Positions 1-29,876 of a stretch of DNA of 29,876 nt are shown here, piece after piece. Both the position numbers and the translations under genes were made by a program. How positions within the stretch are numbered: position 1 is the first letter of the stretch; every line of letters begins with the position of its first letter. The DNA comes from Candidatus Bathyarchaeota archaeon RBG_13_52_12 (lineage in GTDB: Archaea; Thermoproteota; Bathyarchaeia; TCS64): NCBI GenBank assembly GCA_001774245.1, contig MEZF01000047.1, positions 69,601 to 99,476 of the forward strand. Reading direction: 5' to 3'. The notes beneath the pieces are model-generated. The model was not told where the DNA came from and made no database searches. It saw nothing but the letters and a program-made list of their open reading frames with translations.

Positions 1-936
1 CACGTCTGCTTCAACGCCGACGGCTCAGTCACATTCAACTTCCTCGGCAAGGACTCGATCCCCCTGAATATCACCGCTAAGCTCCCCCCTAAAGTGGTGC
101 AGAACCTACTTGACTTCGCCGCGGGTGCGGGGAAGGCGAGTCTTTTCGAGGGCATCAGCTCGGGCCACGTAGGTGATTTCCTAAAGGAGATCATGGAGGG
201 GCTCAGCGCCAAGGTGTTTCGTACCCTCTACGCCACCGACGCCGTCGGGGGCAGACTCGCAACAGAGACCATAAGACCCGAGGACCCCGACTACGTCAAG
301 CGCCAGGCTGCCCTCAAGGCAAATCTCGAAGCCGCCATAGTCTGCAACCATAAACGCACTATTCCCAAGACCTGGCAGCAGAGCCTCCAGGCTAAAAAGG
401 ATCGTCTAAAAAGGTTAGAGGCTAAGGCTACGGTCAATGAGAAGGCTCTGCGGCAGAAGATCACCGGCGAGGAGAATAGGTACAGGGAGAAGCTAACTGC
501 CGCTGAGAAGAAGCTTTACGAGGCAGAGCAGAAGCTGCATTTGGCCGAGCAGGAGTATGAGAAACACTCCAAGGATCCGGGAGAGTTACATCCAAATCTA
601 AAGAAGCGGGTCGAGGCCGCGAAGAAGGCAGCCAAGGCGGGCAGGGAATGCTCCCGTAGGATCAAGAATGATTACGTGACGAAGAGCCTGAAGCTGAAGA
701 AGCGGCTAGAGGAGAGAAGGCGACGCAATAGGGAGTCGGTGGAGCGGATGGAGCTCCAGGTCGAGGCCCAGGAGATCACCCGCGACTACAACCTCGGTAC
801 CAGCCTGAAAAACTACGTCGACCCACGTATCTACTATGACTGGGGGAAGCGTGTGGGGTTCAACTGGCGCAGTTACTACCCCACGACGCTCCAAAAAAAG
901 TTCAGCTGGATTGAGGAGCGGCAGGAAGAGGATTAG
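1..936 (+). CDS. top1: DNA topoisomerase IB (eukaryote-like), 5'-truncated by the window
   Basis: Frame is open from base 1 (HVCFNADGSVTFNFLGKDSI, cf. FDFLGKDSI). It contains AKVFRT, CNHKR (catalytic His), a coiled-coil linker and LGTSLKNYVDPR (catalytic Tyr). Confidence 0.95.
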   Translation, partial: HVCFNADGSVTFNFLGKDSIPLNITAKLPPKVVQNLLDFAAGAGKASLFEGISSGHVGDFLKEIMEGLSAKVFRTLYATDAVGGRLATETIRPEDPDYVKRQAALKANLEAAIVCNHKRTIPKTWQQSLQAKKDRLKRLEAKATVNEKALRQKITGEENRYREKLTAAEKKLYEAEQKLHLAEQEYEKHSKDPGELHPNLKKRVEAAKKAAKAGRECSRRIKNDYVTKSLKLKKRLEERRRRNRESVERMELQVEAQEITRDYNLGTSLKNYVDPRIYYDWGKRVGFNWRSYYPTTLQKKFSWIEERQEED

Positions 937-974
937 CCCCGTGGCCTAGGGTAGCTTTTTCCCCGCTGAAACTC

Positions 975-1143
975 AAAATAGGTCCCTCGAACTGCACGCG
1001 CGGGGCTTCAGGTTCTGTGCCCTAGAAACCGACCTCGGCCACCTCACACGCTCGGTGAAGACCACCATCGGCTAAGTCAAGGGCTGGAAGCCAGGGGAGG
1101 GCGGTGAGGCGCCCCCAGTCTAAACCCGTATTCTAAACCACCC
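975..1143 (-). ncRNA. Candidate structured small RNA (family unknown, H/ACA-like features)
   Basis: GC-rich ORF-free spacer with nested stems on the minus strand: GCCCT 1084-1080 / AGGGC 1023-1019 followed by ACA, GCCGA/TCGGT, and CTTCAC/GTGAGG. There is an AT-rich promoter-like element at ~1167-1175 and a T-run near 975. Ends are approximate. Confidence 0.3.
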
Positions 1144-1207
1144 TTCATGCGCGATTGAGCAATTAGTATTTTAACCCCCTCAACGGTTTCAAGTCGAGTG
1201 GTCTCCC

Positions 1208-1735
1208 TTGATCGAGAGGCTGAAGCATAGGCTACGAGGCGTAGAGGCAATAGATGCCTGGGCTGCTGTCGCCATTCTCATCAGAGAAGAGGCTAACGAC
1301 TACGAGACCCTCCTCGTCAGGCGCGCCGTCGTCCTGGGGGACCCATGGTCGGGGGACATGGCGTTCCCCGGCGGGAAGAGAGCGAGGGACGACCGTACAC
1401 TCAGGGATACTATCATAAGGGAGGTACAAGAGGAGACCGGAATAGATCTCGACTCCCTTACATACATAGGCGGCCTCCCCGTGATGTTCTCATCAATAAA
1501 ACCGGATAGGGATGTACTACCCATCGTATACCTCTACGAGGGGAGGCCAGAGATCAGGCTCAACCCCGAGCTTACCGCTTACCGCTGGGTACACCTCAAG
1601 GAACTCAGGGAGAGCAGGACTACAGCGAAGGTAAAAGATTGGGAGGGAGAGGTCTTCAAACTCGGAGATGACATCATCTGGGGGCTCACCTATAAGATGC
1701 TCAACAAACTCCTCGAAATACTCGACGAGGTTTAG
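1208..1735 (+). CDS. Nudix hydrolase, CoA pyrophosphatase (NudL/PCD1-like)
   Basis: WSGDMAFPGG CoA-type motif followed by the Nudix box GGKRARDDRTLRDTIIREVQEETG; C-terminal IWGLT. Confidence 0.85.
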   Translation: MIERLKHRLRGVEAIDAWAAVAILIREEANDYETLLVRRAVVLGDPWSGDMAFPGGKRARDDRTLRDTIIREVQEETGIDLDSLTYIGGLPVMFSSIKPDRDVLPIVYLYEGRPEIRLNPELTAYRWVHLKELRESRTTAKVKDWEGEVFKLGDDIIWGLTYKMLNKLLEILDEV

Positions 1736-2601
1736 ACCAGAGCCTTCTTCAAGGCCTTCGCTACGTCAATGGGCTGCTCACCTATAGCTGCGCCAGCGCC
1801 CCTAAGGGCGTTCATCTTGCTGTCCGCTGTCCCAGCAGCTCCCTGTATTATAGCGCCTGCGTGGCCCATCCTCTTCCCCGGAATGGCAGCGCGACCAGCT
1901 ATATATGCCGCCAAAGGCTTCGTGAATCCCCCTGAGGCGATGAAGTCAGCGGCTTTCTCCTCCGCGTCCCCACCGATCTCCCCGATGAGAGCGACCGCCC
2001 TAGTCTCTACGTCATTCTCAAACCACTTTAGGAGCTCTATATAGTCGAGGCCAACTACTGGGTCACCGCCGAGGCCTACACATGTGGATTCACCGAGGCC
2101 CTGATTTGTGACATGGGCAGCGATCTCGTAGAAGAGGGTGCCGCTGCGGCTAATGATGCCGACTGAGCCGCGTTTGAAGACCTGGTTCGGCATAATTCCC
2201 ATCTTTGACTCTCCCGCCTTGATGAGGCCTGGGGTATTGGGGCCGATGACCGTTGTGTCTAATTGCTTAGCCCGGGCGACAAGCTCGATAGTGTCCCTGA
2301 CGGGTATGCCTTCAGTGATGACGACGACAGGGTTCATCCCAGCCTCGATGGCTTCAAGAGCAGCATCGAGGGCACCGAAGGCGGGGACGAAGACTATGCT
2401 CGCGTCGAGTCCATGCTTTTCCTTGGCCTCGACGACGGTGTCGTAAACGGGTGTGCCGTCGACGTCTTGGCCTCCGCGGCCCGGGGTAACGCCGGCGACC
2501 ACCGTGGTGCCGTATTCCTTCATCCTTGCGGCGTGGAACCTGCCCTGTGTGCCGGTGACGCCCTGTACAACGACCTTCGTGTCCCTGTTGATGAGCTTCA
2601 T
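1732..2601 (-). CDS. sucD: Succinyl-CoA synthetase alpha subunit
   Basis: VVVQGVTG, AGVTPG, IGPNTPG, SRSGTL, GLGGD, GEIGG and MGHAGA (phospho-His). ATG 2601 lies 7 nt after GGAGG; TTG 2607 is an alternative start. Confidence 0.97.
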   Translation of the reverse strand: MKLINRDTKVVVQGVTGTQGRFHAARMKEYGTTVVAGVTPGRGGQDVDGTPVYDTVVEAKEKHGLDASIVFVPAFGALDAALEAIEAGMNPVVVITEGIPVRDTIELVARAKQLDTTVIGPNTPGLIKAGESKMGIMPNQVFKRGSVGIISRSGTLFYEIAAHVTNQGLGESTCVGLGGDPVVGLDYIELLKWFENDVETRAVALIGEIGGDAEEKAADFIASGGFTKPLAAYIAGRAAIPGKRMGHAGAIIQGAAGTADSKMNALRGAGAAIGEQPIDVAKALKKALV

Positions 2602-2603
2602 GT

Positions 2604-3746
2604 TCAAACCTCCTTAGCGAGGTGGACGACCTTCTGAGCCGCCTCCTCCATCGTGTCATTCGTCTCTATACCTGCGCCGTGAAGGAGCCTCTTTCCCTCC
2701 TCCTCGTTGGTGCCCATCATCCTGACGACTATGGGTTTGTTGTCACCGAGCTTCTTCCGTGCCTCGATGATGCCCTTAGCGGTATCATCGCAGCGGGTTA
2801 TGCCTCCGAGGACATTGACGAAAAGTGCCTTGACTCTGTTATCTTTGAGTACGAATTCAACTGCTTTGCCAATGCGGTCGGGGTTGGCACCACCGCCGAG
2901 GTCTAGGAAGTTCCTCGCCCTCCCTCCGTAGAGCATGACTGTGTCGAGCGTCGACATTGTAAGACCTGCGCCGTTGCCGATGATGCCGATGTCGCCATCC
3001 AGTTCGACGTATGTGAGATCCATAGCGCGTGCCTCCATTTCCCGGGGGGTCAGTTCCCCCTCGAAGCTCTCAATGTACTTCGCTTCCAGCTCTTTGTGCC
3101 TGTAGAGGGCGTTGTTGTCGACGTTAAGCCTAGCGTCGGCGGCCACGAAACCCTCCGCCGTCTCGATGAGTGGGTTGATCTCCGTCAACTCCGCGTCCAT
3201 CTCATATGCGACTCTGTATAGACTCAGGAGGATGTCACTGAGTTGCTGCATCTTCTTTCCGCTGTAGCCGAGGCGCTTGGCAACTTCGTTTGCATGGTAG
3301 CTTCGGAAACCCATTAGGGGGTCGACGTTGTGTCTGACAATCTTCTCGGGGTTCCTAACGGCGACCTCTTCTATGTTCATGCCCCCCTCACCTGAGGCGA
3401 GGATGGTGTAGCATTTCGCGGCTCGGTCTACGATGACTCCGAGGTAAATCTCATGCTGGATTCTAAGCCGCTCCTCGACGAGTACCTTCCGTACGGTGAG
3501 GTCCTTGATCTTCATACCGAGTATCTGCTTCGCTGCCTCGCGGGCTTGTACGGGGGTATCCGCAGGCTTGATGCCTCCAGCCTTCCCCCTGCCACCAACT
3601 CCCACCTGGGCCTTGACTACTACAGGTCTACCAATGATCGCTGCAGCGTCTTTGGCCTCGCCGGGTGTCTTAGCGATGGCGCTCATCCCAAGGGGGATGC
3701 CGTACCGCTTGAAGACCTCCTTCGCCTCGTACTCAAGAAGTTTCAT
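2604..3746 (-). CDS. sucC: Succinyl-CoA synthetase beta subunit
   Basis: MKLLEYEAK, KAQVGVGGRGKAGG, EINPL, GNGAGL, NFLDLGGG and NVLGGITRCD; overlaps sucD. Confidence 0.97.
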   Translation of the reverse strand: MKLLEYEAKEVFKRYGIPLGMSAIAKTPGEAKDAAAIIGRPVVVKAQVGVGGRGKAGGIKPADTPVQAREAAKQILGMKIKDLTVRKVLVEERLRIQHEIYLGVIVDRAAKCYTILASGEGGMNIEEVAVRNPEKIVRHNVDPLMGFRSYHANEVAKRLGYSGKKMQQLSDILLSLYRVAYEMDAELTEINPLIETAEGFVAADARLNVDNNALYRHKELEAKYIESFEGELTPREMEARAMDLTYVELDGDIGIIGNGAGLTMSTLDTVMLYGGRARNFLDLGGGANPDRIGKAVEFVLKDNRVKALFVNVLGGITRCDDTAKGIIEARKKLGDNKPIVVRMMGTNEEEGKRLLHGAGIETNDTMEEAAQKVVHLAKEV

Positions 3747-3848
3747 TTGGTCAACCTCATCGATTGTAGGAGAGTAACCCGAGTCGAATAGATAATTATT
3801 CTGGGCGTCGAATCGGATGCCGATTTGTATTGGCTCACCACGCGCGCA

Positions 3849-4034
3849 ATGTTAAATCCCGATCAGAACCAACTATCAGGCAACATAATCGTCCTCCTAG
3901 CTAAGGTAATGGCTCTAACATGCGTCGACCTCCTCTACGATAAGGCGAAGCTCGCCAAGGAGATCACAAAAAACTTTAAGACCTCCATTCCACCAGGCGA
4001 CTACGAGGGCTTCATGAGGAAGCTCGTCGCCTAA
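3849..4034 (+). pseudogene. 3' remnant of an M20-family amidohydrolase
   Basis: AKVMALTCVDLLYDKAKLAKEITKNFKTSIPPGDYEGFMRKL resembles the C-terminal helices of M20 amidohydrolases (recalled pattern AK.MA.T..DLL..). The catalytic N-terminal portion is absent. Confidence 0.55.
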
Positions 4035-4083
4035 CCCTCTTATCCCTCTTTACCCTCATCTTCAGGGAGGTAACCTCAACTTG

Positions 4084-4908
4084 ATGGAGCGCAGGGAATT
4101 AACGAGAGGCATCAGCATACCCATTCTCGGTCTTGGGACGTGGGGGATGGGGGGTCGGGAGAACCCCGACAAGACCCGTGACAGGGAGACCGTCACCGCA
4201 ATCAGGATGGCGCTTGAGCTCGGCCTCACCCACATCGATACCGCCGAGTATTATGGTGCTGGCCACGCCGAGGAGCTAGTCGGAGAAGCTATTGAGGGTT
4301 GGGACAGGGAGAAGCTATTCATCACCTCGAAGGTCTGGCATAACCACCTCCACAGAGATGACCTGTACCGCTCCATGAGGGCGAGCCTACAGCGTCTCGG
4401 CGTCGACCAAGTCGACCTCTACCTCGTTCACTGGCCAAACCCTGACGTGCCCCTCGCCGAGACGATGGAGGCGATGGAGGAGTGCGTTAAGGAGGGCCAT
4501 ACACGGTTCATCGGGGTTAGTAACTTTAGCGCCCAGCTCATGGTGGATGCCCGGAGCTGCCTCAAAGACAATGAACTCGTGGCTAATCAGGTTCAGTACA
4601 GCCTCCTCGACCAGAAGCCGAGGATGGAGCTCCTCCCTGCCTGCCGACGAATGGGGATCAGCTTAGTAGCCTATCGCCCACTCGAGAGGGGGGCTATCCT
4701 CCAGACACCTAACGTGGTCATGGACGAGATCGCGGAGGCCTACGGCAAGACGCGAGTTCAGGTCGCCCTTAACTGGCTCATAGCACAGGATAACGTCTTC
4801 ACGATCTCGAAGTCATCGAACCCTATTCACCTCTTGGAGTTCATGGGCGCCCTCGGCTGGCGCCTTACACCGGAGGAGTGGATGCGCCTCGCGGAATCCT
4901 ACAGGTGA
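4084..4908 (+). CDS. Aldo/keto reductase
   Basis: LGLGTWGMG, IDTAEYY (Asp/Tyr), ITSK, YLVHWP, IGVSNFS and NQVQYS. Confidence 0.95.
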   Translation: MERRELTRGISIPILGLGTWGMGGRENPDKTRDRETVTAIRMALELGLTHIDTAEYYGAGHAEELVGEAIEGWDREKLFITSKVWHNHLHRDDLYRSMRASLQRLGVDQVDLYLVHWPNPDVPLAETMEAMEECVKEGHTRFIGVSNFSAQLMVDARSCLKDNELVANQVQYSLLDQKPRMELLPACRRMGISLVAYRPLERGAILQTPNVVMDEIAEAYGKTRVQVALNWLIAQDNVFTISKSSNPIHLLEFMGALGWRLTPEEWMRLAESYR

Positions 4909-4915
4909 TTAGGCG

Positions 4916-5818
4916 ACGGGGTTCCCAGCCGACAAGACAGGCCTCACCAATTGGTTCGTTATGAAGGGGAGAGGTCTAGGGTTCTACACCGAGACGAGCT
5001 ACATGAGCCCCGAGGGCGACGCCGTCGCAGACGTCGCCTGGGGCCTCAACGCCGGCCAAAAACCAGTATTCACCTTCGCATTCGAGGAGACGGACCCCAC
5101 GATGATATTTGCCGGGGCTCTCCAGTGGGTTGGGTCCTCGACTGAGCCGAGGTCCTGGATGCACATATACGTGTTTCTGGGCGGGCCTTTAGAGGCGCCT
5201 GCGGACCTTCCCTTCCCAAGCAACATCAAGATCTATGATTCACAGGGAATTGCTGACCTTCCCCACGACCTAGAGGAGCTGACAGCGCATATGGCTCAGC
5301 TTCTAAGCCGATATGGGGGTTTATCGACCGGCGTCACTTTAGAGGAATCAGTTAAGCTCACGACGTATATTACTGAGGGTTGGCCGAGAGGTAAATCGAA
5401 TACACGTCTCAGCTACAGGGCCTCAGCACGGCTAGGGTTGGGTCTCTTACTTTTCACCTCCGAGAACGAGGATGACGAGGGGGCAGTGAAACCCCCCTTG
5501 AGGCCAAGCCGGAACGTGGTCCCGCTGGAGGTAGTAAGCGGTGGCGCCAATTTCGGGGGTGCCCTGATTCGCCTCATCGAGGCTGAGGATGGTCACCTCC
5601 TCTTCTCTACTGAGCACAGGAACTACCCCTTCATATTGCGTTTAAAAGTTGCGGAGAGGGGCGGGCCTTCAATGCTCGACCTTTGGTTCGACGCGGACAA
5701 GTCGAATGTTCCACAGGCGCTCGAGTTCTCTGCGCTACTTGAAGCCGTCGAGTCATCAAAGTTGGTCAGACTACTTGGGCCCTCGGATGAGGTAGCGGAG
5801 TTAATTATTCACGGCTAG
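4916..5818 (+). CDS. Hypothetical protein, N-terminus with a possible PD-(D/E)xK-like fold
   Basis: Long ORF with host-like codon usage. GFYTETSY..ADVAW..FTFAFEE resembles a restriction-endonuclease-like core. The first ATG is at 4961; an in-frame ACG at 4916 lies 6 nt after AGGTGAT. Confidence 0.7.
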   Translation, partial: TGFPADKTGLTNWFVMKGRGLGFYTETSYMSPEGDAVADVAWGLNAGQKPVFTFAFEETDPTMIFAGALQWVGSSTEPRSWMHIYVFLGGPLEAPADLPFPSNIKIYDSQGIADLPHDLEELTAHMAQLLSRYGGLSTGVTLEESVKLTTYITEGWPRGKSNTRLSYRASARLGLGLLLFTSENEDDEGAVKPPLRPSRNVVPLEVVSGGANFGGALIRLIEAEDGHLLFSTEHRNYPFILRLKVAERGGPSMLDLWFDADKSNVPQALEFSALLEAVESSKLVRLLGPSDEVAELIIHG

Positions 5819-7095
5819 AAGAGTTCCTCATCGACCGTGCGCCGGGGTTTGAAGTGCCACTCGAAGAGGCTCGCAGCGCCGAAAAGGGCGATGCTGCTGA
5901 GGAGGAATGTCACGGGGTATCCTAAGAAGAAGCTGATGTTTCCACTGAGGAAGCTGCCGAGGAACATGGCGATGCTGTTTAAGGCGCTGTATACGCCGAG
6001 TGTCCCCCCCTGTCCCTCCTTCGGGAGGAACCGGTAGAGGAGCGCGTTCATCCCGATGGTGATGTTCGTGTAGGCCATACCGATGAGGAGGTAGAGGAGG
6101 AGGGTCACGTACAGCACGCTGTGACCGAAGAAGTATAGGCTCTCTATCGCCGCAAAGAGGAAAGCCATGGCTCTCAGTGACATGAACTCCACGATCATCC
6201 CGGGGTCACCTCTCTTACTAGAGCGGCTGAACCTCTGTGCACTCGCTAGGCCGTTTATGCATGTCACGAAGATTCCTAGTCCAGTTATCTCGAGGTTGCT
6301 GAGGTTGTTCGCTTTGAGGAAGGGTGTATAGCTGGTGAAGAAGAGGTTGGCTCCTAGGAAGAAGAGTACGTTCGTAGCCATGATTAGGGGGATGTCCCTC
6401 GTCACTGCACTACGGGCACCCTTGGTTAGTCCCTTGAAGTCCTCCAACTTCGGTACCTTGATGAGGATCACTGGGAGGTGGGCTAGGCGTGTGATGAGGG
6501 CCTCGGGGTTGAAGGTGATCGCTTGCCTCTCGGTGGCCGTCTTCGAGTCCTTCACTAGGGCTAGTGAGAGAATGAGGAGAATTGTGCTAAAGCCCACTGG
6601 GAGAAGGGCGACGGCGGTTAGTGGCAGGGACGTGAGGACGAGAAATCCTAGCGCGTTTCCAGTTAGGCTCCCATATATCATGTACTTGAAGCTGATGGCA
6701 CTTCCCTCACCAAGGTTCTCCTTCGAGACCGTGTCCATGAGTAGGAGGCTAAAGACCGTCGGGCTGAAGCTACTGAAGAAGCTGTAAATGGCGTAGAATC
6801 CGATTATCAGGTTAATATCCCCGGCCATGGCGATTAGGCTCAGCGTGAATAGCTGCCCCATTGCGCTGAGGGCTAGTAGGGGCCTCCTCCTCCCGATGTA
6901 GTCGGCTATCTTCCCCCCTATGAAGGCCGAGGGTATTAGCGAGATGTTATAAGCAGATGAGGCGAGCCCAACGCTAATGACGCTCCCTCCGAGTTCTAGG
7001 ATTCGCAGCGTGATGTAAGTTCCTATGCAGCTCTGTATCGCGTAGAAGGGTATGATGGCGTAAAGCCAGCGGGGCCTCAGGAACCTCTCCGCCAA
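5815..7095 (-). CDS. MFS transporter
   Basis: About 12 hydrophobic segments, GGKIADYIGRRRPLL (motif A) and GQGGTLGVYSALNSIAMFLGSFLSG. Confidence 0.9.
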   Translation of the reverse strand: MAERFLRPRWLYAIIPFYAIQSCIGTYITLRILELGGSVISVGLASSAYNISLIPSAFIGGKIADYIGRRRPLLALSAMGQLFTLSLIAMAGDINLIIGFYAIYSFFSSFSPTVFSLLLMDTVSKENLGEGSAISFKYMIYGSLTGNALGFLVLTSLPLTAVALLPVGFSTILLILSLALVKDSKTATERQAITFNPEALITRLAHLPVILIKVPKLEDFKGLTKGARSAVTRDIPLIMATNVLFFLGANLFFTSYTPFLKANNLSNLEITGLGIFVTCINGLASAQRFSRSSKRGDPGMIVEFMSLRAMAFLFAAIESLYFFGHSVLYVTLLLYLLIGMAYTNITIGMNALLYRFLPKEGQGGTLGVYSALNSIAMFLGSFLSGNISFFLGYPVTFLLSSIALFGAASLFEWHFKPRRTVDEELF

Positions 7096-7160
7096 GTTTT
7101 AATCTATCCCGACTCAGATACCTGCGATAATCTCACAGGATTAATAAGGGTTGATGGCTT

Positions 7161-8825
7161 ACGAGGCGGTCGAACTTTTCCTGGTGGTCACTTCCCATCG
7201 CAACCGGCGTCGTGGCCGGCTTTGCCGCCTCGGTGATAAATGGGCTCGTCTACTACTCCTGGGAGACCTTCTACCAGGACGCCTTGAAGACTCCAACTCT
7301 ATTCTTCGTCTTTCCCTTCACCGGTCTCGTCCTCAGCTACTTCCTCATCCACCTATTTGCCTGGTATAAGACGCCAAAGAGCAGCTTCCACAATATACTC
7401 GAGGTCTTCCACCTGGCACCGAGTGGTTTGATACCCAGGGAGGCGATCGTGAAAACTGTCTCAGGGATAGCTACATCGATCTTCGGTGGTTCGGCTGGGC
7501 CGGAGGGGCCATCAGCGGTCATCTCGGGTGGGTTCTCAAGCTGGTTGAATAAGATTCTGCGCCTCAGGATGGGGTCAGGCAAGGTGCTTATGATAGGTGT
7601 AGCTGCAGGCTTCTCGGCGAGCTTCAAGACCCCCCTCACTGGGCTCCTCTTCGCCCTCGAGTTCCCTTACCGGAGGGACATTGAGAAAGAATCGTTCATC
7701 GAGGCTGCTATAGCTAGCTCAACAGCGTACCTAGTCTCCGTGGCGGTGGGGGCCCCTAGCCTCGTCCCCAGCCTCCAGCTCGATGTGGCAGCCCTGCCAA
7801 TGGTCTGGTTGCCGATCTCTATGGTCTTCGGGCTCGCTACAGGCGGAGTCGTATTCCTCTTCACCAGCGTCTATGGTGCCTGTGAGAGGCTCGCGAGGCA
7901 GGTCGTTATACGTGGTGGCTACCCACTGATGCTCATCATTGGAGGCATCGTACTTGGTGGGGTGGGCTACGTTTCACCCCAGTCAGTTGGCCCAGGTTAC
8001 CAGATGGTCCCCCTCATGTTGAGTGGCTCTCTTATGACTCTTGGCGTCGTCTTGTTGCTCCGAACACTTACGACGGGTATAACGATGAATTTCGGCGGAA
8101 CTGGAGGCCTCTTCCTACCAACGCTGCTGTTAGGTGGAGCCTGGGGGGCAATGGTGGGCACCGCCCTGATGCCTTCGATGACGCCGATCTTCATACTAAT
8201 GGGCATGGCCGCATTCTCTGCAGGTGTGCACAAAATGATGCTGACCCCCATCGTCTTCATAGCAGAGGTCTTCGGGCCCCACACAATTATACCAATAATA
8301 CTATCGACAGTCGTCTGTTTCTTCGTCTCAGGTGCCTACAGCTTCTACCCCATCCAACCGGCGAACAAGGTAAGCCAGGAGGAGCTTGCCCTCGAGAGGT
8401 TCTACTATAAGGTCACGAGGAGCAGACCGAAGGAGCTTGAGAAGCTCACCGCGAGAGACATAGCGACCCGGAACCCCCAGAGGCTACACGCCAACGTCAG
8501 CATCAGGGAGGCCATGAAGGCTTTCGGTGAGACGAGCTTCAGGCTTATGCCGGTAGTCAATGCGGACGAGAAGGTAGTAGGCTACGCCACCCTCGAAGGC
8601 CTAGCATTCCTATCGAAGACGGCTCTCGATGACCCGCTGAACACGGTGGAGCTGCAGCCACCCCTTGTCTTCGGTGAGGATGAGCCCGTGATGAATATGA
8701 TCGAGAAGATGATAGAAGGAAAAGAGGATCATTGCTTCATCGTCGATGGCGAGCAGAAGCTCACGGGCATTATTTCAACCATCGATGTGACGCACCTACT
8801 GATGAGTTACTACATCCAAGTCTGA
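7161..8825 (+). CDS. CLC-family chloride channel/transporter with two CBS domains
   Basis: GGSAGPEGP, FKTPLTG, GGTGGLFLP, MGMAAF and a C-terminal CBS pair. The ORF track starts at GTG 7212, but the frame is open and helix-like back to ACG 7161. Confidence 0.9.
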   Translation, partial: TRRSNFSWWSLPIATGVVAGFAASVINGLVYYSWETFYQDALKTPTLFFVFPFTGLVLSYFLIHLFAWYKTPKSSFHNILEVFHLAPSGLIPREAIVKTVSGIATSIFGGSAGPEGPSAVISGGFSSWLNKILRLRMGSGKVLMIGVAAGFSASFKTPLTGLLFALEFPYRRDIEKESFIEAAIASSTAYLVSVAVGAPSLVPSLQLDVAALPMVWLPISMVFGLATGGVVFLFTSVYGACERLARQVVIRGGYPLMLIIGGIVLGGVGYVSPQSVGPGYQMVPLMLSGSLMTLGVVLLLRTLTTGITMNFGGTGGLFLPTLLLGGAWGAMVGTALMPSMTPIFILMGMAAFSAGVHKMMLTPIVFIAEVFGPHTIIPIILSTVVCFFVSGAYSFYPIQPANKVSQEELALERFYYKVTRSRPKELEKLTARDIATRNPQRLHANVSIREAMKAFGETSFRLMPVVNADEKVVGYATLEGLAFLSKTALDDPLNTVELQPPLVFGEDEPVMNMIEKMIEGKEDHCFIVDGEQKLTGIISTIDVTHLLMSYYIQV

Positions 8826-8981
8826 TGATGTTGACTTGCGCCGACCCGTATAGGTTTGAGGAGATGTTATCTGTGCTATCACGTCGCGCGCTCGATCTCC
8901 CTCATCGACCTCGACTCCGATATCCCGCGCGCTCTCAACACTTAATAGGCTAAGAAACCAGCATCGCTCAAGTGTGTTCCA

Positions 8982-9809
8982 ATGAGCTTCGAGTACCCGG
9001 AGGCGAGGCTCCTCGCCGGACAACTGGACGCGACTATCAAAGGGAAGAAAATCGAGTCATACGACCTCAAGGACTACGAAAAGATTCACAGGATAGGCTT
9101 CATCAACAGAGACCTCGACGACTTCAAACGACTCGTCGGTAGGACAGTCATGGGAGCGGGGAGCAGCGGGAACACGATTCGCGTAAGGCTTGACAATGGC
9201 ATGAACCTTTTGCTGGCACCAGAGTACGGTGGCGTCATCCTCTACCACCGAGCCGGTGACGACGCGAAGTATCATCTCAGAATCGGTTTCACCGGGGGTG
9301 ATTCACTCACCGTCCGCCTCATTAGCATGGGCGTCATCTACGCGGCTGACGATGATCAGCTTGACGGCGTCTACATATACAGGCGAGACTATCGTGGAGC
9401 CTCCTCCCCAGGAGACCTTACGCCCGAGCGATTCACAGAGCTCATCACAGCTAAGGCTACGCAGCTCAAACCTCTGCTCGTCGGGAAGAACGCAGCCGTG
9501 TCAGGCCTCAGCAACAGCGCTTACCAAGACGTGCTCTACCGTGCGGGCATCCACCCGCGTAGGAAGTCATCCGAACTGTCATCGAACCAGATCAATGCCC
9601 TCTACGACGCTGTTAAAGCCCTTATTGAGGAGAGACTAAGGCAGGGTGGGAAAGACGAGATCCTCGACCTCTTCGGCAAGAAGGGCGGGTACACTCCCGT
9701 CATGGGCCCGAACATGAAGGATCGACTCTGCCCCCGATGTGGGGCCAAGGTAGAGAGGACGGCGCTGGGTGGGGGCCAGGTCCATTACTGCCCCGGCTGC
9801 CAGATTTGA
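8982..9809 (+). CDS. Fpg/Nei-family DNA glycosylase-like protein (divergent)
   Basis: N-terminal EYPEA, H2TH region SGLSNSAYQDVLYRAGIHP, and C4 zinc finger CPRC..CPGCQ. Confidence 0.85.
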   Translation: MSFEYPEARLLAGQLDATIKGKKIESYDLKDYEKIHRIGFINRDLDDFKRLVGRTVMGAGSSGNTIRVRLDNGMNLLLAPEYGGVILYHRAGDDAKYHLRIGFTGGDSLTVRLISMGVIYAADDDQLDGVYIYRRDYRGASSPGDLTPERFTELITAKATQLKPLLVGKNAAVSGLSNSAYQDVLYRAGIHPRRKSSELSSNQINALYDAVKALIEERLRQGGKDEILDLFGKKGGYTPVMGPNMKDRLCPRCGAKVERTALGGGQVHYCPGCQI

Positions 9810-9872
9810 AGCGCATGCGATCAGCGTGCTGATTCGTTAATTCTTGGCCTACCTCTCCCTACGTGCATGTGA

Positions 9873-10101
9873 GTAGATGAGACTGTTTCGACCGGGTTCT
9901 CGGATCTCGAGGTGATCAGGAACTTATAGCAGCAGGATATTCAACATGGGGGATATCACAATCAAGACTCAGAGTGAGAGGGACTTCACTAAGAGGATGG
10001 TCAAGGTGAGGGATCCGATGCGGGTCGCCAATTTAATCAGAGACGTGATGGCCAGGCAGTTATTCAAGCTTGATGAGCGTAGCACTGGAAAAATTAATTA
10101 A
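9873..10101 (+). pseudogene. Remnant of a bacterial-PH-domain (DUF304-like) protein
   Basis: Frame 1 reads VDETVSTGFSDLEVIRNL then TAG at 9927. After a shift the sequence reads SRIFNMGDITIKTQSERDFTKRMVKVRDPMRVANLIR, matching the recalled R.fn.GdI.I.T...v.dP..v pattern. Confidence 0.45.
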
Positions 10102-10182
10102 ACGTATTTTTTACGCGCTAGGACATTGAGAAGAGCAAATAGTAAAAAGTTCCGCGCGCGCCTGCTTCTACGTACAGCGCAC

Positions 10183-11019
10183 TTATGTGAGTTCGGACAG
10201 CTGTTTCTTTATTCTTTTTCGGACGTCATCGGATGCTTTTCTGGCACGAATAAGCAGTCTTAGTTTAATGTCAGATACTGAGTCGGGATAAAAGGATAGA
10301 ATGAGGTCTCGTGCACTCTGTACATAAATGGAGTCGGCTTCGATAAGAGTGTAAAATTGTTCGAAAAGTGAATTATAGAGTTCTGCCTGCGGAAGAAGTT
10401 CTGATATGATTGTAAACGCTTGGTGTCTATTCTCCTCCGTCTCCTCCATGTTTATTGTGAACTGATTTAGTGGACCTAAGAATACTTTGGAATATACGAC
10501 TCTTTTGTCTTCATCTGAGTTTTTAACAAAATTCTTTATTATAGCTAGTATCTCTTTTTTACGAATTTTTTTGTTTAGTATGTTGTTGATCGTTTTTAAT
10601 GATTCAGCGTCATAGGTTGTTTTTCCCTTGCTTTCTTGTTCTAAAGTAGTAATACCCATGTCAATCAATGCTTCATCATTGGATTGGATTAGGTCTAGGT
10701 ACTCTCTTAGTAATTCTGGTTGTATTTCGTTGTCGTAGAGTTTTTTTTCCATGATTCTTGTTAAATAGCTAAAGAGATGTCTTACTGAGGCTGTTAGCTT
10801 TACTTTTCGTTGTCTTCCATGGATGCCTTTTTCGCTAGTGCTTTGGATTATGTGCAGTTCCTCTAGCTCTTTTAGCGCTCTTGATATGTTGCCCTGGTCT
10901 TTCTTGAGGGTGCTTGTCAGTTCGTTGACCGAGAGTTGTTTGTCCGGGTATAGGATTTGAATAATCGCGTAGTGTTGCAAGATTTTTAAAAGTAATTTCG
11001 GCTCGGTTGAAACGGACAT
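10183..11019 (-). CDS. Winged-helix (MarR/ArsR-like) DNA-binding protein with alpha-helical C-terminal region
   Basis: LSVNELTSTLKKDQGNISRALKELEELHII is a wHTH. The gene is strongly AT-rich compared with its neighbours. Confidence 0.75.
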   Translation of the reverse strand: MSVSTEPKLLLKILQHYAIIQILYPDKQLSVNELTSTLKKDQGNISRALKELEELHIIQSTSEKGIHGRQRKVKLTASVRHLFSYLTRIMEKKLYDNEIQPELLREYLDLIQSNDEALIDMGITTLEQESKGKTTYDAESLKTINNILNKKIRKKEILAIIKNFVKNSDEDKRVVYSKVFLGPLNQFTINMEETEENRHQAFTIISELLPQAELYNSLFEQFYTLIEADSIYVQSARDLILSFYPDSVSDIKLRLLIRARKASDDVRKRIKKQLSELT

Positions 11020-11108
11020 AGATTATAGTTGAAGGATAAGAATATTAATGTCTTCCTTATAATAAAGTTAAAAATATTTATATGTATATAGAACCATAAT
11101 AATATTAG

Positions 11109-11240
11109 ATGCATATGAATAATGGGGATGAGATGCTGGAGTCGATTCGAACTGGACTGACTGGAGTAAAATACACAAGATTTTCGATTAACTCTCTGCC
11201 AAGTTCAGCAAACGTGTTGGAGGTGGAGTTAAATGGTTGA
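11109..11240 (+). CDS. Possible 43-aa leader ORF overlapping the parB start
   Basis: ATG 11109 to TGA 11238-11240, overlapping parB ATG 11233 by 8 nt. No recognisable homology. Confidence 0.2.
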   Translation: MHMNNGDEMLESIRTGLTGVKYTRFSINSLPSSANVLEVELNG

Positions 11241-12372
11241 GAAAGTGATTCGGCTAAGTGACATAAGGACGAACCCTTATCAAACAAGGATCTTGAGCTA
11301 TGAGAAGGAGGACGCTGTACTTAAGAACTCGATATTGGTTAGCGGGATGCATGTGAAACCAATCGTTAGGTCTCATCCATCTATACCGGGTAAATTTTTT
11401 ATTGTTGACGGGCAGCGGAGGGTGAACGCGGCTACGGCGCTGGGATGGATAGAGATTGAGGTGGAGGTAGTTGATTTCTCCGACAAGGGGGCCGCGGAGG
11501 CGACGTTGAATACTAATCTTCATCGTAAAGGCCTGAACCCAGTTGAGGAGGCGATGGGCTACAGGTTGTTGGTCAGTGAGTTCGGGTACACGGAGCAGAT
11601 GGTCGCTGACCGATACGGGAAATCCAGGTCCTCTATAGCCAATAGGTTAAGGCTGCTTGAGATGCCCCTCTTCCTGAAGATGGGTGTTTTGTGCCAAACG
11701 CTTTCGCCGTGGCAAGCCTTAACGATCATGATGCTCCCGAAAGAGTATCGACGCTGGGAATTGGGGAGCCTCGCAATGGGCTGGTCCCTCACCCGAAAAG
11801 AGCTGAGGTCCATCGTTGAGAGTGTCAAGGGTGGCGAGGTCTTCGTCAGTTGGCACCGTGTGGTGCCAGTCGCTGGTTTATGGCGGGCGGCTAGAAGCGG
11901 ATCGACTAGTGAGGAGCATGAAGGGATGCCTAAGATGGACTTGAATCATTCGGAGCCGGTGGCTTGCTACCCGTATGGCTACGTCGTGGATGGGTATGAA
12001 ACGGTTAGGCGCGCCCGAGCGGAGGGCGTTAAGCAGCTGGCCGTTGAAGTGTTCTTCGAAGTGGAGTGGCTTCGTGAGAAGCCGCTGTTGGATGTCCCGG
12101 GTGACGCCGGCTACGTTGATGAGTCGATGCCAAGGATCATACCAAGGCTGAGTGCGGAGCAGGAGAAGAACATGAATTTATTTCTCAATCTGCTGAAGGG
12201 CAGGGAGAAGGATTACCCTGCTCTCTGCGTTGTGCACATGGCTGAGAGGAACGTGTTAGATCTTCCTGAGGCAAAGCCTGTGGTGGGCGGGACGAAACCC
12301 AGCCGCAAGGCTAAGGCGGTTCTCGTAGGACTGTTCCCGGCTTGCCTCGTGGATGAGGTCTCTAAGGAGTAA
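11233..12372 (+). CDS. parB: ParB/Spo0J-family protein with HTH and a second degenerate ParB-N domain
   Basis: IRTNPYQTR, PIVR, IVDGQRRVNAA, NTNLHRKGLNPVEEA and GKSRSSIANRLRLL align to Spo0J. C-terminal EPVACYPYGYVVDGYETVRRARAEGVKQLAVEV. SD GGAGGTG. Confidence 0.92.
   Translation: MVEKVIRLSDIRTNPYQTRILSYEKEDAVLKNSILVSGMHVKPIVRSHPSIPGKFFIVDGQRRVNAATALGWIEIEVEVVDFSDKGAAEATLNTNLHRKGLNPVEEAMGYRLLVSEFGYTEQMVADRYGKSRSSIANRLRLLEMPLFLKMGVLCQTLSPWQALTIMMLPKEYRRWELGSLAMGWSLTRKELRSIVESVKGGEVFVSWHRVVPVAGLWRAARSGSTSEEHEGMPKMDLNHSEPVACYPYGYVVDGYETVRRARAEGVKQLAVEVFFEVEWLREKPLLDVPGDAGYVDESMPRIIPRLSAEQEKNMNLFLNLLKGREKDYPALCVVHMAERNVLDLPEAKPVVGGTKPSRKAKAVLVGLFPACLVDEVSKE
11685..11700. promoter_or_regulatory. 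Degenerate parS-like site inside parB
   Basis: TGTTTTGTGCCAAACG is 13/16 identical to the downstream palindrome core. Confidence 0.45.
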
Positions 12373-12435
12373 GTCCTCACGATGGTGATGAGAGGCGCTG
12401 CCGGCTCAGGGCCTGATGCCCTCGTTCTAGACTCG

Positions 12436-12453
12436 ATGTTTTGCGCAAAACAT
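12436..12453. promoter_or_regulatory. parS-like perfect 18-bp palindrome
   Basis: ATGTTTTGCGCAAAACAT lies 64 bp after the parB stop. Its core matches bacterial parS TGTTTCACGTGAAACA at 12/16 positions with symmetric changes. Confidence 0.65.
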
Positions 12454-12504
12454 GGTACAGCGCAGAAGCCGCCTTATACTGCACTGATGGTCGGACACTC
12501 AGGC

Positions 12505-12526
12505 GCTATGGGAGCAGTCCCATAGC
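12505..12526. repeat. Perfect 9-bp stem hairpin
   Basis: GCTATGGGA-gcag-TCCCATAGC. Confidence 0.6.
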
Positions 12527-13237
12527 TGAACCGTTCTAGCTGATGAGGCAGTTGGCTGCAGCGGCAACTCAGGGAGCTTAGGTGGCTGTGGCGGCTCATG
12601 GCTGCGGCTGTGGTGGCATCTGAAGGCTACGAAGCTGCTGCGAGGCTCTCTAAAGAGGAGTCATTACACCTCTCTGGTGTGGCTCTGGCTAAGCCCTCCT
12701 GGGTCCTGAAGGCTTTGGTCAGCTTTTCTCTCGAGTCCCTTCAGCTGAACGGCCGGCTCTCCCCCGATGATGACTATGTTCGGTCGCTCCTCTGGCTGCC
12801 CGCTGGTCTGCCGTGGTCGAGGGGGCTGGGCGACGGTTGATCTGGCTGGCTGCGGTTGCGGTTGAAAGCTTAGTTGAGGCGTTAGTTGGGCTGGTTGAGC
12901 AATCGGTAGAGTCGGCAGAAGTCTTTCAGCGTTTACAACCTCCCCCATAGGAACCGTGCTAACCGCCTCAACCTTCTCAGCCGTCTGTACCGGCCTCTCA
13001 ACAGAGACAGCCGGCGCAACCGACTTCTCTACCGAGTCAGCCGGAACCACCGACTGCGGCTGCCCAGCCACTGGAGCCGGCTGATTCTTGGGGGAGCGCG
13101 CAACCCAACTGGAATCTTCTTCGGATCGTACCCGCCTACCACCAAATTATCGAATATTTTAGCGCAGGCACTTGTTGCGGTTTTTCTGGTCTAGAGGGTG
13201 TGCTCATGGTCGGTGCCGGCCGTACCCCACCTTCTAA

Positions 13238-13450
13238 TCGATAAAACAGTTATTTATCGAAAGTAGTTTGGAGAAGATTCAATGGATGATTTTTAACAAG
13301 CATCCATCAGTTGATGAAAAGGTCAATCGGCTTCTGAAACTATAAGGGCTGCGCACTCGGCAGCGCGACTACACTCTCTCCTAAATGCTACGCGCACGCA
13401 AAAGCCACTCCAGAGCACATACTGTCAATGACCTTTTGACATGATGTGCT
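13238..13450. repeat. Cluster of inverted repeats
   Basis: TCGATAAA-N7-TTTATCGA (13238-13260); ATGGATG-N12-CATCCAT (13282-13307); 15-bp arms with 2 mismatches around N7 (13414-13450). Confidence 0.7.
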
Positions 13451-13535
13451 TCTGCATACCGACGACTCTCCGCATCTATTTTAATTCGTGGTTAAGTATA
13501 ACCATGTTCCAGCGTATTCACGAGTTGAATTTGAT

Positions 13536-14636
13536 ATGTGGAGACTCTTAGATCTAGGGGCCGTCGACGGCTATACGATGACAAACCTCTACGAGGCAGT
13601 CGCAAAAACGGTGAGCGAGGGGTCATCACCAAACACAGTCATACTCGACCACCCGGCGAATCCCTTCGTCAACATCGGCTACCACCAGATGATGGAGAAA
13701 GAGATTAACATCGAATACGCCCGTGAAATGGGCTTCAGCCTCGTAAGAAGAACCATCGGCGGAGGAGCGATCCTAGACGGCCCCTGGGAGCAGGACTACT
13801 TCGCGGTCGTCAACAGAAAAAGCCCAGACTGCCCTCCTACTATACCTGAGTTCTACGAAAAGTTCACAAGACCCGCGATATACGCCCTTAAATGCTTTGG
13901 CCTGGAGGCACAGCTTCGAAAACCGAATGACTTGACCGTCGGAGGAAGAAAAATTTCGGGGAACGGCGCCATAACCATCGACCAAGCCAACGTCTTGGCC
14001 GGAGACATCCTCATGCAGACGCCCGCCGACCTGATGAGCAAGATTATCAAGGCCCCCAGCGAGAAGTTCAAGGACAAACTCGCCGACTCTATGACCCAGT
14101 GGTTAACGTCCCTTGAAAGGGAACTCGGAGAGGTCCCTAACCGGGAGGATGTGAGGAGCCGCCTCGTCGAGGGGTATGAGAAAGAGATCGGTGTAACCCT
14201 AATACTGGGTACACTGACGGAGAAGGAGAGCGGCTACTTAGAGGAGCTCTTAGAGGAGAGAAGAGGCGAGGACTGGATCTTCTCCAAGGATCTCGAGCTC
14301 AGGCACCTATTATCGGATGAGGGTAGAGGGGCTAAGGTGAAGGAGGGGGTGACGGTGTTGGAGTCAGTCTACAAGGCAGGCAAGATGGTTAGGGTCACTG
14401 TGGTTGCTCGTGACAATAAGATTGATGGGATTTCTATTTCAGGTGACTTCTTCACGCAGCCGTTCATGGGTGCCATCTCAAAGCTGGAAGGAGCACTGGT
14501 GGGTGTGGAGCTTGAGGAGGCGCCGCTTTTGAGCGCTGTTTCTGAAGTCTTTGCGGCTACGGGGATCAAGGTTCTTGGAGCAGCTTCTGAGGACTTTGTT
14601 GCCGCTATTCTGAAGGCGAAGGAGTATCTTAGATAG
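13536..14636 (+). CDS. lplA: Lipoate-protein ligase A family
   Basis: MWRLLDLG, RRTIGGGAI, KPNDL and GRKISGNG, with a C-terminal ISGDFF domain. ATG 13536 is ~30 nt after TTAAGTATAA. Confidence 0.9.
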   Translation: MWRLLDLGAVDGYTMTNLYEAVAKTVSEGSSPNTVILDHPANPFVNIGYHQMMEKEINIEYAREMGFSLVRRTIGGGAILDGPWEQDYFAVVNRKSPDCPPTIPEFYEKFTRPAIYALKCFGLEAQLRKPNDLTVGGRKISGNGAITIDQANVLAGDILMQTPADLMSKIIKAPSEKFKDKLADSMTQWLTSLERELGEVPNREDVRSRLVEGYEKEIGVTLILGTLTEKESGYLEELLEERRGEDWIFSKDLELRHLLSDEGRGAKVKEGVTVLESVYKAGKMVRVTVVARDNKIDGISISGDFFTQPFMGAISKLEGALVGVELEEAPLLSAVSEVFAATGIKVLGAASEDFVAAILKAKEYLR

Positions 14637-14755
14637 CACGCGCGATCTCGTATATGCTGAAGAGAGTAATTATTTTCTTCATGTACCGGCGGTACTATGG
14701 TGGAAAATTGTCAATAATGGAGAGCTATTTAGCGCGCGCGAACTGGACAGGAGAG

Positions 14756-14935
14756 TTAAGATCTTCCGAATCTGCTGAAGGCGATGGCGTCGACTATTAG
14801 TACAGCAACGCTCATGGCGGCAACAATCGCGAGGTCGAAGAGCACCGCGGAGCTCGCCAGAGGAGCACCTCTCACGAAGACGGATGTCAGAGCATCCGTG
14901 ACATAGTAGCTTGGAACGAGCCTGCCAACGGACTG
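14756..14935 (-). pseudogene. 3' remnant of an ABC-2 type permease
   Basis: QSVGRLVPSYYVTDALTSVFVRGAPLASSAVLFDLAIVAAMSVAVLIVDAIAFSRFGRS*. It resembles the C-terminus of the intact permease at 18077-18808; no start codon. Confidence 0.65.
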
Positions 14936-15021
14936 AGAGCTATGGACATTAGGACCTTGATTCAGTCAAGTGTAAACGACCCCTTATCTCGTGTGGAACC
15001 ACCGTAGAAAACCTTAATACT

Positions 15022-15040
15022 TATCCCATCCCCCCGGATA
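15022..15040 (+). promoter_or_regulatory. CsoR-family operator
   Basis: TATCC-catcccccc-GGATA (inverted arms around a C-tract) lies between the TATA-like CCTTAATAC and the csoR ATG. Confidence 0.65.
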
Positions 15041-15044
15041 GGAT

Positions 15045-15311
15045 ATGACCGTTCACAAGCAGAGAAAAAACGTCCGAGACCGCCTAGTAAGAGCCGAGGG
15101 TCATCTGCATGGGATCATAAAGATGATCGACGAGGAGAAGGAATGTCCAGACATTCTCATACAGATCGCTGCAGTCCGAGCCGCCCTCGAGAAAGCCGGC
15201 GCAATCATCCTAGAGGACCATCTTGAACACTGCCTAATCGAAGCGGTCAAATCAGGCGACATTGAACCACAGCTCGATGAACTCAAGGCAGCCCTCCAGA
15301 AGCTCCTTTAG
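15045..15311 (+). CDS. csoR: CsoR/RcnR-family metal-sensing repressor (InrS-like fingerprint)
   Basis: RAEGHL..I..M, ECPDILIQIAAVR and EDHLEHC (Cys-His-Cys), plus an N-terminal His4. Confidence 0.93.
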   Translation: MTVHKQRKNVRDRLVRAEGHLHGIIKMIDEEKECPDILIQIAAVRAALEKAGAIILEDHLEHCLIEAVKSGDIEPQLDELKAALQKLL

Positions 15312-17162
15312 GTGCCTAGGATGGTAAACCGCAATAAGGCTATACTCCTCGCGGTCTCGGTTGGGCTCGGAGCCACGAGTTGGCTAGCTCAGATACTCAA
15401 CCTACTACCCCCACAGATCTACAACGCCCTATCCCTTCTGGGCGCTGTCCTAGGCGTCATATTCATCGCGCATAGCGCCATCAAGGCCTTGCTCGGTGGA
15501 GTCTTCGGCATAGACCTCCTCGCCACCGTCGCCATAGTGGCTTCCATTATGCTCGGTGAGAACCTAGCCGCTATTGTTGTCGTGCTTATGCTAGGGGGTG
15601 GCGAGATACTTGAAGAATTCATTAGTAGAAGAGCCAATAGGGCAATAGAGGAACTGATTGACGCCTTCCCAAAGTTCACCACGATGATCCGTGACGGAGA
15701 AGAGGTTGAGGTTTCGGTCTCGGAGGTAAAGCCTGGGGACGTCGTAGTCGTGAAGCCTGGTGGGATGATCCCGGTCGATGGCGAGGTCATCAATGGTAAT
15801 GCGACCGTCAACCAGAGCAGCGTGACGGGTGAGCCTCTCCCCGCCGAGAAGCAGCGGGGAGACGATGTTCTGAGCGGGTCAATAGTGGAGCTTGGCTCCG
15901 TCCAGATTCAAACCCGAGTAGTTGGCGCTGAGAGCACCTATGGTAGAATAATCGTTATGGTTAGGGAGGCTGAGGAGAATCAGGCACCAATAGTTCGCCT
16001 TGCTGATCGATTCGCAGGCTATTACATCCCCGTGATACTTGTGCTCGGTTTGGCAGTCTACTTTATTACACGTGACCCTGTCAAGATGGCTTCGGTCTTC
16101 ATCATAAGCTGCCCATGCGCCTTGACTCTCGCAACTCCAATGGCTGTAGCTGCGAGTATAGGCAATGGCGCAAGAAAAGGCATACTCATCAGAAATGGGG
16201 CTAGCCTGCAGAAACTCGCAGACGTCGACACCGTGGTCCTCGACAAGACGGGCACCCTCACACTCGGCCGCCCCAAGGTCTCGGAAGTTAAGGGCTTCAA
16301 TGGCACACCCGACCATGTCGTTCTTGCATTGGCCGCTGGAGCTGAGAGGCACTCCGAGCACCCCATAGCCAAAGCGGTCACCAATAAAGCTGAGGAGGAG
16401 GGCATCCAATCCGTGGAATGTTCCGAGGTGGAGACACACCCTGGTATGGGCATCTGTGTAACACACGACGAGACGCGAGTCACTGTCGGCAGCGAGAAGC
16501 TGCTACGACAGCAGGGAATAACCATCACAACCCAAGCAACAGAGTACCTGAGCAACCAAAACACAAATCAGTCCACGATACTCATAGCGAAGAACCGAGA
16601 CCTCATTGGAGCCATTACGGTTTCAGACACACTCAGGGAGAACGTCCGCGAGGTAATCTCTGACATGAGACGAAGTGGAGCCTCAAGAATCGTCATACTC
16701 ACGGGAGACAGGCGCGAGGTCGCTGACGAGGTGGCGACTAAGGCAGGCGTAGATGAAGTTGTAGCAGATCTACTGCCCGCAGAGAAGGTAACCCATGTGA
16801 AGAGATTGAAGGAAACCGGACGCAGGGTCGTGATGGTGGGAGACGGTATCAATGATGCACCAAGCCTCGCCACCGCTGACGTGGGCGTAGCTATGGGTCT
16901 CACTGGGACGGACATCGCCATCGAGACAGCGGGTATAACACTCTCGAATAACCGACTTGAAGGAATTCCAAAGTTGCTCCGAATTGGGCGTGAAACAATG
17001 AAGATAGTGAAACTCAACATTGGCTTCGCTCTCGTGGTAAACGCAATCGGGATAATACTCTCTGCAACTGGTCAGATTAATCCCCTGACCGCCAGCATCA
17101 TTCATGAGGGCAACGCTTTACTTGTTATGCTGAACTCGCTTCGACTACTCCGTGTTGACTAA
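15312..17162 (+). CDS. Heavy-metal P1B-type ATPase without an N-terminal metal-binding domain
   Basis: TGEP, SCPC, DKTGT, SEHP, GDGINDAP and HEG; ATG 15321 is an alternative start. Confidence 0.95.
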   Translation: MPRMVNRNKAILLAVSVGLGATSWLAQILNLLPPQIYNALSLLGAVLGVIFIAHSAIKALLGGVFGIDLLATVAIVASIMLGENLAAIVVVLMLGGGEILEEFISRRANRAIEELIDAFPKFTTMIRDGEEVEVSVSEVKPGDVVVVKPGGMIPVDGEVINGNATVNQSSVTGEPLPAEKQRGDDVLSGSIVELGSVQIQTRVVGAESTYGRIIVMVREAEENQAPIVRLADRFAGYYIPVILVLGLAVYFITRDPVKMASVFIISCPCALTLATPMAVAASIGNGARKGILIRNGASLQKLADVDTVVLDKTGTLTLGRPKVSEVKGFNGTPDHVVLALAAGAERHSEHPIAKAVTNKAEEEGIQSVECSEVETHPGMGICVTHDETRVTVGSEKLLRQQGITITTQATEYLSNQNTNQSTILIAKNRDLIGAITVSDTLRENVREVISDMRRSGASRIVILTGDRREVADEVATKAGVDEVVADLLPAEKVTHVKRLKETGRRVVMVGDGINDAPSLATADVGVAMGLTGTDIAIETAGITLSNNRLEGIPKLLRIGRETMKIVKLNIGFALVVNAIGIILSATGQINPLTASIIHEGNALLVMLNSLRLLRVD

Positions 17163-17384
17163 GGTGCGCACTGTTGAGTATCAGGTGGGACTCAGGATAA
17201 GACTACCGCGCGCGCGAACATCCCCGATTACTTGTGTCTAATGCAGTGGAATCGTGCGCTAGTGAGCCCTCAGGTGCGTATATGTGATGGGCACTGGGCA
17301 ATCCATCCTTCCCCCCGTGTTCCACCGCGAGCTTAAAACCGTCAGCGAAGTCTTTATCCTATATAATAGCAAACCGATATGTAA

Positions 17385-18080
17385 ATGCAAGCAGATGGGC
17401 TCCTAGTATACTCAGCAGGCGCAGTAGCGCCTCCACTTGAGTATGCTCTCAACACCTTCGATAGGAAAGAAGGGATCAGTTCCCGCTTCGTCGCCGGCAA
17501 GCCGGAGAGCCTGCTGAAAGCCATGGCCCTCAACACGAAGGGCGACGTGATGAGCTGCGGGGCAGAGTACGTCCACGACGAGGCAGAGGACCGAGGCCTC
17601 TTCAAAGTGGGCACGAGACGCAGCCTCGGCTACCGGCGCAGCGTCCTCATTGTTCAAGAGGGTAACCCCCGAGGCATCAAGAGGCTAAAGGATCTTGCCG
17701 AGCCCGGAGTTCGTGTCGGGGTAGCCGTTGGTGGCTGTTTGAAGGGAGTCTGGGATGATGTATGCAGTAAAGCTGGAATTATAGAGGCTGTGAGAGCGAA
17801 TATTGTGGAACACGCAGACGCCTGCGGGACCCTGATGGGGCTAATACACTCTAACAAGGTCGACGTTGTCTTCGGGTGGAACGCCTTCAAGAACATCTGG
17901 CCGGATACATGCGAGTCTGTCGAGCTTCCAAGAGACGTACAGGTCTTCAGGAGCACCGCAGCCCAAGTCATCACCTACACGCGAGACGAGTCACTGTCGA
18001 GGAAGTTCATCGACTTTCTGACGTCCACCGAGGGGCGGCGCATCTACGAGGAGTATGGCTGGCTTCACGTGCCCCGCTAA
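17385..18080 (+). CDS. ModA-like type 2 periplasmic-binding-fold protein lacking a signal peptide
   Basis: LVYSAGAV..PL, GNPRGIKRLKDL..PGVRVGV, KVDVVFGW and FIDFLTS.EGRRIYEEYG. No hydrophobic leader; leaderless ATG after a TATA element. Confidence 0.8.
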   Translation: MQADGLLVYSAGAVAPPLEYALNTFDRKEGISSRFVAGKPESLLKAMALNTKGDVMSCGAEYVHDEAEDRGLFKVGTRRSLGYRRSVLIVQEGNPRGIKRLKDLAEPGVRVGVAVGGCLKGVWDDVCSKAGIIEAVRANIVEHADACGTLMGLIHSNKVDVVFGWNAFKNIWPDTCESVELPRDVQVFRSTAAQVITYTRDESLSRKFIDFLTSTEGRRIYEEYGWLHVPR

Positions 18081-18808
18081 GCGAGCCTTTTCCTGAGCAC
18101 CCTCTCAGCCCACAGCAGGCACCCCGCTGAGAACGCCACGAGTACGAGGAGGTCGAGAAGATACGTCACCGTTGGCAGTGGGTATGCCATCGCCTCCTTT
18201 AGCGCCTCAATCGAGTAGGTGAGGGGTAGGAATCTGGAGAAGAGTCTGAGCGCCTCGGGCATCGACTCGACGGATATGAAGGCCCCTCCGAGGAATGCCA
18301 TCGGGAACCTGAGGAAGTTCGAGTACATCTGGGCCTCCGGTATCCACTTAGAGTAGGCGGAGGCGACTATGCCAAGGCAGGCGAAGGCGAAGCTACTAAC
18401 AGCAACCGCCACCAGGACGGCTATGTGTCCCGCAACCTGAGCGCCTGAAAGAAGTGTCACAGGGACGAGGGCGAGGATGGCTAAGACGGGTCCGAAGGCG
18501 GCGCCCCCAAGGGCCTTACCGAGCAGCACCCATCGAAGGCTAACTGGCGCGACGAGGAGCCTCTCGAATGTGCCGCTCGTCCTCTCGGATACGATGGCGA
18601 CTGCCTCTATGCTAGTGGCGCCAAAGAGAACGACGAGGCTGACGAGGCCGCTTATCAGTGTGGCTGCGTTGAGGTTGCCTGAGACGCCGAAGGCGAGGTA
18701 GAGGGCGAGGGGCATGAGTAGCCCGTAGGTGAAGTTCGGCGCCTTCAAGTAGTAGACCCTAATGTCCTTACGGGCTATGTACAGCGCCCTCTCCAGCTGT
18801 TCCCTCAT
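18077..18808 (-). CDS. ABC-2 type exporter permease
   Basis: ERTSGTFERLLVAPV, FLGGAFISVESMP and LPLTYSIEALK. Confidence 0.93.
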   Translation of the reverse strand: MREQLERALYIARKDIRVYYLKAPNFTYGLLMPLALYLAFGVSGNLNAATLISGLVSLVVLFGATSIEAVAIVSERTSGTFERLLVAPVSLRWVLLGKALGGAAFGPVLAILALVPVTLLSGAQVAGHIAVLVAVAVSSFAFACLGIVASAYSKWIPEAQMYSNFLRFPMAFLGGAFISVESMPEALRLFSRFLPLTYSIEALKEAMAYPLPTVTYLLDLLVLVAFSAGCLLWAERVLRKRLA

Positions 18809-19782
18809 CCATCCATCCTCCTCTGCCTCGGCTGTACCTTATCTCTGGATACCTCGTCGGGGGTCGTCCCGGTGATCTTCAGGAAGGCGTCCTCGAGGCT
18901 CGGCTTCAGCGTGTTGATCGTCGCTATCCTAGAACCGCGATTCCTCGCGTATTCAACAAGATCCGAGACGGAGTCGCCTTCACCTGCTAATCTGAGCCTG
19001 TACTTGTCGCCGAGCTTGTAAACCTCAACGACACCTGGGAGCCTCTTCAGTCCATCCTCTGGGACTGGGGCACTGAAGCTCACCTCCACGACCCTGTCAC
19101 CCGTCACGCTGGCTTTGAGGTTCTCCGGGGAGTCCAAGGCGACTATCCTTCCCCAGTTGATCACTGCGATCGTGTTGCAGAGCTGATCGGCCTCCTCAAG
19201 GTAGTGGGTGGTGAGGAAGATGGTTACACCCTCCTTGTTGAGTCGTCTAACCTGGTCTCGTAGCTGGTGGGCGCTCTGAACGTCTAGGCCCGTCGTGGGC
19301 TCGTCCAGGAAGAGAAGCTCTGGGCGGTGCATGAGGGCGCAGGCTATGGTGAGGCGCCTCTTCATGCCACGGCTTAATCCGAGGACCGTGTCTCTGGCCC
19401 TGTCGGCTAGGTTGAACACTTCAAGCAGCTGCATTGCTCTACTCTTCCTCTCTGAGCTGGGTACGCCGTAGAGTTCACCCGAGAAGACGAGGTTCCCAAG
19501 CGCCGTCATCTCCTCGTAGATGTTGGAGGCCTCCGGGACAACGCCAACCTTTGACTTAACCAACTGGTTCTCTTCAGCGACATTGTAGTCGAGGACGGTT
19601 GCCTCCCCGGAATTAGGTCTCGTTAGCCCCGTCAGGATACGAATCGTTGTGGTTTTCCCTGCCCCGTTGGGGCCTAGTAGTCCGAAGACGCTTCCCCGGT
19701 GTACATCGAAGCTGATGCCGTTGAGGGCGGTGAGGTCATCGTAGCGCTTAGTCAGGCTGTTCACGGATATTGCAGATCCCAT
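18805..19782 (-). CDS. ABC exporter ATP-binding protein (DrrA-like)
   Basis: GPNGAGKTT, LSRGMKRR, LFLDEPT and TTHYLEEAD; ATG 19782 preferred over GTG 19791. Confidence 0.95.
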   Translation of the reverse strand: MGSAISVNSLTKRYDDLTALNGISFDVHRGSVFGLLGPNGAGKTTTIRILTGLTRPNSGEATVLDYNVAEENQLVKSKVGVVPEASNIYEEMTALGNLVFSGELYGVPSSERKSRAMQLLEVFNLADRARDTVLGLSRGMKRRLTIACALMHRPELLFLDEPTTGLDVQSAHQLRDQVRRLNKEGVTIFLTTHYLEEADQLCNTIAVINWGRIVALDSPENLKASVTGDRVVEVSFSAPVPEDGLKRLPGVVEVYKLGDKYRLRLAGEGDSVSDLVEYARNRGSRIATINTLKPSLEDAFLKITGTTPDEVSRDKVQPRQRRMDG

Positions 19783-19856
19783 GTTCCTCACTCTATCACC
19801 ATTGGAATCTCAACATGTGTCATTGAAAAGCTCCTCGTATCGGGCGATGCATGTGG

Positions 19857-20249
19857 TTATATCGGTGCGTGCGAGCAGGCGCATGATTTCGCCTGATTTA
19901 GACTCGGCATCGCTTCCCTGTGAAGCTCGCACACTAGTCCTTCGGTCCGCAACGTGTAACACACCCTACACATCTTCATGAGAAGCACATCAGGTGGCGT
20001 TTGACCTTCTGCGAGATCGGAGGCTATCTCAGAGACCAGGCTGATTACACTGCTCGATCGCTCAAGGACGCCGGAGCCCGCGTCGCCCCGAGACCTGTTA
20101 AGATATTGAGTTACAGCAGCCGGCGTCACTTCCATCATGTCGGCAACCTCCGTTTTCCTCAGCCCGTGCTCCTCTATGAGCTCTTTAGCTATGGCTCCCC
20201 TTAACGCTGGGAGGATGTATTGAACCACGATCATGCATGGAGGCTTCAA
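19857..20249 (-). CDS. Archaeal HTH transcriptional regulator with a Cys-rich C-terminus (COG2522-like)
   Basis: MKPPC..VVQYILPALRGAIAKEL and VTPAAVTQYL..SRG; CRVC..CELH..CAC. Confidence 0.85.
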   Translation of the reverse strand: MKPPCMIVVQYILPALRGAIAKELIEEHGLRKTEVADMMEVTPAAVTQYLNRSRGDAGSGVLERSSSVISLVSEIASDLAEGQTPPDVLLMKMCRVCYTLRTEGLVCELHREAMPSLNQAKSCACSHAPI

Positions 20250-20282
20250 TGTACCGCCATCAGGGTCTTAGAGGCAAGGCTT

Positions 20283-20307
20283 ATATTTTTAACGCCGTTA
20301 AAAATAT
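20283..20307. promoter_or_regulatory. 25-bp palindromic operator over the regulator promoter
   Basis: ATATTTTTAACG-C-CGTTAAAAATAT has perfect 12-bp arms and overlaps the TATA ~30-40 nt upstream of TTG 20249. Confidence 0.75.
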
Positions 20308-20516
20308 TAACACCGGAGTTGGCGTTCAAGCGATAATTCCTCACTCGCTTAGACACTAGCCAGCTCCGGCATGCTCCCTGAAGGGTTCTTCTCCTTATTA
20401 GGCTGAGGAGTTATACACGCGCTCTAATAGTAACAGCTCAATGTTTGCTGGCATTCGTACAGGGTAGATTGATCACGAGGTCTTAATGGAGATCGCGCGC
20501 GCGACGGTGTAATATT

Positions 20517-20604
20517 TGGTGCGGAGGATGGGATTCGAACCCATGAACCCCTTCGGGATAGGAGCCTCAGTCCTACGCCTTTGGCCTAGCTGGGCGACCT
20601 CCGC
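20517..20604 (-). tRNA. tRNA-Leu (GAG), long variable arm, encoded CCA
   Basis: GCGGAGG/CCTCCGC acceptor, TAGGA-CTGAGGC-TCCTA anticodon arm, ATGGG-TTCGAAT-CCCAT T arm, then A-CCA. Confidence 0.97.
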
Positions 20605-20656
20605 CCACCAAAGTTACCCGCCATCGCCCATTTAAATGGTTTGTCAAGGCGCGGGA

Positions 20657-20731
20657 TGGGGCCTCTGCTGGGAGTCGAACCCAGGTCAAGGGATCCACAG
20701 TCCCGTATGCTACCGTTACACCACAGAGGCC
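20657..20731 (-). tRNA. tRNA-His (GTG) with encoded G-1 and CCA
   Basis: G-GCCTCTG/CAGAGGC-C-CCA, anticodon loop CTGTGGA, CTGGG-TTCGACT-CCCAG; C27:U43 mismatch. Confidence 0.95.
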
Positions 20732-20881
20732 GCGCGGAAAATGTGATACAGGGGATACATTAAAAGGGTTTCGCGAACAGAGGCACGGTCACAACATGTG
20801 AGTACTGGGCGCGAGCATCGCCGGTGAGTTCCGCTTATAAAGGAATCAACGTACCTCCCAATGTAAAGGAGGTGAGCCGAG

Positions 20882-22138
20882 ACGAGCGCCGAGAACAAGA
20901 AAAGCGGTATCATCGGGAGGTTTAGGTCCGAGTTCGGCTTCATAACTGGCAACTTTCTCATCATGGCGTTGAGCTGGCTCATCCTCGACTTCGCCACGGA
21001 GTTACCCGGCACCTACTACCCCTTATACGTCCAGGCTCTGGGAGGCACCGGCGCGACAATCGGCTTAATCGGCGCCGTCGAGGCAACCTCAAGGGGCATC
21101 GTGCAAATACCCGGCGGCTACCTCGCAGACAAGTATGGCCGTAGGTGGCTCATAGCCTCCATGACCTTCGTCGCCGCCTTCAGCCGCGTCTTCTACATCT
21201 TCGCCCCAACTTGGGGGTGGATACTCGTCGGCGCTTTGCTGGTCGGTGTGACGAACATCTATGGCCCCGCGCTGATGGCGATCGTGGCCGACTCAGTTCC
21301 TAAGGAGAAGCGGGGCATGGCCTACAGCATCATAAATCTCATAAGCAGCGTCTCGACGACTCCCGCGCCCCTCCTCGCCGGAGTGCTGTACGCCAGGATG
21401 GGGCTCATCCCCAGCATGAGGCTCGGATACGGCGTCGCACTGATCGGCTTAGTCGCGGCTGCGGTGATGCGCCTACGGCTCAAGGAGACCGTGGTGAAGC
21501 CTGAGAAGTTTAACGTGGGCGACCTAGCAGCCACCGTGCCCAGCTCGATGCGGGAGAGCATAGGGGTATGGCGGATCGTGCCGAGGTCAGCCTTCATCTT
21601 CTTCATATGCAACTTCGTCGCCAGCTTTGCAATCGGCCTATTCCAGCCAGTCCTCATTCTCTACGTTGTTAATGACCTTGGCGTCGACCCTGTGGCTCTC
21701 TCCTACTTAATGACCGCGATGTTCGTGACCATGATCATTGTAGCTATTCCGAGCGGCAAGCTCATCGACAAGATAGGGCGTAAGAAGCCGCTTATCATCG
21801 CCGGAGTGGCCTCTATAGTTTGGGTGCCCCTCCTCGTCTGGGGCGACTTCCTGAGGCTTATGCTCGCCATGACCCTCACCGGGCTCCTTATAGTCCTCTT
21901 CACCTCAGCTGGCAACACCCTCTTCGCCGACCTCATACCCAAGGAGCACAGGGGAAAGGCGAACGGCTCCCTAGGGTTCTTCAGCATGATCGCCATGTCC
22001 GCTGGCCAGATCACGGGGGGCTGGCTCTACGATAACGTCAATCACCAGCTCCCCTTTTGGGGGGAGGCGATCATGATGGTGCCAGCTATACTTCTGATTG
22101 TATTCCTAATCGAGGAGCCCGAGAAGGCAGAGGATTAG
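20882..22138 (+). CDS. MFS transporter
   Basis: GGYLADKYGRRWLI and GKLIDKIGRKK. The frame extends upstream of ATG 20963 to ACG 20882, 6 nt after GGAGGTGA. Confidence 0.92.
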   Translation, partial: TSAENKKSGIIGRFRSEFGFITGNFLIMALSWLILDFATELPGTYYPLYVQALGGTGATIGLIGAVEATSRGIVQIPGGYLADKYGRRWLIASMTFVAAFSRVFYIFAPTWGWILVGALLVGVTNIYGPALMAIVADSVPKEKRGMAYSIINLISSVSTTPAPLLAGVLYARMGLIPSMRLGYGVALIGLVAAAVMRLRLKETVVKPEKFNVGDLAATVPSSMRESIGVWRIVPRSAFIFFICNFVASFAIGLFQPVLILYVVNDLGVDPVALSYLMTAMFVTMIIVAIPSGKLIDKIGRKKPLIIAGVASIVWVPLLVWGDFLRLMLAMTLTGLLIVLFTSAGNTLFADLIPKEHRGKANGSLGFFSMIAMSAGQITGGWLYDNVNHQLPFWGEAIMMVPAILLIVFLIEEPEKAED

Positions 22139-22803
22139 ACGAGGCGGTTACTCGTCAGGTAGTCGGGTAGCTCCCTCAGGCTAGGCAGTACAGCGTCGGG
22201 CTTCGCCGCCTCAAGCTTCTCCTTCTTCTGAGTACCTGTGAGAACCCCGATGGTAAGACACTTCGCGTTGTGGCCCTCCTCGATGCCTATTGCGGTGTCG
22301 TCGACCTTAAGGACCTCGGATGGGTCGCGTATGTGGCAATGGCGCATAGTACGCCTTATCATGGCGGGGCTTGGCCGCTCCTCTTCAACTATCTCACTGC
22401 ACGTCCAGTAGTCGATGAGGCCATGCCTCTCCCAACCGAGGTGCTTGACTATGTCGTGGGTGATGACGGCGGGGAAACCGCTCTCTACGCCAACCGCCAC
22501 GCTGTGGGTCCTCAGCCACGTAAAGGTATCCGATGCGCCTTTCATCTCCTTCACTTTAGCGATGTTGGACTGAAGCATCTCGACGAAATCCTTGTAAATC
22601 TCGGGTGCCTTGTCTCCGCCGAGCATGTTTATCACCTCCCTCTTATCGCGTCCGCGCATATCGTTAAGGGTCTCCATCGGGACCTCGACGCCGTGGCGAC
22701 GGAAGGCATCATCGTAGCTCTTAAGGACCAGGGGCGTCCCGTCGATGACATCGTCGACAGTGGTCCCAGCCATGTCGAAGACTATGAGACGTATCCGCGC
22801 CAT
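22135..22803 (-). CDS. HAD-family hydrolase, phosphonatase (PhnX)-like
   Basis: FDMAGTTVD, RPSPAMI, KVDDTAIGIEEG and GVLTG. Confidence 0.85.
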   Translation of the reverse strand: MARIRLIVFDMAGTTVDDVIDGTPLVLKSYDDAFRRHGVEVPMETLNDMRGRDKREVINMLGGDKAPEIYKDFVEMLQSNIAKVKEMKGASDTFTWLRTHSVAVGVESGFPAVITHDIVKHLGWERHGLIDYWTCSEIVEEERPSPAMIRRTMRHCHIRDPSEVLKVDDTAIGIEEGHNAKCLTIGVLTGTQKKEKLEAAKPDAVLPSLRELPDYLTSNRLV

Positions 22804-23343
22804 CTAGGACCACTGGTCCACGGAGACGATCTCGCTGATCTCCTTCCTCTTCCCCGGCTGCGCCCACTTCGGATCCTTTGGGTATCCTAGGGGCGTCACT
22901 GCGGCGACGTTCCACCCCGTAGGGATGTCGAGGATCTCCTTGATAGACTCATTATCGAACAGTCCGATCCAGCAGGTGCCGAGACCTTCCGCGCGCGCCG
23001 CGAGGATAAGGTGAGTGAGGCCGATCGCCGAGTCTATCAGGAAACTCATCTCACCCATGTAGCCTCCGCGGTCGTACTTGATGTCGCTACCACAAGCTAC
23101 AACCACTATGGGCGCTTCAGCGATCCAATGCTGCCCCCCACAAAGCGTAGCTATCTTCTTTCTGAGTTCAGGGCTCTTAACTAAGAGGTACTTCCAGGGC
23201 TGCCTATTGCTTCCCGAGGGTGCAAACCTCGCCGCGTCTAGAACCCTGCTGAGGGCCTCCTCGGGTACGGCATTCGGTTTATAGCTGCGGACACTCCGCC
23301 GCGTCTTGATGACGTCGTAGAACTCCATGACCATCAGTGTCAC
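22804..23343 (-). CDS. Nitroreductase family protein
   Basis: RRSVRSY, APSGSNRQPW and GLGTCWIG. The true start may be ATG 23334 or 23328. Confidence 0.93.
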   Translation of the reverse strand: MTLMVMEFYDVIKTRRSVRSYKPNAVPEEALSRVLDAARFAPSGSNRQPWKYLLVKSPELRKKIATLCGGQHWIAEAPIVVVACGSDIKYDRGGYMGEMSFLIDSAIGLTHLILAARAEGLGTCWIGLFDNESIKEILDIPTGWNVAAVTPLGYPKDPKWAQPGKRKEISEIVSVDQWS

Positions 23344-23437
23344 TGGTATTTTGCTGGATTTAAAGGAGGAGAATGGCCTTTGCTCTTCGTAATGGCATGT
23401 TTTATCTAGTGGTGGTGTTCATCTGACCCCGATTCGT

Positions 23438-24250
23438 ATGCAGACCATTAATCTGGGTGGCTTGAGGGTGAGTCGGCTCTGCTTTGGCACGGAGCCGCTA
23501 GCAATCAAGAAGGGGCCGGACGGTAAACAGACGCAGGGTGATAAGACTCCTGTTGAGGGCGGAGAGATACTTGCAGAAGCATTGAGGCTCGGCGTCTACA
23601 TGTGGGACACTTCTGACGACTACGGAACTCACCCTCACGTCCGAGAGGCCTTGAAGAGGGTGAAGAGGAGCAGCGTCGTCGTCGCCGACAAGTCGAACGC
23701 CGCCACCTACGTGGCGGGCGTCAACGCTGTCGAGTTCGCTCTCAACGACCTTGGGACCGAATACATCGACATCATGTTCCTCCACATAGTGCCACCAAGG
23801 CCGATACAGAGGAAGGACGCCAACGATAGATTCTACGTGAGCCAGGACCTCAAGGGTAGGAAGGGGGCCCTCGAAGCATATATGGAGGCGAGGGACTCGG
23901 GGAGGATAAAGAAGATAGCGCTCTCCACCCACAGCACGGACACCCTCCGCCAGGTACTTGACTACCAGGAGATAGACATCGTCTGCGCCCCCCTCAACAA
24001 GTTGGGCACATACCTAGACGACGGGACTCAGGAGGAACGGCTTAACGCGTTTAAAGCGTTGCACGACTCAGGGAAAGGTGTCTACGTAATAAAGACACTC
24101 GCGGCGGGTAGGTACAGGGATGACGCCGATGCTTGCATCAGGTACGTCCTCGGGTTCCACGACTTCATCGACGTCTGGAATATTGGCATGTACGACGTAG
24201 GAGAAGTGAAGAGGAACATCGCTCTCTTCTCCGACGCCCTCGGGAAGTAG
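23438..24250 (+). CDS. Aldo/keto reductase family protein
   Basis: VSRLCFGT, WDTSDDYGT, ADKS, YIDIMFLH and GRIKKIALSTH. Confidence 0.88.
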   Translation: MQTINLGGLRVSRLCFGTEPLAIKKGPDGKQTQGDKTPVEGGEILAEALRLGVYMWDTSDDYGTHPHVREALKRVKRSSVVVADKSNAATYVAGVNAVEFALNDLGTEYIDIMFLHIVPPRPIQRKDANDRFYVSQDLKGRKGALEAYMEARDSGRIKKIALSTHSTDTLRQVLDYQEIDIVCAPLNKLGTYLDDGTQEERLNAFKALHDSGKGVYVIKTLAAGRYRDDADACIRYVLGFHDFIDVWNIGMYDVGEVKRNIALFSDALGK

Positions 24251-24310
24251 CCATAACCCTCCTCTTTTTAACCCGACTCGTTTTTCTTTACCTTAATCCG
24301 GTGTGCCAGC

Positions 24311-25507
24311 ATGTCTTCTTTGAGCAAATACCTAGCCCTAGAGGGGAACATACGGGTCCTGGCGCTACAGACCCTGATCTCCCAGCTGGGCTTCGGGATG
24401 CTCTTCGTCGTATGGCAGCCCTACATACTGTCCACGGGGCTGACCATAGTCGACCTTGGCATAATCCAGAGCGTCATCAACCTCAGCACGGCGACGGGGC
24501 TCTTCGTCTGGGGCCCCCTCTCCGACATCTTTGGGAGAAAACGCGTGATGCTGCTAGGTCACGCCTCACGAGTCGTCGCCGTACTCGCCCTCGTGATATC
24601 GGGCAACCCCGTCTTCCTCTACGCCTTCGCCTTCTTCATCGGCTTCAGCGCTCTGTGGATGCAGTCGAACCCGGCGAGGACCGCCCTGTTGGCGGAGTCG
24701 GTGTCGAACGAGAAGAGGGCGACAGCCTACGGTACCTTAATGGCGATCGGTCAGGGGACGAGCATGGTGATGGCTTCAGTCGGGGGCTACATCGCCATCG
24801 TCTCAGGCTACTGGCCCATATTTGCTGTAACCGTCGTCTGCGAGACGATAGGCATCACCATAATGCTGCTATTCGTGAGGGAAACACACCACACAGCTGG
24901 AGCCAATGGGAGGGAGGTCGGGTCCCGGATAATCTCAAACCTGAGACCCGAGAGGGAGATGATGCCCCTCTACCTGATGATGGTGATCATGGGCATAGGC
25001 TACGGCGTCGGTTTCTCCCTCTTCTACGGGGCTCTCACTGACACATACGGGTTCACTACCTTCGAACTCGGGTTAATGTCGACAGCGTCGAGCGTTGCTT
25101 GGGCGTTCGGCTCGATACCGAGCGGTAAGCTCTCAGAGCGGCTCGGTACTCGTAAGATGGTGCTAGCATCGACTGCAGCCGCACTAATCACTGCTCTTGG
25201 CTTCATCCTCTTCCGGAGCTTCCCCGCCTTCCTGATCTTCAGCGTCTTCAATGGCCTCGACCCGTGCTTCTGGATCCCCAACTGGACGAGCATCATCGCT
25301 GAGAGGACTCCGGTCAAGGTCAGGGCCTCCATCTTCGGTAAGCTCGACGCCTACAACAGGTTCGCCGGTATACCGGCGCCTTTCCTCGGTGGGCTCATAT
25401 ATGCGGGGTATGGCTTCACGGCTCCTCTGCTAGTTCATCTGGTGTTCCTATTGATCTGGGGGTATATGTTAGTCAAGATCACTTCGAAGCCGAAAGCGGT
25501 TACTTGA
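24311..25507 (+). CDS. MFS transporter
   Basis: GPLSDIFGRKRV, GKLSERLGTRK and ~12 TM segments. Confidence 0.92.
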   Translation: MSSLSKYLALEGNIRVLALQTLISQLGFGMLFVVWQPYILSTGLTIVDLGIIQSVINLSTATGLFVWGPLSDIFGRKRVMLLGHASRVVAVLALVISGNPVFLYAFAFFIGFSALWMQSNPARTALLAESVSNEKRATAYGTLMAIGQGTSMVMASVGGYIAIVSGYWPIFAVTVVCETIGITIMLLFVRETHHTAGANGREVGSRIISNLRPEREMMPLYLMMVIMGIGYGVGFSLFYGALTDTYGFTTFELGLMSTASSVAWAFGSIPSGKLSERLGTRKMVLASTAAALITALGFILFRSFPAFLIFSVFNGLDPCFWIPNWTSIIAERTPVKVRASIFGKLDAYNRFAGIPAPFLGGLIYAGYGFTAPLLVHLVFLLIWGYMLVKITSKPKAVT

Positions 25508-26066
25508 CTCCCGTAGCTCTTAGGATGTCTCTATGAATCTCAGGGATCGACCTGTCGCCGTCTAAGACGATCCACTTACCATCTGATACGAGGTCCATCG
25601 CCTTGTCTGCTGTCTTGCTGAGTTCGTCAATCGTTTCGAACCTCTCGGTCTTGATCCTATTATTTACGACTCGGCGGAACGCCTCAGCTGGGGAGACGTT
25701 TAGGTAGATGAGGCTACCCCTGGTGGGGACTATCTTGGCGAAGAAGTGGTAGGCAAACTTGTGGACGGGTGCGGGGAGATACGCCGTCCCGAGGAGGTAG
25801 CGGACGAATATCACATAGTCAACTCTCCTCCAACCGTAGAGGATGATGCTCCTGATGACGTCGGCGAGGTAAAAGAGGCTCGCGGCGATGTGCGCCTTCT
25901 TCCCCTCAACGAATAGATAATCTCGCCCCTTGACACCGAAGAAGTTATCCTCGCTCGGATGGCTCCTTAGGATGTACGTCTTCCCCCTCATCTTCAAGTG
26001 CTTGGCGAGCATCTCGGCCTGCGTGCTCTTTCCGGAGGCGTCGAGACCGTCAATGACGACTAGCAT
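25500..26066 (-). CDS. tmk: Thymidylate kinase family
   Basis: P-loop IDGLDASGKSTQ, VRY in place of DRY, YLNVSP.EA..R and RFE. Confidence 0.8.
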   Translation of the reverse strand: MLVVIDGLDASGKSTQAEMLAKHLKMRGKTYILRSHPSEDNFFGVKGRDYLFVEGKKAHIAASLFYLADVIRSIILYGWRRVDYVIFVRYLLGTAYLPAPVHKFAYHFFAKIVPTRGSLIYLNVSPAEAFRRVVNNRIKTERFETIDELSKTADKAMDLVSDGKWIVLDGDRSIPEIHRDILRATGVK

Positions 26067-26070
26067 GGCT

Positions 26071-26763
26071 TCAGGTGCCTCCCGTTAAGAGCAGGAATGT
26101 GGCTGCGCCTAGTATGGGGACGGCGACGTTGTCGAGCCCCTTCGGGGAGACGCCCTCGATGATAGTCACCAGCCCCGCTATAGCGGCTGCAGGGACTAGG
26201 GGGTTGAACGTGAAGGGGTAGAAGAAGCCAAAGTATAGAAAGGCGAGAGCGAGGCTGACGATGCTGCCAAGGAACATTCCGATGCTACCCTCGATGCTCT
26301 TCCTCTCGAAGACCTTGTACTTGTGCCTACCATAGTACTCGCCGAAGACGGCGGCGAGGCTGTCCCCGTAGGCCATCGGGAAGATGCCGGCGGCGACTAT
26401 GTAGGGCCTGACGCCGAAGAGGTAGGCTAGGCCGGTGTAGCTCACCGCGTAGAGGACGAGGCCCATGCTGTGTCCCTCCTCGGTGAGGCCGCTGAGCCCC
26501 CTCATCTTCTCGCCGAGCTTTATGGGTGAGTAGGGGGTGGCGAGTAGGGTGACGATAATGAATGGGCTGGCGACTAGGAAGGGAAAGATGCTCGAAGTGA
26601 AGAAGGGCATTATGAGAGGTAGGTTCCCGATCATGGAGTGAAGGACCTTCCGGCTGACCTTCTTCGGGAGGGGGAGCCTCGGCGAGACTAGGATGAGGGC
26701 TACGATGTAGACGTAGCACATCCCCATCACCGTCAGGTTCCAGAGCAGCTCATCCAAACCCAC
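26071..26763 (-). CDS. Polyprenol/phytol/dolichol kinase-like membrane protein (CTP-dependent family)
   Basis: SRKVLH, GDSLAAVFG, KSIEGS and DNVAVP. Confidence 0.85.
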   Translation of the reverse strand: MGLDELLWNLTVMGMCYVYIVALILVSPRLPLPKKVSRKVLHSMIGNLPLIMPFFTSSIFPFLVASPFIIVTLLATPYSPIKLGEKMRGLSGLTEEGHSMGLVLYAVSYTGLAYLFGVRPYIVAAGIFPMAYGDSLAAVFGEYYGRHKYKVFERKSIEGSIGMFLGSIVSLALAFLYFGFFYPFTFNPLVPAAAIAGLVTIIEGVSPKGLDNVAVPILGAATFLLLTGGT

Positions 26764-26880
26764 GCCACCGGAGACAAATAGACATCCACGACCGACGCCT
26801 TTATCAGCGTTCTGGGGACCCGCGACCTAAGGTTTATTTTATCCGAGGTTCAAAGATCAACTGTTTCTGGAGTTGATTAG

Positions 26881-27483
26881 ATGAAGGAATACAACTTACC
26901 CAAGCTACCTTATGCCTACGAGGCGCTTGAACCCGTCATAGATGTGGGGACAGTCACCCTACACCACGACAAACACCACAGCGCCTATGTCGCGGGTTTC
27001 AACGGGGCCCTGAAGAAGATCGTAGAGGCCCGGGAGAAGGGCGACTACGCCGCGATAAAGGCGTTGGATAAGGACCTCGCCTTCCACGGAAGCGGCGTCG
27101 TCCTTCACAACCTCTACTGGGAGAACCTCTGCCCCAAAGCGGAGTGCAAGGAACCCACTTCGGGGGCCTTGCTTGAGCAGGTGAAAGCCGATTTCGGTGA
27201 TCTAGCAAAGCTCAAGGCCGAGATGGGGGCTGCCGCGAAAGCCGTTGAGGGGAGCGGCTGGGCAGTGCTCGTATGGGACCACGCCTCTGGTCAGCTGCTC
27301 GTCCTACAGGCTGAAAACCACCAGAAGCTCACCATCTGGGGCGTCGTTCCTCTCCTTGTCTTGGACGTCTGGGAGCATGCCTACTACCTCAAGTACCAGA
27401 ACAACCGAGCCGCCTATGTTGACGCCCTCTGGGGTATCGTCAACTGGACGGCGGTGGAGAAGAGGTTCAAGGCAGCGAAGTAG
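26881..27483 (+). CDS. sod: Fe/Mn superoxide dismutase
   Basis: LPYAYEALEP, HHDKHH, LHNLYW and DVWEHAYY. Confidence 0.97.
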   Translation: MKEYNLPKLPYAYEALEPVIDVGTVTLHHDKHHSAYVAGFNGALKKIVEAREKGDYAAIKALDKDLAFHGSGVVLHNLYWENLCPKAECKEPTSGALLEQVKADFGDLAKLKAEMGAAAKAVEGSGWAVLVWDHASGQLLVLQAENHQKLTIWGVVPLLVLDVWEHAYYLKYQNNRAAYVDALWGIVNWTAVEKRFKAAK

Positions 27484-27489
27484 CTGCCT

Positions 27490-27498
27490 CCCACTTTT
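27490..27498 (+). terminator. Oligo-T terminator after sod
   Basis: T6 tract just after the sod stop, in a 15-bp convergent gap. Confidence 0.4.
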
Positions 27499-28461
27499 TT
27501 AGAAGGTCACGTTCTTCTGCTCGGGCACCGTGAAAGGCGGCCTCTTTCCCTCAAGGAAGGCCTTTACGCTCTCGGCACACCTCTCAGCCATCCTGCGTCG
27601 GGTCTCCCAAGTCGCTGATGCAATGTGGGGGGTAACGAGGACGTTATCCAGCTTGAGCAGTTCCTCGGTGAGGGGAGCAGGCTCTACTTCAAATACGTCT
27701 AAGGCCGCGCCTGCTATCCTCTTCGACTTGAGCGCCTCGGTCAGTGCCTTCTGGTCGATGACTGGGCCTCGGCTCGTGTTAACGACTAGGGCGGTCGGCT
27801 TCATCACCTCGAACTGCTTGGCACCGAGTATGCCCTTAGTGGTCGGAAGTAGTGGGACGTGGACGCTGAGGATGTCTGATGTCCTGAGCAGCTCCTCGAA
27901 TGAGACGTAAGCGACGCCATACTGTGTTTCGACGTCCTGCCTTCGTATGACATCATAGTAGATCATCTTGACGCCGAAGCCCATGCCCCGCTTCGTCGCT
28001 TCGACGCCTATTCTGCCGAGGCCGAGGAACCCGAGGGTCTTACCCCTTATGTCCCAGCCGAATGGGAATCCCCTCTGCTTCTTGCCCCACTCCTTACGTG
28101 TATAACTGTCGGCCTCGGGGATTCGGCGCATCCAGCCGAGGATGAGTGCCCAGGTGAGGTCTGCTACAGCCTCGCTGAGTACATATGGTGTGTGGCAGGC
28201 GTAAACCCTGTGGCGGGTGCAGGCTTCGACATCGACGGTGTCGTAGCCGACCCCGAATCGTGCGACTATGCCCAGATTAGGCGCTCCATTTAGATAAGAA
28301 TCGTTGACCAGGTCCCCGCCGCCAATAATCGCTCTTGCCTCATGGAGTTCCCTCTTGTAGTCACCCTGAACATAGGTAACATCAGCAAGTTGTCCGAGCT
28401 TCTCTGCGACGTCTTCCGGGAAATTGAGTTTACCGCAGTTGACTAGTACCTTCGGCTTCAT
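27499..28461 (-). CDS. D-isomer-specific 2-hydroxyacid dehydrogenase (glyoxylate/hydroxypyruvate reductase-like)
   Basis: GVGYD, GLGRIG, NTSRG, ALDVFEVEP and TPHIAS. Confidence 0.92.
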   Translation of the reverse strand: MKPKVLVNCGKLNFPEDVAEKLGQLADVTYVQGDYKRELHEARAIIGGGDLVNDSYLNGAPNLGIVARFGVGYDTVDVEACTRHRVYACHTPYVLSEAVADLTWALILGWMRRIPEADSYTRKEWGKKQRGFPFGWDIRGKTLGFLGLGRIGVEATKRGMGFGVKMIYYDVIRRQDVETQYGVAYVSFEELLRTSDILSVHVPLLPTTKGILGAKQFEVMKPTALVVNTSRGPVIDQKALTEALKSKRIAGAALDVFEVEPAPLTEELLKLDNVLVTPHIASATWETRRRMAERCAESVKAFLEGKRPPFTVPEQKNVTF

Positions 28462-28510
28462 CCCTATCGGTTAATTATGGGCGTCTGGGGCTGTTAAGAC
28501 TGTCGAGGGG

Positions 28511-28771
28511 CTACTTCTTACGTGTCACGCTGAACTTTACGTCATTCCACCTGTCTGGGCACTCGTAATTGAACTCTTTCGGGTCGATCCAGGGTATCTT
28601 GCCACCGTAGCAGCAGTTCATGAGTGTGGGGAATAAGTCGTGGTAGCAGTAGCCGCAGATGCCCCCCGTTTTGTGGGTGTTTATCTCGAACCTGTCACCT
28701 ACCTTGTGGCCGGCGCCGCACGCTTTTCCAACATGGGTTACCTCAGCTACATAGACTGGCTCATCCGCCAT
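28511..28771 (-). CDS. Small Cys-rich protein (TIGR04076-like)
   Basis: CGAGHKVGD, ICGYCYHDLFP and CPD; ATG 28771 follows GGTGA. Confidence 0.75.
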   Translation of the reverse strand: MADEPVYVAEVTHVGKACGAGHKVGDRFEINTHKTGGICGYCYHDLFPTLMNCCYGGKIPWIDPKEFNYECPDRWNDVKFSVTRKK

Positions 28772-28861
28772 CTTGTTCACCGATCCCTCCTCAGCGGCGG
28801 ATGAAGAAAAGGTGTTCGAAAGGGGGCACGGGTTTAAGCCCCTGGACCAGGTACTATAACC

Positions 28862-29752
28862 ATGGCTCTTTACGACGAGATGGTCAAGGAGACGGTTGGC
28901 TTCGAGAAGGTGATCGGGGTCGCGGTGAAGCATCTTGGGACGGGGGAGGAGGCGTCATTTAACGGGGACGTGTTATTCCCCACTGCGAGTGTCTTCAAGG
29001 TCCCCGTCATAGTGGAGCTTTACAGGCAGGTTGAGGCAGGGAAGCTGAGCCTAGACGATAAGATGGTGCTAAAGGAGGCGGAGAAGGTCCCCGGCTCTGG
29101 TATCCTGAAGGAGCTGAGCGAGGGGCTCGAGGTCACGATAAAGGATCTGAGCAGACTGATGATGATCCTGAGCGACAACACAGCGACCGACCTACTAGTG
29201 GAGCGAGTAGGGAAGGACAACGTCAACGCCGCTATGCAGAGGCTTGGACTGAACAAAACGACGGTGGTCGCCGACTGCCGTGACCTGCTCTTCGACCTCG
29301 TCGGTGCCAATGACCTCCCGGAGGATGAGAAGACATTGGGCCACTATCTTCAGTTGGCAAAATCCGGAACAAACAAGGGCTCTTGGAGCCTAGGAACGGA
29401 AAAGAATGACGTAACGACGCCGCTCGAGATGAACAAGCTACTAGGTTTAATAGTCGAGGGGAAGGCAGCAGGGCGGGTAGGCTGCGAAGCGATCCTCGCC
29501 ACCATGGAGAAGTGCCAGACGGGAGAGTACAGGGTACCAAAATACCTCCCCGCTGAGAGCGTGAAGATGAACCGGAAGACAGGGAGCCTGCCGGGTATCA
29601 GGAACGACGTGGGGGTCATCACGATCCTCAAGACGGGGGAGAAGTACTGCATAAGCTGCTTCACGAAGGGAGCGCCCGACGTCTACGCCGCCGAAGAAAC
29701 CATCGCGAGGATCAGCAGGAACGTCTACCAGTACTTCACGAAGGAGAAGTAG
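28862..29752 (+). CDS. Serine hydrolase, class A beta-lactamase fold
   Basis: ASVFK (SxxK), SDN, KTG and RNDVG. Confidence 0.9.
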   Translation: MALYDEMVKETVGFEKVIGVAVKHLGTGEEASFNGDVLFPTASVFKVPVIVELYRQVEAGKLSLDDKMVLKEAEKVPGSGILKELSEGLEVTIKDLSRLMMILSDNTATDLLVERVGKDNVNAAMQRLGLNKTTVVADCRDLLFDLVGANDLPEDEKTLGHYLQLAKSGTNKGSWSLGTEKNDVTTPLEMNKLLGLIVEGKAAGRVGCEAILATMEKCQTGEYRVPKYLPAESVKMNRKTGSLPGIRNDVGVITILKTGEKYCISCFTKGAPDVYAAEETIARISRNVYQYFTKEK

Positions 29753-29843
29753 CGACTTAAGTGGTGCCAAATACATAAATTTGTTTTAGCCCTCGCCACG
29801 GTAGCCTTTTACTGGTTGCTTGCTCTTCATGGTTGATATTCGT

Positions 29844-29876
29844 ATGACGCAGGTTGAGGGGCGAAACCCCGTCCTA
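29844..29876 (+). CDS. 5' start of the next gene (truncated by the window)
   Basis: ATG 7 nt after GGTTGA, open to the window end (MTQVEGRNPVL); too short to identify. Confidence 0.3.
   Translation, partial: MTQVEGRNPVL

Follow-up and report, generated by a model that had tools for sequence, protein, structure and literature searches.

Alternating CG runs between the genes of a soil Bathyarchaeia genome are probably scars of mended DNA breaks

Short tracts of alternating C and G recur between the genes of the 29,876-nt stretch of DNA analysed here (the window), which comes from an uncultured soil archaeon of the Bathyarchaeia, and several of them lie immediately past the ends of genes. What put them there? 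An earlier note on this DNA suggested an overlooked boundary or termination signal, a histone-positioning element or a protein-binding site, and pointed to the capacity of (CG)n to form Z-DNA. When the window was rechecked, every coordinate given for a run proved correct and CG alternation was present at each. The distances to the LplA stop, the wHTH stop and tRNA-Leu were confirmed by measurement (Table 1), and the claim of about three runs in coding sequence was matched by three in the window CDS, at 1321, 12009 and 22990. A run is defined here as a maximal stretch of alternating C/G of at least 6 nt, unless another cut-off is given. G000 denotes this genome, of which 2.08 Mb was analysed (85% complete, parts masked), with genes and intergenic DNA separated by crude gene calls made in this analysis. 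G010 is a sister species with ~90% identity, of which ~1 Mb (~45%) was compared with G000.

Table 1. Alternating CG runs of the window, with their lengths and surroundings
Run	Position	Strand	Length (nt)	Surroundings
CGCGCG	997–1002		6	In a 106-nt segment (968–1072) replacing 1,426 nt of G010
CGCGCGC	3841–3847		7	Probable older scar, common to G010 (9 nt there)
First of two probable scars	8885–8891		7	Spacer between ClC channel gene and Fpg-like gene
Second probable scar	8926–8932		7	Right joint of a ~6.6-kb deletion (junction alignment)
CGCGCGCGC	10153–10161		9	Convergent spacer, 21 nt past wHTH stop; tied to no specific event
GCGCGC	13096–13101		6	Non-coding/decayed DNA; no relative aligned, tied to no event
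CGCGCG	14639–14644		6	2 nt past LplA stop, where homology ends
GCGCGCGCG	14732–14740		9	Decayed stretch between lplA and P-type ATPase operon; tied to no event
(CG)5	17207–17216		10	Joined to a copy (17169–17205) of a ~80-copy dispersed repeat
T(CG)5A, full-length unit	20494–20503		10	13 nt past tRNA-Leu; exact homology breakpoint with G010
CGCGCG	20731–20736	-	6	Directly 5′ of tRNA-His; kept in 9/9 orthologous loci
CGCGCGCGC	22990–22998			Inside intact ORF 22804–23343 (minus strand); coding use

Across G000, 477 runs were found in 0.416 Mb of intergenic DNA (GC 42%) vs 288 in 1.67 Mb of CDS (GC 53%). With a cut-off of at least 7 nt, the counts are 306 and 78, a 16-fold difference in density. 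The most over-represented intergenic 8-mer is CGCGCGCG, with 280 occurrences against 63 expected from an order-3 Markov model trained on the intergenic DNA of G000 itself. Density in G000 also depends on position, amounting to 2.2–3.8 runs per kb at 0–40 nt past stops, 0.3–0.9 per kb at 0–50 nt upstream of starts and 2.0–2.3 per kb at 50–80 nt upstream. Convergent spacers have the highest density (1.66 runs per kb) and divergent spacers the lowest (0.85 per kb). Both the intergenic concentration and the gene-end bias claimed by the earlier note persist in the refutation test that it had set. The run at 8926 illustrates such a position in the window: following the 6.6-kb deletion, it lies just 5′ of the Fpg-like gene promoter.

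In the window alone the excess is modest (CGCGCG occurs 18 times vs 9.8 in dinucleotide shuffles, 2 of 100 of which reach 18), as might be expected if the runs were a by-product of composition, replication slippage of the microsatellite kind or assembly error. The excess holds, however, against the order-3 Markov model of intergenic DNA. Intergenic runs of 6 to 12 nt number 171, 122, 86, 74, 22, 1 and 1 in G000, a plateau up to 9 nt that nearly stops at 10, whereas TA, CA and GA repeats drop 3–4-fold per added base; this non-geometric distribution, and the constancy of run length in near-identical strains, speak against slippage. The pattern recurs in many Bathyarchaeia genomes that were assembled independently, closed ones among them, and the single-contig genomes G074 and G149 also contain runs, which argues against assembly error. 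Contigs from other soil samples likewise span four window runs (14639, 14732, 17207 and 20494) with neither indel nor length change: an independent soil-sample contig covers 13778–15151 (runs 14639 and 14732) with one mismatch and no gap, the contig of run X5 covers 16604–17239 gap-free (run 17207), and an other-sample contig covers 19925–20546 without any difference (run 20494). A by-product origin is scarcely credible, and is already refuted by the tests made.

Comparison with the sister species placed many runs at the edges of shared DNA. Thirty of the 205 internal homology breakpoints between G000 and G010 have a G000 run within 3 nt. By comparison, a run is as near as this at 1.5% of positions in intergenic DNA and at 3.6% of those 0–40 nt past stops, and the excess at breakpoints has a binomial p of 1e-20 against the former background and 1e-10 against the latter. 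If a run in either genome is counted, 50 of the 205 (24%) have one within 3 nt and 71 within 10 nt. Of the 64 palindromic hexamers tested at breakpoints, only GCGCGC (28) and CGCGCG (24) pile up, the rest reaching 3 at most. Taken literally, the runs do mark boundaries.

Several such boundaries fall in the window. Homology to G010 contig C53 ends at 967 and restarts at 1073, the run at 997 lying 30 nt inside the replaced piece, and the run at 3841 is 35 nt away from a 1,155-nt indel at 3882/3892. Homology with all relatives stops at the stop codon of the ClC channel gene (8825), and the 34 nt separating the runs at 8885 and 8926, in the spacer before the Fpg-like gene, have no match to anything. 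Homology to G013, G005 and G010 then restarts at 8932/8933, 5′ of the promoter of the Fpg-like gene (8982–9809). In G013, G015 and G003, ~6.6 kb separates the genes flanking this joint, and that stretch is missing from G000. Past lplA, the G005 alignment stops at 14635, and G005 carries its own GCGCGCGC 10 nt past the LplA stop, followed by unrelated DNA. The homology of a small ORF beside the run at 10153 to four species ends at 10105, and G010 diverges from G000 upstream of 17346. The run past tRNA-Leu is present in one of nine orthologous loci and missing in the other eight. With its length of only 6 nt, the run at 13096 could be a chance occurrence. The run at 20731 belongs to a conserved leader or start region of the tRNA and is no scar; a second tRNA with a leader like that of tRNA-His is found at G000 C77:4303.

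The alleles on either side of clean indels identify the newer sequence. Among 39 such indels between G000 and G010, the short allele has a run of at least 6 nt in 12 and a 4–5-nt or transition-decayed run in nine. Approximately half of the 39 are run-free, and other repair routes therefore coexist. Of the 12 with a run of at least 6 nt, seven have the short allele on the G000 side and five on the G010 side, so that both lineages are represented. The long alleles are ordinary single-copy genes, encoding iron alcohol dehydrogenase-like, luciferase-like oxidoreductase, DapA-like and alpha/beta hydrolase proteins, and no runs were found at the ends of these genes in the long alleles. Truncated gene stubs of 327, 97 and 121+111 nt are left beside the run in short alleles. 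Since the long alleles are run-free and single-copy and the short alleles retain stubs, these events are deletions with added filler. The alpha/beta hydrolase gene is intact in seven species (G010, G002, G012, G008, G017, G011 and G007) and deleted in G000 and G013, with differing end points that are both sealed by GCGCGCGC(G); it was lost twice independently. De novo runs were also seen inside broken genes. The extra bases lie exactly at the deletion joint and are missing from the ancestral allele, which is the mark of end-joining filler. We consider it probable that intergenic (CG)n runs are scars, that is, new self-complementary patches laid at the joint of a sealed double-strand break, deletion or segment replacement.

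Alternatively, the runs could be pre-existing recombination sites: identical 8–10-bp palindromes, dispersed through the genome, that provide microhomology or the core for a site-specific recombinase. Deletion, inversion or exchange of cassettes between such sites would then cause the breakpoints. This would suit the 9–12 of 205 breakpoints, including the window run at 20494, at which the run is kept in both species and one flank is unrelated, as well as an 85-nt segment in G000 C46 that lies between two runs where G010 has a single run, and a 240-nt module in G000 C89 with runs at both borders. In the cleanest deletions, however, the ancestral long allele is run-free at both end points and the run is new sequence, and the independent deletions of the hydrolase gene both carry a run despite their differing end points. 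We regard pre-existing sites as an unlikely explanation. A site-specific recombination core of the integron attC or dif-like kind is likewise disfavoured, given that the site was not in both partners beforehand and the long alleles are run-free at the end points. A non-systematic look linked no recombinase to the runs. Recombination at runs may instead be a secondary use of existing scars.

Could the runs be functional cis-elements, whether as transcription boundary or termination signals, chromatin-positioning elements, global protein sites or supercoil-absorbing Z-DNA? Their strong bias to positions just past stops and 50–80 nt before starts, which extends to divergent spacers, is compatible with such roles, as are the TATA-like boxes that adjoin some runs. 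Termination signals of the kind suggested by the earlier note were not borne out, as 25.5% of runs have a T5/A5 tract no more than 30 nt away, vs 25.2% of random intergenic positions. Nor did the runs behave as protein-binding or conserved cis-elements: only 7 of the 21 in aligned intergenic DNA are kept in the 90%-identical G010, the tRNA-Leu run is absent from most orthologous loci, and runs occur at joints within broken genes. Of 75 evaluable intergenic runs, seven are kept in G010 and 54 are at or beyond breakpoints, leaving the proposed roles in termination, histone positioning, protein binding and Z-DNA formation unsupported. Three to five CG repeats are also short for Z-DNA. A functional role for the runs in general is very unlikely, and individual runs may have acquired a secondary function.

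That the runs derive from an insertion sequence or MITE family, as its ends or as marks of its excision, is highly improbable, and largely refuted for this genome. A few runs do adjoin dispersed repeats: in the window, the run at 14732 adjoins a short one (14687–14733), and the repeat copy joined to the run at 17207 is cut off where other copies continue as far as an ATG. The dispersed repeats touching runs are, however, truncated at differing points. Among 738 G000 run flanks, only 73 are similar to another flank, with just 3 pairs aligning in register with the run, and the DNA lost at run-bearing joints comprises single-copy housekeeping-type genes and no mobile elements.

If the runs are scars of sealed breaks, an enzyme would extend each broken end at its 3′ terminus by a short defined tail, here 5′-T(CG)n. 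As this tail is self-complementary, any two tailed ends could anneal, and trimming, fill-in and ligation would then give T(CG)nA or a shorter product. The observed filler is one alternating unit, T(CG)nA, irrespective of the flanks, and is neither random nor copied from nearby DNA. The full unit is T(CG)5A in G000 and G010, with T...A flanks at 24 of 44 ends of ten-base runs. It is TA(GC)4-5TA in G074 (family f26) and A(CG)4-5T in G104 (family f17), while the ratio of CGCGCGCG to GCGCGCGC moves from about 1:1 to 1:2–3 between families. That runs are capped at ten bases and that the unit depends on the lineage suggests a template or molecular ruler, and not random addition. Selection would purge scars in functional DNA, and it is because of this purging that scars would pile up just past stops and just 5′ of promoters; the gene-end bias is what purifying selection is expected to produce if deletions reach only to the stop codon or promoter. 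Old scars would decay via transitions (CGCACGCG and similar) and could be re-used as microhomology.

Neither a writing enzyme nor a template was found among the candidates examined (Ku, PolX, a primase-like family, reverse transcriptase and Prim-Pol). G000 has a Ku operon of the kind that pairs Ku with a LigD-type polymerase and ligase. Eight genomes are run-rich without Ku (G149, G159, G078, G090, G074, G084, G094 and G098), and family f25 has Ku and few runs. Ku-dependent NHEJ was rejected as the source, as Ku fails to track scar abundance across 151 Bathyarchaeia genomes, and PolX was rejected as the writer, its presence being unlinked to scars. The polymerase candidates in the 85%-complete G000 are limited to PriS, an NHEJ polymerase and the remnant of a third primase-like gene; neither Prim-Pol nor reverse transcriptase, TERT included, was detected there. 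The primase-like family, which occurs in some relatives, was rejected on account of its mere remnant in G000 and because it was not found in G010, G074, G149 or G094. A defined lineage-specific repeat unit, as expected of telomerase-like RNA-templated addition, is present. In the ~45% of G010 that was compared, and among the (CG)5 sites of four relatives, no non-coding locus with a conserved run came to light.

More tentatively, some Bathyarchaeia might own a dedicated and programmable DNA-gluing system, in which an enzyme writes a lineage-specific self-complementary tail on both ends of any break, Ku-free ligation follows and a palindromic scar remains. We hold this to be possible, though short of probable. 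Genes would be lost and modules reshuffled rapidly through such a system, whose enzyme might take its guidance from a small RNA or some other template. We found no paper describing such CG scars or this mode of mending breaks, and to our knowledge end joining by a palindromic tail is known in no domain. If runs are written at repaired breaks, they would record, in readable form, each deletion and rearrangement that was tolerated, with hundreds per genome. Most would be younger than the split of two 90%-identical species, and the rates and limits of gene loss would become directly measurable in an uncultured, globally abundant archaeal class. The end-joining chemistry would use a defined palindromic tail that makes ends mutually sticky and whose unit changes between lineages. 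This would be relevant to DNA repair and genome evolution, and might also find application as a tool. In genome annotation, abundant intergenic CG motifs should not be taken for terminators, promoters or binding sites.

Long Z-DNA-forming (CG)n tracts reportedly provoke breaks and large deletions, and in both cases alternating CG sequence lies at deletion breakpoints. There, however, a long pre-existing tract breaks the DNA, whereas the runs described here have at most five repeats and are missing from the ancestral allele. REP/BIME elements of enterobacteria and the DUS of Neisseria are abundant short extragenic palindromes or uptake sequences, which resemble the runs in their hundreds of copies, nearly all intergenic and often just past 3′ ends. 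Unlike the runs, which turn over fast and lie at deletion joints, these elements are longer and conserved between orthologous loci, and their binding proteins or functions in uptake are known.

In eukaryotes, telomerase heals broken chromosomes, and short interstitial telomeric repeats are inserted at repaired breaks. The likeness lies in a fixed, lineage-specific short repeat that is written de novo at a broken end and may become an internal scar. In contrast, G000 yielded neither TERT nor any other reverse transcriptase, no template RNA was found, and the palindrome would let two ends anneal instead of building a protective array, on host chromosomes that are presumably circular. The bacterial defence system DRT10 combines a reverse transcriptase with a non-coding RNA and makes tandem-repeat DNA (bioRxiv 10.1101/2025.10.16.682844). 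It provides a prokaryotic enzyme and RNA that write a defined short repeat, and hence template-programmed repeat synthesis outside eukaryotes. It differs in being protein-primed and serving phage defence, is not reported at genomic joints, and has no reverse transcriptase counterpart found in G000.

End-joining fillers and N-nucleotides are produced by TdT, Pol mu and Pol lambda in V(D)J recombination and NHEJ, by the LigD polymerase domain in bacteria and Methanocella, and as templated insertions by Pol theta. They share with the runs bases that come from neither parent sequence and lie exactly at a deletion or rearrangement joint. Whereas known fillers have a random sequence or are copies of DNA close by, the filler here is one self-complementary unit, capped in length and dependent on the lineage.

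Maximal alternating C/G stretches (hereafter runs) are concentrated between the genes of Candidatus Bathyarchaeota archaeon RBG_13_52_12 (G000), whose assembly comprises 2.08 Mb in 111 contigs (85% complete, 50.5% GC). On recounting the window, which is C47:69601–99476 of this assembly, the 11 non-coding and three coding runs listed in the earlier note were all found at the correct coordinates, and the total for the window alone exceeds the mean of shuffled sequences by a factor of only about two. For the whole genome, genes were called with a crude, self-trained hexamer model (2,028 genes, 80% coding, an estimate depressed by masked stretches). Intergenic DNA (0.416 Mb, GC 42%) contains 477 runs of at least 6 nt and coding DNA (1.67 Mb, GC 53%) contains 288; of these, 306 and 78, respectively, are at least 7 nt long, a 16-fold difference in density. 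The most over-represented intergenic 8-mer is CGCGCGCG (280 observed versus 63 expected under an order-3 Markov model trained on intergenic DNA), with CGCACGCG and other transition variants of it ranking next. The intergenic enrichment therefore persists against a background drawn from intergenic DNA itself, a check that had been set beforehand. Run counts stay high from 6 to 9 nt (171, 122, 86, and 74), drop to 22 at 10 nt, and are close to zero beyond; TA, CA, and GA repeats become 3–4-fold fewer with each added base. Many N stretches of this genome (in the region of C70:13951 and on other contigs) are exactly as long as the matching sequence of the approximately 90%-identical sister species G010, and are thus masked stretches, not assembly gaps.

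Contigs from other soil samples span 13778–15151, 16604–17239, and 19925–20546 of the window free of gaps and differing by no more than three substitutions, which indicates that the junctions are real and that run lengths are stable between strains. Approximately 1 Mb of G010, in 60 contigs and amounting to approximately 45% of that genome, was compared with G000, and the two are about 90% identical and largely syntenic. A G000 run lies within 3 nt of 30 of the 205 internal ends of high-identity alignments, against an expected share of 1.5% for intergenic positions (p ~1e-20) and 3.6% for positions just past stop codons (p ~1e-10). Counting runs in either genome, 50 of the 205 ends have one within 3 nt and 71 within 10 nt. 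Among all 64 palindromic hexamers, GCGCGC (28) and CGCGCG (24) dominate the alignment ends, with every other hexamer occurring at most three times. Seventy-five intergenic G000 runs of at least 7 nt could be evaluated: 23 are at a breakpoint, 31 are in unaligned DNA adjoining one, 14 are in aligned DNA but absent from G010, and only seven are common to both species.

What happens at such breakpoints can be seen in 39 clean indels between the two genomes, defined by one allele of at most 40 nt and another of at least 50 nt. In 12 of them, a run of at least 6 nt is present in the short allele; in nine others, the run found there is shorter or has decayed by transitions. In G000, 1,194 nt of the G010 sequence are replaced by GCGCGCGCG, 936 nt by CGCGCGC, 515 nt by CGCGC (with its flanking bases, GCGCGCGC), and 226 nt by TCGCGCGC. 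Replacements also occur in the reverse direction, with 1,283 nt and 207 nt of G000 corresponding to CGCGCGC and CGCGCGCG in G010. The long alleles carry single-copy, ordinary genes with no run at their ends, encoding proteins resembling iron alcohol dehydrogenase (431 aa) and DapA (290 aa), a luciferase-like oxidoreductase (310 aa), and an alpha/beta hydrolase (248 aa); such content speaks against the runs being insertion-sequence ends. Nor do they behave as the ends of mobile elements in general, since only three flank pairs among 738 in G000 are alike in register with the run. Beside the run, short alleles retain gene stubs of 327 nt (3′ part), 97 nt (5′ part), and 121 + 111 nt, so that the direction, polarised by outgroups or gene stubs for only a handful of events, is deletion with added filler, not insertion. 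The alpha/beta hydrolase gene is intact in seven genomes (G010, G002, G012, G008, G017, G011, and G007) and deleted in G000 and G013, with differing end points and with GCGCGCGC(G) at both joints. Judged from these sequence comparisons, the runs are most likely new sequence at deletion joints, for which we use the term scar.

Several runs of the window can be viewed in this way, alongside the genes listed in the table.

Genes and RNAs of the window
Feature	Window position	Strand	Source
Topoisomerase IB	1–936		Pfam
NUDIX	1208–1735		Pfam
Succinyl-CoA synthetase beta	2604–3746	minus	Pfam
ClC channel with CBS domains	7212–8825		Pfam
Fpg/Nei-like protein	8982–9809		Pfam
Winged-helix protein	10183–11019	minus	Pfam
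LplA	13488–14636		Pfam
P-type ATPase	15312–17162		Pfam
Solute-binding protein	17385–18080		Pfam
tRNA-Leu + tRNA-His	20517–20730		

Apart from the two tRNAs, no Rfam family matched in the window. Approximately 6.6 kb separate the ClC and Fpg-like genes in G013, G015, and G003, versus 156 nt in G000. Here, homology with every relative breaks off at the ClC stop codon (8825) and is regained at 8932/8933, directly after the run at 8926–8932 and just upstream of a TATA-like box of the Fpg-like gene. A 34-nt orphan fragment (8892–8925) between two scars was either captured or left behind by deletions occurring one after another. The run at 997 is inside a 106-nt piece standing in place of 1.4 kb of G010, while that at 3841, also found in G010, appears to be an older scar. 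Homology with G005 ends at the run at 14639, and G005 carries its own run past the same stop codon. Comparison with relatives linked the runs at 10153, 13096, and 14732 to no specific event.

The run at 17207 is joined to a shortened copy of a dispersed repeat. This repeat has approximately 80 copies with the core TATCAGGTGG-N4-CTCAGGATAAGG-CTATGG, located at 17169–17205 of the window and on contigs C3, C4, C9, C24, C57, C73, C80, C90, C98, and C103. Its copies cluster in one orientation, immediately 5′ of ORF starts, and a second module of approximately 50 nt often comes next. The repeat resembles a leader common to the members of a variable gene array, or a junction between the cassettes of such an array. 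Another, multi-copy element of G000 (C23, C4, C84, C19, C42, and C103) has a copy in G004 (C10, ~5460–5970) with an internal deletion of approximately 300 nt sealed by (CG)5.

The earlier note had proposed that the runs follow gene ends and serve as a boundary or termination signal, a histone-positioning element, or a protein-binding site. The positional bias is borne out by density profiles normalised for available sequence: 2.2–3.8 runs per kb at 0–40 nt past stop codons, where density is highest, and 0.3–0.9 per kb in the 50 nt ahead of start codons, with a second peak of 2.0–2.3 per kb at 50–80 nt upstream of starts that is also present in divergent spacers. Reference densities are approximately 1.2 per kb in far-intergenic and 0.2 per kb in coding DNA, and convergent spacers are the richest in runs and divergent spacers the poorest. 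The role as a conserved signal did not hold up: run flanks in G000 are heterogeneous in sequence, T-tracts near runs are no commoner than elsewhere in that genome, and, when nine orthologous loci in the genus spanning tRNA-Leu and tRNA-His are aligned, the (CG)5 at 20494 is shared with G010, the closest species, alone. Left of this run, G010 and G000 have unrelated sequences, placing the homology break exactly at the run. CGCGCG at 20731–20736, directly 5′ of tRNA-His, is kept in all nine loci; it is not a scar but a conserved leader or start motif of the tRNA. The same leader is also found ahead of another tRNA (C77:4303).

The full-length form of the run, or unit, differs between lineages. 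T…A flanks occur at 24 of the 44 ends of ten-base runs in G000, giving T(CG)5A, and G010 shares both this form and the 10-base maximum. In the closed G074 genome (family f26, GC 39%), TA(GC)4TA and TA(GC)5TA are the commonest forms across the 420 kb examined, and one gene cassette in G104 (family f17) is surrounded by A(CG)4–5T units. That primase-like cassette (C3:71076–74279) is bracketed and subdivided by the unit at its positions 841–848, 2199–2204, 2707–2712, and 3083–3090, and is itself apparently stitched together by scars. In a survey of 151 Bathyarchaeia genomes, run-rich lineages were found in several families, and the ratio of CGCGCGCG to GCGCGCGC was approximately 1:1 in this genus versus 1:2–3 in f26 and f17. 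The fixed maximum length and the change of unit between lineages are better explained by a template or ruler than by random addition.

Several candidates for the enzyme making the filler were considered. G000 has an end-joining operon (C45:14028–18558) encoding an Lrp-type regulator, a stand-alone LigD-type polymerase (PolDom), Ku, an ATP-dependent ligase, and a 252-aa ORF. At first look, Ku/NHEJ operons seemed to co-occur with runs at the family level; across the 151 genomes they do not track run abundance. Ku is present in run-poor families, and many run-rich genomes lack it, among them G149 and G074, each of which is a single contig. The polymerase-Ku spacer of G010 has a small deletion sealed by CGCGCGC. 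A PolX-PHP polymerase (C7 in G000) was rejected, as it is present in run-free families and was not found in several run-rich genomes. No Prim-Pol (PF09250) was detected in the genus, and no reverse transcriptase (PF00078) in the 85%-complete G000. A third primase-like (AEP) family of 284–460 aa occurs in G007, G013, G011, G017, G005, G098, and G104, and as fragments in G016. It is not supported as the source of the filler, since G000 has a remnant and G010, G074, G149, and G094 yielded only PriS matches or nothing. The remnant (C42:990–1163, minus strand, ~60 codons) is cut at CGCGCG on its 5′ side and forms an in-frame fusion with an ORF of the alkaline-phosphatase superfamily. No run-bearing RNA was seen beside intact copies of this family, which may be a hit-and-run mobile carrier, and weak sequence searches of all G000 ORFs found no further AEPs. 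Likewise, no conserved non-coding locus with the unit was found among runs kept between G000 and G010, at two runs longer than 10 nt, in checks of genes adjoining conserved runs, at the (CG)5 sites of four run-poor relatives, or downstream of PriS or the NHEJ polymerase (the PriS 3′ end of G074 being partly N).

We propose that every broken 3′ end would receive a short tail comprising the lineage's outer base or bases and then alternating CG. Such tails would be self-complementary, allowing any two tailed ends to anneal whatever their origin, and trimming, fill-in, and ligation would leave a palindromic scar or a shorter form, which would decay through transitions. Selection would spare only scars outside functional DNA, and could thereby produce the pile-up just past stop codons and upstream of promoters even if the runs themselves do nothing. 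Existing scars may also act as microhomology in later events, which would account for breakpoints with a run in both species. Full-text literature searches returned no description of such scars, and a preprint on Z-DNA across genomes contained none either. The closest analogues are the filler at end-joining junctions, the interstitial repeats that telomerase leaves where breaks were repaired, and the synthesis of repeats by DRT10 as outlined in a preprint (bioRxiv 10.1101/2025.10.16.682844).

Follow-up and report, generated by a model that had tools for sequence, protein, structure and literature searches.

A candidate cognate parS-like palindrome behind and inside an orphan ParB-family gene in a Bathyarchaeota genome

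The ParB/Spo0J proteins of bacteria (B. subtilis, T. thermophilus, C. crescentus) are chromosomally encoded and combine an N-terminal nucleotide-binding fold with a helix-turn-helix (HTH) domain. Their site, parS (TGTTNCACGTGAAACA), is a 16-bp dyad. In B. subtilis, parS reportedly also lies within spo0J, presumably at the codons for the peptide NVPRET. Noc of the Bacillota is a ParA-independent ParB paralogue with an N-terminal amphipathic membrane-targeting helix; its specificity has changed at four HTH positions, and its NBS sites number dozens over the chromosome. KorB of plasmid RK2, the protein of the OB operators, is an orphan-like ParB-family clamp that silences transcription with a small HTH partner, KorA. 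To our knowledge, archaea are generally held to be without chromosomal ParABS. The AspA-ParB-ParA system of the Sulfolobus plasmid pNOB8 joins an archaeal ParB fold to a winged-helix site-specific adaptor; its ParB has a CenpA-like C-domain and no sequence-specific ParB HTH, and is encoded in an operon with aspA and accompanied by ParA. According to a survey of the ParB-CTPase fold, archaeal HTH-containing orphan ParBs are scattered, rarely accompanied by ParA and unlikely to serve in segregation, and no DNA sites are named for them in the accessible text of that survey (PNAS 2025, PMC12704722). No published description of an archaeal ParB with its own linked or intragenic site was found in the literature. 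Relative to that survey, the locus described here appears to add candidate cognate palindromes and the observation that they keep a fixed place inside the gene.

The window (the whole 29.9-kb stretch of Bathyarchaeota DNA that was analysed) carries an orphan ParB-family gene at positions 11,233–12,372 of the plus strand. The gene, which encodes a 379-aa protein, was characterized by ORF calling, Pfam, PDB sequence matches, AF2 modelling and Foldseek. Pfam analysis revealed a ParB_N (PF02195) nucleotide-binding (CTPase) fold in residues 5–96 (11,245–11,520, plus strand; 32.9 bits against a cut-off of 26.3; E-value, 6.7 × 10−8) and an HTH_ParB domain (PF17762) in residues 101–198 (11,533–11,826, plus strand; 62.4 bits against a cut-off of 22.6; E-value, 4.7 × 10−17). 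By the sequence of these two domains, the protein belongs to the ParB/Spo0J superfamily. Its PDB sequence matches are Spo0J, Noc and ParB (E-values, 1 × 10−22 to 1 × 10−18), and it shares 30–35% identity over about 200 residues with the bacterial ParB/Spo0J proteins. The best Foldseek matches of the AF2 model (pLDDT 73.6) are Noc, ParB and KorB, Noc standing at the top by both fold and sequence. The TM-scores, normalised to target length (TMt), are 0.65–0.86 for the DNA-binding domain against its Noc/ParB counterparts and 0.57–0.59 for KorB. The ParB_N fold also matches CDP- and CTPgammaS-bound ParB structures, and pNOB8 ParB is a weak fold match (E-value, 1 × 10−6). Boxes I (NPYQTR), II (GQRR) and III (NTNLHR) are all retained and align with those of T. 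thermophilus Spo0J and Noc. In the alignment to Spo0J/Noc both hydrolysis glutamates are substituted (Q61, T94), and in alignment A1 residues N14, P15, Q17, R19, G60, R62, R63, N95 and R98 are invariant. With its canonical-like ParB_N and HTH, the gene fits the archaeal orphan ParBs of the survey, as its accessible text describes them (PMC12704722).

The remainder of the protein differs from bacterial ParB. Pfam found no match in residues 200–379, and the canonical dimerisation domain PF23552 was not found there. Instead, the C-terminus contains a degenerate second ParB_N-like domain (about residues 209–275) followed by a conserved tail; hhalign aligns the C-terminal part with the N-terminal one at 96.8% probability (E-value, 2.6 × 10−10), and the relatives P0119 and P0108 have a second PF02195 stretch. 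A regular expression for the ParA-activating peptide, [LFI]G[KR]G[LFI], has no match in the protein. The archaeal ParB has no N-terminal extension and, since ParB_N begins at residue 5, no room for a membrane helix of the Noc type. The earlier note had seen no ParA in the window, and none was found here either; the search for an unlinked parA that it had proposed, made by scanning the genome (85% complete) with PF13614, returned only two Mrp/NBP35-type P-loop ATPases (PF10609). Neither the ParA nor the CenpA-like C-domain nor the aspA operon of pNOB8 is seen at the locus. Unlike the chromosomal ParB of bacteria, the gene is patchily distributed (15 of the 401 genomes of the class at E ≤ 1 × 10−20) and lies in accessory DNA. 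Because ParA, the activating peptide and the canonical dimerisation domain are missing and the gene sits in strain-specific DNA, a role in ParABS segregation is unlikely.

Behind the gene lies a perfect 18-bp palindrome, ATGTTTTGCGCAAAACAT (12,436–12,453), the proposed cognate site. The earlier note had recognized this palindrome and placed it 64 bp after parB; the palindrome is indeed perfect, but the distance from the stop codon is 63 nt. The same note had described a copy within parB, 752 nt upstream, and this copy, TGTTTTGTGCCAAACG (11,685–11,700, plus strand; codons G151–T156; five of seven arm pairs), does match the 16-mer core at 13 of 16 positions. Like bacterial parS, the archaeal site is a 16-bp dyad of the form xGTTT...AAACx, and differs from it at half-site positions 6–7. 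The intragenic copy falls in the segment that encodes the HTH, some 55 codons ahead of the B. subtilis one. The locus therefore has the 16-bp palindrome in or near parB that is typical of ParABS, its cognate status being read from comparison.

The two sites are the only matches to the core with three or fewer mismatches in the window, where 0.04 are expected and none of 100 dinucleotide shuffles reached two; the earlier estimate of about 4 × 10−6 per position for a match of at least 13/16 was arithmetically correct. The heptamer TGTTTTG occurs in the window at these two sites only, and between 9800 and 13,500 there is no other 18-mer with at least 8/9 palindromic pairs. An unrelated palindrome with a fortuitous 13/16 match might be suspected from the presence of only two copies in the window, one of them imperfect. 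Given the expectation from the shuffles and the recurrence of the site at no fewer than 12 related loci, at a fixed codon, chance retains a negligible probability.

The palindrome lies between convergent genes, the second being an ORF for a Pro/Gln-rich protein of 135 aa without a Pfam family (12,664–13,071, minus strand). It contains T4 on each strand, and oligo-T is a termination signal for archaeal RNA polymerase. The downstream palindrome could accordingly be a bidirectional terminator or RNA hairpin, and the intragenic copy a by-product of a conserved peptide, the motif V-L-x-K-T (about residues 151–156) being kept at the site codons in the family. The RNA of 12,373–12,520 is, however, not unusually stable (folding z, +1.19), and its MFE fold shows no self-pairing of the palindrome. 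Moreover, the symmetry of many family sites runs through the centre, which is more than a hairpin loop would call for, and in relative L036 the site lies upstream of the gene. As for the peptide, V-L-x-K-T can be encoded by roughly 400 codon combinations, whereas the relatives use palindromic ones, which change in pairs. We therefore regard this explanation as highly improbable.

Examination of related parB loci revealed that all relatives of the subfamily with recoverable DNA carry a palindrome of the form TGTTTT(G/A)-NN-(C/T)AAAACA, placed at the codons of the intragenic copy or 36–370 nt from the gene (family member P0114, represented by protein only, did not enter the site comparison). Internal sites are TGTTTTGTGCAAAACG in the ortholog L024 (76% identity) and TGTTTTGTGCAAAACA in L026, each with one downstream site, and GTTTTATGTAAAAC in L025; L118, L119 and L120 have perfect 7–9-bp arms at the same codons as the internal copy of the window, and L141 has two sites inside parB. 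External sites are ATGTTTTACGTAAAACAT, 111 nt past the stop (G015:C4, 41% identity), the 18-bp GCGTTTGACGTCAAACGC, 36 nt past the stop (L139), and TGTTTTACGTAAAACA, about 370 nt upstream of the gene (L036, 34% identity). Perfect external palindromes equivalent to that of the window adjoin L104, L036 and L139; perfect external palindromes belong precisely to the three genes that lack an internal one. The earlier note had named beforehand, as a possible refutation, the absence of the palindrome near orthologous parB genes; it is present at both orthologous and paralogous loci. In distant archaeal ParBs this codon position is occupied by palindromes of other sequence, which are specific to the lineage. 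Inverted repeats (arms of at least 7 bp, no more than 15 nt from codon 154) were found at 7/12 archaeal and 5/10 family loci vs 1/35 generic, mostly bacterial ParB loci, against a background of 0.005–0.011 per 30 nt. No intragenic palindrome was found in family f38, a conserved ParB-like lineage of the phylum (17/56 genomes). A peptide-pattern scan of the genome contigs found no relative, viral contigs yielded two weak partial matches only, and plasmid and phage collections gave matches only to the N-terminal half, all to bacterial ParB/Noc.

The comparison thus shows that gene and palindrome travel together, that the ancestral site position is fixed inside the HTH-coding segment, and that the symmetry of the site is maintained through compensating changes while its sequence differs among ParB lineages. 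As a palindrome persists at this codon in relatives despite changes in its sequence, that of the window is very probably ParB's own site. Judging from these loci, the intragenic position is the ancestral and widely conserved one, and the intragenic site of the window is a decayed copy of what relatives keep as a perfect palindrome; in this degenerate form it may be inactive.

Co-variation of the palindrome with the HTH residues, proposed as a check in the earlier note, was observed: symmetric site positions change together, and one specificity residue follows the site. The pair at site positions 7/10 is G/C or A/T, depending on whether Leu is encoded by TTG or TTA and Cys by TGC or TGT, dyad symmetry being kept synonymously, and positions 1/16 are T/A or C/G across the family. 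The residues R132, R138, E143 and W160 align with the four ParB/Noc specificity positions, as the R/R/E/W reading of the note had it. This assignment follows from the alignments with T. thermophilus Spo0J and Noc and from an ungapped alignment of query residues 11–152 with 6t1f chain residues 42–183, together with the Caulobacter numbering of these positions (R173, T179, A184 and G201). R/R/E/W matches neither the ParB nor the Noc residues, the same four positions at which Noc changed. At the T179 equivalent, Arg goes with G at site position 7 in 6/7 loci, L025 being the exception, and Ser goes with A in 4/4. The Ser/A locus L104 is sister of the Arg/G clade of the window (support 98/96); as the tree is poorly resolved and the sequences are non-independent, only about two coupled switches can be deduced. 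The earlier proposal of a co-evolved ParB/parS pair of new specificity is thus supported by comparison as far as the pairing goes, while the site proves to have departed only modestly from bacterial parS, given that the TGTTTTACGTAAAACA of some relatives differs from TGTTTCACGTGAAACA by a single half-site change.

In the 2.08-Mb genome, GTTTTGNNCAAAAC occurs three times (about 0.1 expected), as compared with the dozens of NBS sites of Noc. A survey of 71 genomes of the family gave seven perfect palindromes of this type. Six lie in the three genomes holding the ParB subfamily; the seventh, which is AT-rich, is in G005, a genome without it. A motif common genome-wide and unrelated to parB, the other outcome that would have spoken against the proposal, is therefore not what is seen. 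Non-palindromic TGTTTT-N4-AAAACA matches in G001, G005 and G009 lie in AT-rich spacers of these genomes, look like chance and were set aside. The two other genomic copies (C41:14939 and C48:19518) have about 25 nt of flank in common with the parB-proximal one, and all three sit in strain-specific or accessory DNA. The left flank of the latter (GGGCCTGATGCCC then TCGTTCTAGACTCG; 12,409–12,435, plus strand) is conserved at the ortholog locus L024 and partly at C41 and C48. Downstream of the three sites, MAFFT similarity extends further, and BLAST confirms it to no more than about 40 nt. A paralogue of the Pro/Gln-rich ORF (48% over 102 aa) adjoins the C41 copy, the only place where one was found; ParB loci of other organisms showed no such ORF. 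Since C41 and C48 share the flank and the accessory setting, the external site may have spread within a small repeat unit. Arrays of AATGGTACCATT around the C41 and C48 copies were considered as the source of the palindrome and rejected, because they also occur in G010, G011 and G021, which have neither this ParB nor the palindrome. The placement of the sites relative to orc1 was attempted through two better-assembled relatives: the sites are on contigs C47, C41 and C48 and orc1/cdc6 on C7; in relative G012, C1 carries orc1, and the flanking markers are divided between C6 (two, about 205 kb apart) and C2.

This accessory setting and the shared flank would also suit a recombination or attachment site of a mobile element (the target of a tyrosine recombinase or transposase), the more so as an IS4/IS5-type transposase adjoins the C48 copy and a phage-type integrase lies directly 3′ of parB in L141. 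Tyrosine-recombinase core sites, however, have 6–8-bp spacers, unlike the abutting arms of the palindrome (0–2 bp), and no integrase or transposase is encoded at 9800–13,500 of the window. Mobility also leaves unexplained the compensatory synonymous changes and the intragenic position kept across genes of 35–40% identity, and we consider it very unlikely as the explanation.

Divergent from parB is a gene for a 278-aa winged-helix protein (10,183–11,019, minus strand; weak wHTH Pfam matches), in a region with a GC content of 0.34–0.39 vs about 0.55 in the flanks. The AT-rich intergenic region shared by the two genes (11,020–11,232) contains neither the palindrome nor the half-site, and an Rfam scan of the window gave two tRNAs and nothing else. 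The palindrome might be the operator of another protein, most plausibly this one, and linked to ParB by chance. Dyad-symmetric sites fit wHTH dimers, and wHTH genes of 220–280 aa adjoin ParB in the window and at L120, L119, L118 and L005: in L119 a distant homologue occupies the same divergent position, and in L118 and L005 the gene is of a different wHTH family. In L120, the upstream protein is 85% identical to the winged-helix protein, yet the site centre differs, as does the ParB, which is only 37% identical. Besides, L104, L036, L139 and L141 have the palindrome with no such neighbour in the recovered DNA. The fixed location in the ParB coding sequence, the promoter region free of copies, the close derivation from bacterial parS and the variation with a ParB HTH residue all point to ParB as well, and an operator of this kind is quite unlikely. 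The winged-helix protein is, at any rate, a recurrent neighbour of the ParB family and possibly its partner. A divergent HTH-protein gene recalls KorB/KorA, but the 278-aa protein is unrelated to KorA, the divergent promoter region has no site such as KorB operators would provide, and the KorB domain PF08535 gives weak, sub-threshold matches in some relatives; a functional parallel with KorB is speculation.

Taken together, the orphan ParB and TGTTTTG-NN-CAAAACA, perfect downstream and decayed inside the gene, probably represent a ParB and its cognate parS-like site. The HTH of a ParB dimer would read the two half-sites, the conserved Arg (R173 equivalent) contacting G2, which is invariant, and the residue at the variable 179-equivalent position contacting site position 7. 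With the nucleotide-binding motifs retained, the N-domains would close into a clamp, leave the site and slide along the DNA nearby; the replacement of both catalytic glutamates would make hydrolysis slow. The clamp behaviour is an extrapolation, as these glutamates and the canonical dimerisation domain are missing. A more likely role than segregation would be to mark, roadblock or silence locally its own locus and the two site-bearing accessory segments, possibly jointly with the divergent winged-helix protein in the manner of KorB/KorA. A site embedded in the gene would make reader and site genetically inseparable.

More broadly, the chances seem even that several archaeal orphan ParB lineages are self-referential units of reader and site, and that the site of the window has moved from inside the gene to behind it. 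The site would then lie in the codons of the protein's own DNA-binding domain, about 15 codons past the N-x-L-R-L-L recognition helix, where recombination could not part it from the gene, and the pairs could diversify into mutually orthogonal ones. Example sites for such pairs are TGTTTTGGCCAAAACA, CGTTTCGCGCGAAACG, TTACACGCGCGTGTAA, TCTTGTCACGTGACAAGA and TTCGTAGCGCTACGAA. If this is true, several private clamp-loading addresses would coexist in a genome that encodes several paralogues.

A defined candidate DNA target makes the role of archaeal HTH-ParBs accessible to simple experiments. The fixed intragenic position and the lineage-specific sequences form a natural series of ParB/site pairs, useful for studying the evolution of HTH specificity and perhaps as a source of orthogonal DNA-clamp loading tools, and the Arg/Ser switch at the T179 equivalent, with G/A at position 7, offers an example for specificity studies in this family.

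The genome that carries the window (2.08 Mb in 111 contigs, 85% complete) encodes a ParB of 379 aa at window positions 11233–12372 on the forward strand, with the Pfam domains ParB_N (residues 5–96) and HTH_ParB (residues 101–198). Residues 1–200 match Spo0J of T. thermophilus, Noc, and the ParB proteins of B. subtilis, M. xanthus and C. crescentus (E-values, 1e-22 to 1e-18), and a fold search with the AF2 model (pLDDT 73.6) led to Spo0J/Noc/ParB proteins and KorB. Among the Atlas structural clusters, the nearest archaeal one is labelled Nitrososphaerota. Alignment revealed Box I (NPYQTR), Box II (GQRR) and Box III (NTNLHR), with N14, P15, Q17, R19, G60, R62, R63, N95 and R98 invariant in the subfamily. 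Q61 and T94 stand where the two glutamates of hydrolysis-defective mutants would be. One of these, E93 of M. xanthus ParB, is named in PDB titles. The other is E111 of B. subtilis. A pattern search of the protein found no ParA-binding motif [LFI]G[KR]G[LFI], and a Pfam search of residues 200–379 returned no family. Judged by sequence comparison, the C-terminus is a second, degenerate copy of the ParB fold in place of the usual dimerisation domain, because hhalign aligns the C-terminal with the N-terminal block of the subfamily (probability, 96.8%; E-value, 2.6e-10) and a second PF02195 stretch is seen in two relatives.

The perfect palindrome ATGTTTTGCGCAAAACAT behind parB (12436–12453, the external site) and the 13/16 copy TGTTTTGTGCCAAACG within the gene (11685–11700, the internal site) were both found where the earlier note had placed them. 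Shuffles give an expectation of 0.04 such matches in the window by chance. RNA spanning the external site shows ordinary stability on folding (z +1.19) and no fold at the palindrome, and in many of the sites found here and at related loci the symmetry runs across the centre (GCGC, ACGT, GGCC, ATAT). Such palindromes suit a double-stranded site bound by a symmetric dimer better than a hairpin. A transcription terminator, an operator of the neighbouring winged-helix protein, a recombination site and a chance match are, taken together, an improbable set of explanations, and the palindrome, as far as sequence can tell, is very likely the own site of this ParB, a derivative of parS.

The claim that ParB and palindrome form a pair is supported by the relatives, as palindromes lie inside or beside the genes examined (e.g., L024, L025, L026, L036). 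The three closest homologues are on JGI metagenome contigs (76, 61 and 56% identity). Locus L024 carries TGTTTTGTGCAAAACG at the same codons as the internal site of the window and, past the end of the gene, TTTTTTGTACAAAACA, which shares its left flank with the external site of the window; L026 has TGTTTTGTGCAAAACA internally and a weaker copy behind the gene, and L025 has GTTTTATGTAAAAC internally on a contig that stops 189 nt past the stop codon. The best homologue in the genus (related genome G015, contig C4; 41% identity) has no internal site and carries ATGTTTTACGTAAAACAT 111 nt 3' of the stop, while L036 (34% identity) has TGTTTTACGTAAAACA about 370 nt upstream of the gene. An exhaustive profile-free search yielded about 22 cluster representatives of the subfamily at E ≤ 1e-30. 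Among these loci, L118 (TGTTTTATGTAAAACA), L119 (CGTTTTGTGCAAAACG) and L120 (TGTTTTGGCCAAAACA) have perfect arms of 7–9 bp at the same codons, L141 has two internal sites, L140 has TGTTCG-TTGT-CGAACA, and L139 has the 18-bp GCGTTTGACGTCAAACGC 36 nt 3' of the stop and no internal site. An internal dyad is missing from three intact genes, and precisely these three have a perfect external palindrome. N-terminally truncated ParB remnants in G015 (C7:48233–48721 and C23:64423–64779) and G003 (C117:4393–4677) retain a perfect TGTTTTGGCCAAAACA, with the near-palindrome CGTTTTATGTAAAACG 600–730 nt further on; these remnants contain stops or frameshifts and lie downstream of a flap endonuclease gene. 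At L141 (1933–4950 of an NCBI archaeal MAG contig), the genes immediately after the subfamily ParB encode first a phage-type integrase and next CdvA, and three strong inverted repeats with arms of 10–12 bp lie within the first part of the integrase gene.

The internal site spans the final base of one codon and the codons for V-L-x-K-T, and ranks by dyad symmetry in the top 0.1–1% of 18-mers in each gene. With the peptide unchanged, its symmetric bases change jointly: G7/C10 arises from the codons TTG (Leu) and TGC (Cys), and A7/T10, seen in L025 and L118, from TTA (Leu) and TGT (Cys). The outermost bases pair as T/A, or as C/G in L119. The residues R/R/E/W read earlier at the four ParB/Noc specificity positions were recovered by alignment as R132, R138, E143 and W160. 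Across 13 loci, Arg is invariant at the first of these positions, as is G at site position 2. The residue equivalent to Caulobacter T179 is Arg at six of the seven loci with G at site position 7 (the exception is L025) and Ser at all four with A. The tree joins L104, a Ser/A locus, to the Arg/G clade of the window as its sister (support 98/96; deeper nodes are weak), and only about two independent coupled residue/base switches were counted.

Further afield in the class and phylum, ParB homologues have palindromes of quite another sequence at the position that aligns with window residues 152–155: CGTTTCGCGCGAAACG in L123 (peptide VSRET), TTGTGTCG-CA-CGACACAA in L124 and L126, TCTTGTCACGTGACAAGA in L128, TATCACGCGCGTGATA in L129, TTACACGCGCGTGTAA in L010, L159 and L165, TACACACGTGTGTA in L132, and TAGTATCGATACTA and TTCGTAGCGCTACGAA in a lineage of 440–480 aa. 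Inverted repeats (arms ≥ 7 bp, spacer ≤ 2) no more than 15 nt from codon 154 were found at 7/12 archaeal genome loci, 5/10 subfamily metagenome loci and 1/35 generic, mostly bacterial, ParB loci; the same-gene background elsewhere is 0.005–0.011 per 30 nt. One genome, G030, has five ParB homologues (L006, L018, L020, L022, L023), and the palindromes of those paralogues that were mapped differ from one another (TATGCCC-AC-GGGCATA, TTTCGCGCGAAA), which is what private sites for the paralogues would predict. The phylum search also returned a conserved ParB-like lineage (f38, loci L143–L170) with proteins of about 285–300 aa and the HTH motif IGKSEEYVSHRMQLL. Of the 56 genomes in one family, 17 have it, most of them complete genomes, and its genes lack an intragenic palindrome. 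Thus, the intragenic palindrome is common but not universal, and the DNA target of that lineage must lie elsewhere.

A genome scan, suggested by the earlier note, agreed with a rare motif: GTTTTGNNCAAAAC occurs three times in the source genome (the window, C41:14940 and C48:19519), against about 0.1 copies expected from base composition by our own calculation. Across 40 relatives, the sole further copies are those within the G003/G015 ParB remnants and a single one in G033. Among 71 genomes of the family, perfect TGTTTT-N4-AAAACA palindromes are confined to the source genome, G003, G015 and one AT-rich case in G005, the other matches having non-palindromic centres in AT-rich spacers. The DNA holding the C41 and C48 copies is absent from the relative G012. 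Around both copies, a second palindrome, AATGGTACCATT, forms iteron-like arrays spaced at about 58–66 nt (C41:14789–15525 and C48:18990–19575, outside the window), which may be a small non-autonomous element. Since similar arrays occur in G010, G011 and G021, all of which lack both this ParB and the parS-like palindrome, the parS-like site goes with ParB and not with the array element. An IS4/IS5-type DDE transposase (PF01609, DUF772; C48:19712–20590, reverse strand) adjoins the C48 copy and comes with inverted repeats of 71 nt separated by about 1.07 kb.

The window begins with a eukaryote-type topoisomerase IB (1–936), which hints at a Nitrososphaeria-type archaeon, in agreement with the Nitrososphaerota label of the nearest archaeal structural cluster. 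The closest relatives, G005 and G013 (81–85% DNA identity), match its Fpg-like gene and lipoate ligase, and contain nothing matching between about 10106 and 13460. The segment of about 9810–13460 holds a small ORF (9946–10101), the winged-helix gene, parB and a Pro/Gln-rich ORF; only the piece 9884–10105 recurs elsewhere in relatives, and the segment is probably an accessory island with no recognisable integrase. At E ≤ 1e-20, 15 of the 401 genomes in the class encode this kind of ParB, some of them more than once, and its neighbours elsewhere, namely a phage-type integrase (L141), PIN/VapB (L120), Fic (L036) and GIY-YIG (L119), fit accessory or mobile DNA. The winged-helix protein (278 aa; 10183–11019, reverse strand, divergent from parB) is encoded by AT-rich DNA (GC 0.34–0.39). 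Its counterpart at L120 (1–702 of an NCBI MAG contig) is 85% identical and in the same position, while the ParBs next to them share only 37% identity and the site centres differ (GCGC in the window, GGCC in L120), which suggests that ParB cassettes are exchanged beside a conserved winged-helix gene; winged-helix neighbours also occur at L119, L118 and L005. The Pro/Gln-rich ORF (12454–13071 with its same-frame extension, reverse strand) ends in two consecutive stops, beyond which about 50 further Pro/Gln-rich codons lead in frame toward the external palindrome. This ORF may be what is left of a longer gene, and it has a paralogue at C41:15051–15551.

The earlier note, having seen no ParA in the window, had proposed a search for an unlinked parA; a ParA-family scan of the 85% complete genome found none, and only P-loop ATPases of the Mrp/NBP35 type answered. 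In the text searched of a survey of the ParB-CTPase fold (PNAS 2025; PMC12704722), archaeal HTH-containing ParBs are described as scattered, rarely accompanied by ParA and not likely to serve in segregation, and no DNA sites are given for them; a literature search on archaeal parS found nothing. By homology and context, the window ParB would undergo nucleotide-dependent clamping and slow hydrolysis, and may play a local role, whether as an autoregulatory roadblock or by silencing or marking accessory DNA, with the winged-helix protein as a possible partner.

Follow-up and report, generated by a model that had tools for sequence, protein, structure and literature searches.

ACG as a very probable start codon for some proteins of a Bathyarchaeia lineage

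A lineage of the Bathyarchaeia very probably starts some of its proteins at the codon ACG. In the gene treated most fully here, which encodes an MFS transporter, translation likely begins at ACG 20882 by near-cognate initiation, guided by a Shine-Dalgarno (SD) sequence and carried out by the ordinary initiator tRNA (tRNAi, anticodon CAU), with ACG acting as a fourth start codon in the family. Judging from the genome and its relatives, an ACG start is probably used in at least nine genes of this genome, about 0.5% of them or roughly one gene in two hundred. To our knowledge, AUG, GUG and UUG are the only archaeal start codons that textbooks recognise and that any prokaryotic gene finder accepts. 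The source genome (G000) is a Bathyarchaeia metagenome-assembled genome (MAG) with a total length of 2.08 Mb, spread over 111 contigs and 85% complete, and the window is the whole stretch of 29,876 nucleotides that was analysed; unless a contig is named, coordinates are those of the window. The signals around the start of the MFS gene are as follows.

20835-20841, plus strand: putative archaeal TATA box TTATAAA, 41-47 nt 5' of the ACG, with a predicted promoter role
20861-20866, plus strand: two-codon mini-ORF ATG-TAA, in the MFS frame, between the TATA box and the SD
20868-20875, plus strand: SD GGAGGTGA, whose final three bases form the in-frame stop TGA 20873-20875
20882-20884, plus strand: ACG, the proposed MFS initiation codon, its position kept in all six ACG-bearing orthologues
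20882-22138, plus strand: full MFS transporter coding sequence, 418 codons and a stop, read from the ACG
20885-20962, plus strand: N-terminal extension, 26 codons after the ACG, with the SEFGFIxGNF motif and the start of TM1, lost from a start at ATG 20963
20963-20965, plus strand: first canonical in-frame start, ATG, used by public gene callers for the 391-aa versions

The SD, a spacer of 6 nt (gccgag, 20876-20881) and the in-frame ACG that opens the peptide TSAENKKSGIIGRFRSEFGFITGNFLIMALSW had been described in an earlier note on this DNA, and were found as claimed when the sequence was re-read. The same note held that the frame is closed upstream by TGA 20873 and offers no ATG, GTG or TTG before 20963, which is borne out by frame translation: from 20861 this reads M*RR*AE and then the peptide, with the frame closed by TAA 20864 and TGA 20873, and none of the three codons is present in the MFS frame from that TGA to ATG 20963. 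Over the corresponding interval, a canonical in-frame start is likewise absent from the orthologues in G010, G012, L001, L004 and L002/L003. At the site of the TATA box, alignments and upstream strings reveal a block, GGTGAGTTCC(G/A)CTTATAAA, that is common to all close orthologues, and the position of the box predicts a leader of about 17-20 nt, SD included. The orthologues also retain an SD-like, G-rich block at the position of the SD. The mini-ORF is kept only in the subclade of the source genome (with G010, L001 and L004) and, since it is absent from L002, G012 and P0003/P0004, does not appear to be needed for the ACG start.

The MFS product matches Pfam MFS_1 (PF07690) with E = 4e-56 and a score of 190.9 bits (the cut-off being 33.4), in two stretches which cover both six-helix halves and place the 20882 gene in that family. 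More than 1000 of its homologues are annotated as MFS permease, and orthologues of 415-432 aa span 98-100% of the protein when it is read from the ACG.

The extension between the ACG and ATG 20963 contains the motif SEFGFIxGNF, which is present in all full-length orthologues (415-432 aa) and lies, in the protein alignment, upstream of the Met that matches 20963. Homology of this N-terminal part with the paralogue at 24311, proposed from the sequence alone in the earlier note, is recovered by BLASTP, where MFS residues 16 onward (SEFGFITGNFLIMAL) align to the paralogue from its residue 5 onward. Across 14 conserved extension codons of the ACG-bearing orthologues, variation at codon positions 1, 2 and 3 stands at 1:0:8, and the codon columns hold 7 synonymous-only changes against 1 replacement. 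By this substitution pattern the 27-codon extension (ACG included) is real coding sequence under protein-level selection, and the third-position bias combined with the conserved motif argues that it is translated in exactly those lineages which have no canonical start.

Furthermore, ACG is found at the identical column in six further assemblies, namely G010, G012 and four other metagenome contigs, with protein identities of 77-94%. The ACG-bearing set comprises the source genome, G010, G012, L001, L004 and L002/L003, whose assemblies (JGI, ENA and NCBI) are independent of one another. The nearest canonical-start sequences, P0003 and P0004, have an ATG at the exact ACG column of the alignment, and the orthologues in G006, G015 and G003 have GTG or TTG a few codons off that column. 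ACG is also the sole near-cognate codon of the extension to be kept in position across the ACG-bearers, the codons ATC, AAG and AGG being variable. The protein tree unites the ACG-bearers, with a support of 0.85, in a single clade that adjoins the ATG-bearing P0003, with the other canonical-start sequences outside, and the two arms of the clade are separated by about 0.3 substitutions per site. Read from this tree, the history of the MFS start is one ATG-to-ACG change followed by long retention. A metagenome scan for C versus T at 20883 was made with the 16-mer GGTGAGCCGAGAYGAG; the MFS locus is absent among the 80 loci listed of at least 120 matching stretches, and those 80 are chance matches, the 16-mer being too short.

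Genome-wide use of ACG was examined with simple home-made gene models of the source genome (1,784 ORFs). Its unambiguous ATG starts have the SD core GGTGA at positions of about -11 to -7, which equals the spacing seen at the MFS ACG. Raw genome-wide counts of an SD motif, N nucleotides and a triplet proved uninformative, given that SD-like words lie mostly inside genes and even ATG is barely enriched. The test set was instead made up of the in-frame codons from the upstream stop to the first canonical start, each scored for a correctly spaced SD word (5 nt or longer). The SD-preceded fraction was 17.6% for ATG, 16.1% for TTG and 11.7% for GTG, with ACG ranking right behind these three, and 2-7% for each of the other non-canonical codons, whose pooled background is 4.3%. 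ACG reached 8.0% (19/238) against that background (p = 0.008) and, within extensions of coding-like codon usage, 8/31 against a background of 5.4% (p = 1.8e-4), the highest of the non-canonical codons, while start ACGs are kept in 19/19 orthologue comparisons versus 41/90 (46%) of the internal ACG codons of the same gene pairs; because related genomes are not independent, as the single change and retention in the MFS genes illustrates, both the p-values and the retention figures overstate the support. Seventeen of the 19 comparisons were scored directly, and the other two are indel-offset MFS pairs which are ACG-to-ACG in the alignment. The direction of the retention contrast is, in these alignments, unambiguous. 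ACG is the sole non-canonical codon with SD enrichment in this genome, there being none for CTG, ATA, ATT or ATC; an excess of ACG at SD-optimal positions, which the earlier note had put forward as a check, is therefore present.

Nine candidate genes were tested against their orthologues: three MFS genes and the genes for CLC, MgtE, ERCC4, RACo, NUDIX and a hypothetical protein. All nine (9/9) have orthologue support. The features concerned, apart from those of the MFS gene at 20882, are the following.

4903-4909, plus strand: AGGTGAT, SD of the 4916 gene, overlapping the stop (TGA 4906-4908) that ends the upstream ORF
4916-5818, plus strand: hypothetical protein gene, 300 codons, proposed ACG start; first canonical ATG at 4961
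7142-7156, plus strand: 15-nt motif TAATAAGGGTTGATG upstream of CLC, identical in 11 genomes, holding ATG 7154-7156
7161-8825, plus strand: CLC chloride-channel/CBS gene, 554 codons, proposed ACG start; Pfam Voltage_CLC and CBS
G000:C47:38882: MFS2, domain upstream of the first canonical start; G010 and G015 have ATG exactly at the ACG of the source genome
C111:9160: ERCC4 nuclease; GAGGTGA, 6 nt and ACG in G010 and G015, where the spacer codons vary; G005 has ATG-ACG
C76:1364: RACo/2Fe-2S; ACG in G010, TTG in G012
C28:60188: NUDIX; start column of 29 genomes from several genera with ACG in 17, ATG in 10, GTG in 1 and TTG in 1
MgtE: GGAGGTGA, 9 nt and ACG in G010 and G005; GGGAGGTGG, 9 nt and ACG in G015
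MFS3: ACG in G006 (two copies), G005 and G015

In four of these genes (MFS2, ERCC4, RACo and NUDIX) a Pfam domain reaches further 5' than the first canonical start does, and an ACG is suitably placed. NUDIX is, from its alignment, the clearest of the nine cases, codons other than ACG, ATG, GTG and TTG being absent from the start column of all 29 genomes. MFS2 is without a clear SD, which counts against the mechanism proposed below. Five of the nine ACG-start genes encode membrane transporters, a share which hints at possible selection for weak initiation.

Two of the nine lie in the same window as the MFS gene, and the earlier note had named their ACGs, 4916 and 7161, as SD-positioned. Both codons exist and the description holds for the former, which stands 7 nt after AGGTGAT and is matched by a same-column ACG in G010, G012 and G015, G006 and G005 having an ATG within one codon of the place. 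It is only partly right for 7161, which is preceded by only a weak SD-like GGGTTGA and by the conserved out-of-frame ATG 7154. Eleven genomes have the CLC ACG, the most distant at 60% identity, and GTG 7212, the first canonical start, is not conserved. Elsewhere the CLC start column holds TTG-ACG (G008), GTG-ACG (G006) or CTG (G027), and G017 has an ATG. ATG 7154 is out of the CLC frame in most genomes and in frame in G017, where CLC presumably starts at the ATG of the motif; the ORF that the out-of-frame ATG opens runs from 6 to more than 100 codons and is not conserved. Both the weak SD of CLC and the out-of-frame ATG that is strictly conserved 7 nt before its ACG count against the model, which does not explain them.

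The mechanism that we consider likely for the MFS gene would begin with a short-leader mRNA carrying the strong SD GGAGGTGA. Pairing of this SD with the 3' end of 16S rRNA would bring the ACG, which follows after 6 nt, into the P site, where the ordinary Met-tRNAi (anticodon CAU) would be accepted even though the middle bases form a C·A mismatch. The MFS protein would then begin Met-Ser-Ala-Glu and possess both the SEFGFIxGNF segment and a complete TM1. In the Bathyarchaeia family ACG would join AUG, GUG and UUG as the fourth start codon, and probably a weak one. Against this scheme stand the presence of the fidelity factor aIF1 and the fact that, of all mismatches, those at the middle position are tolerated least by bacterial initiation. 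What we infer in it is that Met-tRNAi decodes the ACG directly, that the first residue is Met and that expression is weak or regulatory. Systematic initiation at ACG as a near-cognate codon, as the earlier note had suggested, gains support from the conserved column, the SD enrichment and the nine candidates with orthologue support.

As regards the machinery itself, the usual initiator tRNA anticodon arm, GGGCTCATAACCC, was found in 27/41 genomes of the family, G010 and G012 included, and L088 carries a full A1...U72 tRNAi. ARAGORN recovered about 21 tRNAs from the source MAG, which is 85% complete, and among them neither an initiator tRNA nor a tRNA-Thr(CGU); the 16S 3' end is not assembled there. 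With both missing from this MAG, the SD/anti-SD pairing is deduced from the upstream profile and the tRNAi from relatives. An initiator tRNA with a CGU anticodon was considered through the arm pattern GGGCTCGTAACCC, which has four matches in 41 genomes; it is not supported by the two that were examined (those in G013 and G071 being left out), which both fall outside any ARAGORN-predicted tRNA gene. Loss of the fidelity factor aIF1 as a cause of relaxed fidelity was ruled out, SUI1/aIF1 being present in G000 and in 56/61 relatives. A normal initiator arm, two examined CGU matches that are not tRNAs and the presence of aIF1 together make SD-guided acceptance of the mismatch by Met-tRNAi the simplest mechanism.

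An alternative route to the same protein is C-to-U editing of the mRNA, by which ACG would become AUG before translation. This explanation agrees equally well with the conservation of the ACG and its exchange with ATG, and enrichment of ACG as the sole non-canonical codon is what would be expected if only the change from ACG to AUG mattered. Editing of GCG and TCG, however, would give GUG and UUG, and neither of these codons is enriched behind an SD (4.1% and 4.9%, respectively, against a background of about 4.3%). The surroundings of the ACGs are variable and share no recognition motif beyond the SD. Moreover, we know of no mRNA editing in archaea. Archaeal C-to-U editing is known from tRNA only, in Methanopyrus, which leaves the process without precedent for archaeal mRNA. 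No DYW-type deaminase (PF14432) was matched in G000, a reading limited by the 85% completeness of the MAG and by control genomes which gave no match either. Editing is unlikely; if true, no earlier mRNA editing system would be known from Archaea.

Equally to be weighed is translation from the downstream ATG 20963, which would yield a protein of 391 aa and make the ACG irrelevant. ATG is the strongest start codon, the corresponding Met28 is invariant in the alignment, and this ATG was the gene callers' choice for four database proteins (P0001, P0002, P0020 and P0022), all 391 aa long and devoid of 27 residues that include part of TM1. Orthologues starting at the downstream Met, which the earlier note had listed as evidence that would overturn its reading, are not what these entries represent: the DNA behind three of the four (P0001, P0002 and P0022; P0020 was left out) has the same open frame, the extension and the ACG (L001, L004 and L002/L003), which identifies them as gene-caller truncations. 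Against a start at 20963 stand the clear protein-level selection on 14 upstream codons in lineages without a canonical start, and the homology of the extension to the N-termini of all orthologues and of the paralogue. In addition, this ATG has no SD in front of it and lies about 100 nt into the predicted transcript. Since Met28 falls within TM1 of those orthologues which start upstream at an ATG, it is an internal residue there. Taken together, these observations make initiation at ATG 20963 quite improbable.

Initiation might also occur at another in-frame non-canonical codon (ATC 20909 or 20912, AAG, AGG), or the frame might be reached by a frameshift from an out-of-frame ATG. ATC is listed as a start in NCBI table 11, the ACG of L002/L003 is preceded, at a distance of 5 nt, by an ATG in another frame, and CLC has its conserved one. 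The ATC ATC of the source genome is, however, GTC ATC in G010, CTC AAC in L002 and CTC ACC in G012, and conservation coincides with SD spacing at the ACG alone. An ATG is missing from the vicinity in G012, and a common slippery site is lacking. As a general explanation, a programmed +1 frameshift from the upstream CLC ATG was rejected, because the two codons that follow it differ in almost every genome and the ORF in G010 ends after 6 codons. Such origins of the frame are very improbable, nothing but the ACG being conserved.

The earlier note had kept base-calling error and ATG-to-ACG mutation as alternatives. T-to-C is a single transition, and the MAG is in draft form, with 111 contigs. That the ACG reflects faulty sequencing or assembly, or that a decaying gene was recently inactivated by the change from ATG, has next to no probability and is effectively refuted: the same base recurs in six further assemblies from different projects, samples and assemblers (G010, G012 and the four other metagenome contigs), the 418-codon ORF is intact and under purifying selection in all ACG-bearers, and eight other intact genes have the same pattern.

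Initiation at ACG through an SD and the ordinary tRNAi would have consequences for annotation as well as for the understanding of start-codon fidelity. Proteins that start at ACG would be systematically truncated or missed in public annotation, as with the four database entries without 27 residues described above. If true, the eukaryotic-type archaeal machinery, here positioned by an SD, tolerates the same middle-position mismatch as eukaryotic ribosomes, and such tolerance in archaea would bear on the evolution of start-codon fidelity. ACG may also serve as a built-in means of low expression.

Of the known systems that resemble this one, start editing in plant organelles converts ACG to AUG in transcripts such as ndhD and psbL and needs PPR-DYW factors. 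The likeness consists of a genomic ACG where relatives have ATG, its conservation across species, and a truncated gene call if it is ignored. The difference lies in those factors, for which no match was found here, control genomes being likewise without a match.

Bacteria, on the other hand, possess non-canonical starts that are decoded directly, such as the AUU of infC and the rare AUA, AUC and CUG of NCBI table 11. As in these, a weak codon would here be offset by a good SD at optimal spacing and be conserved, possibly setting a low or regulated level of expression. The infC-type codons, however, differ from AUG at position 1 or 3, while ACG differs at position 2 and is outside table 11.

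ACG initiation proper is known from eukaryotes and their viruses, for example in AAV VP2 and Sendai virus C'. There the normal Met-tRNAi reads the codon if its context is favourable; the codon lies upstream of the first AUG, usually with less efficient initiation. Archaea have eukaryotic-type initiation factors, namely aIF1, aIF1A and aIF2. Common to both would be the middle-position mismatch with a normal Met-tRNAi, which for the archaeon is our inference, and a protein that begins 5' of the first AUG. In eukaryotes, however, scanning and Kozak context select the codon, which in the archaeon would be positioned by the SD; and there ACG provides the start of an alternative isoform, whereas the MFS ACG would be the only start of its gene.

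Among archaea, Haloferax is a distant and mostly leaderless euryarchaeon. Ribosome profiling of Haloferax volcanii assigned about 30% of the alternative sites identified with harringtonine to near-cognate codons (Gelsinger et al., 2020; PMC7261190), and these were set aside in that account as possible false positives. The sites resemble the present case as a hint that archaeal ribosomes can initiate at such codons, and differ from it in that the text concerned with them mentions neither ACG nor conserved cases at the level of single genes (PMC7261190). The start codons given in a review of archaeal initiation are AUG, GUG and UUG only (PMC7531240). A literature search for ACG start codons in archaea found no published description. 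Near-cognate initiation as such is already known, and what the present alignments and upstream signals suggest to be new is its SD-guided form in an archaeon.

Canonical start codons lie immediately 5' of the conserved ACG in several related genomes: ATG-ACG in the ERCC4 gene of L047 (genome G005), TTG-ACG in the chloride-channel (CLC) gene of L120 (G008) and GTG-ACG in that of L067 (G006). Such pairs suggest that start codons have repeatedly come and gone beside an ACG, and that the ACG can take over their role. Of the nine ACG-start genes with orthologue support found genome-wide in G000, the genome containing the window, five encode membrane transporters (three MFS proteins, CLC and MgtE); this share may reflect a preference for weak starts in low-abundance membrane proteins.

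Two short reading frames lie close to or across the proposed ACG start of the MFS transporter gene (window position 20882).

20861-20866, in frame with the MFS gene and just 5' of its Shine-Dalgarno sequence: minimal ATG-TAA "start-stop" ORF
20716-21012, minus strand: 98-codon ORF with a GTG start, antisense to the beginning of the MFS gene

The start-stop ORF lies close to the predicted transcription start of the MFS gene and is kept only in the closest relatives (the own genome, G010, and loci L001 and L004). The minus-strand ORF is probably not a gene, because within the region that it shares with the MFS start, variation falls at third codon positions of the MFS frame.

Upstream of the CLC gene, whose proposed ACG start is at 7161, lies a motif that is also present at the loci L066-L070 and L119-L126.

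7142-7156, upstream of the CLC gene: 15-nt motif TAATAAGGGTTGATG

This motif shows no differences across 11 genomes. In most genomes the ATG that it contains (7154) does not share the reading frame of the CLC gene, but in G017 it does. The ORF that this ATG opens varies from 6 to >100 codons between genomes, without conservation. The motif may represent either a promoter or transcription start element, or a regulatory upstream ORF.

Two further loci show an actual or a suspected change of frame. Outside the window, a SAM-methyltransferase-like ORF (G000:C43:7190-7300) has no canonical start in its 79 coding-like codons. Directly 5' of it, one base out of frame, stands an ATG preceded at 6 nt by a perfect GGTGA, an arrangement that suggests either a genuine frameshift or an indel at an AGGG run. 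The ERCC4 orthologue L048 (G012:C4:18370-18999) is interrupted after about 35 codons, where the frame changes, and is either a pseudogene or the product of an assembly indel.

Another MFS gene of the own genome (L044, G000:C13:4927-6156) has about 90 clearly coding codons 5' of its first canonical start. With no ACG around the expected N-terminus, and CTG or ATA codons as the only near-cognate candidates, it may use a CTG or ATA start or be a decaying gene. The CLC orthologue L126 (G027:C35), from a different genus, carries CTG at the column holding ACG in genus g1 and lacks a canonical start nearby; CTG may serve this Bathyarchaeia family as a second near-cognate start codon.
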